Positions 1-64,000 of a DNA stretch of 64,000 nt are shown piece after piece. The notes under the pieces are model-generated. The model was not told the origin of the DNA. It made no database searches and saw only the letters and a program-made list of their open reading frames with translations. The position numbers and the translations under genes were made by a program. Location: positions 145,444 to 209,443 of IMG/VR virus record IMGVR_UViG_3300043446_003193. One strand, given 5' to 3'. Positions within the stretch are counted from its first letter, which is position 1. The number at the start of each line of letters is the position of its first letter.

Positions 1-206
1 TTTGTAGATGCTGTAAATGATGCGGTATAATTTTCTAATGAAGTTAATCTTTGATCATCTAATGTATTTATACTATCTTTTACTGCATTACTAACAACAC
101 TTAATCCCAATTTATAGGTCGTACCTCTATCAATACCCACTATTTGAGTTTCAAGTGATGCACTTGTGAGTGGTATTAGTTGCGATATTCTTTTTCCTTG
201 ACTCAT
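1..206 (-). CDS. Partial CDS (runs off left edge), probable virion/fibre protein, MSQGKRISQLIPLTSASLETQ...
   Basis: Manual translation: ATG at 206-204, 1 nt after the stop of 208..837, open to position 1; K-R-I-S-Q-L N-terminus is common in phage fibre proteins. Confidence 0.6.
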   Translation of the reverse strand, partial: MSQGKRISQLIPLTSASLETQIVGIDRGTTYKLGLSVVSNAVKDSINTLDDQRLTSLENYTASFTAST

Positions 207-207
207 T

Positions 208-837
208 TTATAATATTATTTCTTCATCATTTTCGGTTAATATATTGATATTATCTTCCGTATCTAATATAAATTGTACAAATTTACCTTTTACATAAAT
301 ATTTGTCTTATTTTTATTAGTTTCATCAATTCCAATAAATTCATTAATTATTAAATGAACTCCTGTTTCGGATTGTTCAAAACTAAGATAAGTTGGTGTT
401 CTAACTCCATTAACATATACATCAAAATTTGCTTCATATAATTCAGTAACCGCCTGTATATAAACATTATTAAAAGTTAATCTAATCCTTCTGTCATCTA
501 AAATATCAATATAATCTGGTTGACGAAATATCCAGTTTGCTGTAATATCTAATATTTCATCTCTAAATCCTAAAACTAAATCCTTTTCACTTCTTTTAAT
601 AGTAGTCGGAATTAACGCTTGACGAGTTTTAGAATTAAATGTTTTTCTGCTTCTACTATCAAATGATGTTTCATAATCATAAGTTTGAACCGATGCCAAA
701 CTTCCAGAAAATGTTTCCCCTTGAATTTTTAAATCATTTGCAAGTTTGTCAATAAAAGATGCACCTGGTATTTTATTAATATCAGTTTTAGGTACTACCT
801 TATCTAATTTTCTTGTATTTGAATTAAATATTTTCAT
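208..837 (-). CDS. Hypothetical virion-associated protein
   Basis: 209-aa ORF coupled to neck genes; VYVNG strand similar to the C-terminal domain of 1160..2260. Confidence 0.5.
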   Translation of the reverse strand: MKIFNSNTRKLDKVVPKTDINKIPGASFIDKLANDLKIQGETFSGSLASVQTYDYETSFDSRSRKTFNSKTRQALIPTTIKRSEKDLVLGFRDEILDITANWIFRQPDYIDILDDRRIRLTFNNVYIQAVTELYEANFDVYVNGVRTPTYLSFEQSETGVHLIINEFIGIDETNKNKTNIYVKGKFVQFILDTEDNINILTENDEEIIL

Positions 838-1160
838 TACCCTCTATATTCTACGTCTGCAGAAAGATATACTTTATCTCTTTCGTTTAGAACGTATGGA
901 AAATTTGATTTTTTAAATTTTATATTAACACCATCTGAACTTTCTTCAATAAGATAATCTACTGGATTGATTATTACGGTATTTATGTAAACTAAAATTC
1001 TATTTTCGTTTTTTTGTCTTTTTATTTCTCTTAAATAGAGTTTAAAAAACCAAAATTTTGCAACAAAAGTATAATAAGTTTCATCAACACTTTTAAATGT
1101 ACAAAGTGCTTGATTATCGGTATTGTAGGTATTAACCATATCCAAAAAACTATTCTTCAT
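837..1160 (-). CDS. Hypothetical protein
   Basis: 107-aa ORF, 1-nt stop/start overlaps on both sides. Confidence 0.5.
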   Translation of the reverse strand: MKNSFLDMVNTYNTDNQALCTFKSVDETYYTFVAKFWFFKLYLREIKRQKNENRILVYINTVIINPVDYLIEESSDGVNIKFKKSNFPYVLNERDKVYLSADVEYRG

Positions 1161-2260
1161 TATAAATCAATAAATTTACCTATTATTGCAACTTCATAAC
1201 CAGTAGTTTCTACATTATATCCTAAAACTCCACTATCAAATGTTATTGTTAAATTATTTCCTGTTATTAATTTTGAATACGCGCCAACTTCCTCATATAC
1301 TCTAATACCATTTATATAAACTTTCAAATTATCGTTATTACCAACGGTTGATGAAAGGATTGACGGTACTGGTATAAATTTAATATCAGAAGTTATAAAA
1401 ATATTTTGTGCACTTGCTGTTAATATTTTTGAATTATTAAGATTTAACCAATCAATTATATCTTTATTATCATAATATGGTGATGGTTTTGTTAGCACTC
1501 CTTCTAATCTTCCGTTTCCTGTTACATCCGTTTCGGTAGTAATAACTACTTTCTTTGTAGACATTGATTTTTTAATAGTTGATTGTTCATCAAACTTTTC
1601 AGGAAGTAAATATGCTTTTACATTAAGATTGAATTCTACTCTATTGATTCTTTCAGTACCTTCACCAACTTCATTTACAACATTGAACTCAGATACTTCT
1701 GTTCTAAATTTAAAACGGTCTTTATCTCCCCAATATTGTCCAGTATAGTTTAATTGTTCAATTACCTGATTTAATTGTTCAGTAAAGTTTGTCCAACCCA
1801 TACATTCATAATTCACTTCCACATATTCTGGCATTTGAATTTTATAAATTTCGTATTTAGGTTTTGAAGTTGTACCTAATAATGTAAAACGGTCGTATCT
1901 ATTATCTTTTGAATATTTTGTTACTCCTTGATATGAAACGTGTCTTTTTAACATCGGCATTGCTTCATCTTTTGCAATTGACGTTCTTCTAATCATCAAT
2001 AATGGTAATTGTATTTTACCATGTATGTCTCTAAAAACACCTTGTCTTCTTGCACCATTCCATCTTTCCGAATTACCATATATTACAGGTATTTTTAACG
2101 CTTTACCATTATCATCTAATGTTGGTAAAACAGTATCTTCTAAATAAGACATCATTGCATAATCAATATCAAAGAGAGATACACTTTGTTTAAAGTCTCC
2201 TTTGTTTGATTTTAGTTGATTTCCCCTATTTAATGTTTCTTTTAATGGATTTGTAGACAT
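1160..2260 (-). CDS. Tail terminator / sheath stabiliser, T4 gp15-like, with extra C-terminal domain
   Basis: KIPVIYG..ERW, KIQLPLLMIRR, P.YV.VNYE motifs; follows gp13/gp14-like genes. Confidence 0.6.
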   Translation of the reverse strand: MSTNPLKETLNRGNQLKSNKGDFKQSVSLFDIDYAMMSYLEDTVLPTLDDNGKALKIPVIYGNSERWNGARRQGVFRDIHGKIQLPLLMIRRTSIAKDEAMPMLKRHVSYQGVTKYSKDNRYDRFTLLGTTSKPKYEIYKIQMPEYVEVNYECMGWTNFTEQLNQVIEQLNYTGQYWGDKDRFKFRTEVSEFNVVNEVGEGTERINRVEFNLNVKAYLLPEKFDEQSTIKKSMSTKKVVITTETDVTGNGRLEGVLTKPSPYYDNKDIIDWLNLNNSKILTASAQNIFITSDIKFIPVPSILSSTVGNNDNLKVYINGIRVYEEVGAYSKLITGNNLTITFDSGVLGYNVETTGYEVAIIGKFIDL

Positions 2261-2261
2261 T

Positions 2262-2717
2262 TTAGTTTATTCTTTCTTCTATGTTAAGATTTGATTTAGA
2301 TACCATAAATGTTTGACAAACAACACTAAAATTATTACCAGGTTGTCCACCTACTAATTGTACTTCGGTTGTATTATCAATCTCATAGTATGCTGTATTG
2401 AAATAAATGATATCACCTATTTCTGGATATATTCCTTTTTCTTCTAACATCCATCTATCCAATTTGAATGTTACATTTTGATCAGTTTCGGCTCCAAATC
2501 CTTCGTATCTAGCAGTTTCTGGATCTTTGTTAATTAAAGCAAATACTTCTACACCAGGATGCCAGGTTTTGTTTATAGATTCTCCATAAATGTTTACCTT
2601 TGTTTCATTTAAATTAATTTTAAATAAAACAACTTTATTTTGAACTACATCGTCTACTACTTCTCTAGCAAGACTTTTAAATAATTCTATATCTCTACCT
2701 ACTAAAAATTTTGGCAT
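2262..2717 (-). CDS. Neck / head-closure protein, T4 gp14-like
   Basis: NIYGES and P.IGDIIYF...YYEI motifs; synteny between gp13- and gp15-like genes. Confidence 0.6.
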   Translation of the reverse strand: MPKFLVGRDIELFKSLAREVVDDVVQNKVVLFKINLNETKVNIYGESINKTWHPGVEVFALINKDPETARYEGFGAETDQNVTFKLDRWMLEEKGIYPEIGDIIYFNTAYYEIDNTTEVQLVGGQPGNNFSVVCQTFMVSKSNLNIEERIN

Positions 2718-2718
2718 A

Positions 2719-3915
2719 TTATCCTACATATAATTTTAAAGGAACTTTTCTTAACATTTCTTGGTGGTGATTTGATTCATGCGCTTGTTTTTCAAACACA
2801 TTCTTTCTACTCATCTCTTCTAAATTTTCTCTTAATTGCGTTACTAATAAATCTTTTTCCACTTGTGCTTCTGCTCTTAACGCTGCACCATCCAATGCAA
2901 TTTCTCCATCTGGAATAGGAACAGAGGAATATTTTTCTCTAATAGCTCCTAATAATTCTTTAGATAATGCAAGAGTATATTTTCTAATCCATTGTTTACC
3001 CACATCATTAATATTTGAATACTGAATAAAATCATATGGAATATCAGAATAATCAGAAAGTGAATCGGCTTGAATTGTTTGAGAATCATGTTCAAATTCA
3101 TCTCTACTCATATATTCAAAATAAACTCTATTCATTCCTGTTCCAGTTGGTACTGGAAATATTTCTAATTTATTATCTACAATATTAAATGTATGTGCAG
3201 ATTTTCTTATGTGATCATTAAATTCAATTTGTTGCATTCTTAGAACATCTTCATATAAAGGCATCATTAAGAATTGTGCTGCAGGTGAGTAGTTACCAAA
3301 TCCTAATTCTGAAATTAAGTTTAGAGTACCTTGTGCACCAACTGAATATGGGTCAAAGAAACGAGTGATAGCAGGAATTGCTTCGTGATATACTCTGGTT
3401 ACATCTATTGTTGAACTTCCTGAAAACAATGTTTGAAAAGATGAAGAAGTTTCAACATCTATTGCCTGTTTCATAATATCATATATCTGAACTGATGCGG
3501 TTAAATCAACATATGCTTTCTTTATTGCGGTAGAACCACCCACACCCGCTTGAGTTCCGTATTGTTGTGCCATACGAATCGCAGTAGGAAGAAATGAACC
3601 ATCAACAAGTGTTTGAGAAAAATTTGAAACTTTTCCCTTTGGTTGGCCTCTTAAAATATCAAGATTATTACGAAGGTTAAATTGATTTACTTGAGAAGAA
3701 TATTCTGAAGTTGCTTCTTCAAAACAAGCCCAAATTTGTTCATTTTCCAATTCAATATTTACAATTGGATAACCTAATCTTTTTGCTACCCAAGTTGCAG
3801 TTTTTGGTGCATCTAATCTAAATTCGCTATCGGAATCGTATAATCCAAAAGGAGTTGATGAACCTGATATAAATGAGCCAGATATTGAACCAGACCAATA
3901 AGTGTTTGCAGACAT
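2719..3915 (-). CDS. Neck / head-tail adaptor, T4 gp13-like
   Basis: RLGYPIVNIEL, WIRKYTLALSKELLG.IREKYS.VPIPDG..ALDG motifs; directly downstream of the capsid gene. Confidence 0.75.
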   Translation of the reverse strand: MSANTYWSGSISGSFISGSSTPFGLYDSDSEFRLDAPKTATWVAKRLGYPIVNIELENEQIWACFEEATSEYSSQVNQFNLRNNLDILRGQPKGKVSNFSQTLVDGSFLPTAIRMAQQYGTQAGVGGSTAIKKAYVDLTASVQIYDIMKQAIDVETSSSFQTLFSGSSTIDVTRVYHEAIPAITRFFDPYSVGAQGTLNLISELGFGNYSPAAQFLMMPLYEDVLRMQQIEFNDHIRKSAHTFNIVDNKLEIFPVPTGTGMNRVYFEYMSRDEFEHDSQTIQADSLSDYSDIPYDFIQYSNINDVGKQWIRKYTLALSKELLGAIREKYSSVPIPDGEIALDGAALRAEAQVEKDLLVTQLRENLEEMSRKNVFEKQAHESNHHQEMLRKVPLKLYVG

Positions 3916-3941
3916 AATAAAAATTTATAGTTTTATACTAC

Positions 3942-3950
3942 TATAAATAT
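3942..3950 (-). promoter_or_regulatory. Late-promoter-like motif ATATTTATA (one of about 15 copies)
   Basis: Recurrent intergenic motif upstream of structural genes; see findings. Confidence 0.65.
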
Positions 3951-3952
3951 AG

Positions 3953-3988
3953 AAATAAAAAAAGAGGAGATATTTCTACCCCCTCTTT
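3953..3988 (-). terminator. Rho-independent terminator after the major capsid gene
   Basis: Minus strand AAAGAGGGGG-TAGAAATA-TCTCCTCTTT stem (with G-U pairs) followed by a U tract. Confidence 0.8.
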
Positions 3989-4014
3989 CTTTTTATTACT
4001 CTAATCCGTTAAGA

Positions 4015-5640
4015 TTATAAAGTGTTTAAACCGTTTACGATAATCTTACCGTAGAATTCTGGTCTAACGATCTTCTTAGCGTAACGAGTCATAACTCCTC
4101 TTCTTGGAGTGAAGTTAGTTGGATCGTACACTAAAGGAGTCATAATCAATGGAACATATGGAGCGTATACAGCACCTGTCTCAAAGAAGTTAGAACCTTT
4201 AAATCCTAATAAGATAACGTTCTCAGTCATGTATGGGTTTTTGTAAACATCATATCTGTTAGAGATAGAACCGATGTTAGTTACACCTGCAGCAAATTGT
4301 AAAGCATCTTTACCAGGATTTGCAGAGAAACCGTTCATTGATTCCAAAATAGTTGCAACGTTTGGAGATACTACTACGAAGTTAGCACCACCTCTCATTG
4401 TTAACTGATGGATTTTGTTAGATACCTTTTGTAATTTGATACCTAAAGTTTGATACCAAGTACTCTTAGTGTATGCAGAAGCAGCTGCTGCGTTAGAATC
4501 TACCGCGAATGCTCCAGTTGCACTATTGTAATCGTATCCAACTCTTGCATCCCAATAATCAGTTGTGAATGCGTTTTGTTGTAACATTTCTAAGATTTCC
4601 AAATCAATTTCTAAAGAAATGTACTCAGATAACATTTGAGTTAACTCAGCTTCAGCGTCTACACTATGGTAAGCATTTAAGTCTTGAGCTAATTCAGGAG
4701 TCCAAATTGCTTTCAACTTACGAGTCTTAGCAACGATTGGTTCTGATTTCAATTCTAATTCAATTTCTGGAATGTCTAAGTTTGAACCTTTATCTTCAAA
4801 GTCACCTCTGTTTTCAGCAGATGGTTGCTTATGATAAGATAATGTAGCACCACCAGCACTTACACCACCTGCAGATCCTGTACCGTAGAATTCTACTGAA
4901 GTACCATTGATCTTAGTGTATTTAGGATAGTAGTTGTTAGCTGTGATAGAACCAGATTGTAAGATTTCAAATGCTCTTACACCGTTCCAATCAGCATCAG
5001 TTGGTAAAGTTACAGTTACTTTTTTGATACCACCAGCTGCTAAAGAAGCAGATAAGTCAGCGTCAAAATTGATATCAGCCCAAGATGCAGTTGCAACTGT
5101 TGCGTCTAACGCTGCTGATGTATCGTTGATTGTATAACCAAATCTTCCAGCTCCGTAAAGACCACCTTCAGCAACTTGAGTAGAACCCAATTTGTTACCG
5201 TGAGATGCTTCAGAGTTGTAAGTTAAGTTATCCTTACCGAAAGTACCACCTTTACCGAATAATGAATTACCGTTAAAGTCTGGGTTACCAGCTTGTGAAG
5301 TACCATATTTGAAGTCCATGTAGAAAATAAGACCTGAAGGTAAGTTCATAGGTTGTACTGAAACGAATTCTTTAGCTGCGATAGAACCGAAGATTCTTCT
5401 TACTAAAGGTAACGCAACACCAGCCCATTCTTCAGAACCTGCTGAAGTACCTGTTCTTGTAGCCTCATCCAATAATTGCTTAGCTTGGTTTTCTAACATT
5501 ACTGCCATACCATGCTTAGTAGTTTCTGAACCTACTCCTTCAAGTAAGCCAGTTTTTTCCCATTTGCTTTTCAAACCTCTAGTTTGCTCAAGCATTACGC
5601 TCTGTGGGTTAGCGCCTGTCATTAATTTTTTTAAGTCCAT
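4015..5640 (-). CDS. gp23: Major capsid protein, T4 gp23 family
   Basis: LPLVRR, VQPMNLPSGLIF, AKTRKLKA.WTPELAQDL.AYH, YAPYVPL, F.PRRGVMTRYA motifs; probable maturation site LLDE/A near residue 59. Confidence 0.97.
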   Translation of the reverse strand: MDLKKLMTGANPQSVMLEQTRGLKSKWEKTGLLEGVGSETTKHGMAVMLENQAKQLLDEATRTGTSAGSEEWAGVALPLVRRIFGSIAAKEFVSVQPMNLPSGLIFYMDFKYGTSQAGNPDFNGNSLFGKGGTFGKDNLTYNSEASHGNKLGSTQVAEGGLYGAGRFGYTINDTSAALDATVATASWADINFDADLSASLAAGGIKKVTVTLPTDADWNGVRAFEILQSGSITANNYYPKYTKINGTSVEFYGTGSAGGVSAGGATLSYHKQPSAENRGDFEDKGSNLDIPEIELELKSEPIVAKTRKLKAIWTPELAQDLNAYHSVDAEAELTQMLSEYISLEIDLEILEMLQQNAFTTDYWDARVGYDYNSATGAFAVDSNAAAASAYTKSTWYQTLGIKLQKVSNKIHQLTMRGGANFVVVSPNVATILESMNGFSANPGKDALQFAAGVTNIGSISNRYDVYKNPYMTENVILLGFKGSNFFETGAVYAPYVPLIMTPLVYDPTNFTPRRGVMTRYAKKIVRPEFYGKIIVNGLNTL

Positions 5641-5663
5641 TGTATGTACTTTTAATTGTTTGT

Positions 5664-6881
5664 TTATTTAATAATACCTGCTAATTTCTTAAATCTGTCA
5701 GAAAAATCAGCTGATTCAGCAATTACTTGCTTAGCTGCTGCTGGCTTAGTAGATTTTACTGCTTTGCTAGCGATTCCTTCAGAAATAGATTTTTTAGTAG
5801 ATTTGTTAGATGAAGAATATTTGAAATTCTCTGCTAATGTAGAGTAAACCAATTTAACTTCTCTAACTGATTTTGTTCTATCCAAAGTTTCAATCACTTT
5901 AACTTTTTGTTCGTTAGTCATGTTGTGTGCTCTGAATAATTTGTTAGCGAATAACAACTTAGCGTTCAATAAGTTCACTTCGTTGATTGTTTTTTGTAAA
6001 GACTTGATAGTTTTGTAAGCTTCGTTAAGTTCTTTTTCTTTTTCTTCTTCTTCAGCTTCGTCAACTTTCTCTTTATCGTCTTTCATATCCGCTTCCATTT
6101 CACGTAAGATTTCTTCTAAATCAACAACGTCTTTGTCATCTTCTTTAGATTCTTCTTCGTTGGTTACAACCACTTTAGGGTCTTCACCTTTGTCTGTACC
6201 TGCTTCAGAACCATCTGCTAAATTTTCGTTTTTAGCTTCTTCATCTTCTTCAGCTTCGTACATAGGTTTTTCTTCTTCTTCAGAATCTTCACCTTCTAAT
6301 TGAGCTTCTAATTCTCTGATGATAGCTTCTAAGTCCATGTCATCTTCTGTTTCTTCTTCTTCAGAACCAGTTACGTCATAGTCTTCACCATCTTCTTCTC
6401 CTGTCTCATCCGCACCCGCAGTAAATGCTGGTAATTCTTCTTCAGAATCTTCTCCTTCTAATTCTGCTAATCTAGCTTTTAATTGAGCGATTTCGTCTTG
6501 TTTTGCAACTTCGTCATCACCAGCTTGATCATCAGCGAAAGGATTTTCTTCTTCAGAGATATCTGCTACCTTTTTGAAATCATCAACTTGTGCACCTGGT
6601 TCGCCAGATGTTGTTTCAGTTGAACCTGCTTCAAATTCAGTATCAGCGTCTAATGTAGGATTAGATGTAGATGCACCAATGTTTGATGAATCTAATTCTT
6701 CGTCAACTTTTTCAGCTTCTTTATCTTCAGCTTCAGCTTCTGCTCTTAACTTTGCAGATAAGATAGATTGAAGTCTTGGAGTGAAAGCCTCTTCAAGTGC
6801 GATTTTTGCGTTTGCTAAAGCAGTTTCTTTTACAGCTTTGGCATCAGCGATTGCTTCTTTCAATAATTTTGAATTTGCCAT
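5664..6881 (-). CDS. Prohead core scaffolding protein (gp22-like)
   Basis: Very acidic E/D-rich coiled coil directly upstream of the capsid gene; C-terminal RFKKLAGI. Confidence 0.8.
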   Translation of the reverse strand: MANSKLLKEAIADAKAVKETALANAKIALEEAFTPRLQSILSAKLRAEAEAEDKEAEKVDEELDSSNIGASTSNPTLDADTEFEAGSTETTSGEPGAQVDDFKKVADISEEENPFADDQAGDDEVAKQDEIAQLKARLAELEGEDSEEELPAFTAGADETGEEDGEDYDVTGSEEEETEDDMDLEAIIRELEAQLEGEDSEEEEKPMYEAEEDEEAKNENLADGSEAGTDKGEDPKVVVTNEEESKEDDKDVVDLEEILREMEADMKDDKEKVDEAEEEEKEKELNEAYKTIKSLQKTINEVNLLNAKLLFANKLFRAHNMTNEQKVKVIETLDRTKSVREVKLVYSTLAENFKYSSSNKSTKKSISEGIASKAVKSTKPAAAKQVIAESADFSDRFKKLAGIIK

Positions 6882-7028
6882 CTTTTTTCCTTAAATTTTG
6901 TTGTGAAGTTATTCTTGTAGGGAACTCCAATGTAATTATGTTGATTGTTCGGTCACACCTTATAAGAGAAGGGTATTCATTAACCAACGATGTCTTGTAA
7001 TCTTATAATAAAAATAAGATATTTGAGA
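6882..7028 (-). other. Long (~145 nt) structured 5' leader of the scaffold-capsid operon with Shine-Dalgarno TAAGGA
   Basis: Unusually long intergenic gap; hairpins ATCTTAT/ATAAGAT (7000-7020) and GTTGGTT/AATCAAC enclosing TACCCTT/AAGGTG; AAGGA 6 nt before the ATG. Confidence 0.5.
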
Positions 7029-7036
7029 ATAAATAT
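7029..7036 (-). promoter_or_regulatory. Late-promoter-like motif ATATTTAT for the scaffold-capsid operon
   Basis: Same motif as upstream of other structural genes. Confidence 0.65.
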
Positions 7037-7046
7037 ATAAAATTTT

Positions 7047-7066
7047 TAGAAAACTAAAGAAAATTA
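7047..7066. repeat. Operator-like 2x10-bp direct repeat TAGAAAACTA-AAGAAAATTA
   Basis: 19/20 identical to 34131-34150 upstream of the RHH gene. Confidence 0.7.
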
Positions 7067-7243
7067 GTGATTATACTTATTTTTTCTTATAGTTTCTTCT
7101 TTTTGTAACCTTTTTTTAATAGAAGGTTTAGTAAAGTTCTTTCTTTCTCTAAGTTCTTCTATTTGTTTTATGGACTGAACTTTCTTTTTATATTCCTTTA
7201 ATGCCCACTCTATGTTTCCGTTTTTCACGTTAACTATTAACAT
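7064..7243 (-). CDS. rpsU: Phage-encoded 30S ribosomal protein bS21 (59 aa, absent from the ORF track)
   Basis: Manual translation MLIVNVKNGNIEWALKEYKKKVQSIKQIEELRERKNFTKPSIKKRLQKEETIRKNKYNH; NIE.ALK..K.K and LR.R..F.KPS..R are bS21 signatures; MLI start resembles Bacteroidota bS21. Confidence 0.92.
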   Translation of the reverse strand: MLIVNVKNGNIEWALKEYKKKVQSIKQIEELRERKNFTKPSIKKRLQKEETIRKNKYNH

Positions 7244-7249
7244 AACTAA

Positions 7250-7549
7250 TTAATATGGTGTTTGATATTCCAATTGTTTTTTTAATTCTCTTTCGTATTC
7301 CTTTTCAATTTTATCTAAATCATCTTTAGCAGATTTAATATCTTCTTGATGTTTTTTTAATTGATAAAGATATTGGTTTTTTCTATCTTCGTTTTGTTCA
7401 TCAAAATATGCTTTACTCATCATTTTTTGACGAGTTGTTAATCCTTCATATTTTCTTATAGCATCAATGTATGCAGATGATGCTTTTCTAAAACCGGCTC
7501 TTATTTTAACTGCTTCTTCTTTTAAAGGAATTAGATTTATTAGTTTCAT
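7250..7549 (-). CDS. Hypothetical, putative internal head protein
   Basis: N-terminal KLINLIPLKEE shared in part with 8346..8624; head module. Confidence 0.5.
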   Translation of the reverse strand: MKLINLIPLKEEAVKIRAGFRKASSAYIDAIRKYEGLTTRQKMMSKAYFDEQNEDRKNQYLYQLKKHQEDIKSAKDDLDKIEKEYERELKKQLEYQTPY

Positions 7550-7920
7550 TATTGTAAATTAACTAATTTATATTTTGTAGAATATAATAAAGTTACAATC
7601 GTATCAATATCGTTTTGTAACCAACTCATTTGTAACTTTTCATCTTTTCTTAATTTCTCAACTGCTTTACAAAGTTTTTCAAAATAAGAAATTATATTTT
7701 TGATATCATTGTTAGTATCAATACCACTTACTGGTTGAACTTTGATTAATCCGTACTGTCCTTGATATGCTTCCACTAATCCATCTACTAATCCACCAAT
7801 TGAATCGTAATATGTACCTAAAGCCAAATGAGCAGATAATGCACCAACACCTTTAACTCCCCAATGGAAAGCATGTGCTTGTGTTCTACTGTGTAATAAT
7901 AATGATGCTAATTGTTCCAT
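7549..7920 (-). CDS. Dps/ferritin-like protein
   Basis: H..HW.V.G......H..L..YY.....VD.LVE pattern of Dps-type ferroxidase ligands. Confidence 0.7.
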   Translation of the reverse strand: MEQLASLLLHSRTQAHAFHWGVKGVGALSAHLALGTYYDSIGGLVDGLVEAYQGQYGLIKVQPVSGIDTNNDIKNIISYFEKLCKAVEKLRKDEKLQMSWLQNDIDTIVTLLYSTKYKLVNLQ

Positions 7921-8349
7921 TTATTTACAAGTTTTACATTCGTTAATTCCCAGTCTTTGTTTCATCACATCTTCAGAAATATCTGCTATTTCAAAATATC
8001 TTCCTAATACATGTCCCATATCTTCATAAAGAGCCTCTAATCTTTGTTGTTGTGCTCTAGCTTCTACTGCTTCCTTTTCAAATGAAGTTTGTAACTTTTT
8101 AAGTTCATTCATATTTCTCTTAATAGTTACTCTATCAAACCAATCTCCACCTTCTCTTAAAGTATATTCTTGTGCTGCATCTGCAATACCACCCAATGTT
8201 TCTGCAATTTGCATAATATCAGATTTTCTACTCATACCTTCTCTATGTTGGTTATATGTAGAAATTATTTCTAAGAAGTGTTTTTTTAATTCAGAAGGCA
8301 ATTGTTCTAATTGTTCTTCTTCTTTCAATAAATCTTTTAACTTTATCAT
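7921..8349 (-). CDS. Hypothetical, putative internal head protein
   Basis: N-terminal MIKLKDLLKEEE; coiled coil; head module. Confidence 0.5.
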   Translation of the reverse strand: MIKLKDLLKEEEQLEQLPSELKKHFLEIISTYNQHREGMSRKSDIMQIAETLGGIADAAQEYTLREGGDWFDRVTIKRNMNELKKLQTSFEKEAVEARAQQQRLEALYEDMGHVLGRYFEIADISEDVMKQRLGINECKTCK

Positions 8350-8624
8350 CTATGTACGATTTTATACTTTTTTAATCTTTGTACTGCCTGAGATAAGTCC
8401 TGTGGAGTCATATCTAATGCGTCTACTAATTTAGCAATAACTAATTGTTCTTTTTTTCTTGGTAAGTTATATGATTTAATAACTTGCAATGCTCTATCTA
8501 AAAATCTTTCTACTTTAGAAGGTAGATTAACATCCATATCTTCCAAATCTTCATTCATTTCTTCTTTTGAAAGAACTACTGCAGTTGTATAATTAGCCGG
8601 TATTAAGTTTATTAACTTTGCCAT
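8346..8624 (-). CDS. Hypothetical, putative internal head protein
   Basis: N-terminal KLINLIP...EEMNE. Confidence 0.5.
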   Translation of the reverse strand: MAKLINLIPANYTTAVVLSKEEMNEDLEDMDVNLPSKVERFLDRALQVIKSYNLPRKKEQLVIAKLVDALDMTPQDLSQAVQRLKKYKIVHR

Positions 8625-8625
8625 A

Positions 8626-9216
8626 TTAGTTTAATTCAATTATGATTTCTCTCATTAAATCCTGTGATTTACACCACTTACCACATTCTTCTGCCATCTG
8701 TTTCCATTGTTTAGATTCGTTCATTGGTGCCATAAATGCTCCATGTGTAGATGGATTAGAAACAAAATCCCAACCTACTAATTCAAAATCTTCTTGAACC
8801 ATTACAGTTCCATCTCTTAATTCTTTAACAGACCCTAAACCTCTTGATGAAATACCTAAACGAATATTATTCTTTAATAATTCTTTTAATATGTTACCAG
8901 ATGGAGTTGAAAGTATTTCTACTACACCACATACATCATCACCTTCCCAAAAAATTTCTCTAATATTGTGAGATACATTTTTTAAGTTAATTACTGGAGA
9001 ATCCGGATGGTCTAATTCACCCAACGCTCTTCTTTCTTTAATGAGTTGTTCGTATTTTTTACACTCTCTTTCCAATATTTCACGTGGATATCTTCTACCA
9101 TTTTGGTTTGCAGCCCCAGCTCTTTGAAGAATGCCCTTAACTAAATAAGTACCATTTTCTTCTTGTTGAAGTTTTGCTTCAAATAAGTGTGTTTCTATTA
9201 ATAGTCCTTTGTTCAT
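8626..9216 (-). CDS. gp21: Prohead core protease, T4 gp21 family
   Basis: N.NGRRYP, ALGELDHP, NVSH, TPSGNI, LGISSRGLGS, DFVSNPS motifs. Confidence 0.95.
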   Translation of the reverse strand: MNKGLLIETHLFEAKLQQEENGTYLVKGILQRAGAANQNGRRYPREILERECKKYEQLIKERRALGELDHPDSPVINLKNVSHNIREIFWEGDDVCGVVEILSTPSGNILKELLKNNIRLGISSRGLGSVKELRDGTVMVQEDFELVGWDFVSNPSTHGAFMAPMNESKQWKQMAEECGKWCKSQDLMREIIIELN

Positions 9217-9509
9217 TAGTCTTTTTTTCTTAATGCTGCTAAATCAGAACCTTCAATTTCTCCGTCTTTATCAACATCAATTTGTTTTTGCTTATCAGTC
9301 AATTCTGCTTCATTATATCCTCTTAATCTACCTTCTGATTTTGCTTTATAAGCAGTATCAACCGCATTAAAGAATTTTTTCTTATCATCATCACTCATAG
9401 AGCTGATATCTTTGCCACTCTTATCTAACATATGTTTAAACAATTGCTGATAATCGTTTTCTTCTTTAACTACCTGACGGATAAGTTCTTTTAATTGTGA
9501 TGTTTTCAT
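9216..9509 (-). CDS. Small head-module protein with EF-hand-like loop
   Basis: DVDKDGEIEGSD; N-terminal LKELIRQVVKEE. Confidence 0.55.
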   Translation of the reverse strand: MKTSQLKELIRQVVKEENDYQQLFKHMLDKSGKDISSMSDDDKKKFFNAVDTAYKAKSEGRLRGYNEAELTDKQKQIDVDKDGEIEGSDLAALRKKD

Positions 9510-10106
9510 TTATTCTGATATTTTACGAATTTGTTGCTCTAATTTTATCAATCTTTCCTTTATAGTATAAATATGTTTATTTGTTCTTTTCCAAAAATTC
9601 TGATTACTTACACCACTTTCTTGCTTTATTTTACCATACCAATTCAAAAACCTTTCCATTTCAGCAAGTTGTTTACTTATATTAGAAATTCCTTTTCCTA
9701 TTTTGTGTGTTGCAGGAACATTTTCTTTTTTAAGTTCTAACCAACGATTTTCTTTAACAACACTATATCCAGTTAAATCTGCTTGCCTTTTTCCTTTAGA
9801 TTTTTCATCACCTTTTTTAGTGAACGCATATGGAGTATTATAAGGACCAGCCGCATCGCTAGTTGTCATTTCATCAACCATTCGTTCTCTAACCATTTTA
9901 CGAATGATTTCTTTTATTTTTTGAAGTTCTTCTTCCTTTTTATCAGGTAATCCAGCGTGTTTTGTAGATGCAAAATCTTTAGCATCTTTATCGGACATTG
10001 AATCTGCTGCTTTTTGTACTTCTGGAGATGGGTTTTCCATATCACCTTTTTGAGCGGCATGAACCATTCCCATAAATCTTTGTTGTGCTTTAGATACTGC
10101 TGGCAT
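9510..10106 (-). CDS. Modular head-module protein, DUF3008-like N-terminus
   Basis: PAVSKAQQRFMG...SMS....DFASTKH.GLPDK motif. Confidence 0.55.
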   Translation of the reverse strand: MPAVSKAQQRFMGMVHAAQKGDMENPSPEVQKAADSMSDKDAKDFASTKHAGLPDKKEEELQKIKEIIRKMVRERMVDEMTTSDAAGPYNTPYAFTKKGDEKSKGKRQADLTGYSVVKENRWLELKKENVPATHKIGKGISNISKQLAEMERFLNWYGKIKQESGVSNQNFWKRTNKHIYTIKERLIKLEQQIRKISE

Positions 10107-10122
10107 TTTTAATAAATTTAAA

Positions 10123-10359
10123 TTATTGTAATACTATAACCGAACCGGTTAAATTAATTAATGCTGCAGGATAACAAGGAAATATCTGATGGTTATCTAT
10201 TGAAGCCAAACTTATACTACCACCACCCTCTAATGCTATACTTCCACTAGGATTTCCTTCCCCTCTCATTATACCCCAAACATTTGGATAGTTTGTACCT
10301 GGACCTAATGCAACTGAAGAAGATACTATTGTTACTTTGTATGCTCTATAATTTGTCAT
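10123..10359 (-). CDS. Small beta-rich hypothetical protein (possible decoration protein)
   Basis: 78-aa ORF in the head module. Confidence 0.45.
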   Translation of the reverse strand: MTNYRAYKVTIVSSSVALGPGTNYPNVWGIMRGEGNPSGSIALEGGGSISLASIDNHQIFPCYPAALINLTGSVIVLQ

Positions 10360-10362
10360 TTT

Positions 10363-11238
10363 TTATTTTTTTATTGATTCCTTTAATTCTTTTAATAATT
10401 CATAACTCATCATCAATGCAGATAAATGTTGTTCTTTAATCTTTTTTACAGATTTAATTTTTTTAATATTTGCAATTGTTTCTGCTAATTTGATTTTAGT
10501 AACTTTATCTGAAATTTTTGAACCAACTTCTTTTAAATTAGTAACTATGTTTGAAACTTCATTACTAACATATTCATTTAACTTACCAGTATTATTGATA
10601 TTGTTGATATATTCTCTCAATAATCCTTTTTGTTCTTCAGTAAGGTTTTTGTATTTTGTATTAAAACTTTCTACTAATAACTTGTAAGATACTGCTCTTA
10701 AATCCTCATCTTGTTTTTTATATTCTTCTAAAACAGCATCTTTCATTTTAGAATCTTTATTTTGAATAGAAGAGTTGATAATATTTTCTGCAATTGTAAA
10801 ACGAGATGAAACTATATCAGTTGGGTCAAATTGTTCATCTGATGTAACTGTTTCAAAAATTTTATAAATAGATGCTAATGTTTTATAATTAGAAATTGGA
10901 GATTTAATAAACTCATCTAAATTATAAGTTTCTTTAATCTCTTTAATAAGATTATATTTTTCTTTTGTAAGTTTTTTCTCGTCTAATCTTTTACGAGCTT
11001 CTAAAATCGTATTGATGAATTGATCAGCTTTTGATTCTGAATTATATTTTTCATTAATAAGATATTGGTATAATTTCAATTCTTTTGATAATTCTTTTTT
11101 AGAATTAAAATATTCTTTTAGAATTTTTTCTGCTACGGACTTATTTGCAGACATTATTTCTGCGGTAATTTGTCTTACTAGTAATTCAAATATAAAACCA
11201 GTATTTTTAAATTTAGAATGTTTAATTTTTTTCATCAA
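10363..11238 (-). CDS. Conserved-looking hypothetical protein downstream of portal
   Basis: 291-aa ORF, KHSKFKNTG.IFELLVRQIT N-terminus; own ATATTTATA motif at 11257-11265. Confidence 0.55.
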   Translation of the reverse strand: MMKKIKHSKFKNTGFIFELLVRQITAEIMSANKSVAEKILKEYFNSKKELSKELKLYQYLINEKYNSESKADQFINTILEARKRLDEKKLTKEKYNLIKEIKETYNLDEFIKSPISNYKTLASIYKIFETVTSDEQFDPTDIVSSRFTIAENIINSSIQNKDSKMKDAVLEEYKKQDEDLRAVSYKLLVESFNTKYKNLTEEQKGLLREYINNINNTGKLNEYVSNEVSNIVTNLKEVGSKISDKVTKIKLAETIANIKKIKSVKKIKEQHLSALMMSYELLKELKESIKK

Positions 11239-11282
11239 TTGATATAGTTAATCAGATATAAATATATTTTTCTATTAGTTTA

Positions 11283-13031
11283 TTACTCTTTTGTTAAATC
11301 TTCTGTCAAAATCTTCTTTTTGTTACCATTCATATCTTTGAAAACTTCTAAATATGAATTTTTTGGAACATATTTTTTAACAGAACCTTCTTTCGCTTTA
11401 AGAGTTTTTATTCCTAATGGGTCTCTACCTTCTGGATGGTCATCCTTACCATATCTAACTGGGTCTTTAGGTCTACCAACCCCATCTTCCTCTAATTCTG
11501 CTTTTAATTTATTTAATTCTTCTTCAACATTTGTAGGGCCTTCGGTTCCAGTTTCTTTTGCTGGATCTACACCCTGTGTTTCAATTGATGTTAAACGGAA
11601 TGTTTGTTTAGTATCTTCTAATATTGAAAGTGTTTGCTCATCTTGTTCATCTTTAGCCATTCCCATTATAGCTTGATACATCCATTCTTTAGAGAACATT
11701 TTTGTTTGTTGCATTTGTTGAATTAATGCAACTTTAGATGTATACAACTCTACTTTCTCTTGCTCATAAATTTTAGATGGAATAGTTAATTCCAATGTAA
11801 AGTTTGTTAAACGGTCATCATCAATACCTTGTGCGTATAAGTGGATGATTGCAATTTTGGTTAATTCAGAAACCATAACTCTTTGTATTCTCTCAATGGT
11901 TTTTGCAAATCTAACATCCATCGCTGCAAGAGTTGCTTTACCATTTGTATCTTCTTCATATCCTAAATATGCTTTTGGAATTTGAAGTGCTGCCATCAAT
12001 TTATTTTTAAGATAATTGATGTCTTCAATCATATTGTATTCCAACCCTTTTAGAGTATCAATTGAAGTACCATTATCATTACCTCTTACTGGCATATAAT
12101 AATCTTCAATCAAATTCTGTATATTGTATTTTAAATTATATTCACCCGTTCTTTCATCAACAAATGGAACTTTTTTAGATGCATTTATAATTTTTTGCAT
12201 GTAGTTATCTACCTCATTTGGTGGAATATTACCTACATCAATTTTAAAGATTCGTTTTTCAGGTGCTCTCATTACTCTATGAATCAACATAGCATCTTCC
12301 ATCAACATCAATTGTTTCCAAACTCTTCTTGCACCTTCTAACATTGATTTACCATATGGAAGGAAGTTGGAATCGTTATTTAAACGGAAGTGAGCAACTT
12401 CATAATTTTCAAATTCTTTTTTAGGAGTTTGTCCATAAGAACCCAATGGGTTTTGATATGGAGCGTATACAAATTTAACTCTTTGTGGATTTTGTTGGTC
12501 AAACCCTTCAACTCTACTAACTTCATATGAAGAAAGTGGCATAACATTTACAATACCAATTCCTTCTTCTGCTGCGATTTCTAATTGTAAATATAAATCA
12601 CCATATTTTACTAAATTTCTTGTCCATGGCCATAAGTTAAATTCAACATTTAAAATATCGTAGAAAAGATTTTCTAATATTTGTTTTACATTATCATCTT
12701 CGTGATGAATTTTTAAAACATTACCCATTTCATTTCTAGCAGTACACTCATCTGCATATGTATTTAATGCTGATGATAGTATTGGGTCTGTATCCATTGA
12801 ATCGTAATCTCTGAACAAGTCAATTCTAACTTGTTGATATGCCATTGATGATTCAATGTTACCAGTTCCATAATTTGTAACCTTTAATTTCATAAAGCGG
12901 TCAACAAGATTAGTGGTCATATTTTGCCACTCATCTGTATCAATTACTTTAACTCCCTTTTCGGTTTTACGAACTATGGTGTTTGTTGAAAATAATTTTT
13001 GTAACCTGCCTAATACTGATTTATCTGCCAT
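11283..13031 (-). CDS. gp20: Portal protein, T4 gp20 family
   Basis: PYGKSMLE.ARR.WKQL.LMEDAMLIHR..RAPEKRIFKIDVGN.PP, EDYYMP.RG, IDTL.G motifs. Confidence 0.95.
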   Translation of the reverse strand: MADKSVLGRLQKLFSTNTIVRKTEKGVKVIDTDEWQNMTTNLVDRFMKLKVTNYGTGNIESSMAYQQVRIDLFRDYDSMDTDPILSSALNTYADECTARNEMGNVLKIHHEDDNVKQILENLFYDILNVEFNLWPWTRNLVKYGDLYLQLEIAAEEGIGIVNVMPLSSYEVSRVEGFDQQNPQRVKFVYAPYQNPLGSYGQTPKKEFENYEVAHFRLNNDSNFLPYGKSMLEGARRVWKQLMLMEDAMLIHRVMRAPEKRIFKIDVGNIPPNEVDNYMQKIINASKKVPFVDERTGEYNLKYNIQNLIEDYYMPVRGNDNGTSIDTLKGLEYNMIEDINYLKNKLMAALQIPKAYLGYEEDTNGKATLAAMDVRFAKTIERIQRVMVSELTKIAIIHLYAQGIDDDRLTNFTLELTIPSKIYEQEKVELYTSKVALIQQMQQTKMFSKEWMYQAIMGMAKDEQDEQTLSILEDTKQTFRLTSIETQGVDPAKETGTEGPTNVEEELNKLKAELEEDGVGRPKDPVRYGKDDHPEGRDPLGIKTLKAKEGSVKKYVPKNSYLEVFKDMNGNKKKILTEDLTKE

Positions 13032-13051
13032 TTTGTTTTATATAATTTTTT

Positions 13052-13083
13052 TGAAGATACGAAAAATAATTGGAATTACCAAG
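13052..13083 (-). promoter_or_regulatory. Bacteroidota sigma70-type promoter upstream of portal
   Basis: CTTG-N20-TATCTTCA, same architecture as six other copies. Confidence 0.5.
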
Positions 13084-14143
13084 CTCTACAACTCCAATAT
13101 CTTGCTTTCCATCTTGGGCCTGGATTATCACAATTATGTCTCGCTCTAAAATTCTTTCTTCTTTCTGGATTATCTTTTTTAATAACCATTCTCTTTCCTT
13201 TTGCAGATGTACCACCAAATCCAAAGTTTACTTTAACAACATTTCCTTTGTCGTTTTTAACATATACTTTAAATTTCTTTACATCACCTTGCATTGGTTT
13301 ACCTAATTTAACACTTCTACCTTGATATTCTGCTTCATATACACAATTACAATTTGCCTCTGCAAGTTGTTTGGTATATTCTCTCATAAATTTAATAAAA
13401 TCATGAGTATCTTGTTCGTTTTCTACATCATACTCATCAATTTCTGTTGCGTCATCTCCATAGTATCCACCAGGTTGGTCGTTTTCTTTTACAGGTACAC
13501 AGTTTGGAACCATTTTACCATTTTTCATTTTACCACCAATTTCTCTATATCCATCCCAACATTCATGTAATGCATTTAGTTCTCCTAAACTTTCATCACA
13601 TTTTCTCCAACCACCACCTTTTTCTTTGTAGTTTTTTGCGGCCCATCCATTTGCATATGCTGATGGGTATACATCAAATTTAGACTTAGCAGCGGATTTA
13701 GATGCTGCCCATTTACCAGGGTCTGTTGGGCAATTCTTTTCTAAGAATAAATTTAGTTTTTCTTCTATATTCATAGTTTCATTTTTTTTCTTTCCTGCGC
13801 AATGTGCTTTTTGACTAAAACCTTTTGGATTATTACAGTCTATACTATTTTTATATTTTTGACTCCAATCTTCATTTTTTGGTTTAGTAGAAACATATAT
13901 AGGTGTTTTACCTTGTCCACTACTATCTTTACCACCTCTTCCCGCATCGTTTTGTGCAGCTCTCTTTCTACGAGTTGCACTTTCTTTCTCTTTCTTACTC
14001 ATTCCGGCAGCTTTTGCAGCGGGAACACATTTGGCATATCCACTTTTATCTCCAGAAGTTCCACATGGTGGGTGTTTACCATCAACTTTCTTGCCGATGT
14101 TTACCCATTTTTCTTTAAACCATTTATTTAAATCTTCGTTCAT
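13076..14143 (-). CDS. Modular basic protein made of short Cys/Trp/Lys-rich cassettes (putative internal-head polyprotein)
   Basis: Cassettes such as KWFKEKWV..CG..KCVP, SIDCNNPKGFSQKAHC, YPSAYANGW, CWDGY..KMVPNCVP, KVYV..NFG..FRARHNC..YWSCRAW, separated by x-N-E or hydrophobic-x-E. Confidence 0.6.
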   Translation of the reverse strand: MNEDLNKWFKEKWVNIGKKVDGKHPPCGTSGDKSGYAKCVPAAKAAGMSKKEKESATRRKRAAQNDAGRGGKDSSGQGKTPIYVSTKPKNEDWSQKYKNSIDCNNPKGFSQKAHCAGKKKNETMNIEEKLNLFLEKNCPTDPGKWAASKSAAKSKFDVYPSAYANGWAAKNYKEKGGGWRKCDESLGELNALHECWDGYREIGGKMKNGKMVPNCVPVKENDQPGGYYGDDATEIDEYDVENEQDTHDFIKFMREYTKQLAEANCNCVYEAEYQGRSVKLGKPMQGDVKKFKVYVKNDKGNVVKVNFGFGGTSAKGKRMVIKKDNPERRKNFRARHNCDNPGPRWKARYWSCRAW

Positions 14144-14174
14144 CTATAAGAGTTTCAACATATAAATATAAAAT

Positions 14175-15782
14175 TTATCCAATTAACCAGGTTAAATTTT
14201 CTGTTCCTTTTTTTCCTAAATCCATTTCATATGGATTTTGTTTTAAATGGTTAGTGGATATTAATCCTTCATATTTGTTTATTTGTGTTGCACCTAACAT
14301 ACTTTTAGTTAAGTCAATACCTTCTTGTTTTAAACGAAGTGCTGTATTTCTAACCCAAAGTCCAATTGCCATAGCCATTGTCAAGTCATCATTATAACCC
14401 TTCATAGCTTCTGCTCTTCCAGCTTGCCAAATAAATGTAAATAATTCATCTATCAATCTACCAGAACGAATAAGGATATCTTTATCGTTTATGTAGGTAT
14501 CTAATGTTGAAATAATAAGAGGACGAGTTTTTGATGTAGTAGAGAATCCTGCAACCATTTTCTTTTCATCTCTATAAAATTTACTACTCATTTGTTTTTC
14601 TACATCAATATATTTTAAATCAACACTCATATAAAATAGATTTCCGTATCCTCTATCTATACATTGTTGAATTGTAGACCATCCTACGTTTGAGTTTTCT
14701 ACTACTAGTAATGCGTTGTTCCATTCGGTTGCAACGGCTACTAAAAAGTTTCCAAAGTCTTTTGTTTCAATTTTACCTCTATATTCTGCAACTTGAGAAC
14801 TATCCTCAATATCAATAACCTGAAAAGTAGAATAATCCGAACCATCTCCTCTCGCTACGTCGGCCACTACCATATATTGTCTATTATAATTTGGATGTTC
14901 CCATTTCCAATAGTTACCATCAAACCCAGTTTTTTCTATCGGGTCCATCACATATGTATCTTTATACCACATCAATAATTGAGGATCTATTACAGTGTCA
15001 CCAGAAGATACGAAGTCACAGTCACATTCTTGTGCTGCACCTTTAACTCCTAAGATTCTTGTTTGTTCATCTCTCCACGCTTGATTTCTTTCAGGGTGTA
15101 CAGTCCAATGTAGATTAATACAATTAAACCCGTTTGAACCATTTTCTCCTTCAACCCACATTTTATGGAACCAGTTACCCACACCATTAGGAGTAGATAA
15201 TACAATAGCAGCACCACCCGTTGAAAGTGTTGACTGTGCTGATAACCAAATTTCATCAATATCTCTAATGAATGCGGCCTCATCCACAACTAATAGGGAT
15301 AGGGCTTCCGAACGTCCTGCATCAGGAGAACTTGCAATTGCTTTTACTTGAGAACCATTTTTTAATTTAAGAGAAAGTTTGTTATCTTCAGCTGCTGCGG
15401 TTGAACCATCTCTTAACCAAACAGGAAGAAGGTCATGCATTACTCTAACCTTTTCAACAAGGTTTTTGGCTACCGTAACTTTTGTTGCAATAACCAATGC
15501 ATTAAAATCTTGATTAAATAACATTTTCCAAAGAATGTATCCTGCAGAAAGTGTTGAAAGACCTAACTGACGGGATTTAAGAATAATGTTAAAACGATTA
15601 TCTTTAAAATCTGTTAAACATCCCTCCTGGAAAGGATAAAGGTGAAAGGGTATTTTTCCTCTCACCGGGTGCTGAATTACACAATATTTTTTCATAAAGT
15701 AAATGGGGTCTCCCGCACACTTACGATATTCTTCAGCGATTATCTCTTTCAGGCTCTTCTTTGGTTGAGCTTGAGCTTGCAT
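14175..15782 (-). CDS. gp17: Terminase large subunit, T4 gp17 family
   Basis: LYPFQ, KSRQLGLST (Walker A), LLVVDEAAF (Walker B), STPNG, DVARG.G.DYS, DDL.MA nuclease motifs. Confidence 0.96.
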   Translation of the reverse strand: MQAQAQPKKSLKEIIAEEYRKCAGDPIYFMKKYCVIQHPVRGKIPFHLYPFQEGCLTDFKDNRFNIILKSRQLGLSTLSAGYILWKMLFNQDFNALVIATKVTVAKNLVEKVRVMHDLLPVWLRDGSTAAAEDNKLSLKLKNGSQVKAIASSPDAGRSEALSLLVVDEAAFIRDIDEIWLSAQSTLSTGGAAIVLSTPNGVGNWFHKMWVEGENGSNGFNCINLHWTVHPERNQAWRDEQTRILGVKGAAQECDCDFVSSGDTVIDPQLLMWYKDTYVMDPIEKTGFDGNYWKWEHPNYNRQYMVVADVARGDGSDYSTFQVIDIEDSSQVAEYRGKIETKDFGNFLVAVATEWNNALLVVENSNVGWSTIQQCIDRGYGNLFYMSVDLKYIDVEKQMSSKFYRDEKKMVAGFSTTSKTRPLIISTLDTYINDKDILIRSGRLIDELFTFIWQAGRAEAMKGYNDDLTMAMAIGLWVRNTALRLKQEGIDLTKSMLGATQINKYEGLISTNHLKQNPYEMDLGKKGTENLTWLIG

Positions 15783-16429
15783 TATTTTTTAAATTTAATC
15801 TTCCAATATACACCTGCCCCAACATATGGTGATAAAGAACCATTTGTTCCATCAACCGTTCTGTTTGCAACGCCGGCACCTAATTGGTAAATTTTATCTT
15901 TTTTAGTTTTTACTATAACACCTGCACCTATATTAGATACCACATCTGCTTTATTAAATCCACCATTGAATCCATAATATACTTGTGTTTTAGGTAATTC
16001 TTTAACAATAAGAGTTTCTTTAATTTCTCTTTGTTTTACACTTGCATTGAAAGTTCTACCTAAAATTTTATTTTGTGTAATAGTATCTGTTACTGCTACT
16101 GTACCCAATGAATCAGGCAATCTTAAAGTATCTTTATAAACATTTTTAGCAAAGAAATCTTTTAATAACGCTGCTGTGTCTACTATTGTAGGAATTACAA
16201 CTTCTTTTTCAACAATTGTTTCGTGATAAATATCTGCACCTTTTTTAGTTACAACTTTAGTTTTTACAACTTCAAATGTATCAATATCATGTTTAATAAC
16301 TTCATATTTTTTACCATCAATTCTAACAGTTCTTCCTGGCATTTTACCACCTGGATTAAAATACTCCAATAATACGATTACAACTAATACCGCAATTGCG
16401 ATGTTTTTTAAATTTAATAATTTTTTCAT
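15782..16429 (-). CDS. Membrane-anchored protein with C-terminal beta strands (possible lysis accessory)
   Basis: N-terminal TM helix IAIAVLVVIVLL; Gly/aromatic beta strands ending GVYWKIKF. Confidence 0.5.
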   Translation of the reverse strand: MKKLLNLKNIAIAVLVVIVLLEYFNPGGKMPGRTVRIDGKKYEVIKHDIDTFEVVKTKVVTKKGADIYHETIVEKEVVIPTIVDTAALLKDFFAKNVYKDTLRLPDSLGTVAVTDTITQNKILGRTFNASVKQREIKETLIVKELPKTQVYYGFNGGFNKADVVSNIGAGVIVKTKKDKIYQLGAGVANRTVDGTNGSLSPYVGAGVYWKIKFKK

Positions 16430-16433
16430 AATT

Positions 16434-17102
16434 TTATTTTTTAATTAATTCTGGATGATTTAACTCAACCAACTTTTCTTCTAATAACCTTTTTCTTTCA
16501 ATCAATAATTCTATTGCTTCATAAGAATTATCAATATCTTTTTTTAAATCTTTTTTTACTTTTTCAATGTCAACATCCCAATCCCATTTTGAAATTGTAC
16601 CATCTTCATTAACCATTTCAATTTGTTGTTTCACTCCACCTAAAGCCTCTTCCAATCTATCTTTATATTCTCTTATAAAAGCCAATTTATTTCTGGTTAT
16701 TTTATAATCTTCATAGTACGGATATGTACCATCTATCTTTAGATTTGTTTCTAGTTTTGCTAAACAATTTGTACATAATCCTGTTTTACGGATTAGTTTT
16801 TTGTCTGCCCAACTATATTTTCCAGTCTCACATTTTTCATCAGAACAAGTATTTAATTTTTGTAAATACTGTCTAACATCATCCATTTGTGAATGAGCGA
16901 TTTTAAAACCTTCTTTTTGTTCCCAAGTCTTACCATCAGAATCGGTCCAGATTTCTCCAACCTTTCTTTTTTGCTCACTTTCTTTTTCATAACCAAATAC
17001 TCTTTGAGTATTATCTTCTCTTCCAAAAACCGTGTCTATAATGAGTTTACGAGATTTGTGCATCCCTTTTGCTTTCTCATCAAAACTTTTTCTTTTTGCC
17101 AT
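16434..17102 (-). CDS. Hypothetical protein with Cys cluster
   Basis: C....C and C..C pairs; GEIWTD.DGKTWEQK motif. Confidence 0.55.
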   Translation of the reverse strand: MAKRKSFDEKAKGMHKSRKLIIDTVFGREDNTQRVFGYEKESEQKRKVGEIWTDSDGKTWEQKEGFKIAHSQMDDVRQYLQKLNTCSDEKCETGKYSWADKKLIRKTGLCTNCLAKLETNLKIDGTYPYYEDYKITRNKLAFIREYKDRLEEALGGVKQQIEMVNEDGTISKWDWDVDIEKVKKDLKKDIDNSYEAIELLIERKRLLEEKLVELNHPELIKK

Positions 17103-17138
17103 TGTAACTGTTTAATTTATATATAAATATATATTGTC

Positions 17139-20100
17139 TTATTCATAAAAAATACCAAGTATCTGATTTAATGGTGCGAATGTACCTGTAAGTTTATATG
17201 TTTTTCCATTATAAAAGAATACCAGTCCTTCATTTGCCACTATTCTTTCAATTCCACCCAATCTATTCAATCTACTCAATTCTTGTTTTAATTTTTGAAT
17301 TTGTGCAGGATTGCCAGAAGTTTTAACTTGATCGGCAACTGTTTTTAATCGTGATTTCATTGAACGAATTGCCTTATCAGGATGAACCGTCAATACACTA
17401 CCAACAAATTCTAAAACATCTGCACCTACTCCTAAAAATATTTCTTCAAATGGTTTGATATTATCTTTTTGTTGTTTTGCAACATTTACTTTATCATTAT
17501 TCATTGCCCAGTCTTGTAACTTAGGATTTGATATTGTATTTAATCTAAAAGATTTATCACCAAATGCCCATCTTCTAATTAAAGCTTCTTTTGTAAGTTT
17601 ATCAACTTTAACAGGTGCGTTTGATGTAATCCACCAATCCCACCAACTTTGATGATAATCTGCTACATTATCTGAATCTTTTAATCCAAATTCGGATTGT
17701 AATTTTGAAATCTTAGAAAGATATTTTGATTGTTTAGAACTTAAATCTTCTGATTTTGGAATTTCAGTTATTGGTGGTCCTTGAATTGTGTATTTAGATT
17801 GAACATCTGCATTTACTTGCTTAATCATACCTGCTAATACACTCTCTGCTCCATCCACCTTACCAACAGCGTTTCCTTTTTCATCATATTCTATACAATT
17901 GTGAAATACTAAAAGTGCTTGTCCGTAAGGAATAACATTTACCGAAGTTGGCCAAATTACTTCAATATTCATAAATTTGGTTCCTTCACCAAATACTTTT
18001 TCTCTTTGTTTTTGAGATAATGCAGATACTGCTGCTGAAAGGTCTTTCATTGCGTAATTATATGCATCTGTTAAACCACCTCTTCCGCCAAATTTTGATG
18101 CAACATCTTCAATGCCCATTGCACTTGCTCCACCATTTGATAAATGTCCTTTATTTCTAGCTGCAATTAATCTACCATTTTTCCAGCTGATTGCTAACGC
18201 CTGTCCATCGGTTTTTTCTCTTACTACACCTAAATCCCCATTAAGTGCTTTTGTAACGATATCTTTAAGGTGTCCAAATGTCAAATCCATATCATCAAAT
18301 GGATGACTCATATGACCATATGCCCCACCTTCCATTAATAGACCTTCTTTTAAAAATTCAGTTGGTTTTTCATCAAATCTAGGTAGGTTTCTTGCAGAAT
18401 ATTTTACAGTATATTGGGTTTCATCTTCATCACCCCATATTGCATCTGCTATTGGAAAATCCATCTGCGTATATCCACCACTATAATACCAATCATCTCC
18501 TTTATTTACACCATCGTCTGCGTCTAATTTTCTAGTATGTCCTTTTGGTAAATAAGCACCATCGGCTTGAGAATCTGCATCAGCTAATCCACTTATTTCA
18601 TTTATATACATTTCAATATCTTCGTATAATTTTGAAATTTGTTCGTCAAAGTTAGGTTTGATGTTTAATTCTTTTTCCATTTTAGTTATCTCATCATATC
18701 CCATATTTCTCAATGATCTTGCAACATCATTTGCTTTATATCCGTTTGGATTTCCGAATAAGTATGCATTTATTCTTTTTCTGAATGTTGAATTTTTATA
18801 TGCATCAATTAAATTTTTAAAATGAACATCATTGGAACCCATTTCATCTATTTTACGAAATGTAGTTGCCTGTCTTCCATTTATTGTTGGCATTCCATGA
18901 TCATCCTTTCCAATATCTTTAACTTGTACCTTTTTATTTTTAAACTTACCCATTAAAATAGTATCACCCGTATCAACATCTACATTAACATCTTCTTTGT
19001 TAATTTCAATTGCTGCCAGTTGCTTTTTAGCAGATGCTAACGAATCATGAGTTCCTAATCTATCTCCACCATTTTTTGGATATACAACATATTTGTCACC
19101 AACTTTTTTTATGGTTTCGTTTACATTTTCATTGTAGATTTGTTTGTTGATTCTACCATATTCTCTCATTAGAATTCCTGCAACTGCATGTGCTTGGTTT
19201 TCTATTGGAGAACCATCTGCACCATCTTTTTCTAAATTTCTAACTAACCCCAATTCATCTTGCTTTCTATGAACCATTTCATGTGCAAGAGTTCTTAGGA
19301 TATCTGCTGTTAATCTACCTTCGGTTGCAACATATATGGATTTATCTTCAGGATTATATCCACCTAAACTTGTTTTTACTTCTGCGAATTCTCTTCCACC
19401 AACTAATGTAACATTTGGTGTTTCTTTTAATTTTAATCTTTTAGTTGCAAATTCTACAAAATGTTGAATAGATTGTTGTTTTGTTTCTGATAAATTTTCA
19501 TTTAAAGAAAACTTACTAATCATTTTTTTATTATTCCAACTATCTGCTATTTTTTCCGCAATTTCAGGAGTAATATCCATATTTTCTATTCTTTCTGCAA
19601 TTGCGGCTGCAAATATATTTAGTGCACTTGCTTCATCAATATCTTCGGCAAAAATAGCAGCTTTTCCTACACCAGTTGCAACTACTTCTGTTACAGCATG
19701 TGGTATCAATTCCATAGCCGTATGTTTTACCAACCCAGCAGCACCATGTGCCAATCCGCCACCAACTGCTGCAAATAATGCTGTTGTAGCTATTTTAATA
19801 CCAACGGATTTTAAAGCTTTTTTCTGCTTATCATCTAATTTACCACCAGCCATTAAAGTTTTTACACTACTACCAGCTGTTTTAAATGTATCATATTCAT
19901 GCTTCAAACCATGCATAATTGCATGTCCAGCACCTTTTGCTTTGTCCATTATAGCCTGACCCCAACTTCTTCTCTCATCGTGTCCTTCTTTTTTATTTAA
20001 TAACTTAGAAAAAGTTTGTTTTTCTTCTTTACTCCAATTTTTTACTTTTTCTTGTATTCTTTTTACTTGACCTTCTTTTGTATTTCCTGATTTTTCTTTT

Positions 20101-21224
20101 TGTGCATTTTTTTCAGCATCAGATTTTAATTCTACACCAGATAATTTTTGTTCTGGAGGCGGACCTTGTTGGGTATCAGAATCGGTTCCTATTGGAGAAG
20201 TTTTTTCTTTATCTATTTTTCCTTGAGTGGTTTGTCCTTGTTTTGTTGGTTGTCCAGGCTCAGATGGTTTAGCTGCTTGAGTTGCTGCTTTTCCAGGTTC
20301 TTCTTTTTTCTTTGGTTGATTAGCAGGAGCATCGGCTGGCCCAGCTATTTTAGCAGCTTGAATATGTGCAGGATGCTCTTTAGGTAATCGTAATGCATCT
20401 CTTGCTTTAATTTTCTTTTGTTGTCCTTTTGAATTTGTATATGTTATATCAACGTCTAATGCAGGATTTTCAGCTTCTCCAAAATATTGATTTGTAAATT
20501 CTTCAAACATTTCATTGGTAATGTAGTTTTGAATTATTTCAGAAATAGGATCATATACATAATCATCGTCTGTTGTAGCTACTGCTCTAATTTCTTTATT
20601 CTTTTTTTCAATAGCCTCTACATCTTCTTTTGAAGGGTATCCTCTATATAATTCTTCGTTAAGTTTGGTTGTTATCATTTTGAATATTTCTCTATCAAAT
20701 TTTGGATATGCTTTTAAGAAAAACTTTTTAGCTTTTTCTTTATCATTACTTCCCAATCCTTTTCTAACTTGAGTTCCACTAATTGGATTTGGTTCTGGAG
20801 GGATAGGATATGTATAACCAATTTCATCATAACCATATCCAGATTTTCCGTTATATGGTTTGAAATATTTACCTTGTAACCTTGTTGCATCTTTTTCACC
20901 AACTGCTGCAATATAAGCAGTAGTTTTTCCATCAAACTTTCCAAGTATTTCTACCGGTCTATATGGGTTAGAAACTTTAACAAATTTTGAAGCAGGAACT
21001 CCAAACATTGTAGTTGCTATTTCTTTTTTTTCTTTAAAAGTAAATGGTGATTTATCTGAAGATGTATCATTAGAACTTGCTATATAGACATTTGCTTCTC
21101 CAAACTGAGAAACTAATCTTTGATACGCATCATAATGTCCTCTGTGAAATGGTTGAAAACGACCACCGTATATTACGATAGTTTTTTTAACCTCTGGTTT
21201 ATTCACTTCTTTTATTAAATTCAT
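17139..21224 (-). CDS. 1361-aa multidomain protein: HxGH nucleotidyltransferase + HExxH metallopeptidase-like + ATP-dependent ligase-like domain
   Basis: GGRFQPFHRGH and ISGTQVR; RTLAHEMVH..Q; EKTDG, NIEVI, LVFH, EGLVF, YKLTG ligase-superfamily motifs. Confidence 0.75.
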   Translation of the reverse strand: MNLIKEVNKPEVKKTIVIYGGRFQPFHRGHYDAYQRLVSQFGEANVYIASSNDTSSDKSPFTFKEKKEIATTMFGVPASKFVKVSNPYRPVEILGKFDGKTTAYIAAVGEKDATRLQGKYFKPYNGKSGYGYDEIGYTYPIPPEPNPISGTQVRKGLGSNDKEKAKKFFLKAYPKFDREIFKMITTKLNEELYRGYPSKEDVEAIEKKNKEIRAVATTDDDYVYDPISEIIQNYITNEMFEEFTNQYFGEAENPALDVDITYTNSKGQQKKIKARDALRLPKEHPAHIQAAKIAGPADAPANQPKKKEEPGKAATQAAKPSEPGQPTKQGQTTQGKIDKEKTSPIGTDSDTQQGPPPEQKLSGVELKSDAEKNAQKEKSGNTKEGQVKRIQEKVKNWSKEEKQTFSKLLNKKEGHDERRSWGQAIMDKAKGAGHAIMHGLKHEYDTFKTAGSSVKTLMAGGKLDDKQKKALKSVGIKIATTALFAAVGGGLAHGAAGLVKHTAMELIPHAVTEVVATGVGKAAIFAEDIDEASALNIFAAAIAERIENMDITPEIAEKIADSWNNKKMISKFSLNENLSETKQQSIQHFVEFATKRLKLKETPNVTLVGGREFAEVKTSLGGYNPEDKSIYVATEGRLTADILRTLAHEMVHRKQDELGLVRNLEKDGADGSPIENQAHAVAGILMREYGRINKQIYNENVNETIKKVGDKYVVYPKNGGDRLGTHDSLASAKKQLAAIEINKEDVNVDVDTGDTILMGKFKNKKVQVKDIGKDDHGMPTINGRQATTFRKIDEMGSNDVHFKNLIDAYKNSTFRKRINAYLFGNPNGYKANDVARSLRNMGYDEITKMEKELNIKPNFDEQISKLYEDIEMYINEISGLADADSQADGAYLPKGHTRKLDADDGVNKGDDWYYSGGYTQMDFPIADAIWGDEDETQYTVKYSARNLPRFDEKPTEFLKEGLLMEGGAYGHMSHPFDDMDLTFGHLKDIVTKALNGDLGVVREKTDGQALAISWKNGRLIAARNKGHLSNGGASAMGIEDVASKFGGRGGLTDAYNYAMKDLSAAVSALSQKQREKVFGEGTKFMNIEVIWPTSVNVIPYGQALLVFHNCIEYDEKGNAVGKVDGAESVLAGMIKQVNADVQSKYTIQGPPITEIPKSEDLSSKQSKYLSKISKLQSEFGLKDSDNVADYHQSWWDWWITSNAPVKVDKLTKEALIRRWAFGDKSFRLNTISNPKLQDWAMNNDKVNVAKQQKDNIKPFEEIFLGVGADVLEFVGSVLTVHPDKAIRSMKSRLKTVADQVKTSGNPAQIQKLKQELSRLNRLGGIERIVANEGLVFFYNGKTYKLTGTFAPLNQILGIFYE

Positions 21225-21277
21225 GTCTATAAATATCTTAAATGTTGTACTTTTAGCTTTTTAGTAACTTTTTTAAT

Positions 21278-21309
21278 CAAACATAGTGAAAATTTTTGAA
21301 ATTTCCAAT
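21278..21309 (-). promoter_or_regulatory. Bacteroidota sigma70-type promoter (ATTG-N20-TATGTTTG)
   Basis: Perfect TAnnTTTG -7 element; a late motif also lies at 21228-21236. Confidence 0.6.
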
Positions 21310-22697
21310 TAAAGTTTTACATTTATCATCCAAGCATTTTCTGCAAATTGTTCTTTTGATACTAATTCGTATTGAACTTGATTTATACCATCTTCCTTAT
21401 AATTTATTTTTCCTTCCTGCATTTCCTTAACAAATCTTCTTTCGTTTTTTGCAGTTGGTTCACCCTTTATCCATTCTCCATTTACAAATCCCTCACTAGG
21501 ATGTGGTAATGCGTAAAATCTTCCATTTCTTCTATATGGTGTATTATTACTACTTACTTTAAATGTTTCATTTGTTATCTCTACATTATGTATCAATAAA
21601 TCAGAAATTACATTATTTTTATCTTTTAAAAAATCAGATATATTTTCAGGTAAAACTACATCATTGTAAATTTTAATATCTGCAATCTTTCCTTTTAAAT
21701 AATTTGCTATAATTGGATTACATTCACTGCATGGATTTTTACCAATTAAAATATCATTATTATATTTTTTTAATTTACCTTCAAATTCATGCGGTTTATA
21801 TTCCAATGTTTCTGTTCTTGTATTTTTAATTAAATTACTATTACAATAAAAATATATTTTATTTTCTTTAGAGTCTACCGAAACTGTTATCCATGTCCAT
21901 TCTCCAAATCCTCTTTTTATCCATGCATAAATTTGATTATCGTTTTGAGAATATAAAGAAGCGGATATTGCTCTAGAATTATTAAATCCTATAAAATAAG
22001 ATTCTTTTTTATCTATACTTAAAATTGGATATTCTACATATCGTTTATCTTTTATACCTATTAACCATTCTTTATATTTTTCAGGCTGATCTTCAATTTT
22101 ACACAAAATAGATAATGTATGTGATTGGGATAATAATTCCGATATACCAGTATCTTTTGGAATCGTTATATAAGAATTCTCTCCATCAAAATTAAAACAA
22201 GGAATATCATTGTATTCAAAAAATAAATTATCTTCTGTTAATCCTTCAAAACGACATCTCCAAAATAGGTCATCATCTTCCATACCCCAATCCCAATATT
22301 CATTAGAGTAACCATTTGTTGCTTCTACCTGTTCTTTATTCATTAATACAACACCACCGAAGTATTGTTCATAGTTTAATCTATATTTGTATTTAGATAC
22401 GGCGGTTGCAATATGTGTTGGAAACTTGTCTGGATATGAATAATCACAACTATCGTTTTCCGGTAACATATCTACATCGTGAAAAGCAACATAATCACAT
22501 CCATCTTCAAATGCATGTTTGGCTGCAATATTTTTCATCGCACCTCTATTGAATAATTTATCATCCGTTTGGTGTACAATATAAAATTGATGTGGAATTC
22601 CTTTTTTGTTTAAAAATTTTGTAAGATGAGGAACTAACATTTTAAGATGATATTCCCTATCTCTATAAGGAACACATATTCCGAGTTTTTTTATCAT
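21309..22697 (-). CDS. GT7 (beta-1,4-galactosyltransferase-like) glycosyltransferase with inserted LamG/ConA domain
   Basis: VPYRDR, FNRG..KN, HDVD, YFGGV, NGYSN.YW.WG.EDDD; insert FDGENSYI...W..ITV...IGK...LKGKIADIKIYN. Confidence 0.85.
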   Translation of the reverse strand: MIKKLGICVPYRDREYHLKMLVPHLTKFLNKKGIPHQFYIVHQTDDKLFNRGAMKNIAAKHAFEDGCDYVAFHDVDMLPENDSCDYSYPDKFPTHIATAVSKYKYRLNYEQYFGGVVLMNKEQVEATNGYSNEYWDWGMEDDDLFWRCRFEGLTEDNLFFEYNDIPCFNFDGENSYITIPKDTGISELLSQSHTLSILCKIEDQPEKYKEWLIGIKDKRYVEYPILSIDKKESYFIGFNNSRAISASLYSQNDNQIYAWIKRGFGEWTWITVSVDSKENKIYFYCNSNLIKNTRTETLEYKPHEFEGKLKKYNNDILIGKNPCSECNPIIANYLKGKIADIKIYNDVVLPENISDFLKDKNNVISDLLIHNVEITNETFKVSSNNTPYRRNGRFYALPHPSEGFVNGEWIKGEPTAKNERRFVKEMQEGKINYKEDGINQVQYELVSKEQFAENAWMINVKL

Positions 22698-22699
22698 AA

Positions 22700-23164
22700 C
22701 TATTTTCCTTTAGGAGACACATAAATTGTATCTCTTATAAGTATTTGTTTTTCCGTATAAGGAGCATATACGGATGTATTATAACATTTAATATCTAAAA
22801 AATGACCAGCTTTTGTTGTTGGCATATTGACATATTCTATATTATTTATTTCTATTTCATTTAATTTATAATCTAATATTTTTATATTATTTCCTTCCTT
22901 TATTTGGGTATATAATTCATTTATTCTTATTTCCAATATTTCATCTGATTCATTTTTATATAAAACATATGAATCTGGATGAAAAATAATTCCATCAATT
23001 TTGTAATAGTTTGGTTCTTTCAAAACTTTAGTAAACTCTATTGTTGCGGTTTTATATTTTTCCTCAACAGGGCAATATCCTGTTAATGAGTTTACCTTTG
23101 GCTTTAAATCAATAATATTTTTAATTATTAATTCGTTATATTTTATATTCTCAAATAAATTCAT
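22700..23164 (-). CDS. Hypothetical protein, possibly a degenerate stand-alone Hint domain
   Basis: 154 aa; colinear similarity by eye to the adjacent Hint domain (see findings). Confidence 0.4.
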   Translation of the reverse strand: MNLFENIKYNELIIKNIIDLKPKVNSLTGYCPVEEKYKTATIEFTKVLKEPNYYKIDGIIFHPDSYVLYKNESDEILEIRINELYTQIKEGNNIKILDYKLNEIEINNIEYVNMPTTKAGHFLDIKCYNTSVYAPYTEKQILIRDTIYVSPKGK

Positions 23165-23166
23165 AA

Positions 23167-26100
23167 TTAAGGAGTTATTTTACCACCTGGCCCTAAAACG
23201 TTGTGTACTAATATATTATTTGCAAAGTAAGTATCATTTGTTTCAACATCTAATGAAATAAATTCATCTAATTCATCAACTCTTATTTTTTCTTCAATCA
23301 TTTCCCAGTTACCATCTAAATTATACATCATATCACCAACTATAACGTCTTCTGCTCTTAAAAATTTATATTCATTATCTCTTTTTATAAAAATAGGATG
23401 TTCAAAAGTTATTTTTAATTTATCATTTATTACATAATGATAATGCCAGACTCCACTTGTAACAGATTTTACGGCACTCATAGAATCTACATAATCAAAA
23501 GTATTTGTAGAAAATGTTTTCCATGCATCTTCTTCTTCAGAAAATCCATCAATAGAAATATTTTTTAATAAATCCCCTTCTATCAAATCTTCAACATTTT
23601 TTTCACTACCATCCCACATTAAAATTTTTGTACCTTTTGCTAAACACGTTCCGCCACCTGTACAATCACAACCTGCTCCTGTGTATTTATATATCAAACA
23701 AGAGGAATTTGCTGTTCCAGAACACCCACTTTCAGATACTGCATATATTTCATAATATATTGGGTTATCACATGCAATACTACTTATACTAAAAGCATAT
23801 GATGTACCAAATGAACGAGAACCTTGATTTAATATACTACCTTCCGGTCCATAATCAAATGTACATTTATACCAAACTACATAATAAGTCGCCGCATTTT
23901 GTGCGTTTGCAGTACCTGTTCTGGAAAATGCGTATGTTAAAGTACCACAAGTTGGAGTATCCAATGAAACAGTAGGTGCAGTTATATTTCCAGATGCAGC
24001 TACTGCATTATATGAAATTGCACTATTTGTTGCGGTTGTTGATAATAATGTATCTGATGAATTATATATTTTCGCTCTAAAATACATAGTAGTACCACTT
24101 GTTAGTGATATAAAAGCAGCATAATTAGTATTTGCTGTAATACTTGTAAATGTTTCTGCCGCCGTCCAAGTTGAATTATCCGTACTTTTTTCTATTACCA
24201 ATTTTGTAGCAGTATCAATTTGACCAACCGAATATGTAGCAGTTACTCCACCACATACTACTGATTTAGATACAAATGATAATGTATTTACTACACCTCT
24301 ATTTCTTAATACAATATAATAATCAGTTCCTTGAGAAGTATCTGTTGATGATTTTTGCCCATGTATACGATATGTAGTTGTTACTCCTAAAGTAGCACTA
24401 CTTACAACTCTTGCAGCTAAATAGTAATTACCATTTGTATATGGTAGACTGTTTCCAGAAGTATCACCTGTATTATATAATTGGAAGGTTTTTATATTTA
24501 GCGCACCTTCACCCTGTTGTGGAGATGTATTATCTGCTGTTTCCCAAAGTCCATTATATGTGTTTTGAAACATTCTAAACATACCATATGCGCCGGTTCC
24601 TGGTGCATTTCCGGAATCTACTGATACTGTCATTGTAGTATACGCACCTGGGAAATTACTCCAAGTGTATTTATTATCCATTGATAATACGGTATGTATG
24701 GATGCCAAAGCCTTTGTGTTCGGTTCTAAATTATCAAATGTAATTACAGAAGAATTTGTACTAAATGTACCGCCAGTTCTACCACTCCAGGTATCTAAAT
24801 TTATAATTCTAGTAGGAGTATATGTTGGTCCTTGATATGCGTATATACCATATAGTGTTGCAGGGGTATTTAATGTAAAAGTATAATCTAAATCTTCAAC
24901 TAATTGATTTGCAGTCCAACTAGAATATTTTATTGTACCCCAGTCATCGGTTGCTTTTACTCTCATTTTATATGTACTACCAAAACTCAAACCAGTAAAT
25001 GTAATACCCGATTGTGTTGTAAGAACAGTACCATTAGTATCTGCTATTTGGTATTCAACTGTTATATTATCAGCAGTTAAATCAATAGTTCCATCATTTG
25101 AATCATATGTTAATAATCCTGCATATATACTCATTTCAGTATATCCTTTTGTAAATGCTACACTAGGAGTTCCTGTTATTGATGCTAATCTTTTACCCTT
25201 TACTGTTATTGAAATATCTTTAGACCTTTCACTACCAGCATTAATATATAAAGTCCATGCATTAGTTGTACCGGAGTAAGTATATAAGTTACCCCACCAT
25301 GTATAAGTTACTGTTCCTCTTGATGAAGAACTTAAAGTAGTTTTTGATGTTGTTGCCAACTTTCTACAAAATGTAGTACTGGTATTTGTTCTTATCAAAT
25401 AAGTGCCATTATACGGGTTTGCACCATTAAAACTAAGTGGAGATGCTTGCATTCTATTATTATCTAACCAAACATACCAATATCCACCCTGTGAGTTTGT
25501 CTCAGTTGGACCGTTTGTTGTATATGATGCATCTAATGTAAAATTAACTCCTCTAATAGCATATCCGTCAACAAACCCACTTCCTCCTTTTACCACATCA
25601 ATTGTTCCAGGTTCTCTAGTAACAGTAACTGTTTTATTAGTTAAAGTATGATAATAATATAATCCTGAACTTATTGTATATGTTAAATAAACCGAACCAT
25701 ATCCATCACCAATTGTAGATGAATTACAAATTGCATCATATAAACTAAGTGCAGAAAAAGAAAAAGAAGCTACTGAATCTGGGTCTATTTGTGCATCAGT
25801 TAAACTTTGTCCTCCCGCACTTCCCCCATTTGGATAATATGCATCCAATCTTGCAGATATTTTAGTGAAATTGCCAGATGATCTGGTTACTGAAAAAACA
25901 ACAGACTGAACTTGAGAAAGTGTACCGGAATTTATGTTAGATGTTAAAGAATATCCGTATCCTTGATTTGGATACCCATATACTGTCACACTTGTTTCAT
26001 TAAAATCAGATTGTCTATATGTACCACCAGATGCTTTTACATGATAATACCAAGTTTGATCAGCAGATGGAGCAGTCCAACCATTATGTGCTGTTGTATA

Positions 26101-27963
26101 AGTACCACTATTCAAATCTGCATAAGTTCCTCCAGACCCTACTTTGTATTGAAAGTTATCATAAGTAAATGCAGTTGCTAATGATTTTGTTATACTAATA
26201 GAACCATTTGAATATTCTCTTCCAGTTACCCAACTTGCACCCAATCCAATTTGACTTTGATTTATTTTAAAACGAACACTAAAATTATCAGTTAATACAA
26301 ATCCATTTCCATCTGTAATTGTGGCCGTATGTGTTGATGTTCCATCATTTGCAGATGTCGCAGGATTATTAACAGTTATAGTAATTACTCCAGATGCCGT
26401 TTTTGCTCCTGATGCGGAAACCGTGCTATCGGTTGACGTAGCAGAAACACTTGTAACAGAAAATCCATTATCATTTGAACCATTAATAGTAACCGTTCCT
26501 GTAAAAGTTCTATTAGCTCCTGTTAAAACATAATCTTGATCATCAATTGTTAAAACTCCCTTTTGTGGTATTAATATATCTCCGGTTTCTGTATATCCGG
26601 ATACAAATGTAGAATTGCCATCGCTTCTTCTTGCTCTTACTCTTGCTTTTGCATATTGTGCAGTTGTAGTTTTACCTGCAATAGTTACCGAAGGTGTTAC
26701 ATTTGTACCGGCTGCAACCAAAGAAGTCCATGCTCCATAAGAACCACCACTATCTTTAACAGCATAATCTATATCATAATTTAAAGTAGTTCCACTTACA
26801 GCTGCAGTCAAAGCAGTGACCGTTACACCAAATGATTGTCCAAAAGCAGAATATGCTGCACTAATAGATGGTGAAACCATAGCAACAGTTACATTCGTAG
26901 TTGTATGATTTCTAACACTACTATTACTACTATTTGTAATATTTACTCTAAGAGATTGACTACCTAAAGTATTATAATAAATTGATAAATTTTGAGAAGT
27001 TGATGTAGAAATACTTGCTCCTGTTAATACCCAATTATAAGATATTGCAATAGAATCGGGATTATATAAAACTGTTGAAGTAACAGAATATGCAACAAAA
27101 GGTTCTACACTCGTAGAAGCACCAATTGATACCGCCATTGGTCTTCTAAATGTAGTTGCCGTAGTACTTGCCGTATCAAATGGGTTTGCCGAATCTTTGA
27201 CCACAATAGTATAATCATCATCGGCCGTATTACTTGAATTATTAAAAGTTGCAGTATTTACATCTGCAGAACCATAACCTGCTCCATTAAAATTATAATA
27301 ATACGGAGAAACACCACCTGCAACATTCACAGTAAAATCTACGGAACCGGTAGTATAATTATACGTTCCTGCGCCAGTAAATGATGGAGAAGTTGTAACT
27401 GATGTAATTGTTAAATCAACTGCATTTACAAAAACTGTTTTAGAATCATTTGCTTGTTTATTTGAAGAGTTTATTCTAAGTTCTAATCGTAATGTGTTTG
27501 TAGAATTTGGTACAATATATGTATTACTATTATCAACATAAAAGTCAGAAGCATTAGTTACATTTCCGGTAAGAGTTGCAGGAAATACATTTGTTCCAGT
27601 ATATACACCATTTACCCAGATTTTAATATATGCCGTTTCTCCGGACTGCATACCCGTCACAGTATATGTAAAATCTAATCTTTTACCTGATTGAGCATTT
27701 GTATTAGCAGGACTAGTTAAAGTATTTATTGTAATTGCAGGAACTTTACCTTCAAATTCTACAAACTCATATTGACTTCCAGTAGGCCTTGCTCCAGTAC
27801 TTGGGTTTAATACTCCGACAGTATTTGGTAAATCTCTGACAGTATTTGGGTCAACTGTACCGGTCAAAAATTGATTTGCAACATATGAACCACTTACTGT
27901 CGTAGTTGCAGTGTTAAGACCGGCAGAAGAACCTAAATCTCCAATTCGTATATTACTTGCCAT
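23167..27963 (-). CDS. Long Ser/Thr-rich fibre/adhesin (Ig/FN3-like beta repeats) with C-terminal Hint (BIL/hedgehog-like) domain
   Basis: Beta-rich T/S/G composition; GGGT/CLAKGTKI...TFEHP...SLDVE...YFANNILVHN at 23200-23646. Confidence 0.8.
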   Translation of the reverse strand: MASNIRIGDLGSSAGLNTATTTVSGSYVANQFLTGTVDPNTVRDLPNTVGVLNPSTGARPTGSQYEFVEFEGKVPAITINTLTSPANTNAQSGKRLDFTYTVTGMQSGETAYIKIWVNGVYTGTNVFPATLTGNVTNASDFYVDNSNTYIVPNSTNTLRLELRINSSNKQANDSKTVFVNAVDLTITSVTTSPSFTGAGTYNYTTGSVDFTVNVAGGVSPYYYNFNGAGYGSADVNTATFNNSSNTADDDYTIVVKDSANPFDTASTTATTFRRPMAVSIGASTSVEPFVAYSVTSTVLYNPDSIAISYNWVLTGASISTSTSQNLSIYYNTLGSQSLRVNITNSSNSSVRNHTTTNVTVAMVSPSISAAYSAFGQSFGVTVTALTAAVSGTTLNYDIDYAVKDSGGSYGAWTSLVAAGTNVTPSVTIAGKTTTAQYAKARVRARRSDGNSTFVSGYTETGDILIPQKGVLTIDDQDYVLTGANRTFTGTVTINGSNDNGFSVTSVSATSTDSTVSASGAKTASGVITITVNNPATSANDGTSTHTATITDGNGFVLTDNFSVRFKINQSQIGLGASWVTGREYSNGSISITKSLATAFTYDNFQYKVGSGGTYADLNSGTYTTAHNGWTAPSADQTWYYHVKASGGTYRQSDFNETSVTVYGYPNQGYGYSLTSNINSGTLSQVQSVVFSVTRSSGNFTKISARLDAYYPNGGSAGGQSLTDAQIDPDSVASFSFSALSLYDAICNSSTIGDGYGSVYLTYTISSGLYYYHTLTNKTVTVTREPGTIDVVKGGSGFVDGYAIRGVNFTLDASYTTNGPTETNSQGGYWYVWLDNNRMQASPLSFNGANPYNGTYLIRTNTSTTFCRKLATTSKTTLSSSSRGTVTYTWWGNLYTYSGTTNAWTLYINAGSERSKDISITVKGKRLASITGTPSVAFTKGYTEMSIYAGLLTYDSNDGTIDLTADNITVEYQIADTNGTVLTTQSGITFTGLSFGSTYKMRVKATDDWGTIKYSSWTANQLVEDLDYTFTLNTPATLYGIYAYQGPTYTPTRIINLDTWSGRTGGTFSTNSSVITFDNLEPNTKALASIHTVLSMDNKYTWSNFPGAYTTMTVSVDSGNAPGTGAYGMFRMFQNTYNGLWETADNTSPQQGEGALNIKTFQLYNTGDTSGNSLPYTNGNYYLAARVVSSATLGVTTTYRIHGQKSSTDTSQGTDYYIVLRNRGVVNTLSFVSKSVVCGGVTATYSVGQIDTATKLVIEKSTDNSTWTAAETFTSITANTNYAAFISLTSGTTMYFRAKIYNSSDTLLSTTATNSAISYNAVAASGNITAPTVSLDTPTCGTLTYAFSRTGTANAQNAATYYVVWYKCTFDYGPEGSILNQGSRSFGTSYAFSISSIACDNPIYYEIYAVSESGCSGTANSSCLIYKYTGAGCDCTGGGTCLAKGTKILMWDGSEKNVEDLIEGDLLKNISIDGFSEEEDAWKTFSTNTFDYVDSMSAVKSVTSGVWHYHYVINDKLKITFEHPIFIKRDNEYKFLRAEDVIVGDMMYNLDGNWEMIEEKIRVDELDEFISLDVETNDTYFANNILVHNVLGPGGKITP

Positions 27964-30900
27964 TAGATAAAACCTGTTTTAAAGTATTTACTTCTTTTTT
28001 TAAATTTTGTATTTGTTTAACCATAATTGGAATTAGTTCATTATATTTTATGGTTAAATACTCTCCCATTATTCTTCCATCTGTTAAATTTGGATATATT
28101 TTTTCAACATCTTGTGCAATAAATCCATAATGTTTTTTATTTTCACTATCAGAATTCCAACTATATGCAACCGGATGTAATCTATCCATATCTTCAATTT
28201 CAGTTTCATCTATATCAACTATATTTTTTTTCAATCTTATATCAGAACTAAGTGATGTTGAAAAACCGGCAATATCACCTTTTACATGCAATTCTCCATA
28301 GTGAGCAAAATATCCTGCAGATTTTATATTTGCATTAGCAGCTGTTGGTGTAGCAATATCTTCAACTTTAAGAAAATTACCAGTACTATCCTGTGAACTA
28401 TTAAATAATGCCTGTAATCCTCTTTCTGAAATTTCTACTTGTTTTGTTAATGAAGTAGCTGTTAAAGATAATCCTTTTGCATAATAATTTGTTGAAGATG
28501 GTGAATATGAATCTACTCCAATACTTTCTGCCCAAATTGCATATCCAGCTGGTATAGTACCAAATCCAAATAAAGTAAATGAATCATAATAATCAATATG
28601 CCATCTTGTTTTTCTATAATTCGCAACCAAACCATTTGATTTTGTAGTGGATATTTGTAATGGGTTTGTTGTTTTACCAAGAGTTATAAATTGAAAAGAA
28701 GTATCTGCAAATTCTTCTTGAGTACTTGTAGTAGATGGAGAAACTGTTCTAGAAATTGAACCAATTGATGTTCCACCATAAGATAATGTACTTGTTACAG
28801 TTGCAGTACCAGTAACCGAATCAAAAGAAGTATAAAAATCAATATATTGTCCATCCATTTGTGAAAGAGTAGTATATGATGTTCCTTTTTTAGTATTAAA
28901 ATATGATATAAAAGCAGTAACAGCTGCTTCAGCACTACCACCTATCCATCCTCTAGTGATAGAAGAATAATAATTTAAATTCGTTGGGTCTTGACTTAAA
29001 TTATATTTTATATGATATGCAATATTTAGAGCTGCTTGATCAACAGTTGAAAAAGTACCAGTAGAAGCTACATATGTATACTCCATTGTTGGAGCATTGT
29101 TCCATTCTAAATCAATTCTATATTTAACCGATGCGTTAATTGAATATGTTGATGTAGCAGATAAACTGGTATACATATTAGTACTTGTTGCCGACAAAGT
29201 AGCTACCGTAGAACCATTAACATTATACAAATACAAATTTTGTGGTGTTGAAGTTCCTATACTAAAATAAGTTTGAGCGGTAGTTGCCGTTATTGCACTA
29301 CCTGCTCCTGGAACTGTTGTTAACAATTCACCTGGATGAATAAGTACACGGTTTCCTGCATAGGTACTTTCCCCTGTAATTTGAATATAATTATCAGCCC
29401 CAGTTCCTCCAGCATTTAAAGTAATTTTATCTTTAGAAATGCTATTTTGACCAATAACCCACCCACCAATAGTACCATCAGTAGCAGTTATTTTTCCAGA
29501 TATGTTCGCGTTGGAAGCTACTAAAGCACCTGCAGTATCTACTCTAAATGGAGCAGAGTTAAATGCCGTATTACCCGCATGAAATCCTGCAATTGACATT
29601 ACCGCTTGTGAATTACCGGATGAATTACCTGCTATTACTCTTGATTGACCACCATCTAATATCACACCATTTGTTGCAGTACCACCAATTAATTTTCCTG
29701 CTTGAATTTCAAATCCACCAATTGATCCAGTTTGAGCAGTTAATGTTGTTGCAGATATTGCACCACCAATATCAACTATATTTGTTGCAGATGCATCGTA
29801 TTTAAAATAATTACTACCACTAACAAAACTTACTTTTGGTACAAATGAACTTCCACTAATTCCTAACCAAATACCATTAGTACCATATGATTGAACTCCT
29901 TGACCTATTGAAACAAATGGTTTGGTAGTTCCACCTGCTAATGTTATATTTGCAGCAGAACCAGATGCATTAGTACCAATATTTAAAGTATTTTTAACAT
30001 ACGATTCATCAAATATTGCAATCTTAGCTGCAACAAAGAAATCTTGTGTTCCCAAATATTCCCAATAAGAATTGCTTGCTCCATCGGTAGGTGCATTTCC
30101 AGTTGTTTGCTGTAATGTTGCGTAATATTTTGTAACACCTCCTGAACTTTGATAAACGGCATCTCTTCTTGAAGAACCCGCAACAGTTGTGTAATAATAA
30201 GTTGTGCCTGCTGCATATTCTCCTCTTAACACAATACCAGGACCCGTCGCTCCGGTATTTCCATCAGTACCATCCGATGAAACATTTACATTATGTGTTT
30301 TATAAAAAGTTGTAGAAGTTCCTTCCGAATCTACATATGATCCGGTAATGCTTACAATTAATCCACTTGTAGAAGATGGTGTAGAAGGTGTTATTGTTGT
30401 ATATCCATCACCATCTACACCGGCATTTGTACCATTTGTTACAGAAGATATTCTAAATGAAGGTATAACATATGGAGAAGTGGCATCATACGCATATGCA
30501 CTACCACCTTCATTTACATATAATTTAAATGAAGAAGGAGTACCATATGAACCTGCTGTACTTTTTGTAATAGTTTGTCCATCTTTTTCAATTGATACAA
30601 CTACCGCCGGTGGTGCCGCTAATGCTTTAGAAACGGTAGCTACAACATTTTTAGTACCAGATGTACCTTCACTATCGGTATAGTTTACAGGTATTGTTAC
30701 TTGAGCAGTTGAACCAGTTATTGAAGATGCCGTTGATGTTATTGTTATAACATTTGACGAAACTGTTCCTGCCAATCCATTTGTATATGTTGGTGTACCT
30801 ATTGAAGTAAATCTACTTGTACCAGATTCCAAAGCAGTTATCGTTAATGCGGTTGGAGTAGCAGAACCACTTGTTTTTGAATTTGCATTTATTGATTGTG

Positions 30901-33900
30901 CAGATGGAGATACTGCTACTAATACATTTGGTGTACCTGCTTTAGCTTTTGAATATGTTACTAATTTTACAAATGTACTATCACTTCCTCTACCATCTCT
31001 GTAAGTTACTTTTAAATTTATACTACCACTATCAGCGGATAACGCGGTTATAGAATAGTTGTTATTTGTAAGTACTGCTGTTACATTTGAAGATGATGAA
31101 ATACTTGCACTAAATTTATTGTTTCCAATTGTAGATGCGTATGAAATATCTTCACTTCCAACTTTTACTGATATAGAACCACTACTTGCTAAAAACCCAC
31201 CAAAAACAGTTCCACCAGAATATGCAGGAAATGTTGTATTTTCGTTTGATACTGTCACTGCAATTTGTGATTCAGCTATTACCGGAGTAATTGTAATTGT
31301 ATCACTATAAACTGCATTATTTAAATCATAAGCAGTAAATGTATATGTTGTTGCGCCAGATGAATATGAATAATCACTACCATTTATACTATATGATTGT
31401 ACACCGGTGGTATTATTGTTAGAACCAACGGTCAAAGCTGGTTTACTACTACCACTAGTTACAGTAATTTCATTTGTAGTACTTCCTAAATTATTTCTTT
31501 TTACATCAATTGTTATAGTTTGTCCAGATGGTGATAAACTCAAATCGGTCATTTTATAAAAAAACTGATTAGCGTTAGAAACTGCATTTAAGTTTTTACT
31601 CTTATCACCTTTTAATACACCTTCCAATTGTACCGAAGATGAATATCCTCCTTTATTAAAATAATAAGTTCCTTTATGTGTAAGTTGGGTAGGAGTAGCA
31701 TATGACCAAGATGCTACATTTGTACCTAGCATTGCAACATCGTGTTGATCATCTCCACTAAAAACACGATAAACAGACTCGGTAGATTTTCCTATATATT
31801 CGGTAGATATTAAAGCTAATTTTGGTAAATAAGAACCAGAAGTTATGTAAATACTACCAGAAACAATGTTATTTGTTAGCTTTATATCAATAAAATCATT
31901 AAGTTGTGCAGGAACATTATTATCGTCTGGATCATACACAAATTGATTTTTATTAGCAATTGCAATGAAATTTTGACCATCAATACCATCTGCACCAACA
32001 GCTCCTTGATCAACTCTATAAATGTTTACCAAATCTCTTACATCTTCGCAAGATGCCGTATATTGAACTCTACTAATTTTTGATGAAGATATTGATCCAG
32101 TAAAATTAGAAACCAAAAGAGTTGCGGATGTTTCCGTTACATTTGTTAATAAACCAGGATAAAAAGGTTCAGATGCATAAACCGATGGATTAATGTAATC
32201 ACCATTTGCATCAAATGCTGAAGAGTAGAATGTTACAGAACCGGTTAATCCTATTTTTGAAATATCAAAATTTATTGAAGATACTCCAATTGTTTCTCCT
32301 GAGCCAGAAAAACTAAATAGTGTATTATCTGGAGTTACTGTTAATGATTTTTGAACAATTGTATCTGTTCCACCAGTAAATGTAATTTCTTTTTCTAAAG
32401 TAACAGGTACATAATTGTTATTAATATCGTAAAATTCAAAACGAAAATCGTAAGTATCATTATTTACTTTAGTCGGAACATTTACATTTAGAGTAACTTC
32501 ATTAGGAGAAAAGTTTGTTTCTTGAGAAGCTCGTAAACTTATGTTTGATAAATACCATTCTCCTTGATGAATATTAAAAAATATTTGTCCCTGCCCATCA
32601 GTATCTGGTTTAAAATTTATTTGTTGTTTATCAAATCTTCTAAAAGATTCACTAACATTAAATTCACCTAAAAGTTTTCCATATCCAAGATCAGAGTCCT
32701 CAACTACGAATGCCGGTCCAACACCAAACACATTTAATTTTCCATAACCAAAAGAAGATGATTGCAATAAAAGACTGAAATCTAATTGATATTCAGTATT
32801 ACTTAGAAAATCAATATCATTGTGATTATAAAAAACTCTCTGTGGATGTTGTGTTGTATTTAAAGTATTATCGTCTTGTAGTTTTACTGAAGATGCTAAT
32901 ACTGAATCATTTTGTGTAGCAGTATAATATGTATTTTCTTCATGTTTTTTATATTTCCAAAAATCATCTATTATTTTTTGAGATGAAAATTGTCCTATTC
33001 TAACATTTACACTTCCACTATATGCATCAGTTTGAAATAGTTCATTTGATTCTAACTGAATATCTTCTAATAAACTATAATTTCCAATATCTGATTTTCT
33101 TTTACCAAATATTTTCAAACGATTTACATCACCACTAAATGTTTCCAAATTAGCTATTTTTATTTTAGCATAAGAAGAACTAATTGCAGAGTTTGTTAAA
33201 GTTACACTTTCGTTATATGGTAATGTAAATGATGCGGAAGAAAAATCAGTTACATATTGTACGGCGTTTGTGGCATTTGAAGATGTTTCATAATAAGGAA
33301 TTGTTGCTAATGCTTTTTTAGAATTAACAACATCTTTTATAATTGTAGAATATGATTGATTTAATCCAGTTATCGTAATTGTTTCACCTTCCATAGATGA
33401 TGAAAAATTACTTCCACTAATTTTTAATTCATAAATTGTATCACCTTTGAAAGTTCTAAAATTTGAACCAGATGTAGGTTGTACCGAAACACCATCAACA
33501 CTTCCACTAATAGTTACTCTATTTACAGTTCTATTGTATATTGGTAAAATTGTTTCAGTTATATCTACCGTCGGTCTACGATAGAAACGAATCTTTGTTG
33601 TATTTGCAATAATAGGATTTACATTCACTACTTTTTGCCATCTAACATTATATTGATTTTCCCAGTTTGAAGGGATTGGTGTTAGTAATCCATTAGCATC
33701 TTCATATTCACTTAATTCTCCTAATATAGTAATTGTACATGGACCAAATGCAGTATCTGGATAAACATATACTGCCACTACTTTTGAAGTTCCTTCATAA
33801 TATTCAGGAATACCTTCTCCTGGTTCGTGATAAATTACATTTCCTAATGCATCTTTAATTTCTATCTTTATAAGAGTATCGGCAACTAATTCAGGAGAAC

Positions 33901-34048
33901 CCTGAATTAAAAAAGAGTTTTTACCACCAGAAAAAGTTCCAGGTAGTTCGGTGATTCTAAAGTATCTACTATTTGGATCAGTATCTTCTAAAAATATATT
34001 ATATCTCTCTAAATTTTCTGGAAATAGAGTCTTTTTAAGAATGGCCAT
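27953..34048 (-). CDS. Long tail fibre with C-terminal peptidase S74 intramolecular chaperone
   Basis: SDIRLKKNI...PV.Y.W...GFIAQDV..IYP...YNELIP.MVKQIQ.L; GSIGGF/GTIGGW fibre repeats; short Gly-X-Y stretches. Confidence 0.88.
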   Translation of the reverse strand: MAILKKTLFPENLERYNIFLEDTDPNSRYFRITELPGTFSGGKNSFLIQGSPELVADTLIKIEIKDALGNVIYHEPGEGIPEYYEGTSKVVAVYVYPDTAFGPCTITILGELSEYEDANGLLTPIPSNWENQYNVRWQKVVNVNPIIANTTKIRFYRRPTVDITETILPIYNRTVNRVTISGSVDGVSVQPTSGSNFRTFKGDTIYELKISGSNFSSSMEGETITITGLNQSYSTIIKDVVNSKKALATIPYYETSSNATNAVQYVTDFSSASFTLPYNESVTLTNSAISSSYAKIKIANLETFSGDVNRLKIFGKRKSDIGNYSLLEDIQLESNELFQTDAYSGSVNVRIGQFSSQKIIDDFWKYKKHEENTYYTATQNDSVLASSVKLQDDNTLNTTQHPQRVFYNHNDIDFLSNTEYQLDFSLLLQSSSFGYGKLNVFGVGPAFVVEDSDLGYGKLLGEFNVSESFRRFDKQQINFKPDTDGQGQIFFNIHQGEWYLSNISLRASQETNFSPNEVTLNVNVPTKVNNDTYDFRFEFYDINNNYVPVTLEKEITFTGGTDTIVQKSLTVTPDNTLFSFSGSGETIGVSSINFDISKIGLTGSVTFYSSAFDANGDYINPSVYASEPFYPGLLTNVTETSATLLVSNFTGSISSSKISRVQYTASCEDVRDLVNIYRVDQGAVGADGIDGQNFIAIANKNQFVYDPDDNNVPAQLNDFIDIKLTNNIVSGSIYITSGSYLPKLALISTEYIGKSTESVYRVFSGDDQHDVAMLGTNVASWSYATPTQLTHKGTYYFNKGGYSSSVQLEGVLKGDKSKNLNAVSNANQFFYKMTDLSLSPSGQTITIDVKRNNLGSTTNEITVTSGSSKPALTVGSNNNTTGVQSYSINGSDYSYSSGATTYTFTAYDLNNAVYSDTITITPVIAESQIAVTVSNENTTFPAYSGGTVFGGFLASSGSISVKVGSEDISYASTIGNNKFSASISSSSNVTAVLTNNNYSITALSADSGSINLKVTYRDGRGSDSTFVKLVTYSKAKAGTPNVLVAVSPSAQSINANSKTSGSATPTALTITALESGTSRFTSIGTPTYTNGLAGTVSSNVITITSTASSITGSTAQVTIPVNYTDSEGTSGTKNVVATVSKALAAPPAVVVSIEKDGQTITKSTAGSYGTPSSFKLYVNEGGSAYAYDATSPYVIPSFRISSVTNGTNAGVDGDGYTTITPSTPSSTSGLIVSITGSYVDSEGTSTTFYKTHNVNVSSDGTDGNTGATGPGIVLRGEYAAGTTYYYTTVAGSSRRDAVYQSSGGVTKYYATLQQTTGNAPTDGASNSYWEYLGTQDFFVAAKIAIFDESYVKNTLNIGTNASGSAANITLAGGTTKPFVSIGQGVQSYGTNGIWLGISGSSFVPKVSFVSGSNYFKYDASATNIVDIGGAISATTLTAQTGSIGGFEIQAGKLIGGTATNGVILDGGQSRVIAGNSSGNSQAVMSIAGFHAGNTAFNSAPFRVDTAGALVASNANISGKITATDGTIGGWVIGQNSISKDKITLNAGGTGADNYIQITGESTYAGNRVLIHPGELLTTVPGAGSAITATTAQTYFSIGTSTPQNLYLYNVNGSTVATLSATSTNMYTSLSATSTYSINASVKYRIDLEWNNAPTMEYTYVASTGTFSTVDQAALNIAYHIKYNLSQDPTNLNYYSSITRGWIGGSAEAAVTAFISYFNTKKGTSYTTLSQMDGQYIDFYTSFDSVTGTATVTSTLSYGGTSIGSISRTVSPSTTSTQEEFADTSFQFITLGKTTNPLQISTTKSNGLVANYRKTRWHIDYYDSFTLFGFGTIPAGYAIWAESIGVDSYSPSSTNYYAKGLSLTATSLTKQVEISERGLQALFNSSQDSTGNFLKVEDIATPTAANANIKSAGYFAHYGELHVKGDIAGFSTSLSSDIRLKKNIVDIDETEIEDMDRLHPVAYSWNSDSENKKHYGFIAQDVEKIYPNLTDGRIMGEYLTIKYNELIPIMVKQIQNLKKEVNTLKQVLSNGK

Positions 34049-34060
34049 TAATCTTTTTAC

Positions 34061-34098
34061 ATAAATATTCTCAAAAAAATAATCTTCACATATTTATA
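34061..34098. promoter_or_regulatory. Back-to-back ATATTTAT(A) motifs for the divergent fibre operon (-, 34061-34068) and RHH gene (+, 34090-34098)
   Basis: Motif orientation follows gene orientation. Confidence 0.65.
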
Positions 34099-34100
34099 TA

Positions 34101-34150
34101 AAGAAAACTAATAAATACTATATTGTATTATAGAAAACTAAAGAAAACTA
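34101..34150 (+). repeat. Phased 10-bp direct repeats WAGAAAACTA (operator-like)
   Basis: Copies at 34101, 34131, 34141 plus a degenerate copy at 34111, all in 10-bp phase. Confidence 0.75.
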
Positions 34151-34158
34151 AATAAGTT

Positions 34159-34344
34159 ATGAAATACGCAATGTTGCAAATTAAAAAAGAAACCCATGAA
34201 CTTCTCAAATCATATTGTGAAGAACACGGGTTTAAAATGGGTAGTTTAGTTGAAAATCTAATCAAAAAACACGTTGGTGTTTCAAAACCTCAATCAGGTG
34301 TGTTGAAGGCTGATAAAGTTACTGTTAGAAATCAATCTTACTAA
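34159..34344 (+). CDS. Ribbon-helix-helix-like DNA-binding protein
   Basis: AMLQI strand + ETHELLKSYCEEHG helix + MGSLVENLIKKH helix; only credible plus-strand gene. Confidence 0.7.
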   Translation: MKYAMLQIKKETHELLKSYCEEHGFKMGSLVENLIKKHVGVSKPQSGVLKADKVTVRNQSY

Positions 34345-37300
34345 ATCCATTCTCTTTTTTTATTTCTATTAATCCATCTACGATATCTCTCATAGCATCT
34401 AAGTGAGAAATAACCCAAATGAAATCAAATTGAGTTTTAAGATATTGCATCATTCCGAATAGGGATGATAGATTATCACTATCTAATGTACCAAATCCCT
34501 CATCAATCACTAAGAAGTTTGGTCTAGGTAATCCACATATGTTTATCAATGCAACTCTGATTGCTAAACCACTAATAAACTTTTCCATACCACTACACAT
34601 TTCTAATGCCCATTCTTGATCCTCGTAAACTATCTTTGCGTTGATATTCTTGCCATCTACTTCCATTACAACCCCGAAATCAACTACTTGTCCTAAGATA
34701 TTATTTACTTCCGTTTGAATAACCGGTAATGCTTTAGAAATTAATTCATATGGAATACCATCTCTCTTTACAGCATCTAAATAATAGGTGTATAGGCGGT
34801 TCTTTTCTTCTAAATCCTTAACTTCATCCATTTTAGCTTTGATACCGTCTATAAACGATTGCAATTGAGAAATAGAACCATTTACAGAAGTTATATCTTT
34901 ATTAATTTGTTTAATTACTTTATCAACTTCTGATTTAAGAATTTCTTTTTCTTTAATTTGTTTTTCTAATTGTTTGTTTGTTTCAATTGTATCTTCGTTT
35001 TCGTAATATTTTTCAATATCTTCTTCAACTTTATCCAATTGAGTTTGTAATAATTCTTCTTTTGTTTCTAAACCTTTGTATTCCATTTCGGCTTTCTCTA
35101 ATATAACTTTTATTCTGGAATATCTTGTTTTGATTTCTTGTAATTCATTATATTGTTCTTCTACACCTTCCATAGTATCCAATGTTTGTTGAATACCTGT
35201 ACAATTAACCAATGCTTCTCTAAATTCTTCTTTCAATTGAGGTAATAATTCTTTTACTCTCATTGCATCTTTTACAAAAGTATTATCACAACAAAACTCA
35301 CAATTTGGGTCGTATTTATGATTATTCAAATGTGCAATCGTTTCTTCTGCAGAACTTACATGCACTTTTGCAATATCATAAGTTTTAGTTGCTTCGGTTA
35401 ATGCTTTTTGTTCTTTTTGATAATTTGAATATGCCGTTTCAATATCAACGCCGCCAAATGATTTCTTATCTTCTATTGATTGTGATAATTCATTAAGGGT
35501 ATTGGTATGATTTTCTATTTTAGTTTCAGTATTGGTATATTCCGTTTCTAAATCTTCAATTTGTTTTGTAATTAATTTTCTTTTATCTTCCAAAGTGGGT
35601 AAATCTAAATTAGAATCAATTGGTGCAAGTTGTCTTGTTAATCCTAACACCTCGTTCTCAATACTTTCTTTTATTTTTGCTTCAGAATTTAATTGTTGTT
35701 GTAATTCTTTTAATTCACCTTTTTTATATTTAATCTCAATACCTTTATTTGCCAATTCTGTTGTAAAATCAGTTTTCTTAAAATTTTTGATAAGAACACT
35801 TACTTCTCTAATATCTTCTACTGCTGTATCAAACAACTTATCAAAGATATTCAATCCCATAAATTGTGCCAATAAATCTTTTCTTTCACTTTGTGATTTA
35901 TCAATGAATAGTGCATTATTCCCTTGCAGAGATAATGCAGTTAATACGAAATCCTCATACTTACCAACATATTGTTCAATGATGGTGTTTGTATCTCTTC
36001 TTTCTGTTCCATTAAGTGAAGTTCTTTCATCTCCATCCATTTTATAGAACTCAACATCTACTTTTACATTCTTTCCTTTGTTGATTGTTTTAGCAGTTCT
36101 TTCAATAAAATATCTTTCACCATTAATATCAAATTCTAACTTACATTTGAAATCGGTTTTACGATTATTCATTATGTTTGCTGCTTTGAATGCTCTACTA
36201 CTCTTATCGTATAAACAAAATGAAATAGAGTCAAATAGAGATGATTTACCACTTGCATTTGGTGCAAATAATCCCATCAATCCGTTTAATTTACTGAAAT
36301 CAATAACATTGTCCTCACCATAGGAGAACATGTTACTAAACTCAAACTTTATAGGTTTCCATTGGATATTTCTTGCAACATCATCTAATACAATTCTACT
36401 ATTAATATCTCTATTGATTGTTTCCAATTCAGATAAATCTTTATCTGTCACAAATGGCATCATTCTCTTAACATAATCATGTATTAAAGAGTTTTGATGG
36501 TTTACATCTGTAATATCTTCAAAATCTAATTTGTTTTGTCTATTTCCGGTCTTTAATTTGGAAAGTGAATCCGTTCTAATGATTGTAAAATCTTCAAGTC
36601 CGTATCTCATCTTAATTTCTGTCAATACTTTCTTTGTATCGGCAGTATCGGTATTAGATAAACGAACTCTCAATCTTGCATTCTTTGGCATATTGTTTAC
36701 AACCGGAACTACACCATTATCTACATCCAAAGTATAATAACCATAATCGTTTGGTAAATCAACACTCTCATAAGTTAGAGTATCCATATCCCAAACTAAG
36801 AAACCATGTTTATCTAATGTTTCACCGAAGTTTTGTTGAACCAATGAACCAGCATAAACTACCTTACAACCTGCCGGACTAATCATCTCTTGTCTTTTAT
36901 GAATATCACCCAATAGAGCTAAATCATATCCATCAAATATATCGGTTGTAAAATGTCTACTACTAACCACATAACCCACATCCGTAATAGAATTATCCAC
37001 GGGGCCGTGGAATAATGCAATCTTTGTTTTTGCATCAATATCTTCTGCTTTAGGCCAATTATCTTTATTATCAAAAATAGAATAAACAGCGAATGCAGTA
37101 TCACCATATTTCCAAACTTGTGTATCTCTTAAATAATAAAAATTATCCAAATTCAATGCTTCTACAATTGGAGTAAGAACATCAATTCTATCCAAATTAT
37201 TCATATTACAATCGTGATTACCTGTAATAAGAATTGTAGGTGCTAATTTTGCACACTCCGTAAATAACCAACTAATCTCTCTAACTAATTCAGGAGACAT

Positions 37301-37471
37301 TTCCAATTTAGCATGAGCAATATCACCTGCTAAATAAATGATTGCATTTTCCGTTCCTCTATTACGGATTTCCTCAAACATTTTTTCAAATACTTGTCTA
37401 TACTCTTTGTGTCGTTTCACGTTACGGATATGTACGTCCGCAATATGGTAAATTGTTTTTAATTTACTCAT
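34325..37471 (-). CDS. Fused SbcD/Mre11 (gp47-like) nuclease - SbcC/Rad50 (gp46-like) ATPase
   Basis: ADVH, GDIAH, GNHD, FHG phosphoesterase motifs; FSNMFSYG, NASGKSS, CEFC hook, SGMEK, LVIDEGFGTLD, ISH. Confidence 0.93.
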   Translation of the reverse strand: MSKLKTIYHIADVHIRNVKRHKEYRQVFEKMFEEIRNRGTENAIIYLAGDIAHAKLEMSPELVREISWLFTECAKLAPTILITGNHDCNMNNLDRIDVLTPIVEALNLDNFYYLRDTQVWKYGDTAFAVYSIFDNKDNWPKAEDIDAKTKIALFHGPVDNSITDVGYVVSSRHFTTDIFDGYDLALLGDIHKRQEMISPAGCKVVYAGSLVQQNFGETLDKHGFLVWDMDTLTYESVDLPNDYGYYTLDVDNGVVPVVNNMPKNARLRVRLSNTDTADTKKVLTEIKMRYGLEDFTIIRTDSLSKLKTGNRQNKLDFEDITDVNHQNSLIHDYVKRMMPFVTDKDLSELETINRDINSRIVLDDVARNIQWKPIKFEFSNMFSYGEDNVIDFSKLNGLMGLFAPNASGKSSLFDSISFCLYDKSSRAFKAANIMNNRKTDFKCKLEFDINGERYFIERTAKTINKGKNVKVDVEFYKMDGDERTSLNGTERRDTNTIIEQYVGKYEDFVLTALSLQGNNALFIDKSQSERKDLLAQFMGLNIFDKLFDTAVEDIREVSVLIKNFKKTDFTTELANKGIEIKYKKGELKELQQQLNSEAKIKESIENEVLGLTRQLAPIDSNLDLPTLEDKRKLITKQIEDLETEYTNTETKIENHTNTLNELSQSIEDKKSFGGVDIETAYSNYQKEQKALTEATKTYDIAKVHVSSAEETIAHLNNHKYDPNCEFCCDNTFVKDAMRVKELLPQLKEEFREALVNCTGIQQTLDTMEGVEEQYNELQEIKTRYSRIKVILEKAEMEYKGLETKEELLQTQLDKVEEDIEKYYENEDTIETNKQLEKQIKEKEILKSEVDKVIKQINKDITSVNGSISQLQSFIDGIKAKMDEVKDLEEKNRLYTYYLDAVKRDGIPYELISKALPVIQTEVNNILGQVVDFGVVMEVDGKNINAKIVYEDQEWALEMCSGMEKFISGLAIRVALINICGLPRPNFLVIDEGFGTLDSDNLSSLFGMMQYLKTQFDFIWVISHLDAMRDIVDGLIEIKKENGFSKIDF

Positions 37472-38409
37472 AAACTATTTATTTTATTTAACAATAATTC
37501 TTCCGAAGTAAATTCTTTAGTTTTCTTTAGTTCTTCGTAGAATTTTTCATACCCCATATCGGCGGCATCTTTATCTTTTAAATACATCATTTTAACCTGT
37601 ATTCCATTCTTTCTAAAATACTCTGCTGCTTTCAATGCCTCACTTATCGCATCGTTATCTAATGAAATAATGATATCACTAACACCACTCATAAAGATTT
37701 TCTCAACTAATGATTTTGAAGGAAACTTACCTAATAGTGGAATGGCATTTCTTTTAATTGTAATTGCATCAAATACACCCTCACAAAGTATAATTGGTTC
37801 ATTCCAATTTACCTGAGAATCAAAACAAATTATATTTTTACTAATTGGTGGGTTTTTATATTTCATCTTCTCTTCTGGATAATAAGAACGAGAAACAAAA
37901 TAATTTAATGAACCATCGGAATTATAAGAAGGTATAATAACCCTTCTAGCGTATAATCCTTCCATACAATATCCTATATTATATTTTATAATATCTTTTT
38001 CAGTAATACCCCTTTCAGTAAGATAATGCATGGCATGTTTATATTCAGGATTAAACCCTTTAGGAACCTCATTAAGAGGTTTAAATTCTTTTGGTAGGGA
38101 AATGAACACCTTTGTATCGGCATCCTCTAATTGTGGGTTATATTGAGAATCTCCATATATTTCTCTAATAATAGAAATAGTCTTTCTATCAACATCCAAC
38201 TTTTTTAATAAGGATGTTAGTTTTTTACCACCACTATTACACGTCCAACAATGCCACTTTTGAGTTTCGGTATTAACTTGTAACTTTTGTTTGTGGTGAT
38301 TACAAAACGGGCAATAAAATGCCAATTCGTTACCCCTTAATACGGAATAACTACCCAACGCATTAGATAGCGTGGTCGTAACTATATTTTTATCAGTTTG
38401 CTTCAACAC
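37468..38409 (-). CDS. DNA primase (zinc finger + TOPRIM); start revised to GTG at 38409
   Basis: CPFC..H..K and WHCWTC zinc finger; LCEGVFDA, LDND, KDAAD; the track start at 38427 lies inside a promoter. Confidence 0.88.
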   Translation of the reverse strand: MLKQTDKNIVTTTLSNALGSYSVLRGNELAFYCPFCNHHKQKLQVNTETQKWHCWTCNSGGKKLTSLLKKLDVDRKTISIIREIYGDSQYNPQLEDADTKVFISLPKEFKPLNEVPKGFNPEYKHAMHYLTERGITEKDIIKYNIGYCMEGLYARRVIIPSYNSDGSLNYFVSRSYYPEEKMKYKNPPISKNIICFDSQVNWNEPIILCEGVFDAITIKRNAIPLLGKFPSKSLVEKIFMSGVSDIIISLDNDAISEALKAAEYFRKNGIQVKMMYLKDKDAADMGYEKFYEELKKTKEFTSEELLLNKINSL

Positions 38410-38413
38410 AACT

Positions 38414-38445
38414 GTAATATACAACAAATATTTGATATTACCAAA
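38414..38445 (-). promoter_or_regulatory. Bacteroidota sigma70-type promoter (TTTG-N20-TATATTAC)
   Basis: Shares 16 identical bp with the 62427-62458 copy. Confidence 0.7.
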
Positions 38446-38462
38446 TATTTACATAAGTATTT

Positions 38463-38876
38463 TTACTCAGAAAACCAAGAATCCGGTATTTCTTTATCTG
38501 CATACTTAAATCCGTGTTTATCACACCAATCTCCGTATGTAGTTTTGGATTTTTTGTTGATTTTATTCTTAGAATTGGAAAATACGAATCGTATATCTAA
38601 ATTAGGATTTTGTTCCTTTACCAGTAAGTGTTTCTTACGGTCTGCAATTACAAACCTACCCTTTGTTTCTACTCTTATCCCGTTTGGTAACTTAAAATCA
38701 GGATTGTAAGTATGTTCAGAAGCAGGTATAGTATAAGATACTTTTTCGGATTCATATTGAACCTCAATACCCCTAGCTGAAATTTGATTAGAAATGTTTT
38801 CTTCAAGACCTGACTTAAACCCATACTTTTTTGCAACCCATTTAGGATTGTTCTTTTTTGTAACTTTTTTAGCCAT
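38463..38876 (-). CDS. T7 endonuclease I-like Holliday junction resolvase
   Basis: FKSGLEE, YES.K, HTYNPDF.LPNGI.VETKGRF, DRKKHLL.KEQ.P.LDIRFVF. Confidence 0.93.
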   Translation of the reverse strand: MAKKVTKKNNPKWVAKKYGFKSGLEENISNQISARGIEVQYESEKVSYTIPASEHTYNPDFKLPNGIRVETKGRFVIADRKKHLLVKEQNPNLDIRFVFSNSKNKINKKSKTTYGDWCDKHGFKYADKEIPDSWFSE

Positions 38877-38881
38877 TAAGT

Positions 38882-39094
38882 TTATTTAGTTTTTAATGTG
38901 TCTGAGTATTTTTTCTCATTCACTTCTCCACCTCTACCTGTTTTAAATTTAGCCGCAGTTAATACTTGCTCATCTGCTTTTTTCAAATCATTTGTAGTAT
39001 ATGGAGTTTTTGCTGCAACACCAGCGTCAAATCCAATTTTATCAACACCTAATGCTGATTGTTGTGCTTTGTATGTATCTAATATTGTTGCCAT
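38882..39094 (-). CDS. Hypothetical protein
   Basis: 70 aa, preceded by the late motif at 39112-39120. Confidence 0.55.
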   Translation of the reverse strand: MATILDTYKAQQSALGVDKIGFDAGVAAKTPYTTNDLKKADEQVLTAAKFKTGRGGEVNEKKYSDTLKTK

Positions 39095-39124
39095 CTGTTT
39101 TGTATTTTAAATATAAATATAAGA

Positions 39125-40078
39125 TTATGTGTCAAATCGTACAATAAAATTAACTGTCAAATCATGTTCTGACTTTATTGGTTGTGGTAATTTTGCAACC
39201 GCCAATAAATCACAGTTATCATCATACAATCCAATTGTTGTAATAAATGGTGCTAAAAAAGAGCCAGTTGAATCTACCGAACTACTAACATCCCAATGAT
39301 CAAACCCACCTGATATAGCGGAATTTACAGATGAACCAAATCTATAATCTAATATATCACCATTTTCTAATACTGATTTTTTACGAATGTATTTTGCGGG
39401 TTGGGTTGTATATAATTTTTGTATTTTATTATCTGCTGTGTTTAATTCATATTCTCCACCAACACTAACTATTGCAGTTGGATTTGTTGAAACATTGAAT
39501 TCATCTTGCTCACAAATCAAAAGATATTCGTGCTCATAAATTGTTTCGGTAGATTTATATTGTATATCCCATGTACCACCTAATTTTGAATTAGAACCAC
39601 TTGTAATTACAACCAATCCTTGATTGTAAAATACATTTCCAATTCTATGATTACTTCCGCTCAATACTAAATTACTATACTTATCATCTACATAGTAAGT
39701 TCCACCATCATTTAATAAAACCGAACCCTTTTTTATTCCATCACCAATACAATTTTGTGGTATTGATATTACTTTTGCTGAACCACTTAAAAATCTTTCT
39801 GGATTTGTTTCATCATATACATTTGTTTTACTACCTAATCTATAAAATGGGTCATTTTCTTTTCCATTATAAAATTGGGCTCTAAGCTGTCCAAATACAG
39901 AATATTTGTTATATATTGACCCACTTAATAATCCGGTAGTAATTGTATTTGCATCATTAGATGTATAGTTACCATCTACTGCTTCCAATAGTGTAACTCC
40001 TGCTGATGTTTTATCCCATTCTTTATAAGCTTTGAATGGTCTAATACTAATATCTGATTTAGGTATTCTTTTTAACAT
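39125..40078 (-). CDS. Baseplate/tail-collar structural protein, paralogue of 40152..41375
   Basis: C-terminal FITTIGLYDD..DLLAVAKL. Confidence 0.6.
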   Translation of the reverse strand: MLKRIPKSDISIRPFKAYKEWDKTSAGVTLLEAVDGNYTSNDANTITTGLLSGSIYNKYSVFGQLRAQFYNGKENDPFYRLGSKTNVYDETNPERFLSGSAKVISIPQNCIGDGIKKGSVLLNDGGTYYVDDKYSNLVLSGSNHRIGNVFYNQGLVVITSGSNSKLGGTWDIQYKSTETIYEHEYLLICEQDEFNVSTNPTAIVSVGGEYELNTADNKIQKLYTTQPAKYIRKKSVLENGDILDYRFGSSVNSAISGGFDHWDVSSSVDSTGSFLAPFITTIGLYDDNCDLLAVAKLPQPIKSEHDLTVNFIVRFDT

Positions 40079-40096
40079 ATCGTATATAAATATCTC

Positions 40097-40137
40097 AAAA
40101 CTAAAAACCCACCAAATTAAGGTGGGTCATAGTTTTT
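40097..40137 (-). terminator. Rho-independent terminator
   Basis: ACCCACC-7 nt-GGTGGGT stem followed by a U tract on the minus strand. Confidence 0.75.
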
Positions 40138-40151
40138 ATTTTATTCTCCGA

Positions 40152-41375
40152 TTAGAAGTCTAATTTAACTTTGATTGCAATCTCTTTATCAAAAGATTTT
40201 TCAATTGGTTTTGAAGTTTTAGCTACTGCTAATAATTCATTTGCGTCATCATACAATCCAACAGTTGTAATGAAAACCTTAGGGTCTTTTTCAAATGTTG
40301 ATTGAACGAATTGTCCAACTGAACCAGTTACGAATGTTGGGTTATTTGAGAAGTTAAATTCTCTATTGTTTGCTCTTACGAAATAATGAGAGGTTGAAAC
40401 ATTCTCAGTTCTACGAGCTTGGAAATCTGCACCTAAATTAATTGCTTTAAATAAATTGATAGAACCAGTTAAGTTGTGATAAACACCACTTTGAGAACTA
40501 GTTGCACCCGCTAAATTACCACCAACACTTGCACTTATTGCAGATGGGTTTAATAAGATAACACCCATATCAGGATAGAATAAACCATATCCTTTACCAT
40601 TTGATGCTGTGTATGTACTAATAGATGATGTTAAAGCAGAACCAATGTTTAATGAACCACTAACAATATTATAAACTCTACCTGCAGTTGTTACATTCTC
40701 ATCTGTACCACCACTATCATCAATTAATGTAATTAAACCAACTGAACCAGAAAGTTTCAATGAGAAGTTTCCTGGGTCCAATCTTTCTTTATATCTTGCT
40801 CTATTTACATTAATTGCGTAGAAATTAGTTAAATCGTGTCCAGCTGCAGTTGAACCACTATATACACTAAAGTACGGGTCAGCAGAATCTAATAATACAT
40901 TTCTAAATTGGTTATAAACCGCTTTAGTAGGCATTGTAGATGAATCATCTTGTGTTAATGTTGGTGCACCATATCCATCAACATCACCATACGCAATTGA
41001 GAATTGAACCTCTGCTGTATCTGATGATGGAGTTGCGTTATAAACATCAATATAGTACTTACCACTTGCATCTGCAACTTGTGTTGAAGATGTATAGGCA
41101 ACTGTCAATGAACCGGTATCACCACTCCATATACCAGAAGTTACTATTTCTGTTTTGTTAGTTACTTTATCAATTGCACCAAATTTTTTATAAATACCAT
41201 TTGAAATAGTATTTGTATCTGCACTAATTTGTTCTCCTTGTCCTAAAAATGTGTTTACGATTCTAACTAATTCGTTAGTATCTACCGGAGTACCTGTTGT
41301 ATTTGCAGCAGTCGCTAAGTACTGTGATAAGTTACTTGCTAAAAGGGCTCCTCTATTGTCTCTTATTAATGCCAT
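40152..41375 (-). CDS. Baseplate/tail-collar structural protein
   Basis: C-terminal FITTVGLYDDANELLAVAK. Confidence 0.6.
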   Translation of the reverse strand: MALIRDNRGALLASNLSQYLATAANTTGTPVDTNELVRIVNTFLGQGEQISADTNTISNGIYKKFGAIDKVTNKTEIVTSGIWSGDTGSLTVAYTSSTQVADASGKYYIDVYNATPSSDTAEVQFSIAYGDVDGYGAPTLTQDDSSTMPTKAVYNQFRNVLLDSADPYFSVYSGSTAAGHDLTNFYAINVNRARYKERLDPGNFSLKLSGSVGLITLIDDSGGTDENVTTAGRVYNIVSGSLNIGSALTSSISTYTASNGKGYGLFYPDMGVILLNPSAISASVGGNLAGATSSQSGVYHNLTGSINLFKAINLGADFQARRTENVSTSHYFVRANNREFNFSNNPTFVTGSVGQFVQSTFEKDPKVFITTVGLYDDANELLAVAKTSKPIEKSFDKEIAIKVKLDF

Positions 41376-41383
41376 AGTTTATA

Positions 41384-42007
41384 TTATTGAACGTAAGTTA
41401 CTGTTACTGGAATAGTTTGTGAACCACCCGTTTCATTACCATAAACTGTGATTGTAGTTTTGATAGTAGATGTTAATGAACGGTTAGGAATAAATTTGAA
41501 AGATAAACCTTTAGCGATAGCTGCTGTTGCAGATACATCATCACCAATGAATACTGGTACTGAACCTACGTCAGATGTTACACCTTCACCTACAATATCA
41601 CCTGCGTTTTTATTTGCCAATAGAATTGTATATCCTAAACTTCTATTTCCCGCTGGAGATGTAGTTGGTGATAAAGCAACTTCACCACTTCTTTGATTTA
41701 CTGAAATATTAGGAACACCAAATTCAACAACAGGAATTCTAGTTGTGCTTTTTGGTAATGTTACTAATTTGTATTTCATTACTTGAGTTTCATCTGGATT
41801 AGCTTCCAACACTGGCATATTTTTAATTGCCGCGTCGTAATATGCAGAACCCAATGGATGAGCTGGCTCATATAAACTGTAATCAATTTCATCATCTGCT
41901 AAAGCAAATTGAGTGATGTTAATTCCTCCACCTGCTGCTAATTTCTCTCTACCTTTTTTGGTAAGAATAGCATCTACTGTTAATTCGGTGTTACTTAAAT
42001 ATCCCAT
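41384..42007 (-). CDS. Baseplate/tail-collar structural protein
   Basis: N-terminal ILTKKGREKLA....ITQFALAD. Confidence 0.55.
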   Translation of the reverse strand: MGYLSNTELTVDAILTKKGREKLAAGGGINITQFALADDEIDYSLYEPAHPLGSAYYDAAIKNMPVLEANPDETQVMKYKLVTLPKSTTRIPVVEFGVPNISVNQRSGEVALSPTTSPAGNRSLGYTILLANKNAGDIVGEGVTSDVGSVPVFIGDDVSATAAIAKGLSFKFIPNRSLTSTIKTTITVYGNETGGSQTIPVTVTYVQ

Positions 42008-42055
42008 AGTATTGTATTAATCGTTTGATATAAATATAATAATTTTCAAATTCCG

Positions 42056-45000
42056 TTATTCTACTTCCAAAATTGGTTCACTTGCATCTCTACCTGCCTT
42101 ATTAACTCTCAATGTATTAGGATTAGTAGTAAATACTTCTACTGGAGGAGTACCGTCTAATGTAGTCGCTGCAGTATTTTTGGAACCTCTAAAGAAAGAA
42201 TTTTCTAATCCTCTTGTTAAATCGGAAGTATTTCTAAAGTGAGTAGGTAAGTATCCATTTAATGGAGTTACACTAACAATACTTCCAGTTCCTGCATTTA
42301 TAGTTTTTGAACCAGAAAATGGTTGTACATTTAAATATGTTTCATAATATACAGAAGATGTTAGTTCAACTCCACCTCTTTCATCTCCCTTACCATTAAC
42401 AACCACTTTATATTTAACAATATCTCTTCTTTTTTGTTCTTTAATTAAATCAACTTTGATTCTTTCTTTTACCGTTCTATTATTTTCATCAATATATGTT
42501 CTAATAGCATATCCGTTTTGTGCATATATTCCGAATCCAATTGTTTCATAATCAGTTTGACCAACTACAATATTTGAATTAATAATATCAATTTCACTAA
42601 GAATAGTTGGATTTGCTAAACCAGCATCTATTGAAGCAGTTTTTTGATAGTAATCCGCTGTATTTGATGTTTCATATCCTATATTTGTTTCGTATTGATA
42701 TGAATCTGAACTTATTCTCTCAATTGAACCGGTGTAAATTATACCTTCGTATTGTTCATTTTCTCCAGAAACTTTTTCTCCTAAATTAGCATCAATTAAT
42801 GCTTCTTTTTGAGTATTTTCTGCTAAAACAAAAGTAGTATCATTATAATGTATATCAACTTCATGTTGTTCGTTTTCTGCGGTAGGTTTACTTTTCGCTA
42901 TTTTACTTCTTTCTAAGAAATGTGGTTCAATCAATAAACCAGTAGTTGCTTTAACTCTTGCCGGCAACATTTTCTTAATATCTTCAAACATTGATTTCTC
43001 ATATAGTTTGATTAAGTTAATGTATTGGTATATATCTCTACCATCAAATCTTTGGAAATAATAGTGTCTTAAATCATCTAATCTTTTATATCTGTCTTTG
43101 TATCTATCAGATGGGTCACCAATATAATTATCCAAATTCAATCCACCCAAAGATTTTGCAATATCAATATTCAATTCTTTTGTAGGAGAAAAGAATAAAC
43201 CAACTCTATTAGAATCAGTAGGAGATTGGTCAAATGCCTTTTTAGTTGCTCTACTCTTATAAGATAAATCAACTCCAACACTTCCAGATATTTCTTCTCC
43301 TGTCAATGTATATTGTGATTCAAATCTAACTTTATTTGTTGAATAACGAGAAGAACCCGCATCTGGCATTTCTACTACAACCGTTCTATCTATTACTTCA
43401 AATTGATATGGGTATGTGTAAGAAGCTGGGAAATTATAAGCAGATGCACTATATGAAGCCGAAGGGTTTACAGAATACAATTCAGTTTGTAAACCATCTT
43501 CATAATCATTTCTAGTTGTGCTTCCGCTGAAATAGATGTTAGCATCTACATTTATCAAAGAAGATGTTGCCGCTAAATTCTTTGGATATTCAAAATCTAA
43601 ACGGAAATATAAATCATCAGTTGATGCCGATACGTGGTTTCCATTAACCATTTCAGGGAATGAAACGTGCTCATAGAATCTTTCTTTATCCAATGGTGTA
43701 GACCATAAACGGAATTCATCCACACTTCCTACAAAATCATTTCCCAATCTAATATAAGAACCATTATTCCAAGAAGAGTTTGTGTCTGCTATACTTGAAG
43801 AAACAGATTGTTGAAATATACTTCTTTCTTTTTCGGCTTGTCTAATGTTTAATTCAAAATTATGATAACTACCACTTACCTCTCTACTAACTTCAATACC
43901 AAAAAATTTATTATTAAATATTGGTAATAATGATGATGATATAGCTCCACCACCATAACTAAATGTAAGAACACCAGTTTCTCCACTACCACTCATATTT
44001 AAAACCATTCCGTTATCGCTCGTAATAACATTATAATTCCCCGCAGTAGTAGGTTTTACAAAAAATTCTATTGTATCTGGTTTTCTATTTCTTTCTGTAT
44101 TTCTCCACTCAAATTCAACATACGAACCAGATGTTATTTTTAATCCGGTTGTTATATTATCAAATTCATATTTTCCTTTACTTTCATCCGATACCTCTGG
44201 TCCACCAAATTCTAAAATTGAAAGATTTGATGATGGGATACCATAACATGCCATTAATGCGTATATACCTCTTCTGGTTCCTTTATGTTTTAAAAGATAT
44301 GGTAAGTTGTTTACAATTCTTCTCCATACTTCATATGTTCTTTTTTTAGCAGGAGTTTGGTATTTAACACTACCATTTGAATCTAATCCAAATGCGTATT
44401 CCCAAAGTTTTGAATCGGCTGCCAAATTCTTTGCATCCCAACCGAATGATTTAAGGGTATCAAATAGTATTTTATCAGATATTCCACCATTTGCTTTATA
44501 ACCCAAACCTCTACCTTTTTCAATTGCTTTAGTATGGTAATAAATGTTATCAAAGTGTTGTCCAATCATTGAAAAGAATAATAATAAACTATCATTTTCT
44601 GCATTGGTAACAATATATTGTGGAATATTGTTTTGAACCCAATTTGAATTTTGTATATCGTATGTTTCTGCTAATTCAATTATATTCTCGTACCAATTAG
44701 TAACAGTTGCTGTTGATGAATTTAATCTAGTTGTTCCATTATACGGCCAGGTTAAAGAACTTGCAGTTGATAATGTAAATGAAGAAGATGTGTATAAGAA
44801 TTTTTCAAATCCATCAAATCCTTGTATTATTTGATTTTTCTTTATAGTTTGTCTTTCTTTTTCGTTCAATTCTGCTATTGAACCTGCACCAACCGATGCA
44901 CTAAGAATTAAATTTTCATATAATTCTATTAATTGAACTTTATATACAAAATTATCAACTCTTTCTTTTGCAGAACTAAAGTGTACAAAATTGTTCCATA

Positions 45001-47089
45001 GATAAGCCGAACCACTTGCATACTCAATGTTTAATGAATCGGTATCAATGAAAGAAGAACTTAAATATGTTGATACTAAATTTGCAGATGAACTGACAGA
45101 ACCACTTAATATTAAATCATCTAAAGATTCATATCCGGTTGATTTACCAGTAACAAAATCTACTTCTACATTGAAATTAGGCCCTTTTATTGGTGGACAC
45201 TTAACATCATCTTGTTCGTTTAATACAACCGTCTCAATTAATGGGTTTGTAAGTAATTTTGTAATCCAAAAAGTTGAATTAGTATTTATACCAGCAGGAA
45301 GTGGTGAATATAATTTTAATATTGTAGATTTAACTTCTTTATCAACAATTTCATTTCCTAATGTATCTTGTTTCTTTGATGATAATGTCCAGTTGTCCTC
45401 TTCCCAAGATGTAATCAATACCTGATCAGCATTTCCAAAATTAGCTAAGTGAGTAAGATACTTACTTTCTTTTTCTGGTTCAAGAAATTTTAATTTTTCT
45501 ATGAACGCATCATATATTGATTTTTTAATAATATCTTCATCTAATTTAATAGCAGGATATAGAATATCTGTTTTAATTTCATATTCATTTCCAACTAATT
45601 CTATTTCACCAGATTTATTATATGGTTTTAAAATAAGTGTTACATTATCATTACCATTCCATTTTGGATATTTTTCTGCTAATGTTCTAAGATTAATTTT
45701 AAAACTACCATTTGGTGTTAAATTCTTTAATAAAGAAACTTTAGTTTTATCTTTTAATAATAAATCAACATCAACACTAGAAACTGCAAATGTTTTATAA
45801 GTTACATTATAATCTATTTGTAAATCTGAAAATGATGGTACATCTATTGTATCTGGAAAAGATATCTCTGTTATTGATGGAAAATCATTAACAGTTGCAA
45901 AGTTTATTATAACTTCTACTTTATCACCGGTTCCATAAGTATTTCCTATTGGAACTAAATAAATTTTCTTTTGGCCAAATATTCCTTTGAAATTATTTTT
46001 AAAAGACAATTTTACAAATCCATCCGCAGGGTTTACTCTTACTACATTATCTTGAGTAATGTATACGTCAATAAAATCAGAATTAGTTGAAGTAAAATCT
46101 ATATTGATAAAAGTATCAGAATCCGAATCTTTTACTTGCTTTGCATATGAAGTTGTAGTTAAATTGATTGTAGGCTTTGGAACTGCAATTTCTTTTTCTA
46201 AAGCAACATAAACAGCAACTCCACCTTTTTCTAATTCTTTTGCAGATACTTTAAAATTAATTGTAGTTTCTGTCCATTTTGAAAAATCGGTTGGATATGT
46301 TTCTGCAATGTTTTTAGATGTATAATAAAATTTTGTATAAGAAAAACCCGCTGGCAATGACCCGTTTATTGTAAAATATATTTCTGATTTTTCAATATTT
46401 GCAGAACTAATCTTTTTACCATCTGTATCTGATGAACTGAGTTTTAAAGAATCAGAATCTACTATATCACTACCATTTACAATTTTATAATCTAATTTTA
46501 ATATATCTCCTAATTCATTTTTAAAATTAGAATTAAATGCTATTTCATAGTTTTTAAGAGTAGGAGTAGAAACAGCATCTTGTGTAGATGATACGGCTGT
46601 TGGTTTAAATGAAAAATAAAGATTTTCACTTATAGTTGTTGTTAATAATTGTTTACTATTAATTTCTACATAATCCGTATTACTATTTTCTTTTAAACCG
46701 AACTCTTTAATTATAATTCTTTCTTGAAATGTTTGTTGACCTGTTACAAAATTATATCCACTCGGTACAGAGTCAATCCTTACATCAAAATAATTTTTTG
46801 CTATTTTTCCATCAATTTTAGCATAATATTTTCTATTACTTCCAAACGTTAAAGATGGAGAAAATTGGGATGTTACTGACAATCCTGATCCTAAACTCGT
46901 TGTTCCATCAAAAAATTCTGCATTTTCGTTAGAAGAAAGATACAATTTTATAACACCATTTGTATTAACATTGGTATCAGTATTTGATGATGTTGTTCCA
47001 CCACCACCTCCACCTGTTAAACTTTCATCAGTTCCAATTGGATCATTTGGTGCTGCCATTTTATATCTTCTATCGTATCTTATTGACAT
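42056..47089 (-). CDS. Large baseplate wedge-like protein with LamG-like domain
   Basis: NLPYLLKHKGTRRGI (wedge/gpI-like), TIEFFVK...FVGSVDEFRLW; in the baseplate cluster. Confidence 0.6.
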   Translation of the reverse strand: MSIRYDRRYKMAAPNDPIGTDESLTGGGGGGTTSSNTDTNVNTNGVIKLYLSSNENAEFFDGTTSLGSGLSVTSQFSPSLTFGSNRKYYAKIDGKIAKNYFDVRIDSVPSGYNFVTGQQTFQERIIIKEFGLKENSNTDYVEINSKQLLTTTISENLYFSFKPTAVSSTQDAVSTPTLKNYEIAFNSNFKNELGDILKLDYKIVNGSDIVDSDSLKLSSSDTDGKKISSANIEKSEIYFTINGSLPAGFSYTKFYYTSKNIAETYPTDFSKWTETTINFKVSAKELEKGGVAVYVALEKEIAVPKPTINLTTTSYAKQVKDSDSDTFINIDFTSTNSDFIDVYITQDNVVRVNPADGFVKLSFKNNFKGIFGQKKIYLVPIGNTYGTGDKVEVIINFATVNDFPSITEISFPDTIDVPSFSDLQIDYNVTYKTFAVSSVDVDLLLKDKTKVSLLKNLTPNGSFKINLRTLAEKYPKWNGNDNVTLILKPYNKSGEIELVGNEYEIKTDILYPAIKLDEDIIKKSIYDAFIEKLKFLEPEKESKYLTHLANFGNADQVLITSWEEDNWTLSSKKQDTLGNEIVDKEVKSTILKLYSPLPAGINTNSTFWITKLLTNPLIETVVLNEQDDVKCPPIKGPNFNVEVDFVTGKSTGYESLDDLILSGSVSSSANLVSTYLSSSFIDTDSLNIEYASGSAYLWNNFVHFSSAKERVDNFVYKVQLIELYENLILSASVGAGSIAELNEKERQTIKKNQIIQGFDGFEKFLYTSSSFTLSTASSLTWPYNGTTRLNSSTATVTNWYENIIELAETYDIQNSNWVQNNIPQYIVTNAENDSLLLFFSMIGQHFDNIYYHTKAIEKGRGLGYKANGGISDKILFDTLKSFGWDAKNLAADSKLWEYAFGLDSNGSVKYQTPAKKRTYEVWRRIVNNLPYLLKHKGTRRGIYALMACYGIPSSNLSILEFGGPEVSDESKGKYEFDNITTGLKITSGSYVEFEWRNTERNRKPDTIEFFVKPTTAGNYNVITSDNGMVLNMSGSGETGVLTFSYGGGAISSSLLPIFNNKFFGIEVSREVSGSYHNFELNIRQAEKERSIFQQSVSSSIADTNSSWNNGSYIRLGNDFVGSVDEFRLWSTPLDKERFYEHVSFPEMVNGNHVSASTDDLYFRLDFEYPKNLAATSSLINVDANIYFSGSTTRNDYEDGLQTELYSVNPSASYSASAYNFPASYTYPYQFEVIDRTVVVEMPDAGSSRYSTNKVRFESQYTLTGEEISGSVGVDLSYKSRATKKAFDQSPTDSNRVGLFFSPTKELNIDIAKSLGGLNLDNYIGDPSDRYKDRYKRLDDLRHYYFQRFDGRDIYQYINLIKLYEKSMFEDIKKMLPARVKATTGLLIEPHFLERSKIAKSKPTAENEQHEVDIHYNDTTFVLAENTQKEALIDANLGEKVSGENEQYEGIIYTGSIERISSDSYQYETNIGYETSNTADYYQKTASIDAGLANPTILSEIDIINSNIVVGQTDYETIGFGIYAQNGYAIRTYIDENNRTVKERIKVDLIKEQKRRDIVKYKVVVNGKGDERGGVELTSSVYYETYLNVQPFSGSKTINAGTGSIVSVTPLNGYLPTHFRNTSDLTRGLENSFFRGSKNTAATTLDGTPPVEVFTTNPNTLRVNKAGRDASEPILEVE

Positions 47090-47116
47090 CTATTCTTTTT
47101 TATAAATATTTTTATT

Positions 47117-48466
47117 TTATTTTTGTGCATCTTCGTATCTAGGACGATTTACAACATCTCCATAGTTTGAATCCCATGGATTTCCCATACTACCACCACC
47201 GGTATATATTTCTCTAGTATACCCGCCTCCGCCTCCACCGGATGCTCCAGAACTCACACCACCTTTAGATGGTGGAGGGGTTGGTACATATCCACATGTC
47301 AAAGAATTTGTTTCAATCAATTCTTCATACGAACCACCATTTCCATTTGCGTAATTTCCATATTGGTCATATCCTTTACAAAATGTATTTAATAAAGTTC
47401 CTTTTGCCGGATATTCTGGAGTTGGAGCAGGTGTAGTTGCAACATCATTAAATGTTGTAGCAGTTCCATCTGGAGAATATACATTTCGTTTAATATCAGA
47501 AACTATATTAAATGCTTCTAAATTATCTTGAATTTGTTTTTGTAATTCAACAACTGCGAATTCTTTTGGTAATTCTTTTACTCCAATCTCTCTTCTTTTT
47601 AAAGATTGTAAATTATATTCAATACATTTATATAAAATAGATTGTACTTCATTTACTAAAGTAGAGAATTCATAGGTATCACAATCACCAAATCTTTCTC
47701 CGGCCGGCTGACCAAAATTTGATTGAGTTATATCATAATTTTTATTATAAAGATAGTATTCTGTTGATTCTTTAAAATCATTAAATATTTTCTTTTTTAC
47801 CAAATCAAATTTACTTAAACCAAAATCTTTTTTAAGAATATTGAAAAAATCTTTACCATATTTACTTTCTAATGATGCATCAATTTTATCTAAAAAAGTA
47901 CTTTGAAAAGAAGTTATTAAATCAAGTACATTATTTTTATAATATTTGTATTCTTTATTTAATCTTTGTAAATTATCTATTTCTTTTTTTGTTTTTTGAT
48001 TTATTGTAGCCTCTTTTGTTTTCAAAGGAAGAATACGAATTTCTTCTCTTGATGGGGATATTTCCTGAATCCATACTCTTTCTAATTCATTTTCACTTCC
48101 CACTTTGTATCTTACAAAATTTATATTAACTTTAAGAATACCATTTGTAAATCCTAAATCTTTTAATAATTTTTCTATATCAATTGCAAGTTCTTTTTGA
48201 CCACCTTTATTGGTAATATTATACATATAATTTTTAATATCACCAGTTTTTATATATGCAACATTTTTACCTGATTTTTGTGGTAATAAGTTATTATTAA
48301 TATCATAAACAGATACTTCCATAACATCATACTTACAATCACCAAAATCGGTTTCTTTTATTTGCTCTTTTGATACAATAAATAAATCATCCTTTTCAAT
48401 GAATTTACCTTCATTTTCAGATTTATCATTTAATTGTTCAATATTTGTATATTTTTTAATGCTCAT
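47117..48466 (-). CDS. Putative baseplate structural protein
   Basis: IQEISPSREEIRI motif; Pro/Gly-rich tail; operon context. Confidence 0.5.
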   Translation of the reverse strand: MSIKKYTNIEQLNDKSENEGKFIEKDDLFIVSKEQIKETDFGDCKYDVMEVSVYDINNNLLPQKSGKNVAYIKTGDIKNYMYNITNKGGQKELAIDIEKLLKDLGFTNGILKVNINFVRYKVGSENELERVWIQEISPSREEIRILPLKTKEATINQKTKKEIDNLQRLNKEYKYYKNNVLDLITSFQSTFLDKIDASLESKYGKDFFNILKKDFGLSKFDLVKKKIFNDFKESTEYYLYNKNYDITQSNFGQPAGERFGDCDTYEFSTLVNEVQSILYKCIEYNLQSLKRREIGVKELPKEFAVVELQKQIQDNLEAFNIVSDIKRNVYSPDGTATTFNDVATTPAPTPEYPAKGTLLNTFCKGYDQYGNYANGNGGSYEELIETNSLTCGYVPTPPPSKGGVSSGASGGGGGGYTREIYTGGGSMGNPWDSNYGDVVNRPRYEDAQK

Positions 48467-48478
48467 AATTTATTTATA

Positions 48479-49636
48479 TTAGAAAGATTTTGGATGCATC
48501 TTTCCAAATCTTGTTTTATAATCCTTTGATTCAGTTGTACCATCTGCTTTTGTAACAGATACCGTCATAGTTGAATCATAACTTACACTATGTGAGTTGC
48601 CATATAATGGAAAACCTCCTGGTTTTGAATCTATTCCATCACCCGCTTTGTGATCAATTCTAAGTTGTATATCTTTAGTACCTCCAGGTGGTAAACTAAA
48701 CTGTGTTTCAGGAATAATTAACCAATCAGGATTTCTTCCGATTCCACTTGGTTTAGTGTGACTTATTTTTACGGTTGCGGCCGCTTTATCATTATTGGTA
48801 AACTTTAATGTTCCACCGGTTGACCATCTAACTTCGCTACTACCTGATTTTCCATTACCTCTTAATTTAACATCTTTATCTTCAGTAGGGCCGTCTATTT
48901 TTAATATAACTGCTTTATTAATTGCGTCTGCTCCAGATGCCAATGCAGTATTTGTAGTTGATTGTTGAATCGCTTGTTGTTGTTGAACCGCACCTAATTG
49001 TGCCTGTAAACCTTCAATGATTGAATTCAATGAATCAATTTGTTTAATTAATGCTTCAATTTGTGCTTTAAATCCAGTATTTTGTGATTGTAAAGAAGCT
49101 CTTAAAATAGATTCATCAATTGATTTTTGAACTGCTGATTGTATTTGATTTGAAAAATCTTGTATAGTTCCAGTTAAAGTATCAATTTGGTTAACCAATG
49201 TATCGTTTGTTTGATCAACTGATAATCTATTATTTATTTCAGTTTGAACCTGTGATTTTAAAGTAACTATCTGGGAATTAAGTGCTTCAACTTTTGCAGT
49301 TAATGATTGAACTTGCTTTCTTAAATCTTCTACTAAAGCAACTTGCTCATCATATAAAGGTTTTGGAACGAGATTTAAATTACGTTCTGGTATTACTGGT
49401 TTTAATTCTTTTACCTCAACATCAATTGCTTTTAATATTTCTTCTTCATCATACTTTGGTGCAGTTAATGATTTAAATAACAAAGAAGATGCAACATTTT
49501 TTTCATCAACAACTGTTACACCATATTCGTTTTTAGAAACAGCAGAACTTCCCGATACTCTCAATACACTTTCAAGTTCAGAACTTCTTGTTTCATCTAA
49601 TTTTTGAGCAATTGCTTCCAATGATGTTAATGCCAT
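48479..49636 (-). CDS. Coiled-coil structural protein with C-terminal Ig-like domain
   Basis: Heptad Q/L-rich middle; beta-rich C-terminus. Confidence 0.5.
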   Translation of the reverse strand: MALTSLEAIAQKLDETRSSELESVLRVSGSSAVSKNEYGVTVVDEKNVASSLLFKSLTAPKYDEEEILKAIDVEVKELKPVIPERNLNLVPKPLYDEQVALVEDLRKQVQSLTAKVEALNSQIVTLKSQVQTEINNRLSVDQTNDTLVNQIDTLTGTIQDFSNQIQSAVQKSIDESILRASLQSQNTGFKAQIEALIKQIDSLNSIIEGLQAQLGAVQQQQAIQQSTTNTALASGADAINKAVILKIDGPTEDKDVKLRGNGKSGSSEVRWSTGGTLKFTNNDKAAATVKISHTKPSGIGRNPDWLIIPETQFSLPPGGTKDIQLRIDHKAGDGIDSKPGGFPLYGNSHSVSYDSTMTVSVTKADGTTESKDYKTRFGKMHPKSF

Positions 49637-50703
49637 TATGCAACTATTTGAAATATTAATTTATTATCAATTATTGTTGAAATTCCACTTTCAACTATTT
49701 TAAGTTTTAACCTATATGCTCTATTAATTGGTAAAGTATTTAAATCAACAATAAAATAATTTGAAGTTGAATCACAACTTAATTTACTATAATCTCCAAA
49801 AGGAATTATAATTTCATTAGTTGTATAATCTTCTAATTGATAATATGAAGATGTTGGTAAATACTTTGATTGGTCGTATTCAAATGTTGTACTAAATGAT
49901 TTTGAAGGAAACATATCTCTACCCTTAACTCTTATTTTTATTTTTTGATTAGCAGGATATTGTTTTTTTAAATTTGATACAACAACCTTATAACCATCTT
50001 CTGCAGAGCCGGTTACCGGTGCTAAACTTCCTGTTGAAACTGAACTATCATCCCAAACTATTTCTAATTTAGGTTCATATATTGTATTAGTTTCTTTTGA
50101 AAAGAATTTAAGAACACCATAATCTTGTGTATCGTTTTCTTTATCCAAAGCATGGTGTAATATAAATCCATTGTTTGGTAGAGAACCACTAACCCATAAA
50201 TTTACAATACCAGTTACATCCATTCTAACATCATCCGATTCGTATGAATAAGATTGTGATGCCATAGATGCAGTATACCAAGTTCCACCACCACCATTGG
50301 AGATAGAGCCCGTATCGGAGCCACTCACATATGCATCTGGATTAATATCATATACCATCCATTCGTTTATACCATCTTTATAAAACCAACTAACACCATC
50401 TGTTGTTATGTTATCAAATTTAGTACCAGTTCCCATTGTCCAACTTTGAGAAACTGCGTTTGCATAAATTGTATATTCTAATGGAATTTCTTCGGATTTA
50501 GCCGCCTTTAAATTAAGATATGCTTTCCAACCACTTCCCGTTTCCAAATTAGAAACATTAAATTTAATCAATGTTCTATTTACATCTTTAGTAGCACCAT
50601 AATATAGTTTACCTACTTCTAATATTTCATCTCTCCCAGCATTTTGATTTGGTTGCTGTAAGTAGATACTTGCATCGTATGATGATGTATAAAATTTATG
50701 CAT
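49636..50703 (-). CDS. Virion protein with DNRLRE/CBM96-like domain
   Basis: DASIY..QPNQNAG....EVG...RTLIKF...DVTGIV..W......NNGFIL...PKLEI. Confidence 0.6.
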   Translation of the reverse strand: MHKFYTSSYDASIYLQQPNQNAGRDEILEVGKLYYGATKDVNRTLIKFNVSNLETGSGWKAYLNLKAAKSEEIPLEYTIYANAVSQSWTMGTGTKFDNITTDGVSWFYKDGINEWMVYDINPDAYVSGSDTGSISNGGGGTWYTASMASQSYSYESDDVRMDVTGIVNLWVSGSLPNNGFILHHALDKENDTQDYGVLKFFSKETNTIYEPKLEIVWDDSSVSTGSLAPVTGSAEDGYKVVVSNLKKQYPANQKIKIRVKGRDMFPSKSFSTTFEYDQSKYLPTSSYYQLEDYTTNEIIIPFGDYSKLSCDSTSNYFIVDLNTLPINRAYRLKLKIVESGISTIIDNKLIFQIVA

Positions 50704-52706
50704 TATATAGCCCTCCCTTTTATGTCTTTATTTGGATATTTTACTTCAAATACACACGGATCTAATGAAGGATATACAATCTTTCCCTTAGTCGCTTCGT
50801 CTATATTATATTTGTTTGGTGAATAATTACCATCTCCTCCACATAAGTTTGAAATTTTAACAGAAGGTACACTCATTACACCATCTACATTTGCAAGTAT
50901 TAATTCTATTTCGGAAATGTTTATTGTTTTGTTGAAAGACCATTTATCTATATTAAAATATTCTTGAATCTTTGTTAAACAATTAGCAAGAACTTCTCTT
51001 TTATTGTAGTTTTGATATGCAACAATTTCAAAATCAACACCAATATTTACAACAAAACCATCAATAATATTAACTGCATCAGTCATCAATCTATATTCAC
51101 CTAAATATGTTTTAAGATTTTGTTTAACTGCCTGATTTAGATTAGTTAATTTTTTATTACTATCATAACCCAACACATACATATTAATTGCAAATGGATT
51201 ATTTGTTTCTGCTATATTTGATTTCTTTTGTGAAAGATATTTAACCAATTCCTTTTGTATTTCAACTTTTGATTTACCTTGTAATCCTTCAACAACACCT
51301 ACAAATTCTGCTATATTTTTTGGAGAAGAAAGTATAGATGCAGGAGAGTTATTGTCTATTTCACCATCTGGACTTACATATACTTTTGCAACGCTACCAT
51401 ATCTTTCAGGCATTGATAACGCTCTTACGATATAATCTTGTCTAGTTACTGCTCTATTTTGAGAACCAAACATTGCAATTGCATTTTGTCTAATTTCTTC
51501 TACTGATTCTGCTCCTCTACCACCAGTTGCAGATTCTAAGTTTTCAACAGCAACTGATTGTTTTATTGTATTATATACCGTCTGATTATCAACTGCTAAT
51601 AAATCTTCATCAAATTCAATTCTTCTTATTGTTGTTAAATCACCTTGATTAACATTTGATTCAACACCACCACCTACTAAATATTTTACAGTCAATGTTT
51701 CACCGCTAGGTGCAATTCCGAATGTATTTGTCTTTAAGAAATTGGATGGGTCAATACCTTGATTTAATCTATTGATTGAATTTGCTAATCCTAATCCTAC
51801 ATTTTTAGTATTTGGTAATAGTTTTTCATCTTCATATCCTGCAGAATTATTACCACTTCCAAATTGTAAATCCATTGTATTATCTGAATTTACTTTTACT
51901 GAAAATCTATTCGGTACTTTTTGTACTTCTAAAACATAAGGAACTGAACCAGAAAATTGAGATAATTCTGAATTTGATTCTGTATTTGCTTTTTCAATAA
52001 AAATACTTTCTTGTGCCAAATAAGGAACTTCATACCATTTTGTTGAACCACCATCTGATGTTACTGAAACTATTTGGATTATTTTATCATCATTTATAGT
52101 TGTAGAAGGATAATCAGTTGATGAATTAAATAATATTGTTGTTTCCTTTTCAATAGCCGAAATTGCTTTTATTTTTTTACTAATCAAATAAAATGTTGGT
52201 TCACCCGTCATATCTCTTTCATACACATCAATTTCTCTATCGGTTGGATTTTCAAAATCAACAGAATCAGTTGTTCTAAAAATAATAGATGAATTGGTTG
52301 TTGATTGTATTTCTAAACCATCTTTAATTTTTAAATAATATCTTTCATCTGGTTTATTTGAAGAACCTGAACCAACAGCGGGCACTAATTGATATACAGT
52401 AATTGTTGTAACCGCAGGTGTTGTAACCTTTGGTTTATATCCCATTGTTTGAGCTAATGCAACTACATTTTTTCTTTCAGTTGCGTGTGCTATCATTGAT
52501 TCTTTTAATTGAACATCTTGATAGAAAGATAACATATCTCCTATTGCTGCAGCCTGTTCAACAAATACCATACCCGGTGATGATTCATTGAAATCCGAAT
52601 AACTATTTGGAAAATATGTTTTAGTAAAATCAATTAAATTTTGCTTTAATTGGCCAAAATCTTTTCCAACATAATTTATAGTTTTATTTAAGTTCTTGAT
52701 TGCCAT
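50703..52706 (-). CDS. Baseplate wedge protein, T4 gp6 / baseplate J-like
   Basis: DF..LK.NL, DFNESSPG, A...GYKP, FGSG, GG...ES.EEIR.NA...F..QNRAVT..DY. Confidence 0.9.
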   Translation of the reverse strand: MAIKNLNKTINYVGKDFGQLKQNLIDFTKTYFPNSYSDFNESSPGMVFVEQAAAIGDMLSFYQDVQLKESMIAHATERKNVVALAQTMGYKPKVTTPAVTTITVYQLVPAVGSGSSNKPDERYYLKIKDGLEIQSTTNSSIIFRTTDSVDFENPTDREIDVYERDMTGEPTFYLISKKIKAISAIEKETTILFNSSTDYPSTTINDDKIIQIVSVTSDGGSTKWYEVPYLAQESIFIEKANTESNSELSQFSGSVPYVLEVQKVPNRFSVKVNSDNTMDLQFGSGNNSAGYEDEKLLPNTKNVGLGLANSINRLNQGIDPSNFLKTNTFGIAPSGETLTVKYLVGGGVESNVNQGDLTTIRRIEFDEDLLAVDNQTVYNTIKQSVAVENLESATGGRGAESVEEIRQNAIAMFGSQNRAVTRQDYIVRALSMPERYGSVAKVYVSPDGEIDNNSPASILSSPKNIAEFVGVVEGLQGKSKVEIQKELVKYLSQKKSNIAETNNPFAINMYVLGYDSNKKLTNLNQAVKQNLKTYLGEYRLMTDAVNIIDGFVVNIGVDFEIVAYQNYNKREVLANCLTKIQEYFNIDKWSFNKTINISEIELILANVDGVMSVPSVKISNLCGGDGNYSPNKYNIDEATKGKIVYPSLDPCVFEVKYPNKDIKGRAI

Positions 52707-52711
52707 TGTGT

Positions 52712-53155
52712 CTATTGTGTATTAACAGTTATTGTTGTTGATTCTGATAAATTTGGGTTTGATAATAATGAAAATTTTATTTCTAAATTTATAGTATGAT
52801 TATCAATATTATTGTTATCCCAAATATAGTTTATTCTATCTATGTTTATGTATGGTAACCATTGTTTTACAGCATCTTCAATGGTTGATTCAATTCTATT
52901 TTCAAATTCATCCGTTGAATATACTTGTTCAAATAACAAATTATAAATATCACAACCAAACTCTGGCTGCATCAATCTTTCACCTTTTCTAGTTAAAATT
53001 AAATTTTTTAAATTTTCTTTAGCTTGGGTTAGTGTTGTGTAATTGACAGAAAAAATACCTGCAGAATCAGAAGATTTATTAATTCCAATTCCAAGTATTT
53101 TATAATCGTTTTCTTTTAAATCCGTTACATTAACTTTACCAAGTTCTATTGCCAT
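52712..53155 (-). CDS. Baseplate wedge gp25-like protein
   Basis: NLKNLILTRKGERLMQPEFGC....LFE...WLPYI. Confidence 0.92.
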   Translation of the reverse strand: MAIELGKVNVTDLKENDYKILGIGINKSSDSAGIFSVNYTTLTQAKENLKNLILTRKGERLMQPEFGCDIYNLLFEQVYSTDEFENRIESTIEDAVKQWLPYINIDRINYIWDNNNIDNHTINLEIKFSLLSNPNLSESTTITVNTQ

Positions 53156-53664
53156 TATTTAAATCTTTTAACTAATTCCGAATAATCTCTTGTCAATGCT
53201 TTTACTGTTGCGTCTTGTAAACCATCTCCTGTTGATTCAAATTGTTGTGGAATATTTTGTGGGATATCCATTCCTCTATAATCCATAGTTTCCCAATCTT
53301 CTTCCATAGTTTGTTGTGGTTGTAACATATCTAATACGCTACTCACAGCAACTGCACCTTCCTTTCTCTGTTCAGCTGTAAAAGGTTGGGTTTGATTTAG
53401 AATTTCATTAATCATTGCATTTTTTGTAAATTCTTTTTGTGGTTTCTGTGGTTGCGGTCTTTGTTGTGTTGTAATCGCAGGTTGTTTTCTACCCATCGTA
53501 GTATTTACTTCCGTTAATTCTGCTAACGATGGTGTTGATTTCTTTTGTGAGTTTAATGTAACTGCACCAGATTTAATAAGTTTAACAAGTTCTTCTTTAA
53601 CTTGTTGTTTAACTTCATTTTTAACAACTTCTTTGATTAAAGTTAATAAAATTTCTGATTTCAT
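53155..53664 (-). CDS. Hypothetical protein
   Basis: 169 aa; LIKEVVKNEVK N-terminus; ALTRDYSEL C-terminus; own late motif at 53691-53698. Confidence 0.55.
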   Translation of the reverse strand: MKSEILLTLIKEVVKNEVKQQVKEELVKLIKSGAVTLNSQKKSTPSLAELTEVNTTMGRKQPAITTQQRPQPQKPQKEFTKNAMINEILNQTQPFTAEQRKEGAVAVSSVLDMLQPQQTMEEDWETMDYRGMDIPQNIPQQFESTGDGLQDATVKALTRDYSELVKRFK

Positions 53665-53710
53665 AATAATTGTTTGTATATGTTTTAGTAATAAATATTT
53701 GATTTAATAA

Positions 53711-55111
53711 TTATCCAATCGCCGGTAATTTTATATTTCCGATAGTTGGAAGGGTTGGTGTAGTTATTTCTGGAGTAGCAAATGTAGGAAGCTCCGGCAA
53801 TGCAGGTATTTCTGGTAATTGTGGGATTTCTGGGATTTCTGGAAGTTCAACCGTTGATGGAAAATCTGGAACAAAGGGCCCATCTATTACTTGATAACCA
53901 GACCATTGAATGATTGCCGGTGCAGGTGGTGCAGGTGGTGGATATTGTGCCATTACAGACATCGTCCCACTAACTCCTAATAAATGAAACTTAGCAACAT
54001 TTATAAATGGATCAATCATTATATTTGTTTTTGTACTCCAAACAATATTTGGAAGAACAAAATGAAAATATGGTATATCTGGAATTAATCCTTTTATTGC
54101 ATCAAATGCCATTGCCTTTAAATCTTCAATTGTTGGAATAGAATCTTCAATCATTTTTTTAAATTCTTCCTTTGTTGGAAGTTTTGGTATTGCTATGTAT
54201 TGAGATAAATCTATTTTTGGAATTACACCATCAATTGTATCCTTTACAAATTGTTTTATTTCTTTTTTAGTTGGTAATGGTTTTGGAATATTATTTGCAA
54301 GAGCAATAGCAGCTTCAACCTGCTGAATTATTGGTTGTAATATTATTTCTTCTGCAGCTGCAATAATTTGTTTTTTTATTTCTTCAACTGCTTTTTCAAT
54401 TAATTGATCCTGTATTTTATCAATTATTTCTTGTCTTTTAGGTAATTCTGGAAAAGGAAACTTTAATGCCTTCTTTATTTGTGCACCAATACTTGGTTTT
54501 TTCTTTTTAGCTTCTTCGTATTGATGATATACCTCTTTTGCTTGTTTTATAACAGGATGATTTTTAACTTCATCTGCTACCGGCTCTTTATTAATAATTT
54601 TTACAATAGTTTCATAAACATTCACATCTCCAATTGGAGGAATGTTCACCGTTGTTTTTTTTAAATCATCAATTAATCCTTTTAAAGTTTCAACCAATGC
54701 TTTGTGTATTGCTGCTGAAATTGTAAGTTGTATTGGGTTAGGTCCAATATTCATAACTGCTCCAGGTGCAGGTGGTGTAGATGGCCATCCTCCTGGTTTT
54801 AATAATGGATTTGGTATTGGTGCCATTTCTGCACCCATCCAATATGCATCAAATGCTGATGGATATATTTCTGCTAAAATATTAAAATTTTCTCCACCAC
54901 TATCTTGTCCTTTTTTTAGAGCATCTTTAATTACCGATGCCATTCCAGTAACATTACCATTCATTACTGGAACTCCGTAAATCATATCACCACCTCTCTT
55001 AATACATTTATCGTATTCTTGAGCGTACATTAGTGCAAAAGAATCTAAATCTTTAGCATATTGTCCAGAAACCATTTTTAATAATATGTTTAATTTGAAT
55101 ATAGCCCACAT
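53711..55111 (-). CDS. Pro-rich hypothetical protein next to the spike-like gene
   Basis: 466 aa; C-terminal P-x-[IL] tripeptide repeats. Confidence 0.5.
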   Translation of the reverse strand: MWAIFKLNILLKMVSGQYAKDLDSFALMYAQEYDKCIKRGGDMIYGVPVMNGNVTGMASVIKDALKKGQDSGGENFNILAEIYPSAFDAYWMGAEMAPIPNPLLKPGGWPSTPPAPGAVMNIGPNPIQLTISAAIHKALVETLKGLIDDLKKTTVNIPPIGDVNVYETIVKIINKEPVADEVKNHPVIKQAKEVYHQYEEAKKKKPSIGAQIKKALKFPFPELPKRQEIIDKIQDQLIEKAVEEIKKQIIAAAEEIILQPIIQQVEAAIALANNIPKPLPTKKEIKQFVKDTIDGVIPKIDLSQYIAIPKLPTKEEFKKMIEDSIPTIEDLKAMAFDAIKGLIPDIPYFHFVLPNIVWSTKTNIMIDPFINVAKFHLLGVSGTMSVMAQYPPPAPPAPAIIQWSGYQVIDGPFVPDFPSTVELPEIPEIPQLPEIPALPELPTFATPEITTPTLPTIGNIKLPAIG

Positions 55112-55112
55112 A

Positions 55113-56402
55113 TTATGATTTACTTAAATAGTTTCTTGCAGATTCTATGATTTTTAATTTACCCTTTATGGCTTTGAATACTGCCTGATTAACAGGTCCT
55201 ACCGCAGTTGGTCCAACTGGTGTAGCATATACCTGCTTTGTAATTGCATCTAAAATTTCTTCTAATATTTTAATTAATTCTCCCGCCAATACCATTCTTT
55301 GATAATCTTCACCTGCTTTACCTGATGTTTTCTTTACACCACCTAACCATATAGTACCCGTATTATCTGAAGATAAAATTATATTTCTTTTGGTTTGTAG
55401 TATAATATTGTTATCACTATGTATATGCGAATCACCAAAAGAATCTACACTAAATTTACCATCAGTAATTACACCAGTATTTCCTTTACCAAAGATAATA
55501 AATTCTTTAGCTTTGGCAGATAAAAGAATTCTATCGGAATTTACAGTCAATTGGTCTCCTTTTAATTTATCAGCAGTTGGGAAATCTTTAAATGCTATTT
55601 TTTGTTTTGTTATTGTTGGTTTAAACTTAGTATCAACTTTACCGGATGTAATGTATATGGATGTACCATCTTTATTAATATCTTCATCTACTAAAGTTCC
55701 TATTACTTTTGAATCTAATTCTGGATTTTGTTTGTTTCTTAGATAAATTCCAGGTGTAGAAGTTTTACCATCTTCTGTTAGAAAGAATTCAGAAAATCTA
55801 ATAGTATTTCCAACTCTACCACTTAATATAGTATCACCTTGTCTTGGTTTTAAAAATTTAATTTTTTCATTAACATTATAAGGTGGAGCAGTTTCTACTG
55901 AATTAGAGTTTTGAGTAGTTGATGTACCTGTTTGTTGAGTTGTTTTATATTTTTCGTTCTTATCAGATGTATCTTGCTTTTGTATTTTATAATCAGAAAA
56001 CTTTTCAGTAGTTTTATAATCCTGTCTATAATTTGGATATAATGTATTACTATATGGAAGATAGAAGAAATCATTTTCTATTTGAATAACAATTACGGTT
56101 TCTCCAACTAAAGGTAATGTAAAATTATTTTTATCAAATGGATATGCGTGGTATAATTTGTCAACAGAGAATGTATCATCTTGTTTGAAATCAATTGCAC
56201 CATAATATCTCGTATCTGTGTTTGATAGTTTATCGTTTTCGTTATATAAAACTAAACTATCGGCAACATTTCCTTCTTTACCTTTTTGGTATTCTAAAAA
56301 ATCTTCTTCGGTTACATATACTTTTACGACAGTTGATAAGAACGCACTAAAGGTTGATGACTTTTTATTACTTGATTCGTTATAATTGGTTACATCAAAC
56401 AT
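55113..56402 (-). CDS. Baseplate central spike / hub, gp5/gpV-like
   Basis: LPLVGE.V OB-fold motif, GD.ILSGR.GNTIRF, beta-helix-like repeats, TPVGPT tip motif; near gp25/gp6. Confidence 0.6.
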   Translation of the reverse strand: MFDVTNYNESSNKKSSTFSAFLSTVVKVYVTEEDFLEYQKGKEGNVADSLVLYNENDKLSNTDTRYYGAIDFKQDDTFSVDKLYHAYPFDKNNFTLPLVGETVIVIQIENDFFYLPYSNTLYPNYRQDYKTTEKFSDYKIQKQDTSDKNEKYKTTQQTGTSTTQNSNSVETAPPYNVNEKIKFLKPRQGDTILSGRVGNTIRFSEFFLTEDGKTSTPGIYLRNKQNPELDSKVIGTLVDEDINKDGTSIYITSGKVDTKFKPTITKQKIAFKDFPTADKLKGDQLTVNSDRILLSAKAKEFIIFGKGNTGVITDGKFSVDSFGDSHIHSDNNIILQTKRNIILSSDNTGTIWLGGVKKTSGKAGEDYQRMVLAGELIKILEEILDAITKQVYATPVGPTAVGPVNQAVFKAIKGKLKIIESARNYLSKS

Positions 56403-56806
56403 TATATTTTAGTTTTTATTTCTTCAATTTCAATTTGTAAATCTGTCATCTTTTCTTTAGATTCTGCCTCTACTTTATTAATCGTATCTTCCATATCAGA
56501 AAGTAATTGTGCCTTTTCTGTTTCACTCAACCAACCATCTTCACCAATACCTTTTGCTTCTGCAGCCGCCAATCTTTGAGCGATTGTTGCAAGTTTAATT
56601 AAATGGTCATCATTTTTAACTGATACTTCAATGAGGTCTTTGATGATTGGAGCAATAACAGTAGCCTCTCCAACATTACGGATAAGTTTTCTTAACGATT
56701 CAATTAATTCAGAAATGTTTTTTTTCTTATTTTGTTGATTGTCGTAAATATCTTTAAATAATGATGATAAGTTTTTACCATCAAATAACTGAAATTCTGC
56801 ACTCAT
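56402..56806 (-). CDS. Hypothetical coiled-coil protein
   Basis: 134 aa, preceded by the late motif at 56826-56833. Confidence 0.5.
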   Translation of the reverse strand: MSAEFQLFDGKNLSSLFKDIYDNQQNKKKNISELIESLRKLIRNVGEATVIAPIIKDLIEVSVKNDDHLIKLATIAQRLAAAEAKGIGEDGWLSETEKAQLLSDMEDTINKVEAESKEKMTDLQIEIEEIKTKI

Positions 56807-56848
56807 AATTCAATATTCTTTATAAATAAATATTCTTATATTATAAAG

Positions 56849-57541
56849 TTAAATCTTTATATCCCCATTATCCATAAACTGGTTGTATAATTCCATTTGT
56901 TTGTCTCTCATTTTATTAACAACTTTTGTAATATAATGAGTTGGATGACCGGTCATTTCTCTAATTAGAAGATATAATGATTTTTTATTAAATGATTCAA
57001 TATATTCTGCTCTACGGAATAGTTCTAATACGGCATCGGCAATTTGTATATCTCTTTTCTTTTGAAAATAGTTTTCTAAATGTGCATCCCAATACGCTAA
57101 CATTCTATTATTGAATGTACGATATTCATCATTTTTTTCTTCTTCTCTAAAGTTATTTTCAGTATCAAAAGATTCTGGCAATCCAGACATTATATCCGTA
57201 TCTTTGTATCTTTTGTAATTTGCATTATTATTTAGGATAAGATAGTTTCTCGCAACAATAGTAAAATATGAAAAGGCCTTACCTTTACCATTTTTGTACA
57301 TATGGATTTTTTCTACCATAAATGCAACAACCTCTGCCATTACATCTTGAGGGTCATCATCAAAATAAGTAAATTTCCATTTGTTATAAACAATCTCTGC
57401 TAATTTAGAAAATGCAGATGCAATTCTTTCTCTATATAATTTATCCTTAAGATTTTTATCCGTTGTCAAATTATATTCTATGATAGCATCTTCTGTATCT
57501 TTTGTAAAATACTGTCTATTTGGGCTTCTTTTTCTAGGCAT
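56849..57541 (-). CDS. Phage sigma factor, T4 gp55-like (late transcription); probable start MPRKR at 57541
   Basis: YFT......I..YN, KLAE, F.Y....QD, KAFSYFTIVARNYLI resembles gp55/sigma region 2. Confidence 0.7.
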   Translation of the reverse strand: MPRKRSPNRQYFTKDTEDAIIEYNLTTDKNLKDKLYRERIASAFSKLAEIVYNKWKFTYFDDDPQDVMAEVVAFMVEKIHMYKNGKGKAFSYFTIVARNYLILNNNANYKRYKDTDIMSGLPESFDTENNFREEEKNDEYRTFNNRMLAYWDAHLENYFQKKRDIQIADAVLELFRRAEYIESFNKKSLYLLIREMTGHPTHYITKVVNKMRDKQMELYNQFMDNGDIKI

Positions 57542-57800
57542 TTTTTTGTTGAGTTTTGAATCTTTCAATAGTTTCTTTTATTTGATAAAATATAGAACCT
57601 ACTTCATCATCCTTCTCAAACATTTCACGACTATCAATTTGTCGTAATGCCTCCAGTAATGCTTCGTTTCTTTTAATTTCGTTTTCTATAAACACTTCAG
57701 TTTCTTCAAGTGTTTCTTCATATGCTTCTAATTTTTTTAGAAGATTCCAAATTACATATCCTAATGTAATTACCAATAATGTTAATAATGAATATATCAT
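57534..57800 (-). CDS. Small membrane-anchored hypothetical protein
   Basis: N-terminal TM helix, acidic coiled coil. Confidence 0.55.
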   Translation of the reverse strand: MIYSLLTLLVITLGYVIWNLLKKLEAYEETLEETEVFIENEIKRNEALLEALRQIDSREMFEKDDEVGSIFYQIKETIERFKTQQKNA

Positions 57801-57803
57801 ATC

Positions 57804-58439
57804 TTATACAATTTCGTATCCTTTTAAATAAAATTTGTTTGCGTGTTTGTATTTAACTTCTACCATTTCTCCATTTGGAGATTTCATAATAATCTTATCA
57901 TTTCTACCATAGTTTACTTTTTTAAGTACAGTTGTAGAATACACTCTATCTTTAATAGTAATACCATCCAAATGGTCAATTTCGTGCTGAACAATAACTG
58001 TCATCATTGTTTCTTTAGAAACTTGTTCATTTGCTCTATCACCCTCTGGATTGATTTCAAATGTCAATTCACCTAAGTTATCAGTTTGTACAACAACTTT
58101 AGTTGCACGAATTGTTCTAACTGGCTTTGTTAAGGTTGTTGGTATTGATAAGCACCCTTCAAAAAATAAAAAACCTTCATTTGATCTTTCAGTAATTATA
58201 GGATTTACTAAAAATAACTCTTCATCTCCAAATTGGATATAACATGCTCTCTTTTTGATACCTAATTGAGTTGCTGAAATACCTAAACCAGGATGTTTTA
58301 TCAATGCTTCAGATAAAGTATTTTTTAATTCATTTGCTTCATCTTGAGTTATTTCTGTTTTGGGACAAGGAGTTTTTAAATACTCTACAAATTCTTTAGT
58401 TTGTAACCCACTTTTGTTTTTGTCAACAATTAATTTCAT
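57804..58439 (-). CDS. def: Peptide deformylase
   Basis: GLGISATQLG, EGCLS, QHEIDHLDG. Confidence 0.95.
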   Translation of the reverse strand: MKLIVDKNKSGLQTKEFVEYLKTPCPKTEITQDEANELKNTLSEALIKHPGLGISATQLGIKKRACYIQFGDEELFLVNPIITERSNEGFLFFEGCLSIPTTLTKPVRTIRATKVVVQTDNLGELTFEINPEGDRANEQVSKETMMTVIVQHEIDHLDGITIKDRVYSTTVLKKVNYGRNDKIIMKSPNGEMVEVKYKHANKFYLKGYEIV

Positions 58440-58442
58440 ATT

Positions 58443-58649
58443 TTATTTTTTAAGTCCGTATTTTATCCATTTATACCAAAATCTTTCATGTAGAAAGTAA
58501 ATTATTGGTTTTATTATTAATTCACCCAATCCAACCATTCCTGCCCATTTTAAAGGTAGTCCTGCGGTAATTGTAAGAATTATTGTAGTTATAGTTCCAA
58601 TAAATCTATAACTAATACTTTTTGCTATATGTCTTTTAATCAACGGCAT
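58443..58649 (-). CDS. DUF2061-like small membrane protein
   Basis: RHIAKSISYR..GT.TT...K..IYFLHERFW. Confidence 0.8.
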   Translation of the reverse strand: MPLIKRHIAKSISYRFIGTITTIILTITAGLPLKWAGMVGLGELIIKPIIYFLHERFWYKWIKYGLKK

Positions 58650-59013
58650 ATTCTATAACATCTCCATCGGTATCCATATACCCTTTTCTAATTTTTGTTC
58701 CACTAATCAATTCAACATCAGCAGGTGGGTGGTGATTGATTACATCATAACCTACACCTCTACCATAGTTTACACTTTCAATATCAGGAATGATACTGAT
58801 TAAAATTTTATCCATATTTTTTTGTATAAATGGTTCTTCGGTTAAATCCATCATAACTCTATGTGCCGATTTTGGATTGTTTTCATCTTCTTCTACATCT
58901 CTGATAGCTATCCAAACATCTTTACCTTTGTCCAATTGTTGTGAAATTAACCACTCATGTCCCGCGTGCCATGTCTGCCATCTTCCGATGAATAATGCGT
59001 ATTTTCTTTTCAT
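58636..59013 (-). CDS. Cytidylyltransferase-like (HxGH) nucleotidyltransferase
   Basis: FIGRWQTWHAGH, YGRGVGY, ISGTKIRK. Confidence 0.85.
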   Translation of the reverse strand: MKRKYALFIGRWQTWHAGHEWLISQQLDKGKDVWIAIRDVEEDENNPKSAHRVMMDLTEEPFIQKNMDKILISIIPDIESVNYGRGVGYDVINHHPPADVELISGTKIRKGYMDTDGDVIEYAVD

Positions 59014-59014
59014 A

Positions 59015-59884
59015 TTATATAAAGTTTAATATTGCTAATTCTTTTGCCTTTGCCTCAACCATAATATCTACATCATTTCCATATGTTTCTGGTAATGATT
59101 GAATATAATCCGAATGTGCCTGGGGTTTGTTTCCTTCTTTACTTTCAGAATAGTGTACAACCGGAATAATATCTTTTGGCCAGGTAGATGCCGCTAGTTC
59201 TAATGCTTCTTGTTCAGATAAATCACCTGTACAAAATTTGTGGTGATGGTAATCAAATACAATTGGTATTTTAATCGCGTTGTGAATATACATTAAGTCT
59301 TTTACTGAATACATTGATGCCTTATCATCATTCTCCACTGTCAACCTATTTTGCACCGATTTAGAGAGGCGTTTGTAATTTTTGATAAATCTATCCATTG
59401 CAGACTTTTTATCTCCGTAAACACCATTACAATGAATATTAATCTTATTATAAGGAGTTTTAGATAATCCCATCATATCAAATATCTTACCATGTAGTTC
59501 TAAATCTGCAATTGAATTTTTGATAACCTCTTCTTTTGGAGAAGTCAATACAACATATGGGCCTGGGTGGCAAGTAATACGAATATTATGGAATTTGGCA
59601 TAATCACCCGCTTTCTTTAACTCACTTTTAATTTCTTTGTAATCTTTTAATTGAGTTAAATCAATATGATCACCCCACGGGATGATTGCAGATGATAGAC
59701 GAAAGAAATGAATCTTATGTTGTCTATTCCACTCTAAAATTTTGATAATATCTTTAGCATTTGCTAATGCCAACTCCGAAACATAATCCAATCCTTTGGT
59801 ATTGAATGTTTTCTTCACCATTGAACGATTTGTGGTAACTTTCTTACCCATCGTCATATTAATACATGCATATCCTATATTCAT
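59015..59884 (-). CDS. uvsE: UV DNA damage endonuclease UvsE/UVDE
   Basis: IGYACIN, FFRLSS, HPGPY.VL.SP, INIH, RLTVENDD, DYHHH, HYSES, AHSD, MVEAKAKELA. Confidence 0.95.
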   Translation of the reverse strand: MNIGYACINMTMGKKVTTNRSMVKKTFNTKGLDYVSELALANAKDIIKILEWNRQHKIHFFRLSSAIIPWGDHIDLTQLKDYKEIKSELKKAGDYAKFHNIRITCHPGPYVVLTSPKEEVIKNSIADLELHGKIFDMMGLSKTPYNKINIHCNGVYGDKKSAMDRFIKNYKRLSKSVQNRLTVENDDKASMYSVKDLMYIHNAIKIPIVFDYHHHKFCTGDLSEQEALELAASTWPKDIIPVVHYSESKEGNKPQAHSDYIQSLPETYGNDVDIMVEAKAKELAILNFI

Positions 59885-59888
59885 ATAT

Positions 59889-59920
59889 GTAATATACGAA
59901 AATAAATCTAAATTACCAAA
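59889..59920 (-). promoter_or_regulatory. Bacteroidota sigma70-type promoter (TTTG-N20-TATATTAC), 4 nt before the uvsE ATG
   Basis: Same architecture as the other copies. Confidence 0.72.
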
Positions 59921-59922
59921 TT

Positions 59923-61014
59923 TTAGTAAGTTTTGGTATTATTTTCTTCATTAATTAGTTTGCTAAGCTCTTTTTCTGTACCTTTCTTTGAACTTAACCA
60001 ATATTTAACCGCTTTTGGGTTATTTATCCATAAATTTCTCTTTTGCCATGGAAATTCAGGATGCATATATTCTTCCCATTGTAAATTTGGGATTTCTTCT
60101 TCTATAAATTCATTAGTAGATGTAACATCATCCAAAGAATCACCAGACTCAATAGATTTTTCTTCATTTTTTGTGTTAATCTCATTTTTTTCGTTTTCGT
60201 TAATAATATCATCACCGTAAACCTCATATAAACCCATTTTTTGGTTATTTTCAACCATTTCTCCAATAATTTCTTCTCTAGATTTCTTTTTTTGTAAAAT
60301 TAGTCCGTTAAATGCAATAATAAGTGCAACTGCCAATGGGTCAAACACAATTACAATCAAAAATATAAAGAATTTTACAACATTTTTCAATTCCATACCA
60401 AATGCTTCGGCTACAAACCTAAAACCACCCACTTCTTTCTCTAAATCTAAATTTTTTAACTTAATTTCGTTGATTTTTTCGGTATTTTGAGCATTTTCAG
60501 TTTGCAAACCATCAATTTTTTTGTTAATTTGAGCAGTTTGTTTATCTTTGTTATCAATTGAACGCAAAAGTCGGTTATTTACCTTACCTTTATCCAAAAT
60601 TGTGTTTTGCGTTGAGGATAATTGTCCTAATTGAGTGTTTAGTTGAGTAATTTGAGATGTATTTTGTTCAATTTTTGTTTGATAAACAGCAATTTCTCTA
60701 TCAACTACTTGCAATTTAAGTGATTGGGCCTGAAATGCGTTGGATAGATATCCAAAAATGCCGGCAGAGGTAATTAACATCAATACTGCAACGGCTGAAG
60801 TGAGATACCATTTGTTAAATCCTTTCAAATTATCCCATTCTTGCTTTAAATAAGTTGCAGAAACTAATTTAGCAAACTCCAACGCGCCCGCCATTACCAT
60901 AACAGCAGTGGCTGCCCCACTAAATAGTACACCTAGTCCTGTTACTGAGAAAAATGCCGCACATCCTGCAATAATTAGTGCGGAGAAACCCACTAAATAT
61001 TTAAGCCAATTCAT
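59923..61014 (-). CDS. Multi-TM membrane protein with coiled coil
   Basis: Three N-terminal TM segments, long coiled coil, TM FFIFLIVIVFDPLAVALIIAF. Confidence 0.65.
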   Translation of the reverse strand: MNWLKYLVGFSALIIAGCAAFFSVTGLGVLFSGAATAVMVMAGALEFAKLVSATYLKQEWDNLKGFNKWYLTSAVAVLMLITSAGIFGYLSNAFQAQSLKLQVVDREIAVYQTKIEQNTSQITQLNTQLGQLSSTQNTILDKGKVNNRLLRSIDNKDKQTAQINKKIDGLQTENAQNTEKINEIKLKNLDLEKEVGGFRFVAEAFGMELKNVVKFFIFLIVIVFDPLAVALIIAFNGLILQKKKSREEIIGEMVENNQKMGLYEVYGDDIINENEKNEINTKNEEKSIESGDSLDDVTSTNEFIEEEIPNLQWEEYMHPEFPWQKRNLWINNPKAVKYWLSSKKGTEKELSKLINEENNTKTY

Positions 61015-61015
61015 A

Positions 61016-61192
61016 TTATCGGTTAATTCTTACTAGCTCATTTACTCTTTCAATGATTTTTCTACTATCATCAATAATTAAACTAGCATCTGATGGTGTT
61101 AATTGTTGTGCACCTTTAATTCCGTTTTGTAAAACTCTTAATTTTCCATCTAAAGACTCTAATAAAGTCTGTATTTTTTCGTTGTATATCAT
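61016..61192 (-). CDS. Small hypothetical protein (58 aa, absent from the ORF track)
   Basis: MIYNEKIQTLLESLDGKLRVLQNGIKGAQQLTPSDASLIIDDSRKIIERVNELVRINR; fills the gap exactly; late motif at 61197-61204. Confidence 0.7.
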   Translation of the reverse strand: MIYNEKIQTLLESLDGKLRVLQNGIKGAQQLTPSDASLIIDDSRKIIERVNELVRINR

Positions 61193-61212
61193 AGTAATAA
61201 ATATTTTTAAAT

Positions 61213-61246
61213 AAAAAAAGGTAGAAGTAATGACCCTTCTACCTTT
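61213..61246 (-). terminator. Rho-independent terminator after hsp20
   Basis: AAAGGTAGAAG-8 nt-CTTCTACCTTT stem plus U tract. Confidence 0.8.
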
Positions 61247-61278
61247 GTAATATACGAAAAATAACTGAATTAACCAAC
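61247..61278 (-). promoter_or_regulatory. Bacteroidota sigma70-type promoter (GTTG-N20-TATATTAC) abutting the terminator
   Basis: Same architecture as the other copies. Confidence 0.55.
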
Positions 61279-61662
61279 TTTAGGGGTTAATTTTTTTGGT
61301 TTGGACTCTTCCTTTCTTTCAATAGTAATCAATAGAATACCATTTTTGATTTCAGCTTTTGCCTTTCTACCATCAAAGTTTTTTCCAACTTGAACTCTTT
61401 CCTCAATATCCGAAATCAATTGATTAAAAGGATTTTCTAAGTCCTCTGTACTTTTTTTTGCTTTGATTTCAATCTTATCTTCAAAACAATTAATTTCAAT
61501 ATCCTTTGGGTCGTGTCCCAATACTGATAAAGCAATTGTAGCCGCTTCATCTTTAACATCTACTGCAAATTTGTTAGGAACATATGTTGTTGTTTTTGTT
61601 TGTTCCCAAATTGGACTGTTTGCCCATCTTTCTACAATTCTGTCAATCTCTGAATAAAACAT
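61270..61662 (-). CDS. Small heat-shock protein (Hsp20/alpha-crystallin)
   Basis: VLGHDPKDIEI...IEIKA, AKAEIKNGILLITI. Confidence 0.85.
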   Translation of the reverse strand: MFYSEIDRIVERWANSPIWEQTKTTTYVPNKFAVDVKDEAATIALSVLGHDPKDIEINCFEDKIEIKAKKSTEDLENPFNQLISDIEERVQVGKNFDGRKAKAEIKNGILLITIERKEESKPKKLTPKVG

Positions 61663-61699
61663 AATTTTATATTTTTTGGTTAATAATACTCCATATAGT

Positions 61700-61739
61700 T
61701 CAATTACTATACCAAAGGATTATTTACGACAAATTGTCA
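61700..61739 (-). promoter_or_regulatory. Possible sigma54-type promoter with upstream palindrome for hsp20
   Basis: TGGTATA-N4-TTGA at 61700-61714; GACAA-A-TTGTC palindrome at 61728-61738. Confidence 0.4.
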
Positions 61740-61743
61740 GAAA

Positions 61744-62397
61744 TTATTTATTGTTTGTGTAATTTTGTCTTTCAATAATTGTACTCATATGGTCTGCCCA
61801 ATGCATAATATATTGAATGTTTGAACGAAGATATTTTGAAGTATCATACACTTTGAAATATTTTTCATTATCTTCATCATATAAACCATCTGTTAATTTA
61901 ATTCCAAAATATTCGTTTTCTGAAATAGGAATTTGGTAAAGAGATAGTGTGTACAAAGTTCTATCGGTGATTGCCATAAAGGAGTTTTTATCATTACGTC
62001 TATAAACCTCACCTTTATTTTTAATATGCCATTCGGAATCATTTGGTGCATAATGTAATTCTTCTTTTGTACCTAATTTACCTAAATCATGATGTAAAGC
62101 TACAAATACCAATTCCTCTTCAGTAAAATCACAAACACCACCTGCTTCTTCAAATGTTTTTTTCATTCTTAATGCATTCTTACATACATTAAAAATATGG
62201 TCAATATAACCACCAGTATATGCATTATGATAATTTAAGTTGCCGGATGCAGGAGATACTATTAAATTACCACCTAATTCGGTTTCGGAATACATATGGA
62301 GTAATTTCTCCAATCTATCACCTGTAAAATACTTTTTGAGAATACCGATAAAACGGTCATAATTAGCTTTTAATTCAGCTTCTGTCTTTTGTTTCAT
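61744..62397 (-). CDS. HD-domain phosphohydrolase (YhaM-like HD domain)
   Basis: SPAS...YHNAY.GG..DH..NV, LHHDLGK, HWAD. Confidence 0.85.
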   Translation of the reverse strand: MKQKTEAELKANYDRFIGILKKYFTGDRLEKLLHMYSETELGGNLIVSPASGNLNYHNAYTGGYIDHIFNVCKNALRMKKTFEEAGGVCDFTEEELVFVALHHDLGKLGTKEELHYAPNDSEWHIKNKGEVYRRNDKNSFMAITDRTLYTLSLYQIPISENEYFGIKLTDGLYDEDNEKYFKVYDTSKYLRSNIQYIMHWADHMSTIIERQNYTNNK

Positions 62398-62426
62398 ACT
62401 TTTAGAGTTTAATCATTTTCAATACT

Positions 62427-62458
62427 CTAATATACGAAAAATTTTTGATATTACCAAA
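62427..62458 (-). promoter_or_regulatory. Bacteroidota sigma70-type promoter (TTTG-N20-TATATTAG)
   Basis: Same architecture as the other copies. Confidence 0.72.
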
Positions 62459-62462
62459 TTTA

Positions 62463-62780
62463 TTATCTTAGTAATAAGTCCTTCTTAGTCAACAACTTAT
62501 AAAGGATTTCAACCTCTTCTTCGGTAGTTAATTCTGGTAAATCATCATCAAATAACCTCATAGTGAATATTGGATTATCGTTTTCATCAGCATACATGTC
62601 GGACTCTGATGAAAATAAAGTTGGTAGAGTTTCTAAATTTTTCATCTCATTTTCATCCACATCAACTAATGGAATAATATAATAATGAAAATTATCGTCT
62701 TCTTCGTTTACATCTATCCTGTGACATTTCCATTTATCAAAGCTGGCTTCTGTAATCGGTGTTTGTGGTACTATTATCAT
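62463..62780 (-). CDS. Acidic hypothetical protein
   Basis: 105 aa with its own promoter. Confidence 0.6.
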   Translation of the reverse strand: MIIVPQTPITEASFDKWKCHRIDVNEEDDNFHYYIIPLVDVDENEMKNLETLPTLFSSESDMYADENDNPIFTMRLFDDDLPELTTEEEVEILYKLLTKKDLLLR

Positions 62781-62785
62781 AATAA

Positions 62786-62817
62786 CAAATATAGTAAAAA
62801 TTTGTTACAAAAACAAA
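62786..62817 (-). promoter_or_regulatory. Bacteroidota sigma70 promoter, perfect TTTG-N20-TATATTTG
   Basis: Exact -33/-7 consensus; 5 nt before the ATG at 62780. Confidence 0.78.
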
Positions 62818-62819
62818 TT

Positions 62820-63659
62820 TTAATTATTAAACCAATCTCTTTGAATTTGTCTAACCATTGGCCATTCATTTGGATCATTGAAATCTTTTATTTTAGAGTG
62901 GTCAGTTCTAACTATGTTTTCAATTTCTTTCATAAAAATTCCGTACTTACTATGCAAAGGTTCGGTATATATAGCGGTTGGTTGTATACCATACTCTTCA
63001 AAAAATAAATTCATAATAACTCCAGGACCAAATCCCCATTCATATTTAATTGATTCTGGTTTTTTATAAAATTGTTGTTTTCTATAAAAATATAAATTAC
63101 TCGCTAAATCCATTACAAATGAAGAACCATAAAAAATAATATCATTGAAGTTTGTTAAACAATATTCTTCCGCCATCATTCCTTTGAATGTGGACATTAT
63201 TTCCATTGGGATTTTATTTAAAAGATATAATCTTCTATCATGATGTAAAGGATGGAATACCAAATCAAATCTACTTTTTACAACAATATCATATTCAAAA
63301 TTATTTTCAATTTCATATTCTCTTTTTATCTTCATTGATTGTTGAAATCCGTAGAATATAGCAAGTTGATAATCTTTATGTAAAAATGAATCACATTTTT
63401 TTGAATCAATTATATATTTTTTTGGTTTATAAGTATTTAATAAATTTTCAATTTCTTTTTTTTCTAAATCCCTTCTTATATAGTTTGAATTTCTAGTAGG
63501 TCTTTCTGTACTTTCATCCCAAGTATGAAAAAAATAATCTACTACAACCGAATCTTCAGAATTATTAATAAAACATTCTTCCCAAAATTTTTTTTGATTA
63601 TCGGCCGCCATTTCCCAATTTCTTATATGACCACTAAAACAAACAGCTATTCTTCTCAT
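62820..63659 (-). CDS. Putative glycosyltransferase-like protein
   Basis: RIAVCFSGHIR, VDYFFHTW, YDIVVKSRFDL, NDIIFYGS pattern seen in phage/LPS GT-like proteins. Confidence 0.6.
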   Translation of the reverse strand: MRRIAVCFSGHIRNWEMAADNQKKFWEECFINNSEDSVVVDYFFHTWDESTERPTRNSNYIRRDLEKKEIENLLNTYKPKKYIIDSKKCDSFLHKDYQLAIFYGFQQSMKIKREYEIENNFEYDIVVKSRFDLVFHPLHHDRRLYLLNKIPMEIMSTFKGMMAEEYCLTNFNDIIFYGSSFVMDLASNLYFYRKQQFYKKPESIKYEWGFGPGVIMNLFFEEYGIQPTAIYTEPLHSKYGIFMKEIENIVRTDHSKIKDFNDPNEWPMVRQIQRDWFNN

Positions 63660-64000
63660 AGTAATTTCTTTTTTCCGTATTCTAAATTATAATTAGACAT
63701 TTTTAATTTTTGATGTACACAAAATGTATATAAAGCTACGGTTGGATTTGTTATATTTGTTAATCTTTCAAATTCTTTTTTAAATCTTGAAAAGTTACTA
63801 ATAAAATTAAAAGATATAGAGCGAGATATTATTAATGAATATGATAATCCAGACTCTTTCATATTTAATCCTAAATTAACATCATCCGAATATATTTCAT
63901 GTTCATCTAATAAATTATTGATATAAAATTCATTAAACCAATTTTTAGAAAATTCTGATAATTTGTACTTATTTTCATTTATTATAAAAACAAGTTTATA
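63656..64000 (-). CDS. Partial hypothetical CDS (frame open to the right edge)
   Basis: The frame of track ORF 63656..63862 continues without a stop to 64000. Confidence 0.55.
   Translation of the reverse strand, partial: YKLVFIINENKYKLSEFSKNWFNEFYINNLLDEHEIYSDDVNLGLNMKESGLSYSLIISRSISFNFISNFSRFKKEFERLTNITNPTVALYTFCVHQKLKMSNYNLEYGKKKLL

What the first reader, a model, noticed from the sequence alone, without database searches (positions are those of the whole stretch)
22700..23164. Possible catalytically dead stand-alone Hint paralogue next to the fibre Hint
Seen by eye: the 154-aa ORF is about the same length as the upstream 149-aa Hint and is colinear with it: KNIIDL~KNVEDL; YYKIDG.IIFHPDSYVLYKNES~HYVINDKLKITFEHPIFIKRDN; IRINEL~LRAEDV; GNNIKILDYKLNEIEI~GDMMYNLDGNWEMI; FLDI~SLDV; YTEKQILIRD~YFANNILVHN. 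It lacks Cys1, the block-B His and the terminal HN. Inference: a pseudo-Hint acting as partner, regulator or adaptor. Identity is low, so this is tentative.
Basis: inference. Interest (0 to 1): 0.65.

Follow-up and report, generated by a model that had tools for sequence, protein, structure and literature searches.

The report
Dead stand-alone Hint next to active Hint
A small phage gene encodes a protein predicted to have the self-cutting "Hint" (intein/Hedgehog) fold but none of its cutting residues. In a clade of freshwater phages it always follows a giant virion-type protein that ends in an intact Hint, so it is probably a duplicated Hint turned into a non-enzymatic helper.

Summary
The ORF at 22700-23164 (- strand, 154 aa) is real and under purifying selection (dN/dS 0.23 against its closest DNA relative). 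It belongs to a small family found only in relatives of this 209-kb freshwater T4-like phage.

Pairwise similarity to the upstream 149-aa Hint is at chance level (BLASTP E 1.8; shuffle z 0.4).
- **Fold:** an AlphaFold2 model (pLDDT 79.8) matches almost only Hint-fold structures. The best is the C. thermocellum BIL domain 2lwy (Z 11.9, rmsd 2.7 Å, 121 residues), and 33 of 35 hits at Z>=2 are Hint-fold.
- **Catalytic residues:** all canonical positions are replaced. There is no Cys1, block B TxxH has become H-x-[DN]-S, and the terminal HN has become [RK][DG].
- **Synteny:** in every relative whose upstream DNA is intact, the gene directly follows a large protein ending in an intact Hint. A GT7 glycosyltransferase follows wherever the downstream DNA was examined.
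- **Origin:** related phages carry two or three Hints in tandem, and Phage NCTB has an analogous stand-alone degenerate Hint. This points to duplication and gene fission.

A partner or adaptor role remains inference; the complex prediction gave no verdict. This is a new variant of a known kind, of moderate interest.

The parts
22700..23164 (-). Pseudo-Hint gene (P0001, 154 aa; stop codon at 22700-22702)
   Evidence: ORF and translation. AF2 model pLDDT 79.8, pTM 0.75. Hint-fold matches. dN/dS 0.23 against L002.
22970..22981 (-). Codons for H62-P63-D64-S65, the equivalent of Hint block B (T-x-x-H)
   Evidence: hhalign places H62 opposite the block B Thr and S65 opposite the block B His. H62 is conserved in 11 of 12 sequences (Tyr in one) and S65 in 11 of 12 (Ala in one).
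22730..22735 (-). Codons for R144-D145, the equivalent of the terminal His-Asn of a Hint
   Evidence: The last strand I-L-I-[RK]-[DG] lines up with I-L-V-H-N of the neighbouring Hint. VIA alignments end at model residues 145-146, opposite the last residues of inteins.
23165..23166 (-). Two-base spacer between the stop of the Hint-ended gene and the ATG of the pseudo-Hint gene
   Evidence: Sequence read directly. The spacing is tight in relatives too: 2 nt in L002, 3 nt in L003 and a 1-nt overlap in L005. The frame relation is not conserved, so no programmed fusion is indicated.
23200..23646 (-). Intact Hint domain of the upstream protein (Cys1440 to Asn1588, 149 aa), with Cys1, T-F-E-H and V-H-N
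   Evidence: Weak Pfam hits to Intein_splicing and PT-HINT. The family profile hits BIL domain 2lwy at E 7.8e-8 and Tetrahymena BIL2 at 3.5e-7. The catalytic residues are invariant in relatives.
23167..27963 (-). Large Ser/Thr/Asn-rich protein (P0002, 1598 aa) that carries the Hint and a 10-aa tail after His-Asn
   Evidence: ORF and translation. No PHROG, NCBIfam or strong Pfam family for the N-terminal 1439 aa.
21309..22697 (-). GT7-type glycosyltransferase fused to a ConA/LamG-like domain; starts 2 nt after the pseudo-Hint stop
   Evidence: Glyco_transf_7N 6e-21, Glyco_transf_7C 1e-20, Laminin_G_3 4e-7. Conserved downstream of the pseudo-Hint in L003, L005 and L014.
27953..34048 (-). Tail fibre protein (2031 aa) with a C-terminal Peptidase_S74 intramolecular chaperone; overlaps the start of P0002
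   Evidence: phrog_1980 tail fiber 8e-17. PF13884 Peptidase_S74 7.8e-16 at residues 1935-1988.

Best explanation
The gene encodes a stand-alone, non-catalytic Hint-fold protein (a 'pseudo-Hint').

Origin (inferred). It most likely arose by tandem duplication of the autoprocessing Hint at the C-terminus of the upstream 1598-aa virion-type protein. A stop and a start codon then separated the copy, and the catalytic residues were lost.

The upstream Hint (inferred from chemistry). It keeps Cys1, T-x-x-H and His-Asn but is followed by Val rather than Cys/Ser/Thr. By established intein and BIL chemistry it should therefore cut itself off its 1439-aa cargo (N-S acyl shift, then thioester resolution) without splicing.

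The pseudo-Hint (inferred).
- It is translated from the same operon, 2 nt after the upstream stop, so it is probably made in step with the precursor.
- It cannot perform either cleavage step.
- I propose it acts as a binding module for the maturation or assembly of that protein. Its few conserved polar residues lie in the blocks that form the catalytic cleft of true Hints (H62, S65, P135-Y136-[ST]137, [KR]144). They could hold the precursor's Hint or junction region, or the newly made C-terminus.

What is shown and what is inferred.
- Shown: the gene is real and under constraint; the predicted fold is Hint; the catalytic residues are replaced; synteny is strict wherever the upstream DNA is intact.
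- Inferred: the duplication origin (about 0.6), loss of all catalysis (about 0.85), and a role as accessory of the Hint-ended protein (about 0.4).
For: **Fold.**
- AF2 model with pLDDT 79.8 and pTM 0.75.
- Foldseek PDB: the top 31 hits are all inteins or BIL domains, with TM up to 0.57/0.63.
- Foldseek-independent VIA search of 48,161 chains: 2lwy Z 11.9, rmsd 2.7 Å, 121 aligned; 33 of 35 hits at Z>=2 are inteins, BIL, Hedgehog or Vint.
- ESM Atlas neighbours are PT-HINT clusters, TM 0.65-0.69.

**Sequence link.** hhalign score 24, E 0.003, 82 colinear columns, with 0 of 200 shuffles reaching it. The neighbouring Hint's best PDB relative by sequence is the same 2lwy BIL domain.

**Dead residues.** Family-wide replacement at all canonical positions.

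**Real gene.** 12 distinct sequences down to 33% identity, all intact and 145-154 aa long. dN/dS is 0.23 against L002.

**Synteny.**
- L002 to L005 and eight IMG/VR loci all have a Hint-ended large protein directly followed by the pseudo-Hint (one of the eight lies on the same contig as L002).
- The GT7 gene follows in the four loci examined: the window, L003, L005 and L014.
- Hint and pseudo-Hint diverge in parallel. Identity to the window is 84/35/47% for the Hint and 77/35/33% for the pseudo-Hint, while the GT stays at 82-87%.

**Duplication precedent.**
- Three canonical Hints in a row in L030.
- Hint plus a second Hint in L023-type fibres.
- Phage NCTB has a 153-aa stand-alone 'intein domain protein' directly after a Hint-ended collagen-like tail protein. 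It is similar to that neighbouring Hint at BLASTP 5e-6 and is the top BFVD fold match of my model.
Against: - No direct evidence of binding. The complex prediction gave no verdict, which counts neither way.
- One related locus (L015) has a Hint-bearing ORF and the GT but no pseudo-Hint. The protein is therefore not indispensable to every Hint module.
- Sequence similarity to the Hint is marginal, so origin from this particular neighbour rather than another Hint is not proven.
- The residue-level equivalences come from a weak profile alignment and from alignment ranges, not from a printed structural superposition.
- The first 23 residues of the model are of low confidence.
- No RNA or proteome data exist for this phage.
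Confidence: 0.6

Rival explanations
1. The Hint fold has been re-used as a binding module for a job unrelated to the neighbouring Hint. It might serve as an accessory of the downstream GT7-LamG glycosyltransferase (recruiting it to the Ser/Thr-rich protein), or as an independent virion or host-interaction protein.
For: - The GT7 gene starts 2 nt after the pseudo-Hint stop and is conserved in the loci examined.
- The complex prediction with the Hint region gave nothing (not evidence either way).
- Small stand-alone Hint-fold proteins occur in other phages in other contexts.
Against: - L015 keeps the GT without a pseudo-Hint.
- The pseudo-Hint evolves at the fast rate of the Hint and pre-Hint region, not at the slow rate of the GT.
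- It is never seen without a Hint-ended protein immediately upstream in loci where the upstream DNA is intact.
Confidence: 0.22
2. It is a decaying leftover of a tandem Hint duplication with no function of its own.
For: All catalytic residues are lost. It is absent from one related locus. The family is small and fast-evolving.
Against: The ORF is intact and of constant length in 12 distinct sequences down to 33% identity, with a conserved start, core and C-terminal motif. dN/dS is 0.23 in the closest pair. The AF2 model is confident, as expected of a foldable protein.
Confidence: 0.07
3. It is still chemically active in a non-canonical way. It might be the long C-terminal piece of an atypically split Hint that is completed by a short strand from another protein, or it might use H62/S65 for cleavage or ligation.
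For: - VIA alignments start at model residue 5-9 opposite intein residue 11-16, so the first Hint strand may be missing.
- Atypically split inteins (6zgq, 6vgw, 9hth) are among the good matches.
- H62 and S65 are nearly invariant.
Against: - There is no terminal Asn (Gly in most of the clade), no +1 nucleophile, and only 4-9 residues after the last strand.
- H62 is Tyr and S65 is Ala in one member each.
- The N-terminal 23 residues are simply poorly modelled.
- No partner carrying a short N-fragment was identified.
Confidence: 0.05
4. The Hint resemblance is an artefact of structure prediction from a shallow alignment, and the protein has another beta-rich fold.
For: - Only 9 sequences were in the alignment.
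- No Pfam, PDB-sequence or PHROG hit to any Hint family.
- TM-scores are moderate at 0.5-0.69.
Against: - No templates were used, and all five models scored 71-80 pLDDT.
- Two independent aligners and four libraries return almost only Hint-fold proteins.
- An independent profile-profile signal is colinear with the same fold.
Confidence: 0.05

Closest known systems
Bacterial intein-like (BIL) domains / PT-HINT (e.g. C. thermocellum BIL, PDB 2lwy; Tetrahymena BIL2, 6tmm/6y75; Pfam PF07591)
   Same: Same predicted fold; these are the best structural matches (Z 11.9 and 10.3). The neighbouring active Hint is also closest to these by sequence.
   Different: BIL and PT-HINT domains sit inside larger proteins and keep Cys1, TxxH and HN to cut or ligate their flanks. 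This protein is a separate 154-aa ORF with none of those residues and no Pfam-level sequence match.
Phage NCTB BN7874_135, a 153-aa 'intein domain protein' (LT598654.1)
   Same: A stand-alone Hint-sized ORF directly after a tail protein that ends in an intact Hint (BN7874_136). It lacks Cys1 and the block B His, and it is the top BFVD fold match of my model.
   Different: It keeps the terminal V-H-N and is still recognisably similar to its neighbour (BLASTP 5e-6). It shows no significant sequence similarity to the family here (hhalign E 0.16). It is probably an independent, younger instance of the same kind of event.
Tandem Hint arrays at the C-terminal end of phage fibre-like proteins (IMG/VR loci L030, L023-L029, L031)
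   Same: Two or three Hints follow one another after a large structural protein. This is the arrangement from which a split-off second Hint could arise.
   Different: There the extra Hints are in the same polypeptide and keep His-Asn, and mostly Cys1 (or a Ser at that position). Here the second copy is a separate gene and is degenerate.
Tail fibre assembly chaperones encoded just downstream of fibre genes (Phage_tail_APC/Tfa; T4 gp38, from general knowledge)
   Same: Same genomic position and size class. In L023-type loci the gene after the Hint-containing fibre is a Phage_tail_APC protein (5.9e-16).
   Different: No sequence or fold relation. The pseudo-Hint has no Pfam hit, and the resemblance is positional only.
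Peptidase_S74 intramolecular chaperone of tailspikes and fibres
   Same: A self-removing C-terminal module on phage fibres. It is present on the fibre gene just upstream in this window and is a functional analogue of what the active Hint probably does.
   Different: A different fold and chemistry, and it is not related to the pseudo-Hint.

Membership tests
Hint (Hedgehog/intein) superfamily, structural membership | Beta-horseshoe Hint fold with pseudo-twofold symmetry | tested here: met
   AF2 model. VIA: Z 11.9, rmsd 2.7 Å, 121 of 138 residues of 2lwy; 33 of 35 hits at Z>=2 are Hint-fold, including Hedgehog 1at0 at Z 9.4. Foldseek PDB, BFVD and Atlas agree. This is a predicted structure, not a solved one.
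Hint superfamily, sequence membership | Significant match to a curated Hint/intein profile (Pfam Hint, Hint_2, PT-HINT, Intein_splicing) or to solved Hint sequences | tested here: not met
   No Pfam hit for any of 9 members. No PDB sequence hit with the profile. Only a weak match to a home-made Hint profile (hhalign E 0.003, probability 11%).
Catalytically active Hint (intein, BIL, Hedgehog type) | Nucleophile Cys/Ser/Thr at position 1, preceded by an N-extein | tested here: not met
   The protein begins at Met1 with M-[NDE]-[LI]. There is no N-extein and no conserved nucleophile in the first residues.
Catalytically active Hint (intein, BIL, Hedgehog type) | Block B T-x-x-H | tested here: not met
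   The aligned positions read H62-x-[DN]-S65 and are conserved as such. The equivalence rests on a weak profile alignment and matching secondary-structure order.
Catalytically active Hint (intein, BIL type) | Terminal His-Asn for Asn cyclisation | tested here: not met
   The positions hold [RK][DG] after the conserved I-L-I strand.
Catalytically active Hint | Autoprocessing activity | not testable with these tools
   Needs expression and mass spectrometry.
Split-intein fragment | A partner gene supplying the complementary fragment, plus terminal Asn and a +1 nucleophile | tested here: not met
   No Asn and no +1 Cys/Ser/Thr. No partner fragment was identified; a search for a short fragment was not made.
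Tail fibre assembly chaperone (Phage_tail_APC / Tfa) | Match to the family profile | tested here: not met
   No Pfam or PHROG match. Only the position downstream of a large structural gene is shared.

The most novel reading that the evidence does not exclude
The pseudo-Hint is a dedicated trans-acting partner of the active Hint. It would dock on the precursor by using the old catalytic cleft, or by completing or swapping a strand as split inteins do. It would then decide how and when the thioester at Cys1440 is resolved. One option is gating cleavage until assembly. Another is directing transfer of the 1439-aa cargo's C-terminus to another nucleophile, possibly linked to the adjacent glycosyltransferase, in the manner of Hedgehog or BUBL ligation. 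That would be a two-gene enzyme/pseudoenzyme Hint system in a virus.
Probability: 0.12. Interest if true: 0.8.

Novelty: new variant of a known kind. Interest (0 to 1): 0.5.

Why it matters
Hint domains are studied as self-cutting and self-ligating modules in inteins, Hedgehog, BIL and pretoxin domains. A conserved, catalytically dead, free-standing copy paired with an active copy has, as far as my literature searches show, not been described.

If the pair works together, it would be a simple natural example of pseudoenzyme control of protein autoprocessing. It could also be a possible handle for controllable cleavage or ligation tools.

More modestly, the survey shows two things:
- C-terminal Hints, single or in tandem, are a recurrent maturation module on large phage surface proteins.
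- They spin off separate genes, which helps annotation of 'hypothetical' ORFs after such genes.

Tried and rejected
**Family and sequence searches that returned nothing for P0001**
- Pfam, PHROGs, NCBIfam and PADLOC gave nothing above noise.
- PDB sequence search with the protein and with the family profile found no Hint.
- tblastn against 50,697 phage records found nothing.
- The ESM Atlas search by features gave no usable hit.

**Searches that found only the small family**
- The word-index search found 3 close relatives.
- The exhaustive HMMER search of 1.84 billion representatives found 8 proteins. Two were weak multi-stretch matches in longer proteins, which I take for composition effects. 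No fused forms were seen.

**Similarity tests at chance level**
- Pairwise BLASTP and shuffle tests against the Hint.
- The first small-profile hhalign.
- Profile comparisons with ORFs that follow Hint-ended proteins in Alexandravirus pEa_SNUABM_2, Phage NCTB (the 159-aa ORF) and IMG/VR loci L022, L023, L030 and L031. None was similar; L023's is a Phage_tail_APC chaperone and L030's a SET-domain protein.

**Predictions that gave no usable result**
- Complex prediction of the pre-Hint plus Hint region (309 aa) with the pseudo-Hint gave no verdict (score 0.00). This is not evidence for or against binding.
- AF2 of the pre-Hint plus Hint region from a 4-sequence alignment gave pLDDT 49.9. It was unusable and was not searched.

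**Idea rejected**
- A programmed frameshift or read-through fusing the pseudo-Hint to the Hint protein. The frame relation differs between loci: a 2-nt spacer in the window and L002, a 1-nt overlap in L005, and the same frame with a 3-nt spacer in L003.

**Other**
- Literature searches found no description of fibre-terminal Hints or dead stand-alone Hints in phages.
- Sequencing-run search found freshwater metagenomes only and no RNA runs.

Full report
**Setting.** The window is the last 64 kb of a 209,443-bp IMG/VR virus record that CheckV rates complete. It has about 30% G+C, and every gene in the window lies on the minus strand. PHROG matches identify a T4-like myovirus: major head protein, portal, large terminase, baseplate wedge, primase and an SbcCD-like nuclease. 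The capsid protein is about 54% identical to those of Microcystis phage Mel-JY01 and Flavobacterium phage immuto. Near-identical DNA occurs in freshwater metagenomes, and no RNA run holds it.

**The observation.** ORF 22700-23164 (-) encodes 154 aa (P0001).
- It starts 2 nt after the stop of a 1598-aa protein (P0002, 23167-27963).
- It ends 2 nt before a GT7-type glycosyltransferase fused to a LamG-like domain (21309-22697).
- P0002 ends with a 149-aa Hint running from Cys1440, through T-F-E-H, to V-H-N1588, followed by 10 residues.
- Pfam sees this Hint only weakly. A five-sequence profile of it hits the C. thermocellum BIL domain 2lwy (7.8e-8) and Tetrahymena BIL2 (3.5e-7).
- The residue after His-Asn is Val, Ile, Ala, Leu or Phe in the relatives. 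By known intein and BIL chemistry this is therefore a cleaving Hint, not a splicing one.

**Is the similarity more than chance?** At the pairwise level it is not. BLASTP gives E 1.8, and alignment scores fall within 2000 shuffles. hhalign with the first small alignments gave probability 0.15. After I collected more members (12 pseudo-Hints, 19 Hints), the result changed:
- hhalign aligned P0001 42-134 to Hint 59-141 over 82 colinear columns (score 24, E 0.003).
- None of 200 column-shuffled controls reached this score (mean 11.6, max 20.4).
- Column shuffling is a liberal control, so I treat this as weak support that becomes meaningful only together with the fold.

**The family.** The word search found three close relatives. 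The exhaustive HMMER search added members at 46, 35, 33 and 31% identity, and no fused forms. A scan of IMG/VR for relatives of the Hint added five more distinct pseudo-Hints.
- All are 145-154 aa long with a conserved start.
- They share a hydrophobic core and a C-terminal motif P-Y-[ST]-x(3)-I-L-I-[RK]-[DG].
- dN/dS between the window and L002 is 0.23, against 0.12 for the Hint and 0.42 for the pre-Hint region. More distant pairs are saturated at synonymous sites.
- This is a real gene under constraint.

**Fold.** AlphaFold2 on the nine-sequence alignment gave pLDDT 79.8 and pTM 0.75. Residues 1-23 are poorly modelled and the rest is mostly above 80.
- Foldseek against the PDB returned only inteins and BIL domains in the top 31 hits.
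- VIA-align, which does not depend on Foldseek, compared the model with 48,161 chains. It found 35 hits at Z>=2, of which 33 are Hint-fold proteins. The best is 2lwy (Z 11.9, rmsd 2.7 Å, 121 residues), and Hedgehog 1at0 scores Z 9.4.
- The nearest ESM Atlas clusters are PT-HINT proteins with TM 0.65-0.69. One is a viral cluster of 172-aa proteins.
- BFVD returns phage Hint proteins.

**Catalytic residues.**
- The protein begins at Met with no N-extein. VIA alignments start at model residue 5-9 opposite intein residue 11-16, so the Cys1 strand is absent or unmodelled.
- In the profile alignment the block B Thr position holds H62 and the block B His position holds S65.
- The terminal H-N positions hold R144-D145, and across the family [RK][DG].
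However, a nearly invariant His sits three residues earlier.
- The few conserved polar residues (H62, S65, P135-Y136-[ST]137, [KR]144) lie in blocks that meet at the catalytic cleft in true Hints. That last point is general knowledge of the fold, and I could not print a superposition. It suggests a constrained cleft used for binding rather than chemistry.

**Synteny.**
- In L002, L003, L004, L005 and in eight IMG/VR loci of the near clade (Hint 41-85% identical), a large protein ends in an intact Hint plus 5-10 residues, and the pseudo-Hint ORF follows at once. One of the eight (L013) lies on the same contig as L002.
- The GT7-LamG gene comes next in the loci examined.
- Identity to the window falls in parallel for the Hint (84, 35, 47%) and the pseudo-Hint (77, 35, 33%) in L002, L003 and L005. 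The GT stays at 82-87%.
- One exception is L015. There the S74-type fibre is followed by a 230-aa ORF (75 Cys-rich residues, a run of 11 Gly, and a canonical Hint) and then the GT, with no pseudo-Hint.
- One low-coverage contig (L006) carries a member with a foreign N-terminal half and no upstream Hint. It is probably a chimera.

**Origin.** More distant phage proteins carry Hints in tandem.
- L030 has three canonical Hints in a row.
- L023-L029 have a Hint followed by a second one that begins with Ser and ends S-H-N, then a 270-aa tip domain, then a Phage_tail_APC chaperone gene.
- L032-L060 have a Hint followed by a 108-aa C-terminal domain.
- Jumbo phages (Alexandravirus, Phage NCTB and others) also end collagen-like virion proteins in a Hint.
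- In Phage NCTB a Hint-ended tail protein is followed by a 153-aa stand-alone 'intein domain protein'. It lacks Cys1 and the block B His but keeps V-H-N. It is still similar to its neighbouring Hint (5e-6) and is the best BFVD match of my model.
- Tandem duplication of a terminal Hint, then fission and decay of catalysis, is thus a documented path. The family here is a more degenerate product of that path.

**Function.** What the pseudo-Hint does is not shown. The complex prediction with the pre-Hint plus Hint region gave no verdict. A model of that region was too poor to use. My preferred reading is a non-catalytic accessory of the Hint-ended protein. It rests on strict adjacency, tight spacing, parallel divergence, and the usual role of small genes after fibre genes. 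The rivals are a role with the glycosyltransferase or elsewhere, a relic, residual non-canonical chemistry, and a prediction artefact. They are weighed in their own sections.

**Verdict.** The upstream protein is not proven to be a fibre. This is a new variant within the Hint superfamily and is of moderate interest.

Noticed in passing
G000:C1:~21.9-23.7 kb (locus L008:967-2490, minus strand; outside the window): A 507-aa ORF elsewhere in the same phage gives a weak match to the Hint profile (E 2.8e-4). By eye its C-terminal half looks Hint-like (…V-M-G-D-G-S… and an I-E-H-N near the end) without an obvious Cys1, and it ends in a Cys-rich tail. No Pfam family hits it.
   Followed up: partly
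window 23647-23700 (-), just upstream of Cys1440; also L003 and L005: A conserved C-x-C motif and a Gly-rich linker immediately precede the Hint's Cys1 in all relatives (C-D-C or C-N-C, then 3-6 small residues, then Cys1). L015 has a run of 11 Gly instead.
   Followed up: no
L015:2779-3471: In one related contig the Hint sits on a 230-aa ORF of its own, with a 75-aa Cys-rich N-terminal part. It lies between the S74-type fibre and the GT7 gene, and there is no pseudo-Hint. The Hint's cargo is thus highly variable (75 versus 1439 aa).
   Followed up: partly
L030:2890-~4240 and L023:3001-~4740: Phage structural proteins with three canonical Hints in tandem (L030), or with a Hint plus a Ser-initiated second Hint followed by a 270-aa tip domain and a Phage_tail_APC chaperone gene (L023-L029, L063).
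   Followed up: partly
window 21309-22697 (-): A eukaryote-type GT7 (beta-1,4-galactosyltransferase-like) domain fused to a LamG/ConA-like domain. It is far better conserved (82-87% aa) than its fast-evolving neighbours. It could glycosylate the Ser/Thr-rich 1598-aa protein.
   Followed up: no
window 17139-21224 (-): A 1361-aa multi-domain protein with an N-terminal cytidylyltransferase-like domain, a long low-complexity Lys/Glu/Gln-rich middle, and a C-terminal part containing a K-T-D-G motif. By eye the motif resembles nucleotidyl-transferase (ligase) motif I.
   Followed up: no
window 34325-37471 (-): A single 1048-aa ORF matches both the SbcD-like (residues 5-334) and the SbcC-like (279-1047) nuclease subunits. 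It appears to be a fused Mre11-Rad50-type protein.
   Followed up: no
L006:710-1105: A family member (P0010, 131 aa) has an unrelated N-terminal 45 residues and no Hint-ended gene upstream. It lies on a contig with 0.76x coverage and is probably an assembly chimera.
   Followed up: no

What the first reader, a model, noticed from the sequence alone, without database searches (positions are those of the whole stretch)
23167..23720. Tail fibre ending in a non-splicing Hint domain
Seen: GCDCTGGGT/CLAKG...TFEH...VHN/VLGPGGKITP. Cys1, block-B TxxH and terminal HN are intact, but the +1 residue is Val and only 10 aa follow. Established: canonical splicing needs C/S/T at +1; BIL and hedgehog Hints instead cleave or transfer the N-terminal protein to an external nucleophile. 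Inference: the fibre C-terminus is activated as a thioester for self-release or covalent ligation to another virion protein, glycan or host surface. The neighbouring fibre uses a different autoprocessing module (S74).
Basis: partly seen in the sequence, partly recalled or inferred. Interest (0 to 1): 0.7.

Follow-up and report, generated by a model that had tools for sequence, protein, structure and literature searches.

The report
Self-removing Hint domain ending a phage fibre
A 1,598-residue fibre-like protein of an uncultured T4-like phage ends in a real, catalytically intact intein-like (Hint) domain that cannot splice in the usual way; it belongs to a large, unstudied family of such end-modules that nearly always carry one lysine in a short tail, and it most likely cuts itself off the finished fibre.

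Summary
ORF 23167..27963(-) ends in a 149-residue Hint domain: Cys1440, Thr1519-x-x-His1522, His1587-Asn1588. Val is at +1 and 10 residues follow. The AF2 model (pLDDT 90.7) matches bacterial intein-like (BIL) domains best: BIL2 of Tetrahymena BUBL, then the Clostridium thermocellum BIL.

It is one of a large family (448 clusters at E<=1e-10):
- 133 of the 150 best hits carry the Hint at the extreme C-terminus. Tails are 1-29 residues, never 0, and +1 is variable.
- The catalytic residues are about 89-98% conserved.
- New here: 111 of 121 tails hold exactly one Lys, against about 42 in controls.

Seven of 35 full-length orthologues lack the Hint and stop within a few residues of the Cys1 junction, in syntenic loci. 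They form two separate clades, so the module is dispensable and was probably lost twice.

Best reading: a type-A-BIL-like module that removes itself. The thioester is probably resolved by the tail lysine, followed by Asn cyclisation. Self-release is well supported. The lysine step is inferred. Ligation to another virion protein, glycan or host has no support here.

The body is a chain of beta-sandwich domains. "Tail fibre" is plausible from context but not shown.

The parts
23167..27963 (-). Whole gene: 1598-aa fibre-like protein with a terminal Hint domain. Its start overlaps the stop of the upstream S74 fibre gene by 11 nt.
   Evidence: 35 full-length orthologues at 36-90% identity
27745..27963 (-). 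Residues 1-73: the most conserved stretch among orthologues (MASNIK..LG.SAGLNTATTT...). Low confidence in the monomer model. Presumed attachment or oligomerisation segment.
23671..27744 (-). Residues 74-1431: all-beta chain of ten or more beta-sandwich (Ig/fn3-like) domains.
   Evidence: AF2 on 1-1200. Foldseek top matches are GhpA grappling hook, mastigoneme and titin-like chains. Weak fn3 hit at 966-1015.
23647..23670 (-). Residues 1432-1439, CDCTGGGT: CxC motif plus a Gly-rich linker just before the scissile bond. Hint-less orthologues end here.
23200..23646 (-). Hint domain, residues 1440-1588 (149 aa, mini-intein size, no endonuclease insert).
23644..23646 (-). Cys1440 (Cys1), the nucleophile for the N-S acyl shift. 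Cys in 184 of 188 aligned family copies.
23398..23409 (-). Block B, Thr1519-Phe-Glu-His1522. Thr in 167 and His in 180 family copies.
23200..23205 (-). His1587-Asn1588, the block G end. His in 190 and Asn in 182 family copies.
23170..23199 (-). Ten-residue tail VLGPGGKITP. Val1589 is at +1 and is not a nucleophile. The single Lys1595 is at 23179-23181.
27953..34048 (-). Upstream neighbour: 2031-aa tail fibre with a Peptidase_S74 intramolecular-chaperone domain (about 28085-28246).
22700..23164 (-). Downstream 154-aa ORF. It is syntenic in all related loci, with or without the Hint. Function unknown. It is not a Hint.
21309..22697 (-). GT7 (beta-1,4-galactosyltransferase-like) plus LamG/ConA-like protein, syntenic with the fibre pair.

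Best explanation
The last 159 residues are a type-A bacterial-intein-like (BIL) autoprocessing module. It is fused to the C-terminus of a long virion appendage protein made of Ig-like beads, in a T4-like phage whose host is probably a member of Bacteroidota.

Proposed mechanism:
1. After folding, Cys1440 attacks the Thr1439-Cys1440 peptide bond, helped by Thr1519 and His1522. This gives a thioester.
2. There is no Cys, Ser or Thr at +1, so the thioester is resolved by an amine carried on the flexible tail. The most likely candidate is the epsilon-amine of the single Lys1595.
3. Asn1588 cyclises, helped by His1587, and frees the 149-residue Hint domain.

The net result is a mature fibre of 1439 residues that no longer carries the Hint. 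Its new C-terminus is either amide-linked to the 10-residue tail or, if water wins, simply free. The product resembles the natural orthologues that have no Hint at all.

What is shown: the domain, its fold, its catalytic residues, the family-wide terminal architecture, the single-Lys tail and the Hint-less orthologues.
What is inferred: that cleavage happens, the order of the steps and the role of the lysine.
For: Fold and closest relatives. The top matches are BIL2 of Tetrahymena BUBL1 and the C. thermocellum BIL.

Catalytic residues across 188-199 aligned domain copies at about 25-45% identity: C1 184, Thr 167, His 180, penultimate His 190, Asn 182.

Terminal architecture: 133 of the 150 best cluster representatives have it. 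Tails are 1-29 aa with a median of 8 and are never 0. The +1 residue is A, V, I, K, F, L and others; only 9 are Ser or Thr and none is Cys.

Tail lysine:
- At least one Lys in 116 of 121 tails, against 81.9+-4.9 in length-matched C-termini of this phage's own ORFs.
- Exactly one Lys in 111 of 121, against 42.2+-5.2 in the same control and 40.3+-5.1 after shuffling the pooled tail residues.
- The Lys position varies from +1 to +26, as expected of a tethered nucleophile rather than a fixed structural contact.
- All 29 Hint-bearing members of the orthologue group (the window protein and 28 others) keep one Lys although their tails differ in length and sequence.

Hint-less orthologues: 7 of 35 end within a few residues of the Cys1 junction. 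Their loci are syntenic and the next gene starts at or within about 10 nt of the stop. They form two separate well-supported clades.

Precedents from the literature: type A BILs form the thioester, cleave by Asn cyclisation and can ligate through a free amine (PMC4031507). BIL2 makes a Lys isopeptide (PMC8616854).
Against: No experiment on any member of this subfamily was found.

C-termini in this AT-rich phage are Lys-rich anyway: 67% of ORFs have a Lys in their last 8 residues. The 'at least one Lys' signal is therefore smaller than it first looks. The 'exactly one' signal is the stronger one.

More distant cultured-phage members have 1-3 Lys in the tail: Alexandra gp112 ends TDIVAKAEKK, and the two NCTB proteins end APVDQKH and AVMVAKK.

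Type A BILs are reported to give mainly cleavage products, so hydrolysis may dominate.

The tail is modelled at pLDDT below 50, so its reach to the active site could not be checked.

Cluster representatives are not phylogenetically independent.
Confidence: 0.55

Rival explanations
1. Plain double autoproteolysis. The Hint forms the thioester and water hydrolyses it, while Asn cyclisation separately clips off the tail. The lysine is not a nucleophile. It might tune local pKa or solubility, or reflect composition. The Hint would act as a disposable folding or assembly aid, like the S74 module next door.
For: Type A BILs give mostly cleavage products (PMC4031507). Hint-less orthologues end with a free C-terminus at the same place. 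The neighbouring fibre uses a self-cleaving chaperone.
Against: It does not explain why the tail is never absent or why Asn is kept in 182 copies. It also does not explain why exactly one Lys, at a variable position, is kept in 111 of 121 tails, including long acidic ones.
Confidence: 0.3
2. Trans-ligation. The thioester is passed to an external nucleophile, such as a Lys on another virion protein, a glycan or a host surface molecule, fixing the fibre covalently.
For: The closest solved relative, BIL2, can hand its N-extein to other proteins (PMC8616854). A glycosyltransferase-lectin gene lies two genes downstream.
Against: Hint-less orthologues sit in the same syntenic loci, so no obligatory covalent partner is implied. 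A conserved cis tail with its own amine, plus a conserved Asn, points to resolution in cis. The complex prediction with the neighbouring ORF gave no answer.
Confidence: 0.08
3. A harmless selfish or neutral passenger. The Hint plus Lys-tail is a self-splicing cassette that spreads or duplicates at the 3' ends of fibre and adhesin genes and persists because it removes itself, with no benefit to the phage. This concerns why it exists, not how it works, and is compatible with the chemistry of the best explanation.
For: It was lost at least twice without loss of the gene. Head-to-tail arrays of up to 8 or more copies occur in other proteins. It is fused to many unrelated N-terminal modules: BACON, collagen, fn3, Ig, tail-collar and gp38.
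Against: There is no homing endonuclease. It is inherited vertically across orthologues at 36-90% identity, and the Hint is as conserved as the body or more so. In both losses the last body domain is also strongly diverged.
Confidence: 0.2
4. An inactive Hint that is retained in the virion as a structural or binding domain.
For: Pfam scores are below the gathering cut-offs. Some Hint relatives have lost activity, although I tested none here.
Against: All five catalytic positions are intact here and about 89-98% conserved in the family. Hint-less orthologues exist.
Confidence: 0.05

Closest known systems
Type A bacterial intein-like (BIL) domains (Amitai et al. 2003; Dassa et al. 2004; solved example C. 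thermocellum BIL, PDB 2LWY)
   Same: Mini-Hint size, Cys1, block B TxxH, C-terminal His-Asn and no nucleophile at +1. They sit in variable, non-conserved surface or fibrous proteins. Second-best match by sequence profile and by fold. The literature definition was read.
   Different: Here the domain lies at the very end of the protein, followed only by a 1-29 residue tail with one Lys. I found no description of this sub-architecture or of a Lys signature. All curated Pfam and NCBIfam models score below their cut-offs.
BIL2 of the Tetrahymena thermophila BUBL1 polyubiquitin-like locus (PDB 6Y75, 6TMM)
   Same: Best match by both profile (E 5e-19) and fold. It uses a Lys epsilon-amine of the downstream sequence to resolve the thioester, forming an isopeptide.
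   Different: It is eukaryotic and sits between two ubiquitin-like domains. Its acceptor Lys lies in a folded domain, and it is reported to be Zn-activated. Here the downstream sequence is a short disordered tail, and no chemistry has been shown.
Hedgehog C-terminal autoprocessing domain (Hog)
   Same: A C-terminal Hint that forms a thioester and releases the N-terminal protein. The fold matches (1AT0, 6TYY).
   Different: Hog has a sterol-recognition region after the Hint, uses cholesterol and has no terminal Asn. Here only 10 residues follow and His-Asn is conserved.
Peptidase S74 intramolecular chaperone of phage fibres and tailspikes
   Same: A C-terminal module of a phage fibre that is expected to remove itself after assembly. 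One is present in the adjacent gene.
   Different: The fold and chemistry are unrelated: S74 is a Ser-Lys dyad protease active in the trimer. The similarity is in function only.
Terminal-Hint tail proteins of jumbo phages (Erwinia phage Alexandra gp112, annotated 'virion structural protein'; phage NCTB BN7874_132 and BN7874_136)
   Same: The same terminal Hint with a short Lys-containing tail, on tail-module proteins next to tail-fibre genes.
   Different: Only 26-36% identical in the Hint, with unrelated bodies. They are annotated but, as far as I could find, not studied.

Membership tests
Hint (hedgehog/intein) superfamily | Hint beta-fold | tested here: met
   AF2 pLDDT 90.7. Foldseek probability 1.0 to BIL, intein and hedgehog structures.
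Hint (hedgehog/intein) superfamily | N-terminal nucleophile (block A Cys/Ser) and block B TxxH | tested here: met
   Cys1440 and Thr1519..His1522.
Canonical class 1 intein | Cys, Ser or Thr at +1 of the C-extein | tested here: not met
   Val1589. Across the family, +1 is Ser or Thr in only 9 of 133 and never Cys.
Canonical class 1 intein | Inserted inside a conserved host protein whose sequence continues after the intein | tested here: not met
   Only 10 residues follow. Hint-less orthologues end at the junction.
Type A BIL domain | C-terminal His-Asn as in intein block G | tested here: met
   His1587-Asn1588. His in 190 and Asn in 182 family copies. Definition from PMC4031507.
Type A BIL domain | No +1 nucleophile | tested here: met
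Type A BIL domain | Located in variable regions of non-conserved proteins | tested here: met
   N-terminal partners include BACON, collagen, fn3, Ig, Flg_new, tail-collar and gp38. Presence and absence both occur among orthologues.
Type A BIL domain | Autocatalytic cleavage or splicing activity | not testable with these tools
   Needs expression and mass spectrometry.
Type B BIL domain | No similarity to intein block G (no terminal His-Asn) | tested here: not met
   His-Asn is present and conserved.
Hedgehog Hog domain | Sterol-recognition region after the Hint, and no terminal Asn | tested here: not met
   A 10-residue tail and a conserved Asn.
Pretoxin HINT (PT-HINT, PF07591) | Followed by a C-terminal toxin domain, and a score above the Pfam cut-off | tested here: not met
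   20.9 bits against a cut-off of 27.7. No domain follows.
BUBL BIL2-type lysine-directed splicing | A Lys amine downstream of the Hint resolves the thioester to an isopeptide | tested here: inconclusive
   A single Lys in the tail is a strong family signature and BIL2 is the nearest solved relative. The chemistry cannot be tested here.
Phage tail fibre | Virion tail component attached to the baseplate | tested here: inconclusive
   The gene lies in the structural module next to an S74 fibre, with gp6-like baseplate, portal, capsid and terminase genes in the window. The fold is a beta-sandwich chain. There is no PHROG or Pfam fibre match and no proteomics.

The most novel reading that the evidence does not exclude
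The terminal Hint plus single-lysine tail is a natural lysine-directed protein-splicing module that is widespread in phages. It would write an isopeptide-branched, amide-capped C-terminus onto fibre and adhesin proteins. In some contexts it might pass the activated C-terminus to a lysine of another protein, as BIL2 of ciliates does. Head-to-tail arrays of the same module (HN-K-GG-C junctions) would then excise to leave chains linked through lysine side chains.
Probability: 0.3. Interest if true: 0.8.

Novelty: new variant of a known kind. Interest (0 to 1): 0.6.

Why it matters
[quoted passage not shown] Phage fibre maturation by self-cleaving modules is known mainly through the S74 chaperone.

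This work defines a large family: 1,862 clusters at E<=1e-3. The members are Hint modules at the ends of phage and phage-like fibrous proteins, and no curated model captures them at threshold. Two handles make the question testable:
- Natural orthologues with and without the module, cut at exactly the predicted scissile bond.
- A single conserved lysine in an otherwise free-evolving tail.

If the lysine is the resolving nucleophile, this would be lysine-directed splicing in viruses of bacteria. The only precedent I found is a ciliate protein. It would also be a compact natural tool for C-terminal protein ligation.

Culturable relatives exist for virion mass spectrometry, for example Erwinia phage Alexandra gp112.

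Tried and rejected
Searches that led nowhere:
- Megablast of 21000-35000 against cultured phages: no match.
- tblastn of the body (residues 1-1414) against cultured phages: no match.
- PHROGs: no family for the Hint protein, the 154-aa ORF or the GT7 protein.
- NCBIfam: only sub-threshold intein hits.
- The search for related loci with the whole protein in IMG/VR: nothing besides the own record.
- The search for homologous proteins with the Hint alone: only 6 hits, because of the length and word limits.

Ideas tested and rejected:
- I asked whether the downstream 154-aa ORF is a degenerate stand-alone Hint, as in phage NCTB. It is not (hhalign probability 0.5%), and the protein atlas gave no lead.
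- The N-terminus of the body shares nothing with the neighbouring fibre.
- The complex prediction of residues 1300-1598 with the 154-aa ORF gave no answer and is not evidence either way.

Literature: nine searches found no study of terminal Hint domains in phage tail proteins. The Dassa 2004 and Chiarini 2021 papers are not held.

A correction to my own first test: I first measured tail-Lys enrichment against the proteins' own bodies (27 expected). That control was too lenient, because C-termini in this phage are Lys-rich. I replaced it with length-matched C-termini and a shuffle of the tail residues.
Full report
**1. What is in the sequence**

ORF 23167..27963 on the minus strand encodes 1598 residues. 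Its last 159 residues read T1439 | C1440-LAKGTKILMWDG ... T1519-FEH1522 ... ILVH1587-N1588 | V1589-LGPGGK1595-ITP-stop. I checked the key codons by hand on the printed DNA:
- Cys1 at 23644-23646
- His-Asn at 23200-23205
- Lys1595 at 23179-23181
- stop at 23167-23169

Its interval runs from the stop codon to 74 nt upstream of Cys1.

**2. Is it a Hint domain?**

Pfam finds Intein_splicing (E 8.9e-5), PT-HINT and Hom_end_hint, all below their gathering scores. NCBIfam is likewise sub-threshold.

A single-sequence search of PDB sequences finds the KlbA intein, the C. thermocellum BIL and a Tetrahymena Hint. A profile built from 104 family members gives E 5e-19 to BIL2 of the Tetrahymena BUBL1 locus (6Y75, 6TMM) and 2.7e-13 to the C. 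thermocellum BIL (2LWY), followed by many inteins.

AF2 on that alignment gives pLDDT 90.7 and pTM 0.85, with only the N-terminal linker and the tail disordered. Foldseek ranks BIL2 first, the C. thermocellum BIL next, then mini-inteins and the hedgehog autoprocessing domain, all at probability 1.0.

The domain has 149 residues, which is mini-intein size with no endonuclease insert.

**3. It belongs to a large family of end-modules**

An exhaustive HMMER scan of 1.84 billion cluster representatives found 1,862 proteins at E<=1e-3, 448 at <=1e-10 and 10 at <=1e-30. I re-aligned the 150 best.

Catalytic positions in 188-199 aligned domain copies:
- Cys1: 184
- block B Thr: 167
- block B His: 180
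- penultimate His: 190
- terminal Asn: 182. A further 11 have His-His followed by a Cys-rich tail, which marks a distinct sub-branch.

Architecture:
- 133 of the 150 proteins carry the Hint at the extreme C-terminus.
- The tail after the Asn is 1-29 residues with a median of 8, and is never zero.
- The +1 residue is A 26, V 18, I 16, K 13, F 11, L 10 and so on. Only 9 are Ser or Thr and none is Cys.
- The residue before Cys1 is most often Gly, usually at the end of a Gly-rich linker.

These features match the published definition of type A BIL domains: C-terminal His-Asn, no +1 nucleophile, location in variable non-conserved proteins, and the ability to cleave and sometimes to ligate through a free amine (PMC4031507; PMC7765530).

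The N-terminal partners of the family are fibrous or adhesive modules: BACON, collagen, fn3, Ig, Listeria-Bacteroides repeat, phage tail-collar and gp38 adhesin.

Among cultured phages the same end-module occurs in tail-module proteins of the jumbo Erwinia, Dickeya and Yersinia phage group and of phage NCTB. An example is Alexandra gp112, annotated 'virion structural protein', which ends ...VLVHN-TDIVAKAEKK. These proteins are also the top BFVD structural matches. I found no paper that studies them.

**4. A new signature: one lysine in the tail**

The tails are otherwise unconserved, but 116 of 121 contain a Lys.
- Against random windows of the same proteins, 27 would be expected. That control is too lenient, because in this AT-rich phage 67% of ORFs have a Lys in their last eight residues.
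- Against length-matched C-termini of the phage's own ORFs the expectation is 81.9+-4.9, and the maximum of 200,000 simulations was 103.
- For tails of 8 residues or fewer, 74 of 75 have a Lys against 44 expected.

The sharper result is that 111 of 121 tails hold exactly one Lys.
- Control C-termini give 42.2+-5.2 (maximum 62 of 20,000).
- Shuffling the pooled tail residues gives 40.3+-5.1 (maximum 60).
- The rule holds in every length class, including 24 of 28 long acidic tails.

Further details:
- Arg is not enriched. The K/R ratio is 6.6 in tails and 1.4 in bodies.
- The Lys position varies from +1 to +26, with a mode at +4 to +6. Usually 0-3 residues follow it.
- All 29 Hint-bearing members of the orthologue group (the window protein and 28 others) keep one Lys even though the tails differ freely. 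The window has VLGPGGKITP, while the 90%-identical P0151 has IIEK.

A single, movable, never-duplicated amine on a flexible tether next to the active site is what a resolving nucleophile would look like. The nearest solved relative, BIL2, uses exactly such a downstream lysine to form an isopeptide (PMC8616854). This is an inference and no chemistry was tested. More distant cultured-phage members have 1-3 Lys.

**5. A natural deletion experiment**

A search with the body (residues 1-1430) found 34 proteins, which with one more from the first scan make 35 full-length orthologues at 36-90% identity, all from metagenomes.
- 28 of them carry the Hint.
- Seven (P0155, P0156, P0163, P0167, P0168, P0173, P0176) do not. 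They end ...C-x-FGC-NN-C-[IVA]* or ...VTC*. In the alignment this is within a few residues of the window's C1432-D-C-T-G-G-G-T | C1440 junction.
- Their loci are fully syntenic: S74 fibre, then this gene, then a 150-161-aa ORF, then the GT7 glycosyltransferase. The next ORF starts at or within about 10 nt of the stop codon, overlapping it in one locus, so no Hint is hidden downstream.
- On a tree of the bodies, the Hint-less proteins form two separate well-supported clades nested among Hint-bearing ones. At least two changes are needed, most simply two losses.

The module is therefore ancestral in this gene, vertically inherited and dispensable, and its boundary is the predicted scissile bond. 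This is the strongest indirect evidence that the mature protein lacks the Hint.

One caveat: in the Hint-less clades the last body domain is also strongly diverged. Loss may therefore need compensation.

**6. The rest of the protein and its setting**

The record is a 209-kb IMG/VR virus, and the window is its last 64 kb. The window holds gp23-like capsid, gp20-like portal, gp17-like terminase and gp6-like baseplate genes.

The capsid protein is about 54% identical to those of Flavobacterium phage immuto and Microcystis phage Mel-JY01. The phage is thus a distant T4-like myovirus. A Bacteroidota host is my guess only.

AF2 on residues 1-1200 with 33 orthologues gives the following:
- a low-confidence N-terminal 73 residues, which is also the most conserved stretch
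- ten or more beta-sandwich domains after it

Foldseek matches long Ig-like chains such as the Aureispira grappling-hook protein and mastigonemes.

'Tail fibre' is therefore plausible from position and shape, but there is no fibre-family match and no proteomics.

**7. Mechanism and rivals**

Most likely mechanism:
1. An N-S acyl shift at Cys1440.
2. Resolution of the thioester by the tail amine. Lys1595 is preferred. The alpha-amine of Val1589 after Asn cyclisation is the published type-A alternative.
3. Asn1588 cyclisation, which releases the Hint.

My confidence that the Hint removes itself is about 0.75-0.8. My confidence that the lysine is the nucleophile is about 0.4. For the combined statement I give 0.55.

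Rivals:
- Plain hydrolysis with the Hint as a disposable folding aid: 0.3.
- A harmless selfish cassette: 0.2. This concerns why it exists and is compatible with the chemistry above.
- Trans-ligation to another molecule: 0.08.
- An inactive, retained domain: 0.05.

**8. Novelty**

The domain class, type A BIL, is known. Phage proteins 'containing an intein domain' are already annotated. As far as my searches reach, the following are new:
- recognition of a large family at the ends of phage fibre and adhesin proteins
- the single-lysine tail
- the paired Hint-bearing and Hint-less orthologues

I rate it a new variant of a known kind, with interest 0.6.

Noticed in passing
not in the window; proteins P0128, P0104, P0136, P0081, P0080, P0147; locus L013:5335-9192 for P0128: The same Hint subfamily occurs in head-to-tail arrays of 3 to at least 8 copies, with junctions such as VHN-K-GG-C. 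The residue after His-Asn is Lys in 36 of 61 internal copies. P0128 lies in a compact, phage-like gene row next to LamG and glycosyltransferase genes. What such arrays produce is unexplained.
   Followed up: partly
window 34325-37471 (-): Mre11/SbcD-like nuclease (residues about 5-334) and Rad50/SbcC-like ATPase (about 279-1047) are fused in one 1048-aa ORF. In T4 these are two genes, gp47 and gp46. The fusion is conserved in related contigs.
   Followed up: partly
window 21309-22697 (-): A glycosyltransferase of family 7 (the animal beta-1,4-galactosyltransferase type, both Pfam halves above cut-off) is fused to a LamG/ConA-like lectin domain. It lies two genes downstream of the Hint protein and is syntenic in all related loci. 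It may glycosylate the Ser/Thr-rich fibres.
   Followed up: no
window 17139-21224 (-): A 1361-aa ORF has an N-terminal cytidylyltransferase-like domain, a long Lys/Glu/Pro-rich low-complexity middle and a large unassigned C-terminal part. Related contigs hold 1424-1733-aa versions.
   Followed up: no
window 23647-23760 (-), residues about 1400-1439: The last body segment is Cys-rich (..ESGC..SSC..GCDC..), with a CxC motif 6-8 residues before Cys1. Hint-less orthologues end in C-x-FGC-NN-C. Whether these cysteines form disulfides, or a redox trap with Cys1, is open.
   Followed up: no
family sub-branch, e.g. P0054, P0060, P0064, P0070, P0092: A sub-branch replaces the terminal His-Asn with His-His and has a conserved tail, FCETCSGLSGRI, with a CxxC motif. 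It presumably uses a different C-terminal chemistry.
   Followed up: no
window 42056-47089 (-): A 1677-aa ORF between the baseplate genes and the fibre genes has no Pfam or PHROG match at all.
   Followed up: no

What the first reader, a model, noticed from the sequence alone, without database searches (positions are those of the whole stretch)
27953..50703. Pervasive [ST]-[GAS]-S tripeptide in outer virion proteins: possible modification sequon
Seen: SGS/TGS/SAS/TAS/SSS recur across unrelated structural proteins: neck (WSGSISGSFISGSS), capsid insertion (ATASW, LSASL, QSGSI), the 78-aa protein, fibre 27953 (VSGSIYITSGSY and many more), 39125 (LSGS x3, TSGS), 40152, 42056 (LSGSVSSS, PSASYSAS) and 49636 (VSGSDTGS). 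By eye they are nearly absent from portal, terminase, scaffold, SbcCD and primase. Inference: convergent selection for a surface sequon, for example O-glycosylation by phage glycosyltransferases (two are in this window). Not counted formally.
Basis: partly seen in the sequence, partly recalled or inferred. Interest (0 to 1): 0.65.

Follow-up and report, generated by a model that had tools for sequence, protein, structure and literature searches.

The report
Ser-Gly-Ser motif on phage surface
The outer proteins of this large T4-like phage and its relatives carry far more copies of a Ser/Thr-Gly-Ser loop motif than chance allows, and the same phages share a set of sugar-adding enzymes, so the motif may mark where the virion gets a sugar coat, though no sugar has been shown.

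Summary
The signal is [ST]-G-S between hydrophobic residues. SGS is the most over-represented of all 8000 tripeptides in the window (43 seen, 10 expected) and in the 209-kb genome (164 vs 49); TGS ranks second. S-A-S and T-A-S are weakly enriched; S-S-S and T-S-S are not. The excess survives shuffles within 10-residue blocks and masking of paralogues, and many synonymous codons encode it. It is confined to outward-facing virion proteins: fibres, baseplate periphery, outer sheath domains, neck, capsid insertion. Relatives share it (Flavobacterium phage immuto, Microcystis phage Mel-JY01, Rhodothermus phage RM378, about 50 environmental contigs). T4, Acinetobacter phage 133, S-RIM2 and PP35 do not. 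Sites turn over between homologues. One equally close relative, LR756508, has the same proteins almost without the motif and lacks two of three clade glycosyltransferases. The genome encodes six glycosyltransferases. Only one is in the window; it follows the fibre genes without a gap. Published nucleoside analysis found no glycosylated base in immuto DNA. O-glycosylation is the best single explanation (about 0.4) but is unproven. A loop habit without modification remains a serious rival.

The parts
27953..34048 (-). Tail fibre, 2031 aa, with a C-terminal S74 chaperone domain; 19 [ST]GS sites, partly in about 52-aa tandem units (residues 956, 1007, 1060, 1111)
   Evidence: Pfam PF13884 and phrog_1980; 31 [ST][GAS]S vs 16.4 expected, p<0.0005; site positions
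42056..47089 (-). Large outer baseplate protein, 1677 aa, clade-specific; 10 [ST]GS sites
   Evidence: 26 vs 6.6 expected, z 7.4; orthologues in immuto and Mel-JY01; no Pfam, PHROG or PDB match
40152..41375 (-). Baseplate-region protein, 407 aa; 6 [ST]GS sites. In the structure model they sit at strand ends, hairpin turns and one helix N-cap
   Evidence: 11 vs 2.6 expected; AlphaFold2 model with pLDDT 88; family alignment A2
39125..40078 (-). Baseplate-region protein, 317 aa; 5 [ST]GS sites; shares a C-terminal 39-aa module with 40152-41375
   Evidence: 6 vs 1.2 expected; BLAST 51% identity over 39 aa; orthologues carry 5 sites each, the LR756508 orthologue 0
49636..50703 (-). Baseplate protein, 355 aa, next to the gp6-like wedge; 6 [ST]GS sites
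   Evidence: 9 vs 1.6 expected; orthologues carry 3 and 4 sites, the LR756508 orthologue 0
50703..52706 (-). gp6-like baseplate wedge protein; 2 [ST]GS sites
   Evidence: phrog_219 and phrog_6; site positions
2719..3915 (-). Neck / head-tail adaptor protein (T4 gp13-like); 4 [ST]GS sites, three of them packed into the N-terminal 20 residues (WSGSISGSFISGSS), an arrangement specific to this phage
   Evidence: phrog_211; 7 vs 1.3 expected; alignment with relatives
4015..5640 (-). Major capsid protein; 2 [ST]GS sites (residues 229, 254) inside a stretch that has no counterpart in T4 gp23
   Evidence: phrog_138; alignment
10123..10359 (-). 78-aa head-region protein; 2 [ST]GS sites
   Evidence: 3 vs 0.45 expected
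3..206 (-). First 68 residues of an 830-aa fibre-like protein that continues upstream of the window (genome 143157-145649); 23 [ST]GS sites in the whole protein
21309..22697 (-). Glycosyltransferase: a GT7 (beta-1,4-galactosyltransferase-like) catalytic domain fused to a concanavalin-A-like Laminin_G_3 domain. It follows the two fibre genes and a 154-aa gene without a promoter-sized gap
   Evidence: PF13733, PF02709 and PF13385 above their cut-offs; closest solved chain is Drosophila beta4GalT7 3lw6, E 2.6e-36, with the DVD and WG-EDDD motifs kept; gene spacing and promoter-like sites
23167..27963 (-). Second fibre, 1598 aa, rich in S, T and G but NOT enriched for the motif (an internal contrast)
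   Evidence: 8 vs 13.2 expected; 3 [ST]GS vs 4.2 expected
34061..34068 (-). Late-promoter-like site (coding strand ATATTTAT) 13-20 nt before the fibre start codon. The next such site downstream is at 21228-21236, after the GT7 gene
   Evidence: function inferred

Best explanation
[ST]-G-S, flanked by hydrophobic residues, is a positively selected surface-loop motif on the outward-facing virion proteins of one clade of distant T4-like phages. Its most likely role is as an acceptor site (sequon) for O-glycosylation of Ser by phage-encoded cytoplasmic glycosyltransferases. In this scheme the clade-conserved enzymes would start the glycan on folded or folding structural proteins. These enzymes are a 210-aa GT2, an adjacent pair of GT4-type GT-B enzymes of 423 and 460 aa, and often a 366-aa GT2. 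Lineage-specific enzymes would then extend and decorate the glycan. In this phage those are the fibre-linked GT7 + lectin-domain protein, a further GT2, a methyltransferase and a HAD + sugar-nucleotidyltransferase fusion. Shown: the enrichment, its dependence on residue order, its restriction to outer proteins, its restriction to the clade, the turnover of sites, and the presence and distribution of the enzymes. Inferred: that the enzymes act on virion proteins, that the motif is what they recognise, and which Ser is modified.
For: (1) SGS and TGS rank first and second among all tripeptides genome-wide. The excess survives shuffles within 10-residue blocks (164 vs 54, 115 vs 44) and paralogue masking (165 vs 72.8). 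Same-composition permutations are not enriched. (2) Selection acts at the protein level: at least 12 different synonymous 9-mers encode SGS. The first Ser uses AGT in 64% of cases against a 29% background, which is one step from Thr ACT and fits S/T interchange. (3) The motif is confined to exposed parts. The late/structural block has 267 vs 77 expected; early genes have 12 vs 15. Tube, hub, portal, protease and terminase have 0 sites, and the tape measure 1 against 0.7 expected. All 17 sites in four clade sheaths lie outside the conserved inner C-terminal domain. In the model of 40152-41375 the motif glycines are never in strand cores. (4) The fold does not need the motif. Outside four conserved positions, 112 diverse homologues carry 202 sites vs 70.5 expected, spread over 83 alignment columns. 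LR756508 is as close by capsid identity (54.7%), yet its orthologues carry 0 sites in the sheath, neck and two baseplate proteins, where this phage, immuto and Mel-JY01 mostly carry 2-7 each (immuto's neck has none). (5) Clade specificity: enrichment is 2.2-3.4x in this phage, immuto, Mel-JY01 and RM378 and 2.8-6.7x in 50 of 51 environmental loci. It is absent or not order-specific in T4, Acj133, S-RIM2 and PP35. (6) Enzymes: the GT4-460 gene occurs in exactly the same 7 of 50,697 phage records as the baseplate protein. GT2-210 and both GT4-type genes are in immuto, Mel-JY01 and both 100%-complete environmental genomes. LR756508 lacks GT2-210 and the 423-aa enzyme. (7) DNA is an unlikely target. 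The genome has no thymidylate-synthase-type hydroxymethylase, and T4 rang as a positive control in the same search. Immuto DNA contains canonical dA, dC and dT plus fdPreQ1 (bioRxiv 10.1101/2023.04.13.536721). (8) The closest solved relative of GT2-210 is the flagellin O-GlcNAc transferase domain of Listeria GmaR (profile E 1.1e-6; function from PMC9638930). The closest solved relative of GT4-460 is chlorovirus glycosyltransferase B736L. (9) The GT7 + lectin-domain gene follows two fibre genes with no promoter-sized gap.
Against: No glycan has been detected on any virion of this clade. The link between motif and enzymes is a correlation with one negative case (LR756508) and shared ancestry among the positive cases. 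RM378 has only weak GT2-210 homologues and few sites in the shared orthologues. The conserved glycosyltransferase island lies just downstream of the DNA polymerase, clamp loader and a nuclease, has no late-promoter-like site of its own, and so looks early or middle. Non-virion proteins show no avoidance of the motif (12 vs 15), which a promiscuous enzyme reading three residues might be expected to cause. Loops and strand ends are also where a purely structural turn motif would sit. The known phage virion glycosylation, in mycobacteriophages, is at the C-termini of capsid and tail-tube subunits, not at loop sequons (as summarised in PMC12619734). Phage glycosyltransferases can also build complex glycans on DNA (Pyle et al. 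2024, cited in PMC12619734) or alter host surface glycans.
Confidence: 0.4

Rival explanations
1. The motif is purely structural: a favoured strand-turn-strand or loop sequence (hydrophobic, S/T, G, S, hydrophobic) that this clade's beta-rich outer proteins and fibres use by descent and habit, with no modification.
For: The flanks show the alternating hydrophobic pattern of beta-strands. In the model of 40152-41375 the sites lie at strand ends, two hairpin turns and a helix N-cap. 72% of motif glycines in the family lie in coil and none in strand cores. A few positions are deeply conserved: residues 239-241 are invariant out to RM378, and family positions 135, 239 and 350 carry the motif in 54-72% of homologues. 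Fibres contain tandem units that each carry the motif at a fixed place. Twelve paralogous fibre genes spread it by duplication.
Against: Other glycine-turn tripeptides (NGS, SGN, DGS, SGD, AGS, SGA, SGT) are not enriched. T4 and three other myoviruses with beta-rich fibres lack the order-specific signal. LR756508 orthologues of the sheath, neck and two baseplate proteins carry no site, so these protein families can do without the motif. Most sites are at non-conserved positions and still 2.9x over expectation. The excess remains after paralogue masking. A structural habit alone does not explain why unrelated proteins in one clade converge on the same tripeptide.
Confidence: 0.3
2. The motif is recognised by a different clade-specific factor, or serves another surface function. 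Possibilities are another modification of Ser (for example phosphorylation or acylation), a docking site for an assembly chaperone, or a weak adhesive or anti-adhesive surface feature. In this reading the glycosyltransferases act on something else, such as the host envelope or a soluble product.
For: The arguments for a common selective agent (clade specificity, turnover, dispensability for the fold) do not identify that agent. The glycosyltransferase island sits among early/middle genes. The strict preference for Ser at the third position (SGT 25 vs 26.9, TGT 36 vs 25.1) fits a chemical role for that Ser without saying which.
Against: The Pfam scans of the window's larger proteins and of about twenty clade-shared or glycan-island genes showed no kinase, acyltransferase or dedicated chaperone shared by the clade, but many clade genes have no annotation. 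The glycosyltransferases are the only conserved modifying enzymes seen, and hosts span three phyla, which argues against a host-specific glycan target.
Confidence: 0.2
3. The enrichment is an artefact of S/G/T-rich composition, low-complexity patches, paralogous repeats or a DNA-level repeat.
For: The enriched proteins are richer in S, G and T than the rest. Fibre paralogues and tandem units repeat some sites.
Against: The excess holds in per-protein shuffles, in 10-, 20- and 40-residue block shuffles, against permutation controls and after paralogue masking. The codons used are diverse, and the top 9-mers occur almost only in frame on the coding strand. Fibre 23167-27963, which is rich in S, T and G, is not enriched.
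Confidence: 0.02

Closest known systems
Virion O-glycosylation in mycobacteriophages (Freeman et al. 2023, as summarised in PMC12619734)
   Same: Phage-encoded glycosyltransferases, sometimes with methyltransferases, are thought to decorate exposed virion proteins in the host cytoplasm.
   Different: In mycobacteriophages the glycans sit on the C-termini of the capsid and tail-tube subunits, and I know of no reported short sequon. Here the candidate sites are internal loop tripeptides on the sheath, baseplate, neck and fibres. The tube has none. No glycan has been shown.
Capsid glycosylation by virus-encoded enzymes in chloroviruses (PDB 3oy2 is a chlorovirus glycosyltransferase, B736L)
   Same: Chloroviruses carry their own glycosyltransferases and sugar-nucleotide genes. 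GT4-460 is most similar among solved structures to B736L (E 7e-11).
   Different: The chlorovirus glycans are N-linked at atypical sites on one capsid protein (my own knowledge, not tested here). The similarity covers only the nucleotide-sugar-binding half of the enzyme.
Cytoplasmic O-glycosylation of flagellins (Listeria GmaR, PMC9638930; Caulobacter FlmG, PMC7591256)
   Same: A soluble enzyme glycosylates Ser/Thr of a protein that later forms an external filament. GT2-210 is most similar among solved structures to the GmaR glycosyltransferase domain (E 1.1e-6).
   Different: GmaR carries a TPR domain proposed to recognise the substrate. The phage enzyme is the catalytic domain alone. To my knowledge, flagellin sites have no three-residue consensus.
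Sequon gain and loss in viral envelope glycan shields (N-x-S/T)
   Same: A short motif is enriched on exposed surfaces, with site positions turning over between relatives while site density is kept.
   Different: That system is N-linked, made by host enzymes and found in eukaryotes. It is an analogy of pattern only.
Ser-Gly attachment sites of proteoglycans, extended by beta4GalT7
   Same: The window's GT7 domain matches beta4GalT7 best (about 45% identity by my count over the 153 aligned residues). By my own knowledge that enzyme adds galactose to xylose on Ser of Ser-Gly sites, and the phage motif contains Ser-Gly and Gly-Ser.
   Different: Proteoglycan sites have acidic neighbours, whereas the phage motif has hydrophobic ones. 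The score margin over beta4GalT1 is small (129 vs 113 bits). The acceptor-binding C-terminal part is replaced by a lectin-like domain. The gene is absent from relatives that share the motif. A xylosyltransferase was not looked for.

Membership tests
Protein glycosylation sequon (general) | A short motif over-represented on exposed proteins beyond what composition predicts | tested here: met
   SGS z 16.5 and TGS z 11.2 genome-wide; block shuffles; permutation controls; restriction to the outer sheath domains
Protein glycosylation sequon (general) | The acceptor residue is shown to carry a glycan | not testable with these tools
   Needs glycoproteomics on virions; no published data found
Protein glycosylation sequon (general) | Motif density co-varies with presence of the transferase across genomes | tested here: inconclusive
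   Five complete genomes have both the trait and all three core enzymes. LR756508 lacks two of the enzymes and the trait. There is only one negative case, and RM378 is intermediate.
Mycobacteriophage-type virion glycosylation | Phage-encoded glycosyltransferases are present | tested here: met
   Six glycosyltransferases, plus a sugar-nucleotidyltransferase fusion and a methyltransferase
Mycobacteriophage-type virion glycosylation | Sites lie at the C-termini of the capsid and tail-tube subunits | tested here: not met
   The tube has no site. Capsid sites are internal (residues 229 and 254 of 541). Most sites are in the baseplate, sheath and fibres.
CAZy GT7 / beta-1,4-galactosyltransferase (for 21309-22697) | GT7 N- and C-region profiles above the curated cut-off | tested here: met
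   PF13733 scores 74.8 bits (cut-off 27) and PF02709 scores 73.3 bits (cut-off 23)
CAZy GT7 / beta-1,4-galactosyltransferase (for 21309-22697) | Metal-binding DVD motif and the WG-EDDD catalytic motif | tested here: met
   HDVDMLP and WDWGMEDDD align with the same motifs of Drosophila beta4GalT7
CAZy GT7 / beta-1,4-galactosyltransferase (for 21309-22697) | The C-terminal part of the catalytic domain, which forms the acceptor site | tested here: not met
   The alignment ends at residue 154. A Laminin_G_3 domain (residues 171-354) follows instead.
GmaR-like flagellin O-GlcNAc transferase (for the 210-aa GT2) | Sequence similarity of the catalytic domain | tested here: inconclusive
   GmaR is the best of only two PDB matches, at E 1.1e-6 and 31.5 bits. 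The structure model was too poor for a fold comparison (pLDDT 56).
GmaR-like flagellin O-GlcNAc transferase (for the 210-aa GT2) | A TPR substrate-recognition domain | tested here: not met
   The protein is 210 aa, the catalytic domain only
DNA-glucosylating phage transferases (T4 type) | A hydroxymethyl-pyrimidine pathway (thymidylate-synthase-like hydroxymethylase) | tested here: not met
   PF00303 is absent from this 100%-complete genome while T4 rings in the same search. The Tet_JBP search is uninformative because nothing rang anywhere.
DNA-glucosylating phage transferases (T4 type) | Glycosylated bases in virion DNA | tested here: not met
   For the relative immuto only: LC-UV-MS/MS found dA, dC, dT and fdPreQ1. 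This phage's own DNA has not been tested.
Beta-turn / hairpin structural motif | Located at strand ends and in tight turns | tested here: met
Beta-turn / hairpin structural motif | Required by the fold, so conserved among orthologues | tested here: not met
   Most sites are at variable columns. LR756508 orthologues lack them. Three or four positions in one family are conserved.

The most novel reading that the evidence does not exclude
[ST]-G-S in a hydrophobic strand-loop context is a true O-glycosylation sequon, read by a phage-encoded cytoplasmic protein-glycosylation system (a GT2 plus a pair of GT4-type enzymes). The system would coat the whole outer surface of the virion (sheath, neck, baseplate, fibres, capsid insertion) in an abundant aquatic clade of distant T4-like phages, and each lineage would elaborate its own glycan. 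That would be the first defined sequon for phage virion glycosylation, and it would make glycan sites predictable from sequence.
Probability: 0.35. Interest if true: 0.9.

Novelty: new variant of a known kind. Interest (0 to 1): 0.72.

Why it matters
If the motif marks glycan attachment, it would show that large environmental myoviruses coat their tails and fibres with self-made glycans at sites that can be read from sequence. This bears on host recognition, on resistance to proteases and grazers, on particle stickiness, and on how phage surfaces evolve. The clade is abundant: each of two of its proteins has close to 8000 relatives among the 8000 word-sharing candidates scored in the protein collection. 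It also has cultured members (Flavobacterium phage immuto, Microcystis phage Mel-JY01, Rhodothermus phage RM378), so the idea can be tested directly. Even if there is no modification, a clade-wide, order-specific tripeptide signature limited to exposed virion parts is unusual and needs a selective agent to explain it.

Tried and rejected
1. Composition, local composition, paralogy and a DNA-level repeat were all tested as explanations and rejected.
2. T4's late-promoter word TATAAATA is rare on the coding strand and is not placed before structural genes. A different word, (A)TATTTATA, takes that position.
3. The idea that 17139-21224 is a second glycosyltransferase was rejected. It carries a cytidylyltransferase-like (NMNAT-type) N-terminus, an HExxH motif and an EKTDG ligase-like motif.
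4. Sequence searches of fibre 27953-34048 and of protein 42056-47089 against solved structures found nothing. A profile of the 40152 family gave only chance-level hits.
5. Foldseek and VIA-align searches with the 40152-41375 model gave no convincing fold (best E 0.08; best Z 5.0 over 74 residues).
6. The AlphaFold2 model of the 210-aa GT2 was too poor (pLDDT 56) to search with.
7. Avoidance of the motif in non-virion proteins was looked for and not found (12 vs 15).
8. A literature search on the phage names was mostly noise. The 'moraphage' paper (PMC12619734) reports four core glycosyltransferase groups in another aquatic lineage, but I could not show that it is this clade. Freeman et al. 2023 is not in the held library.
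10. The read-mapping and complex-prediction tools were not used, because they do not bear on a protein modification. No other genetic code was needed. Nothing in the window resembled human sequence or a toxin gene.

Full report
WHAT THE WINDOW IS

All genes lie on the minus strand of a 32% G+C sequence. The window is the last 64 kb of a 209,443-bp virus record that CheckV rates 100% complete.

[quoted passage not shown] It is 39% identical to that of Rhodothermus phage RM378 and only distantly related to T4 gp23. Other T4-type genes place it as a distant T4-like myovirus:
- T4-type portal and large terminase
- prohead protease
- gp25-like protein
- gp6-like wedge, SbcCD and primase
- neck protein

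CHECKING THE OBSERVATION

An unbiased ranking of all tripeptides shows where the signal lies. SGS comes first in the window (43 vs 10.1), while its same-composition permutations GSS and SSG occur 13 and 9 times. Genome-wide, SGS (164 vs 48.7, z 16.5) and TGS (115 vs 42.1, z 11.2) rank first and second.

Three controls hold:
- Shuffling within blocks of only 10 residues leaves expectations of 54 and 44.
- Masking every region that has a paralogue or internal repeat leaves 165 vs 72.8.
- In the masked structural block, SGS has z 12.7 and TGS z 6.2. SAS and TAS are only weakly raised (z 2.2 and 2.9). SSS, TSS, SGT, SNS and SDS are not raised.

The motif is therefore [ST]-G-S. It is preceded and followed by hydrophobic residues, and the alternating pattern after it is typical of a beta-strand.

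The motif is encoded by many synonymous 9-mers, so selection acts on the protein. The first Ser strongly prefers AGT, one step from Thr ACT, which fits the S/T interchange at that position.

Two points in the finding did not hold. Fibre 23167-27963 is rich in S, T and G but not enriched. Pfam finds only one glycosyltransferase in the window.

WHERE THE MOTIF SITS

The feature is much larger than the stated coordinates. Upstream of the window lies about 45 kb of fibre-like genes, twelve of them paralogues sharing an N-terminal shaft. All are motif-rich.

- Genes from 87.8 kb onward (the late/structural block) hold 267 sites vs 77 expected.
- The 112 early genes hold 12 vs 15.
- Tube, hub, portal, protease, scaffold-region proteins and terminase have none, and the tape measure has 1 against 0.7 expected.
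- The sheath, neck, capsid insertion, outer baseplate proteins and fibres are enriched.
- In the sheaths of four clade members, all 17 sites lie N-terminal of the conserved C-terminal region, the only part that aligns with T4 gp18. By my own knowledge of gp18, that region forms the inner layer of the sheath.

An AlphaFold2 model of 40152-41375 (pLDDT 88) places its six sites at strand ends, two hairpin turns and a helix N-cap. Across 112 homologues the motif glycine is in coil in 72% of cases and never in a strand core.

The sites are thus loop or turn elements on outward-facing parts.

IS IT JUST THE FOLD?

Several results argue that it is not.

1. In the 40152 family (1949 cluster representatives in the big library) only four positions are conserved. 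Outside them, the 112 diverse homologues still carry 202 sites vs 70.5 expected, spread over 83 alignment columns.
2. Other glycine-containing turn tripeptides are not enriched.
3. The signal is specific to the clade:
   - Present: this phage, immuto, Mel-JY01 and RM378 at 2.2-3.4x. 50 of 51 environmental loci around the baseplate gene show 2.8-6.7x.
   - Absent: T4 and Acinetobacter phage 133 show nothing.
   - Not order-specific: cyanophage S-RIM2 and Dickeya phage PP35 show an SGS excess no larger than that of SSG, and no TGS excess.
4. LR756508 is as close to this phage by capsid identity as immuto and Mel-JY01. Its orthologues of the sheath, neck and two baseplate proteins have no site at all, where the others mostly have 2-7 each. 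Its baseplate neighbourhood is the lowest measured among the named genomes, 1.8x against 3.0-6.5x.

The same protein families therefore exist with and without the motif. Something specific to most of this clade keeps creating it on exposed loops.

CANDIDATE AGENT

The window's enzyme (21309-22697) is a GT7 domain. By my count from the printed alignment it is about 45% identical to Drosophila beta4GalT7 over 153 residues. The DVD and WG-EDDD motifs are intact, and the domain is fused to a concanavalin-A-like domain. It follows the two fibre genes and a small gene with no promoter-sized gap, behind a late-promoter-like site. However, it has no match in 50,697 phage records, including the relatives that share the motif. 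At most it is a lineage-specific extender.

Outside the window, at genome positions 50.4-62.0 kb, lies a glycan island:
- GT2, 366 aa
- GT2, 229 aa
- a methyltransferase
- a HAD + sugar-nucleotidyltransferase fusion
- GT2, 210 aa
- two GT4-type GT-B enzymes, 423 and 460 aa

The distribution of the core enzymes is as follows:
- The 460-aa enzyme occurs in exactly the seven phage records that hold the clade's baseplate protein.
- The 210-aa and 423-aa enzymes are in immuto, Mel-JY01 and both 100%-complete environmental genomes examined.
- LR756508 has only the 460-aa enzyme.
- RM378 has the 460-aa enzyme and weak 210-aa homologues.

Immuto and Mel-JY01 carry different accessory genes beside the core, an aminotransferase in one and a methyltransferase in the other.

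DNA is an unlikely target. The genome has no thymidylate-synthase-type hydroxymethylase, while T4 rings as a control in the same search. Published LC-UV-MS/MS of immuto DNA found canonical dA, dC and dT, with fdPreQ1 replacing dG.

Among solved structures, the 210-aa enzyme is closest to the flagellin O-GlcNAc transferase domain of Listeria GmaR (E 1.1e-6). The 460-aa enzyme is closest to chlorovirus B736L. Both similarities are weak pointers only.

WEIGHING THE EXPLANATIONS

The pattern is what one expects of a sequon under selection on a virus surface:
- enrichment that depends on residue order
- restriction to exposed parts
- turnover of sites with density maintained
- loss of the motif in the one lineage that lacks two of the enzymes
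- enzymes that have a non-DNA target

Against this stand several points:
- Nothing shows a sugar on these proteins.
- The correlation has one negative case.
- The conserved island lies with replication genes and lacks a late-promoter-like site.
- Non-virion proteins do not avoid the motif.
- A turn-forming structural motif would occupy the same places.
- The one documented phage system modifies C-terminal tails, not loops.

I rate O-glycosylation at about 0.4, an unmodified structural habit at about 0.3, another recognition or modification role at about 0.2, and artefact at about 0.02.

NOVELTY AND TESTABILITY

Virion glycosylation by phage enzymes is known. A defined tripeptide signature spread over the whole outer surface of a myovirus clade is not, to my knowledge. 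Three cultured members make the proteomic and genetic tests straightforward.

LIMITS

- Gene calls outside the window come from a simple ATG-only ORF caller.
- Expectations for the environmental loci are composition products, not shuffles.
- Only 340 of the 484 kb of LR756508 were translated, though the enzyme searches covered the whole record.
- The promoter classes are inferred from word enrichment alone.

Noticed in passing
window 21309-22697 (-): The GT7 domain is about 45% identical (my count over the 153 aligned residues) to animal beta-1,4-galactosyltransferase 7, an unusually close match for a phage protein. It is fused to a Laminin_G_3 lectin-like domain. The protein has no match in 50,697 phage records. 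This could be a gene acquired from a eukaryote or from an unsampled bacterial lineage.
   Followed up: partly
window 17139-21224 (-): A 1361-aa fusion protein. It has an N-terminal cytidylyltransferase-like (NMN-adenylyltransferase-type) domain, a long low-complexity linker, an HExxH metalloprotease-like motif (HEMVH) and a C-terminal region with an EKTDG motif like the KxDG of nucleotidyl-transferring ligases. Mel-JY01 has a homologue.
   Followed up: partly
genome 99.6-141.6 kb (loci L001-L003), upstream of the window: About twelve paralogous fibre genes (637-1130 aa) share a shaft of about 250 aa (38-82% identity), with 14-15-residue SIET..ASN..RL repeats followed by a K-TGS-la-TGS-N-F module. 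Together with the other fibre-like genes, this is an unusually large fibre arsenal for one phage.
   Followed up: partly
genome 50.4-62.0 kb (loci L046, L047): A glycan-synthesis island beside the DNA polymerase, clamp loader and a PD-(D/E)XK nuclease. It holds three GT2 enzymes, two GT4-type enzymes, a methyltransferase and a HAD + sugar-nucleotidyltransferase fusion. Part of it is clade-conserved.
   Followed up: yes
whole genome; in the window at 34061-34068 and 21228-21236: Two promoter-like word classes appear on the coding strand. (A)TATTTATA sits mostly 25-45 nt before the start codons of structural genes and the endolysin, and is likely a late promoter. TTTGGTA-N10-14-TTTTTCGTATATT sits before non-structural genes, and is likely an early promoter. 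T4's TATAAATA is not used.
   Followed up: partly
window 23167-27963 (-): This 1598-aa fibre lacks the motif despite a composition rich in S, T and G. It has weak, sub-threshold HINT/intein-like hits at its C-terminus (PF14890, PF07591). It has no homologue in the relatives compared, so it may be a recent acquisition.
   Followed up: no
window 39125-40078 and 40152-41375 (-): These two otherwise unrelated baseplate-region proteins share a C-terminal module of about 39 aa (51% identity). The module is the most conserved part of the 40152 family.
   Followed up: no
window 57804-58439, 61270-61662, 59015-59884 (-): Auxiliary genes in the window: peptide deformylase, an Hsp20 small heat-shock protein and a UvdE UV-damage endonuclease.
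   Followed up: no
Mel-JY01 83441-84929; environmental genome G004 195278-196702: The orthologue of the 460-aa GT4 enzyme is split into two ORFs in Mel-JY01 and carries one in-frame TGA in G004. These could be sequencing errors, pseudogenes or recoding.
   Followed up: no
window 2719-3915 (-), residues 1-20: The neck protein's N-terminus carries three SGS in 14 residues in this phage only. Immuto and Mel-JY01 have D-G, A-G-E or gaps at the same places. This is a clear example of recent motif gain.
   Followed up: yes
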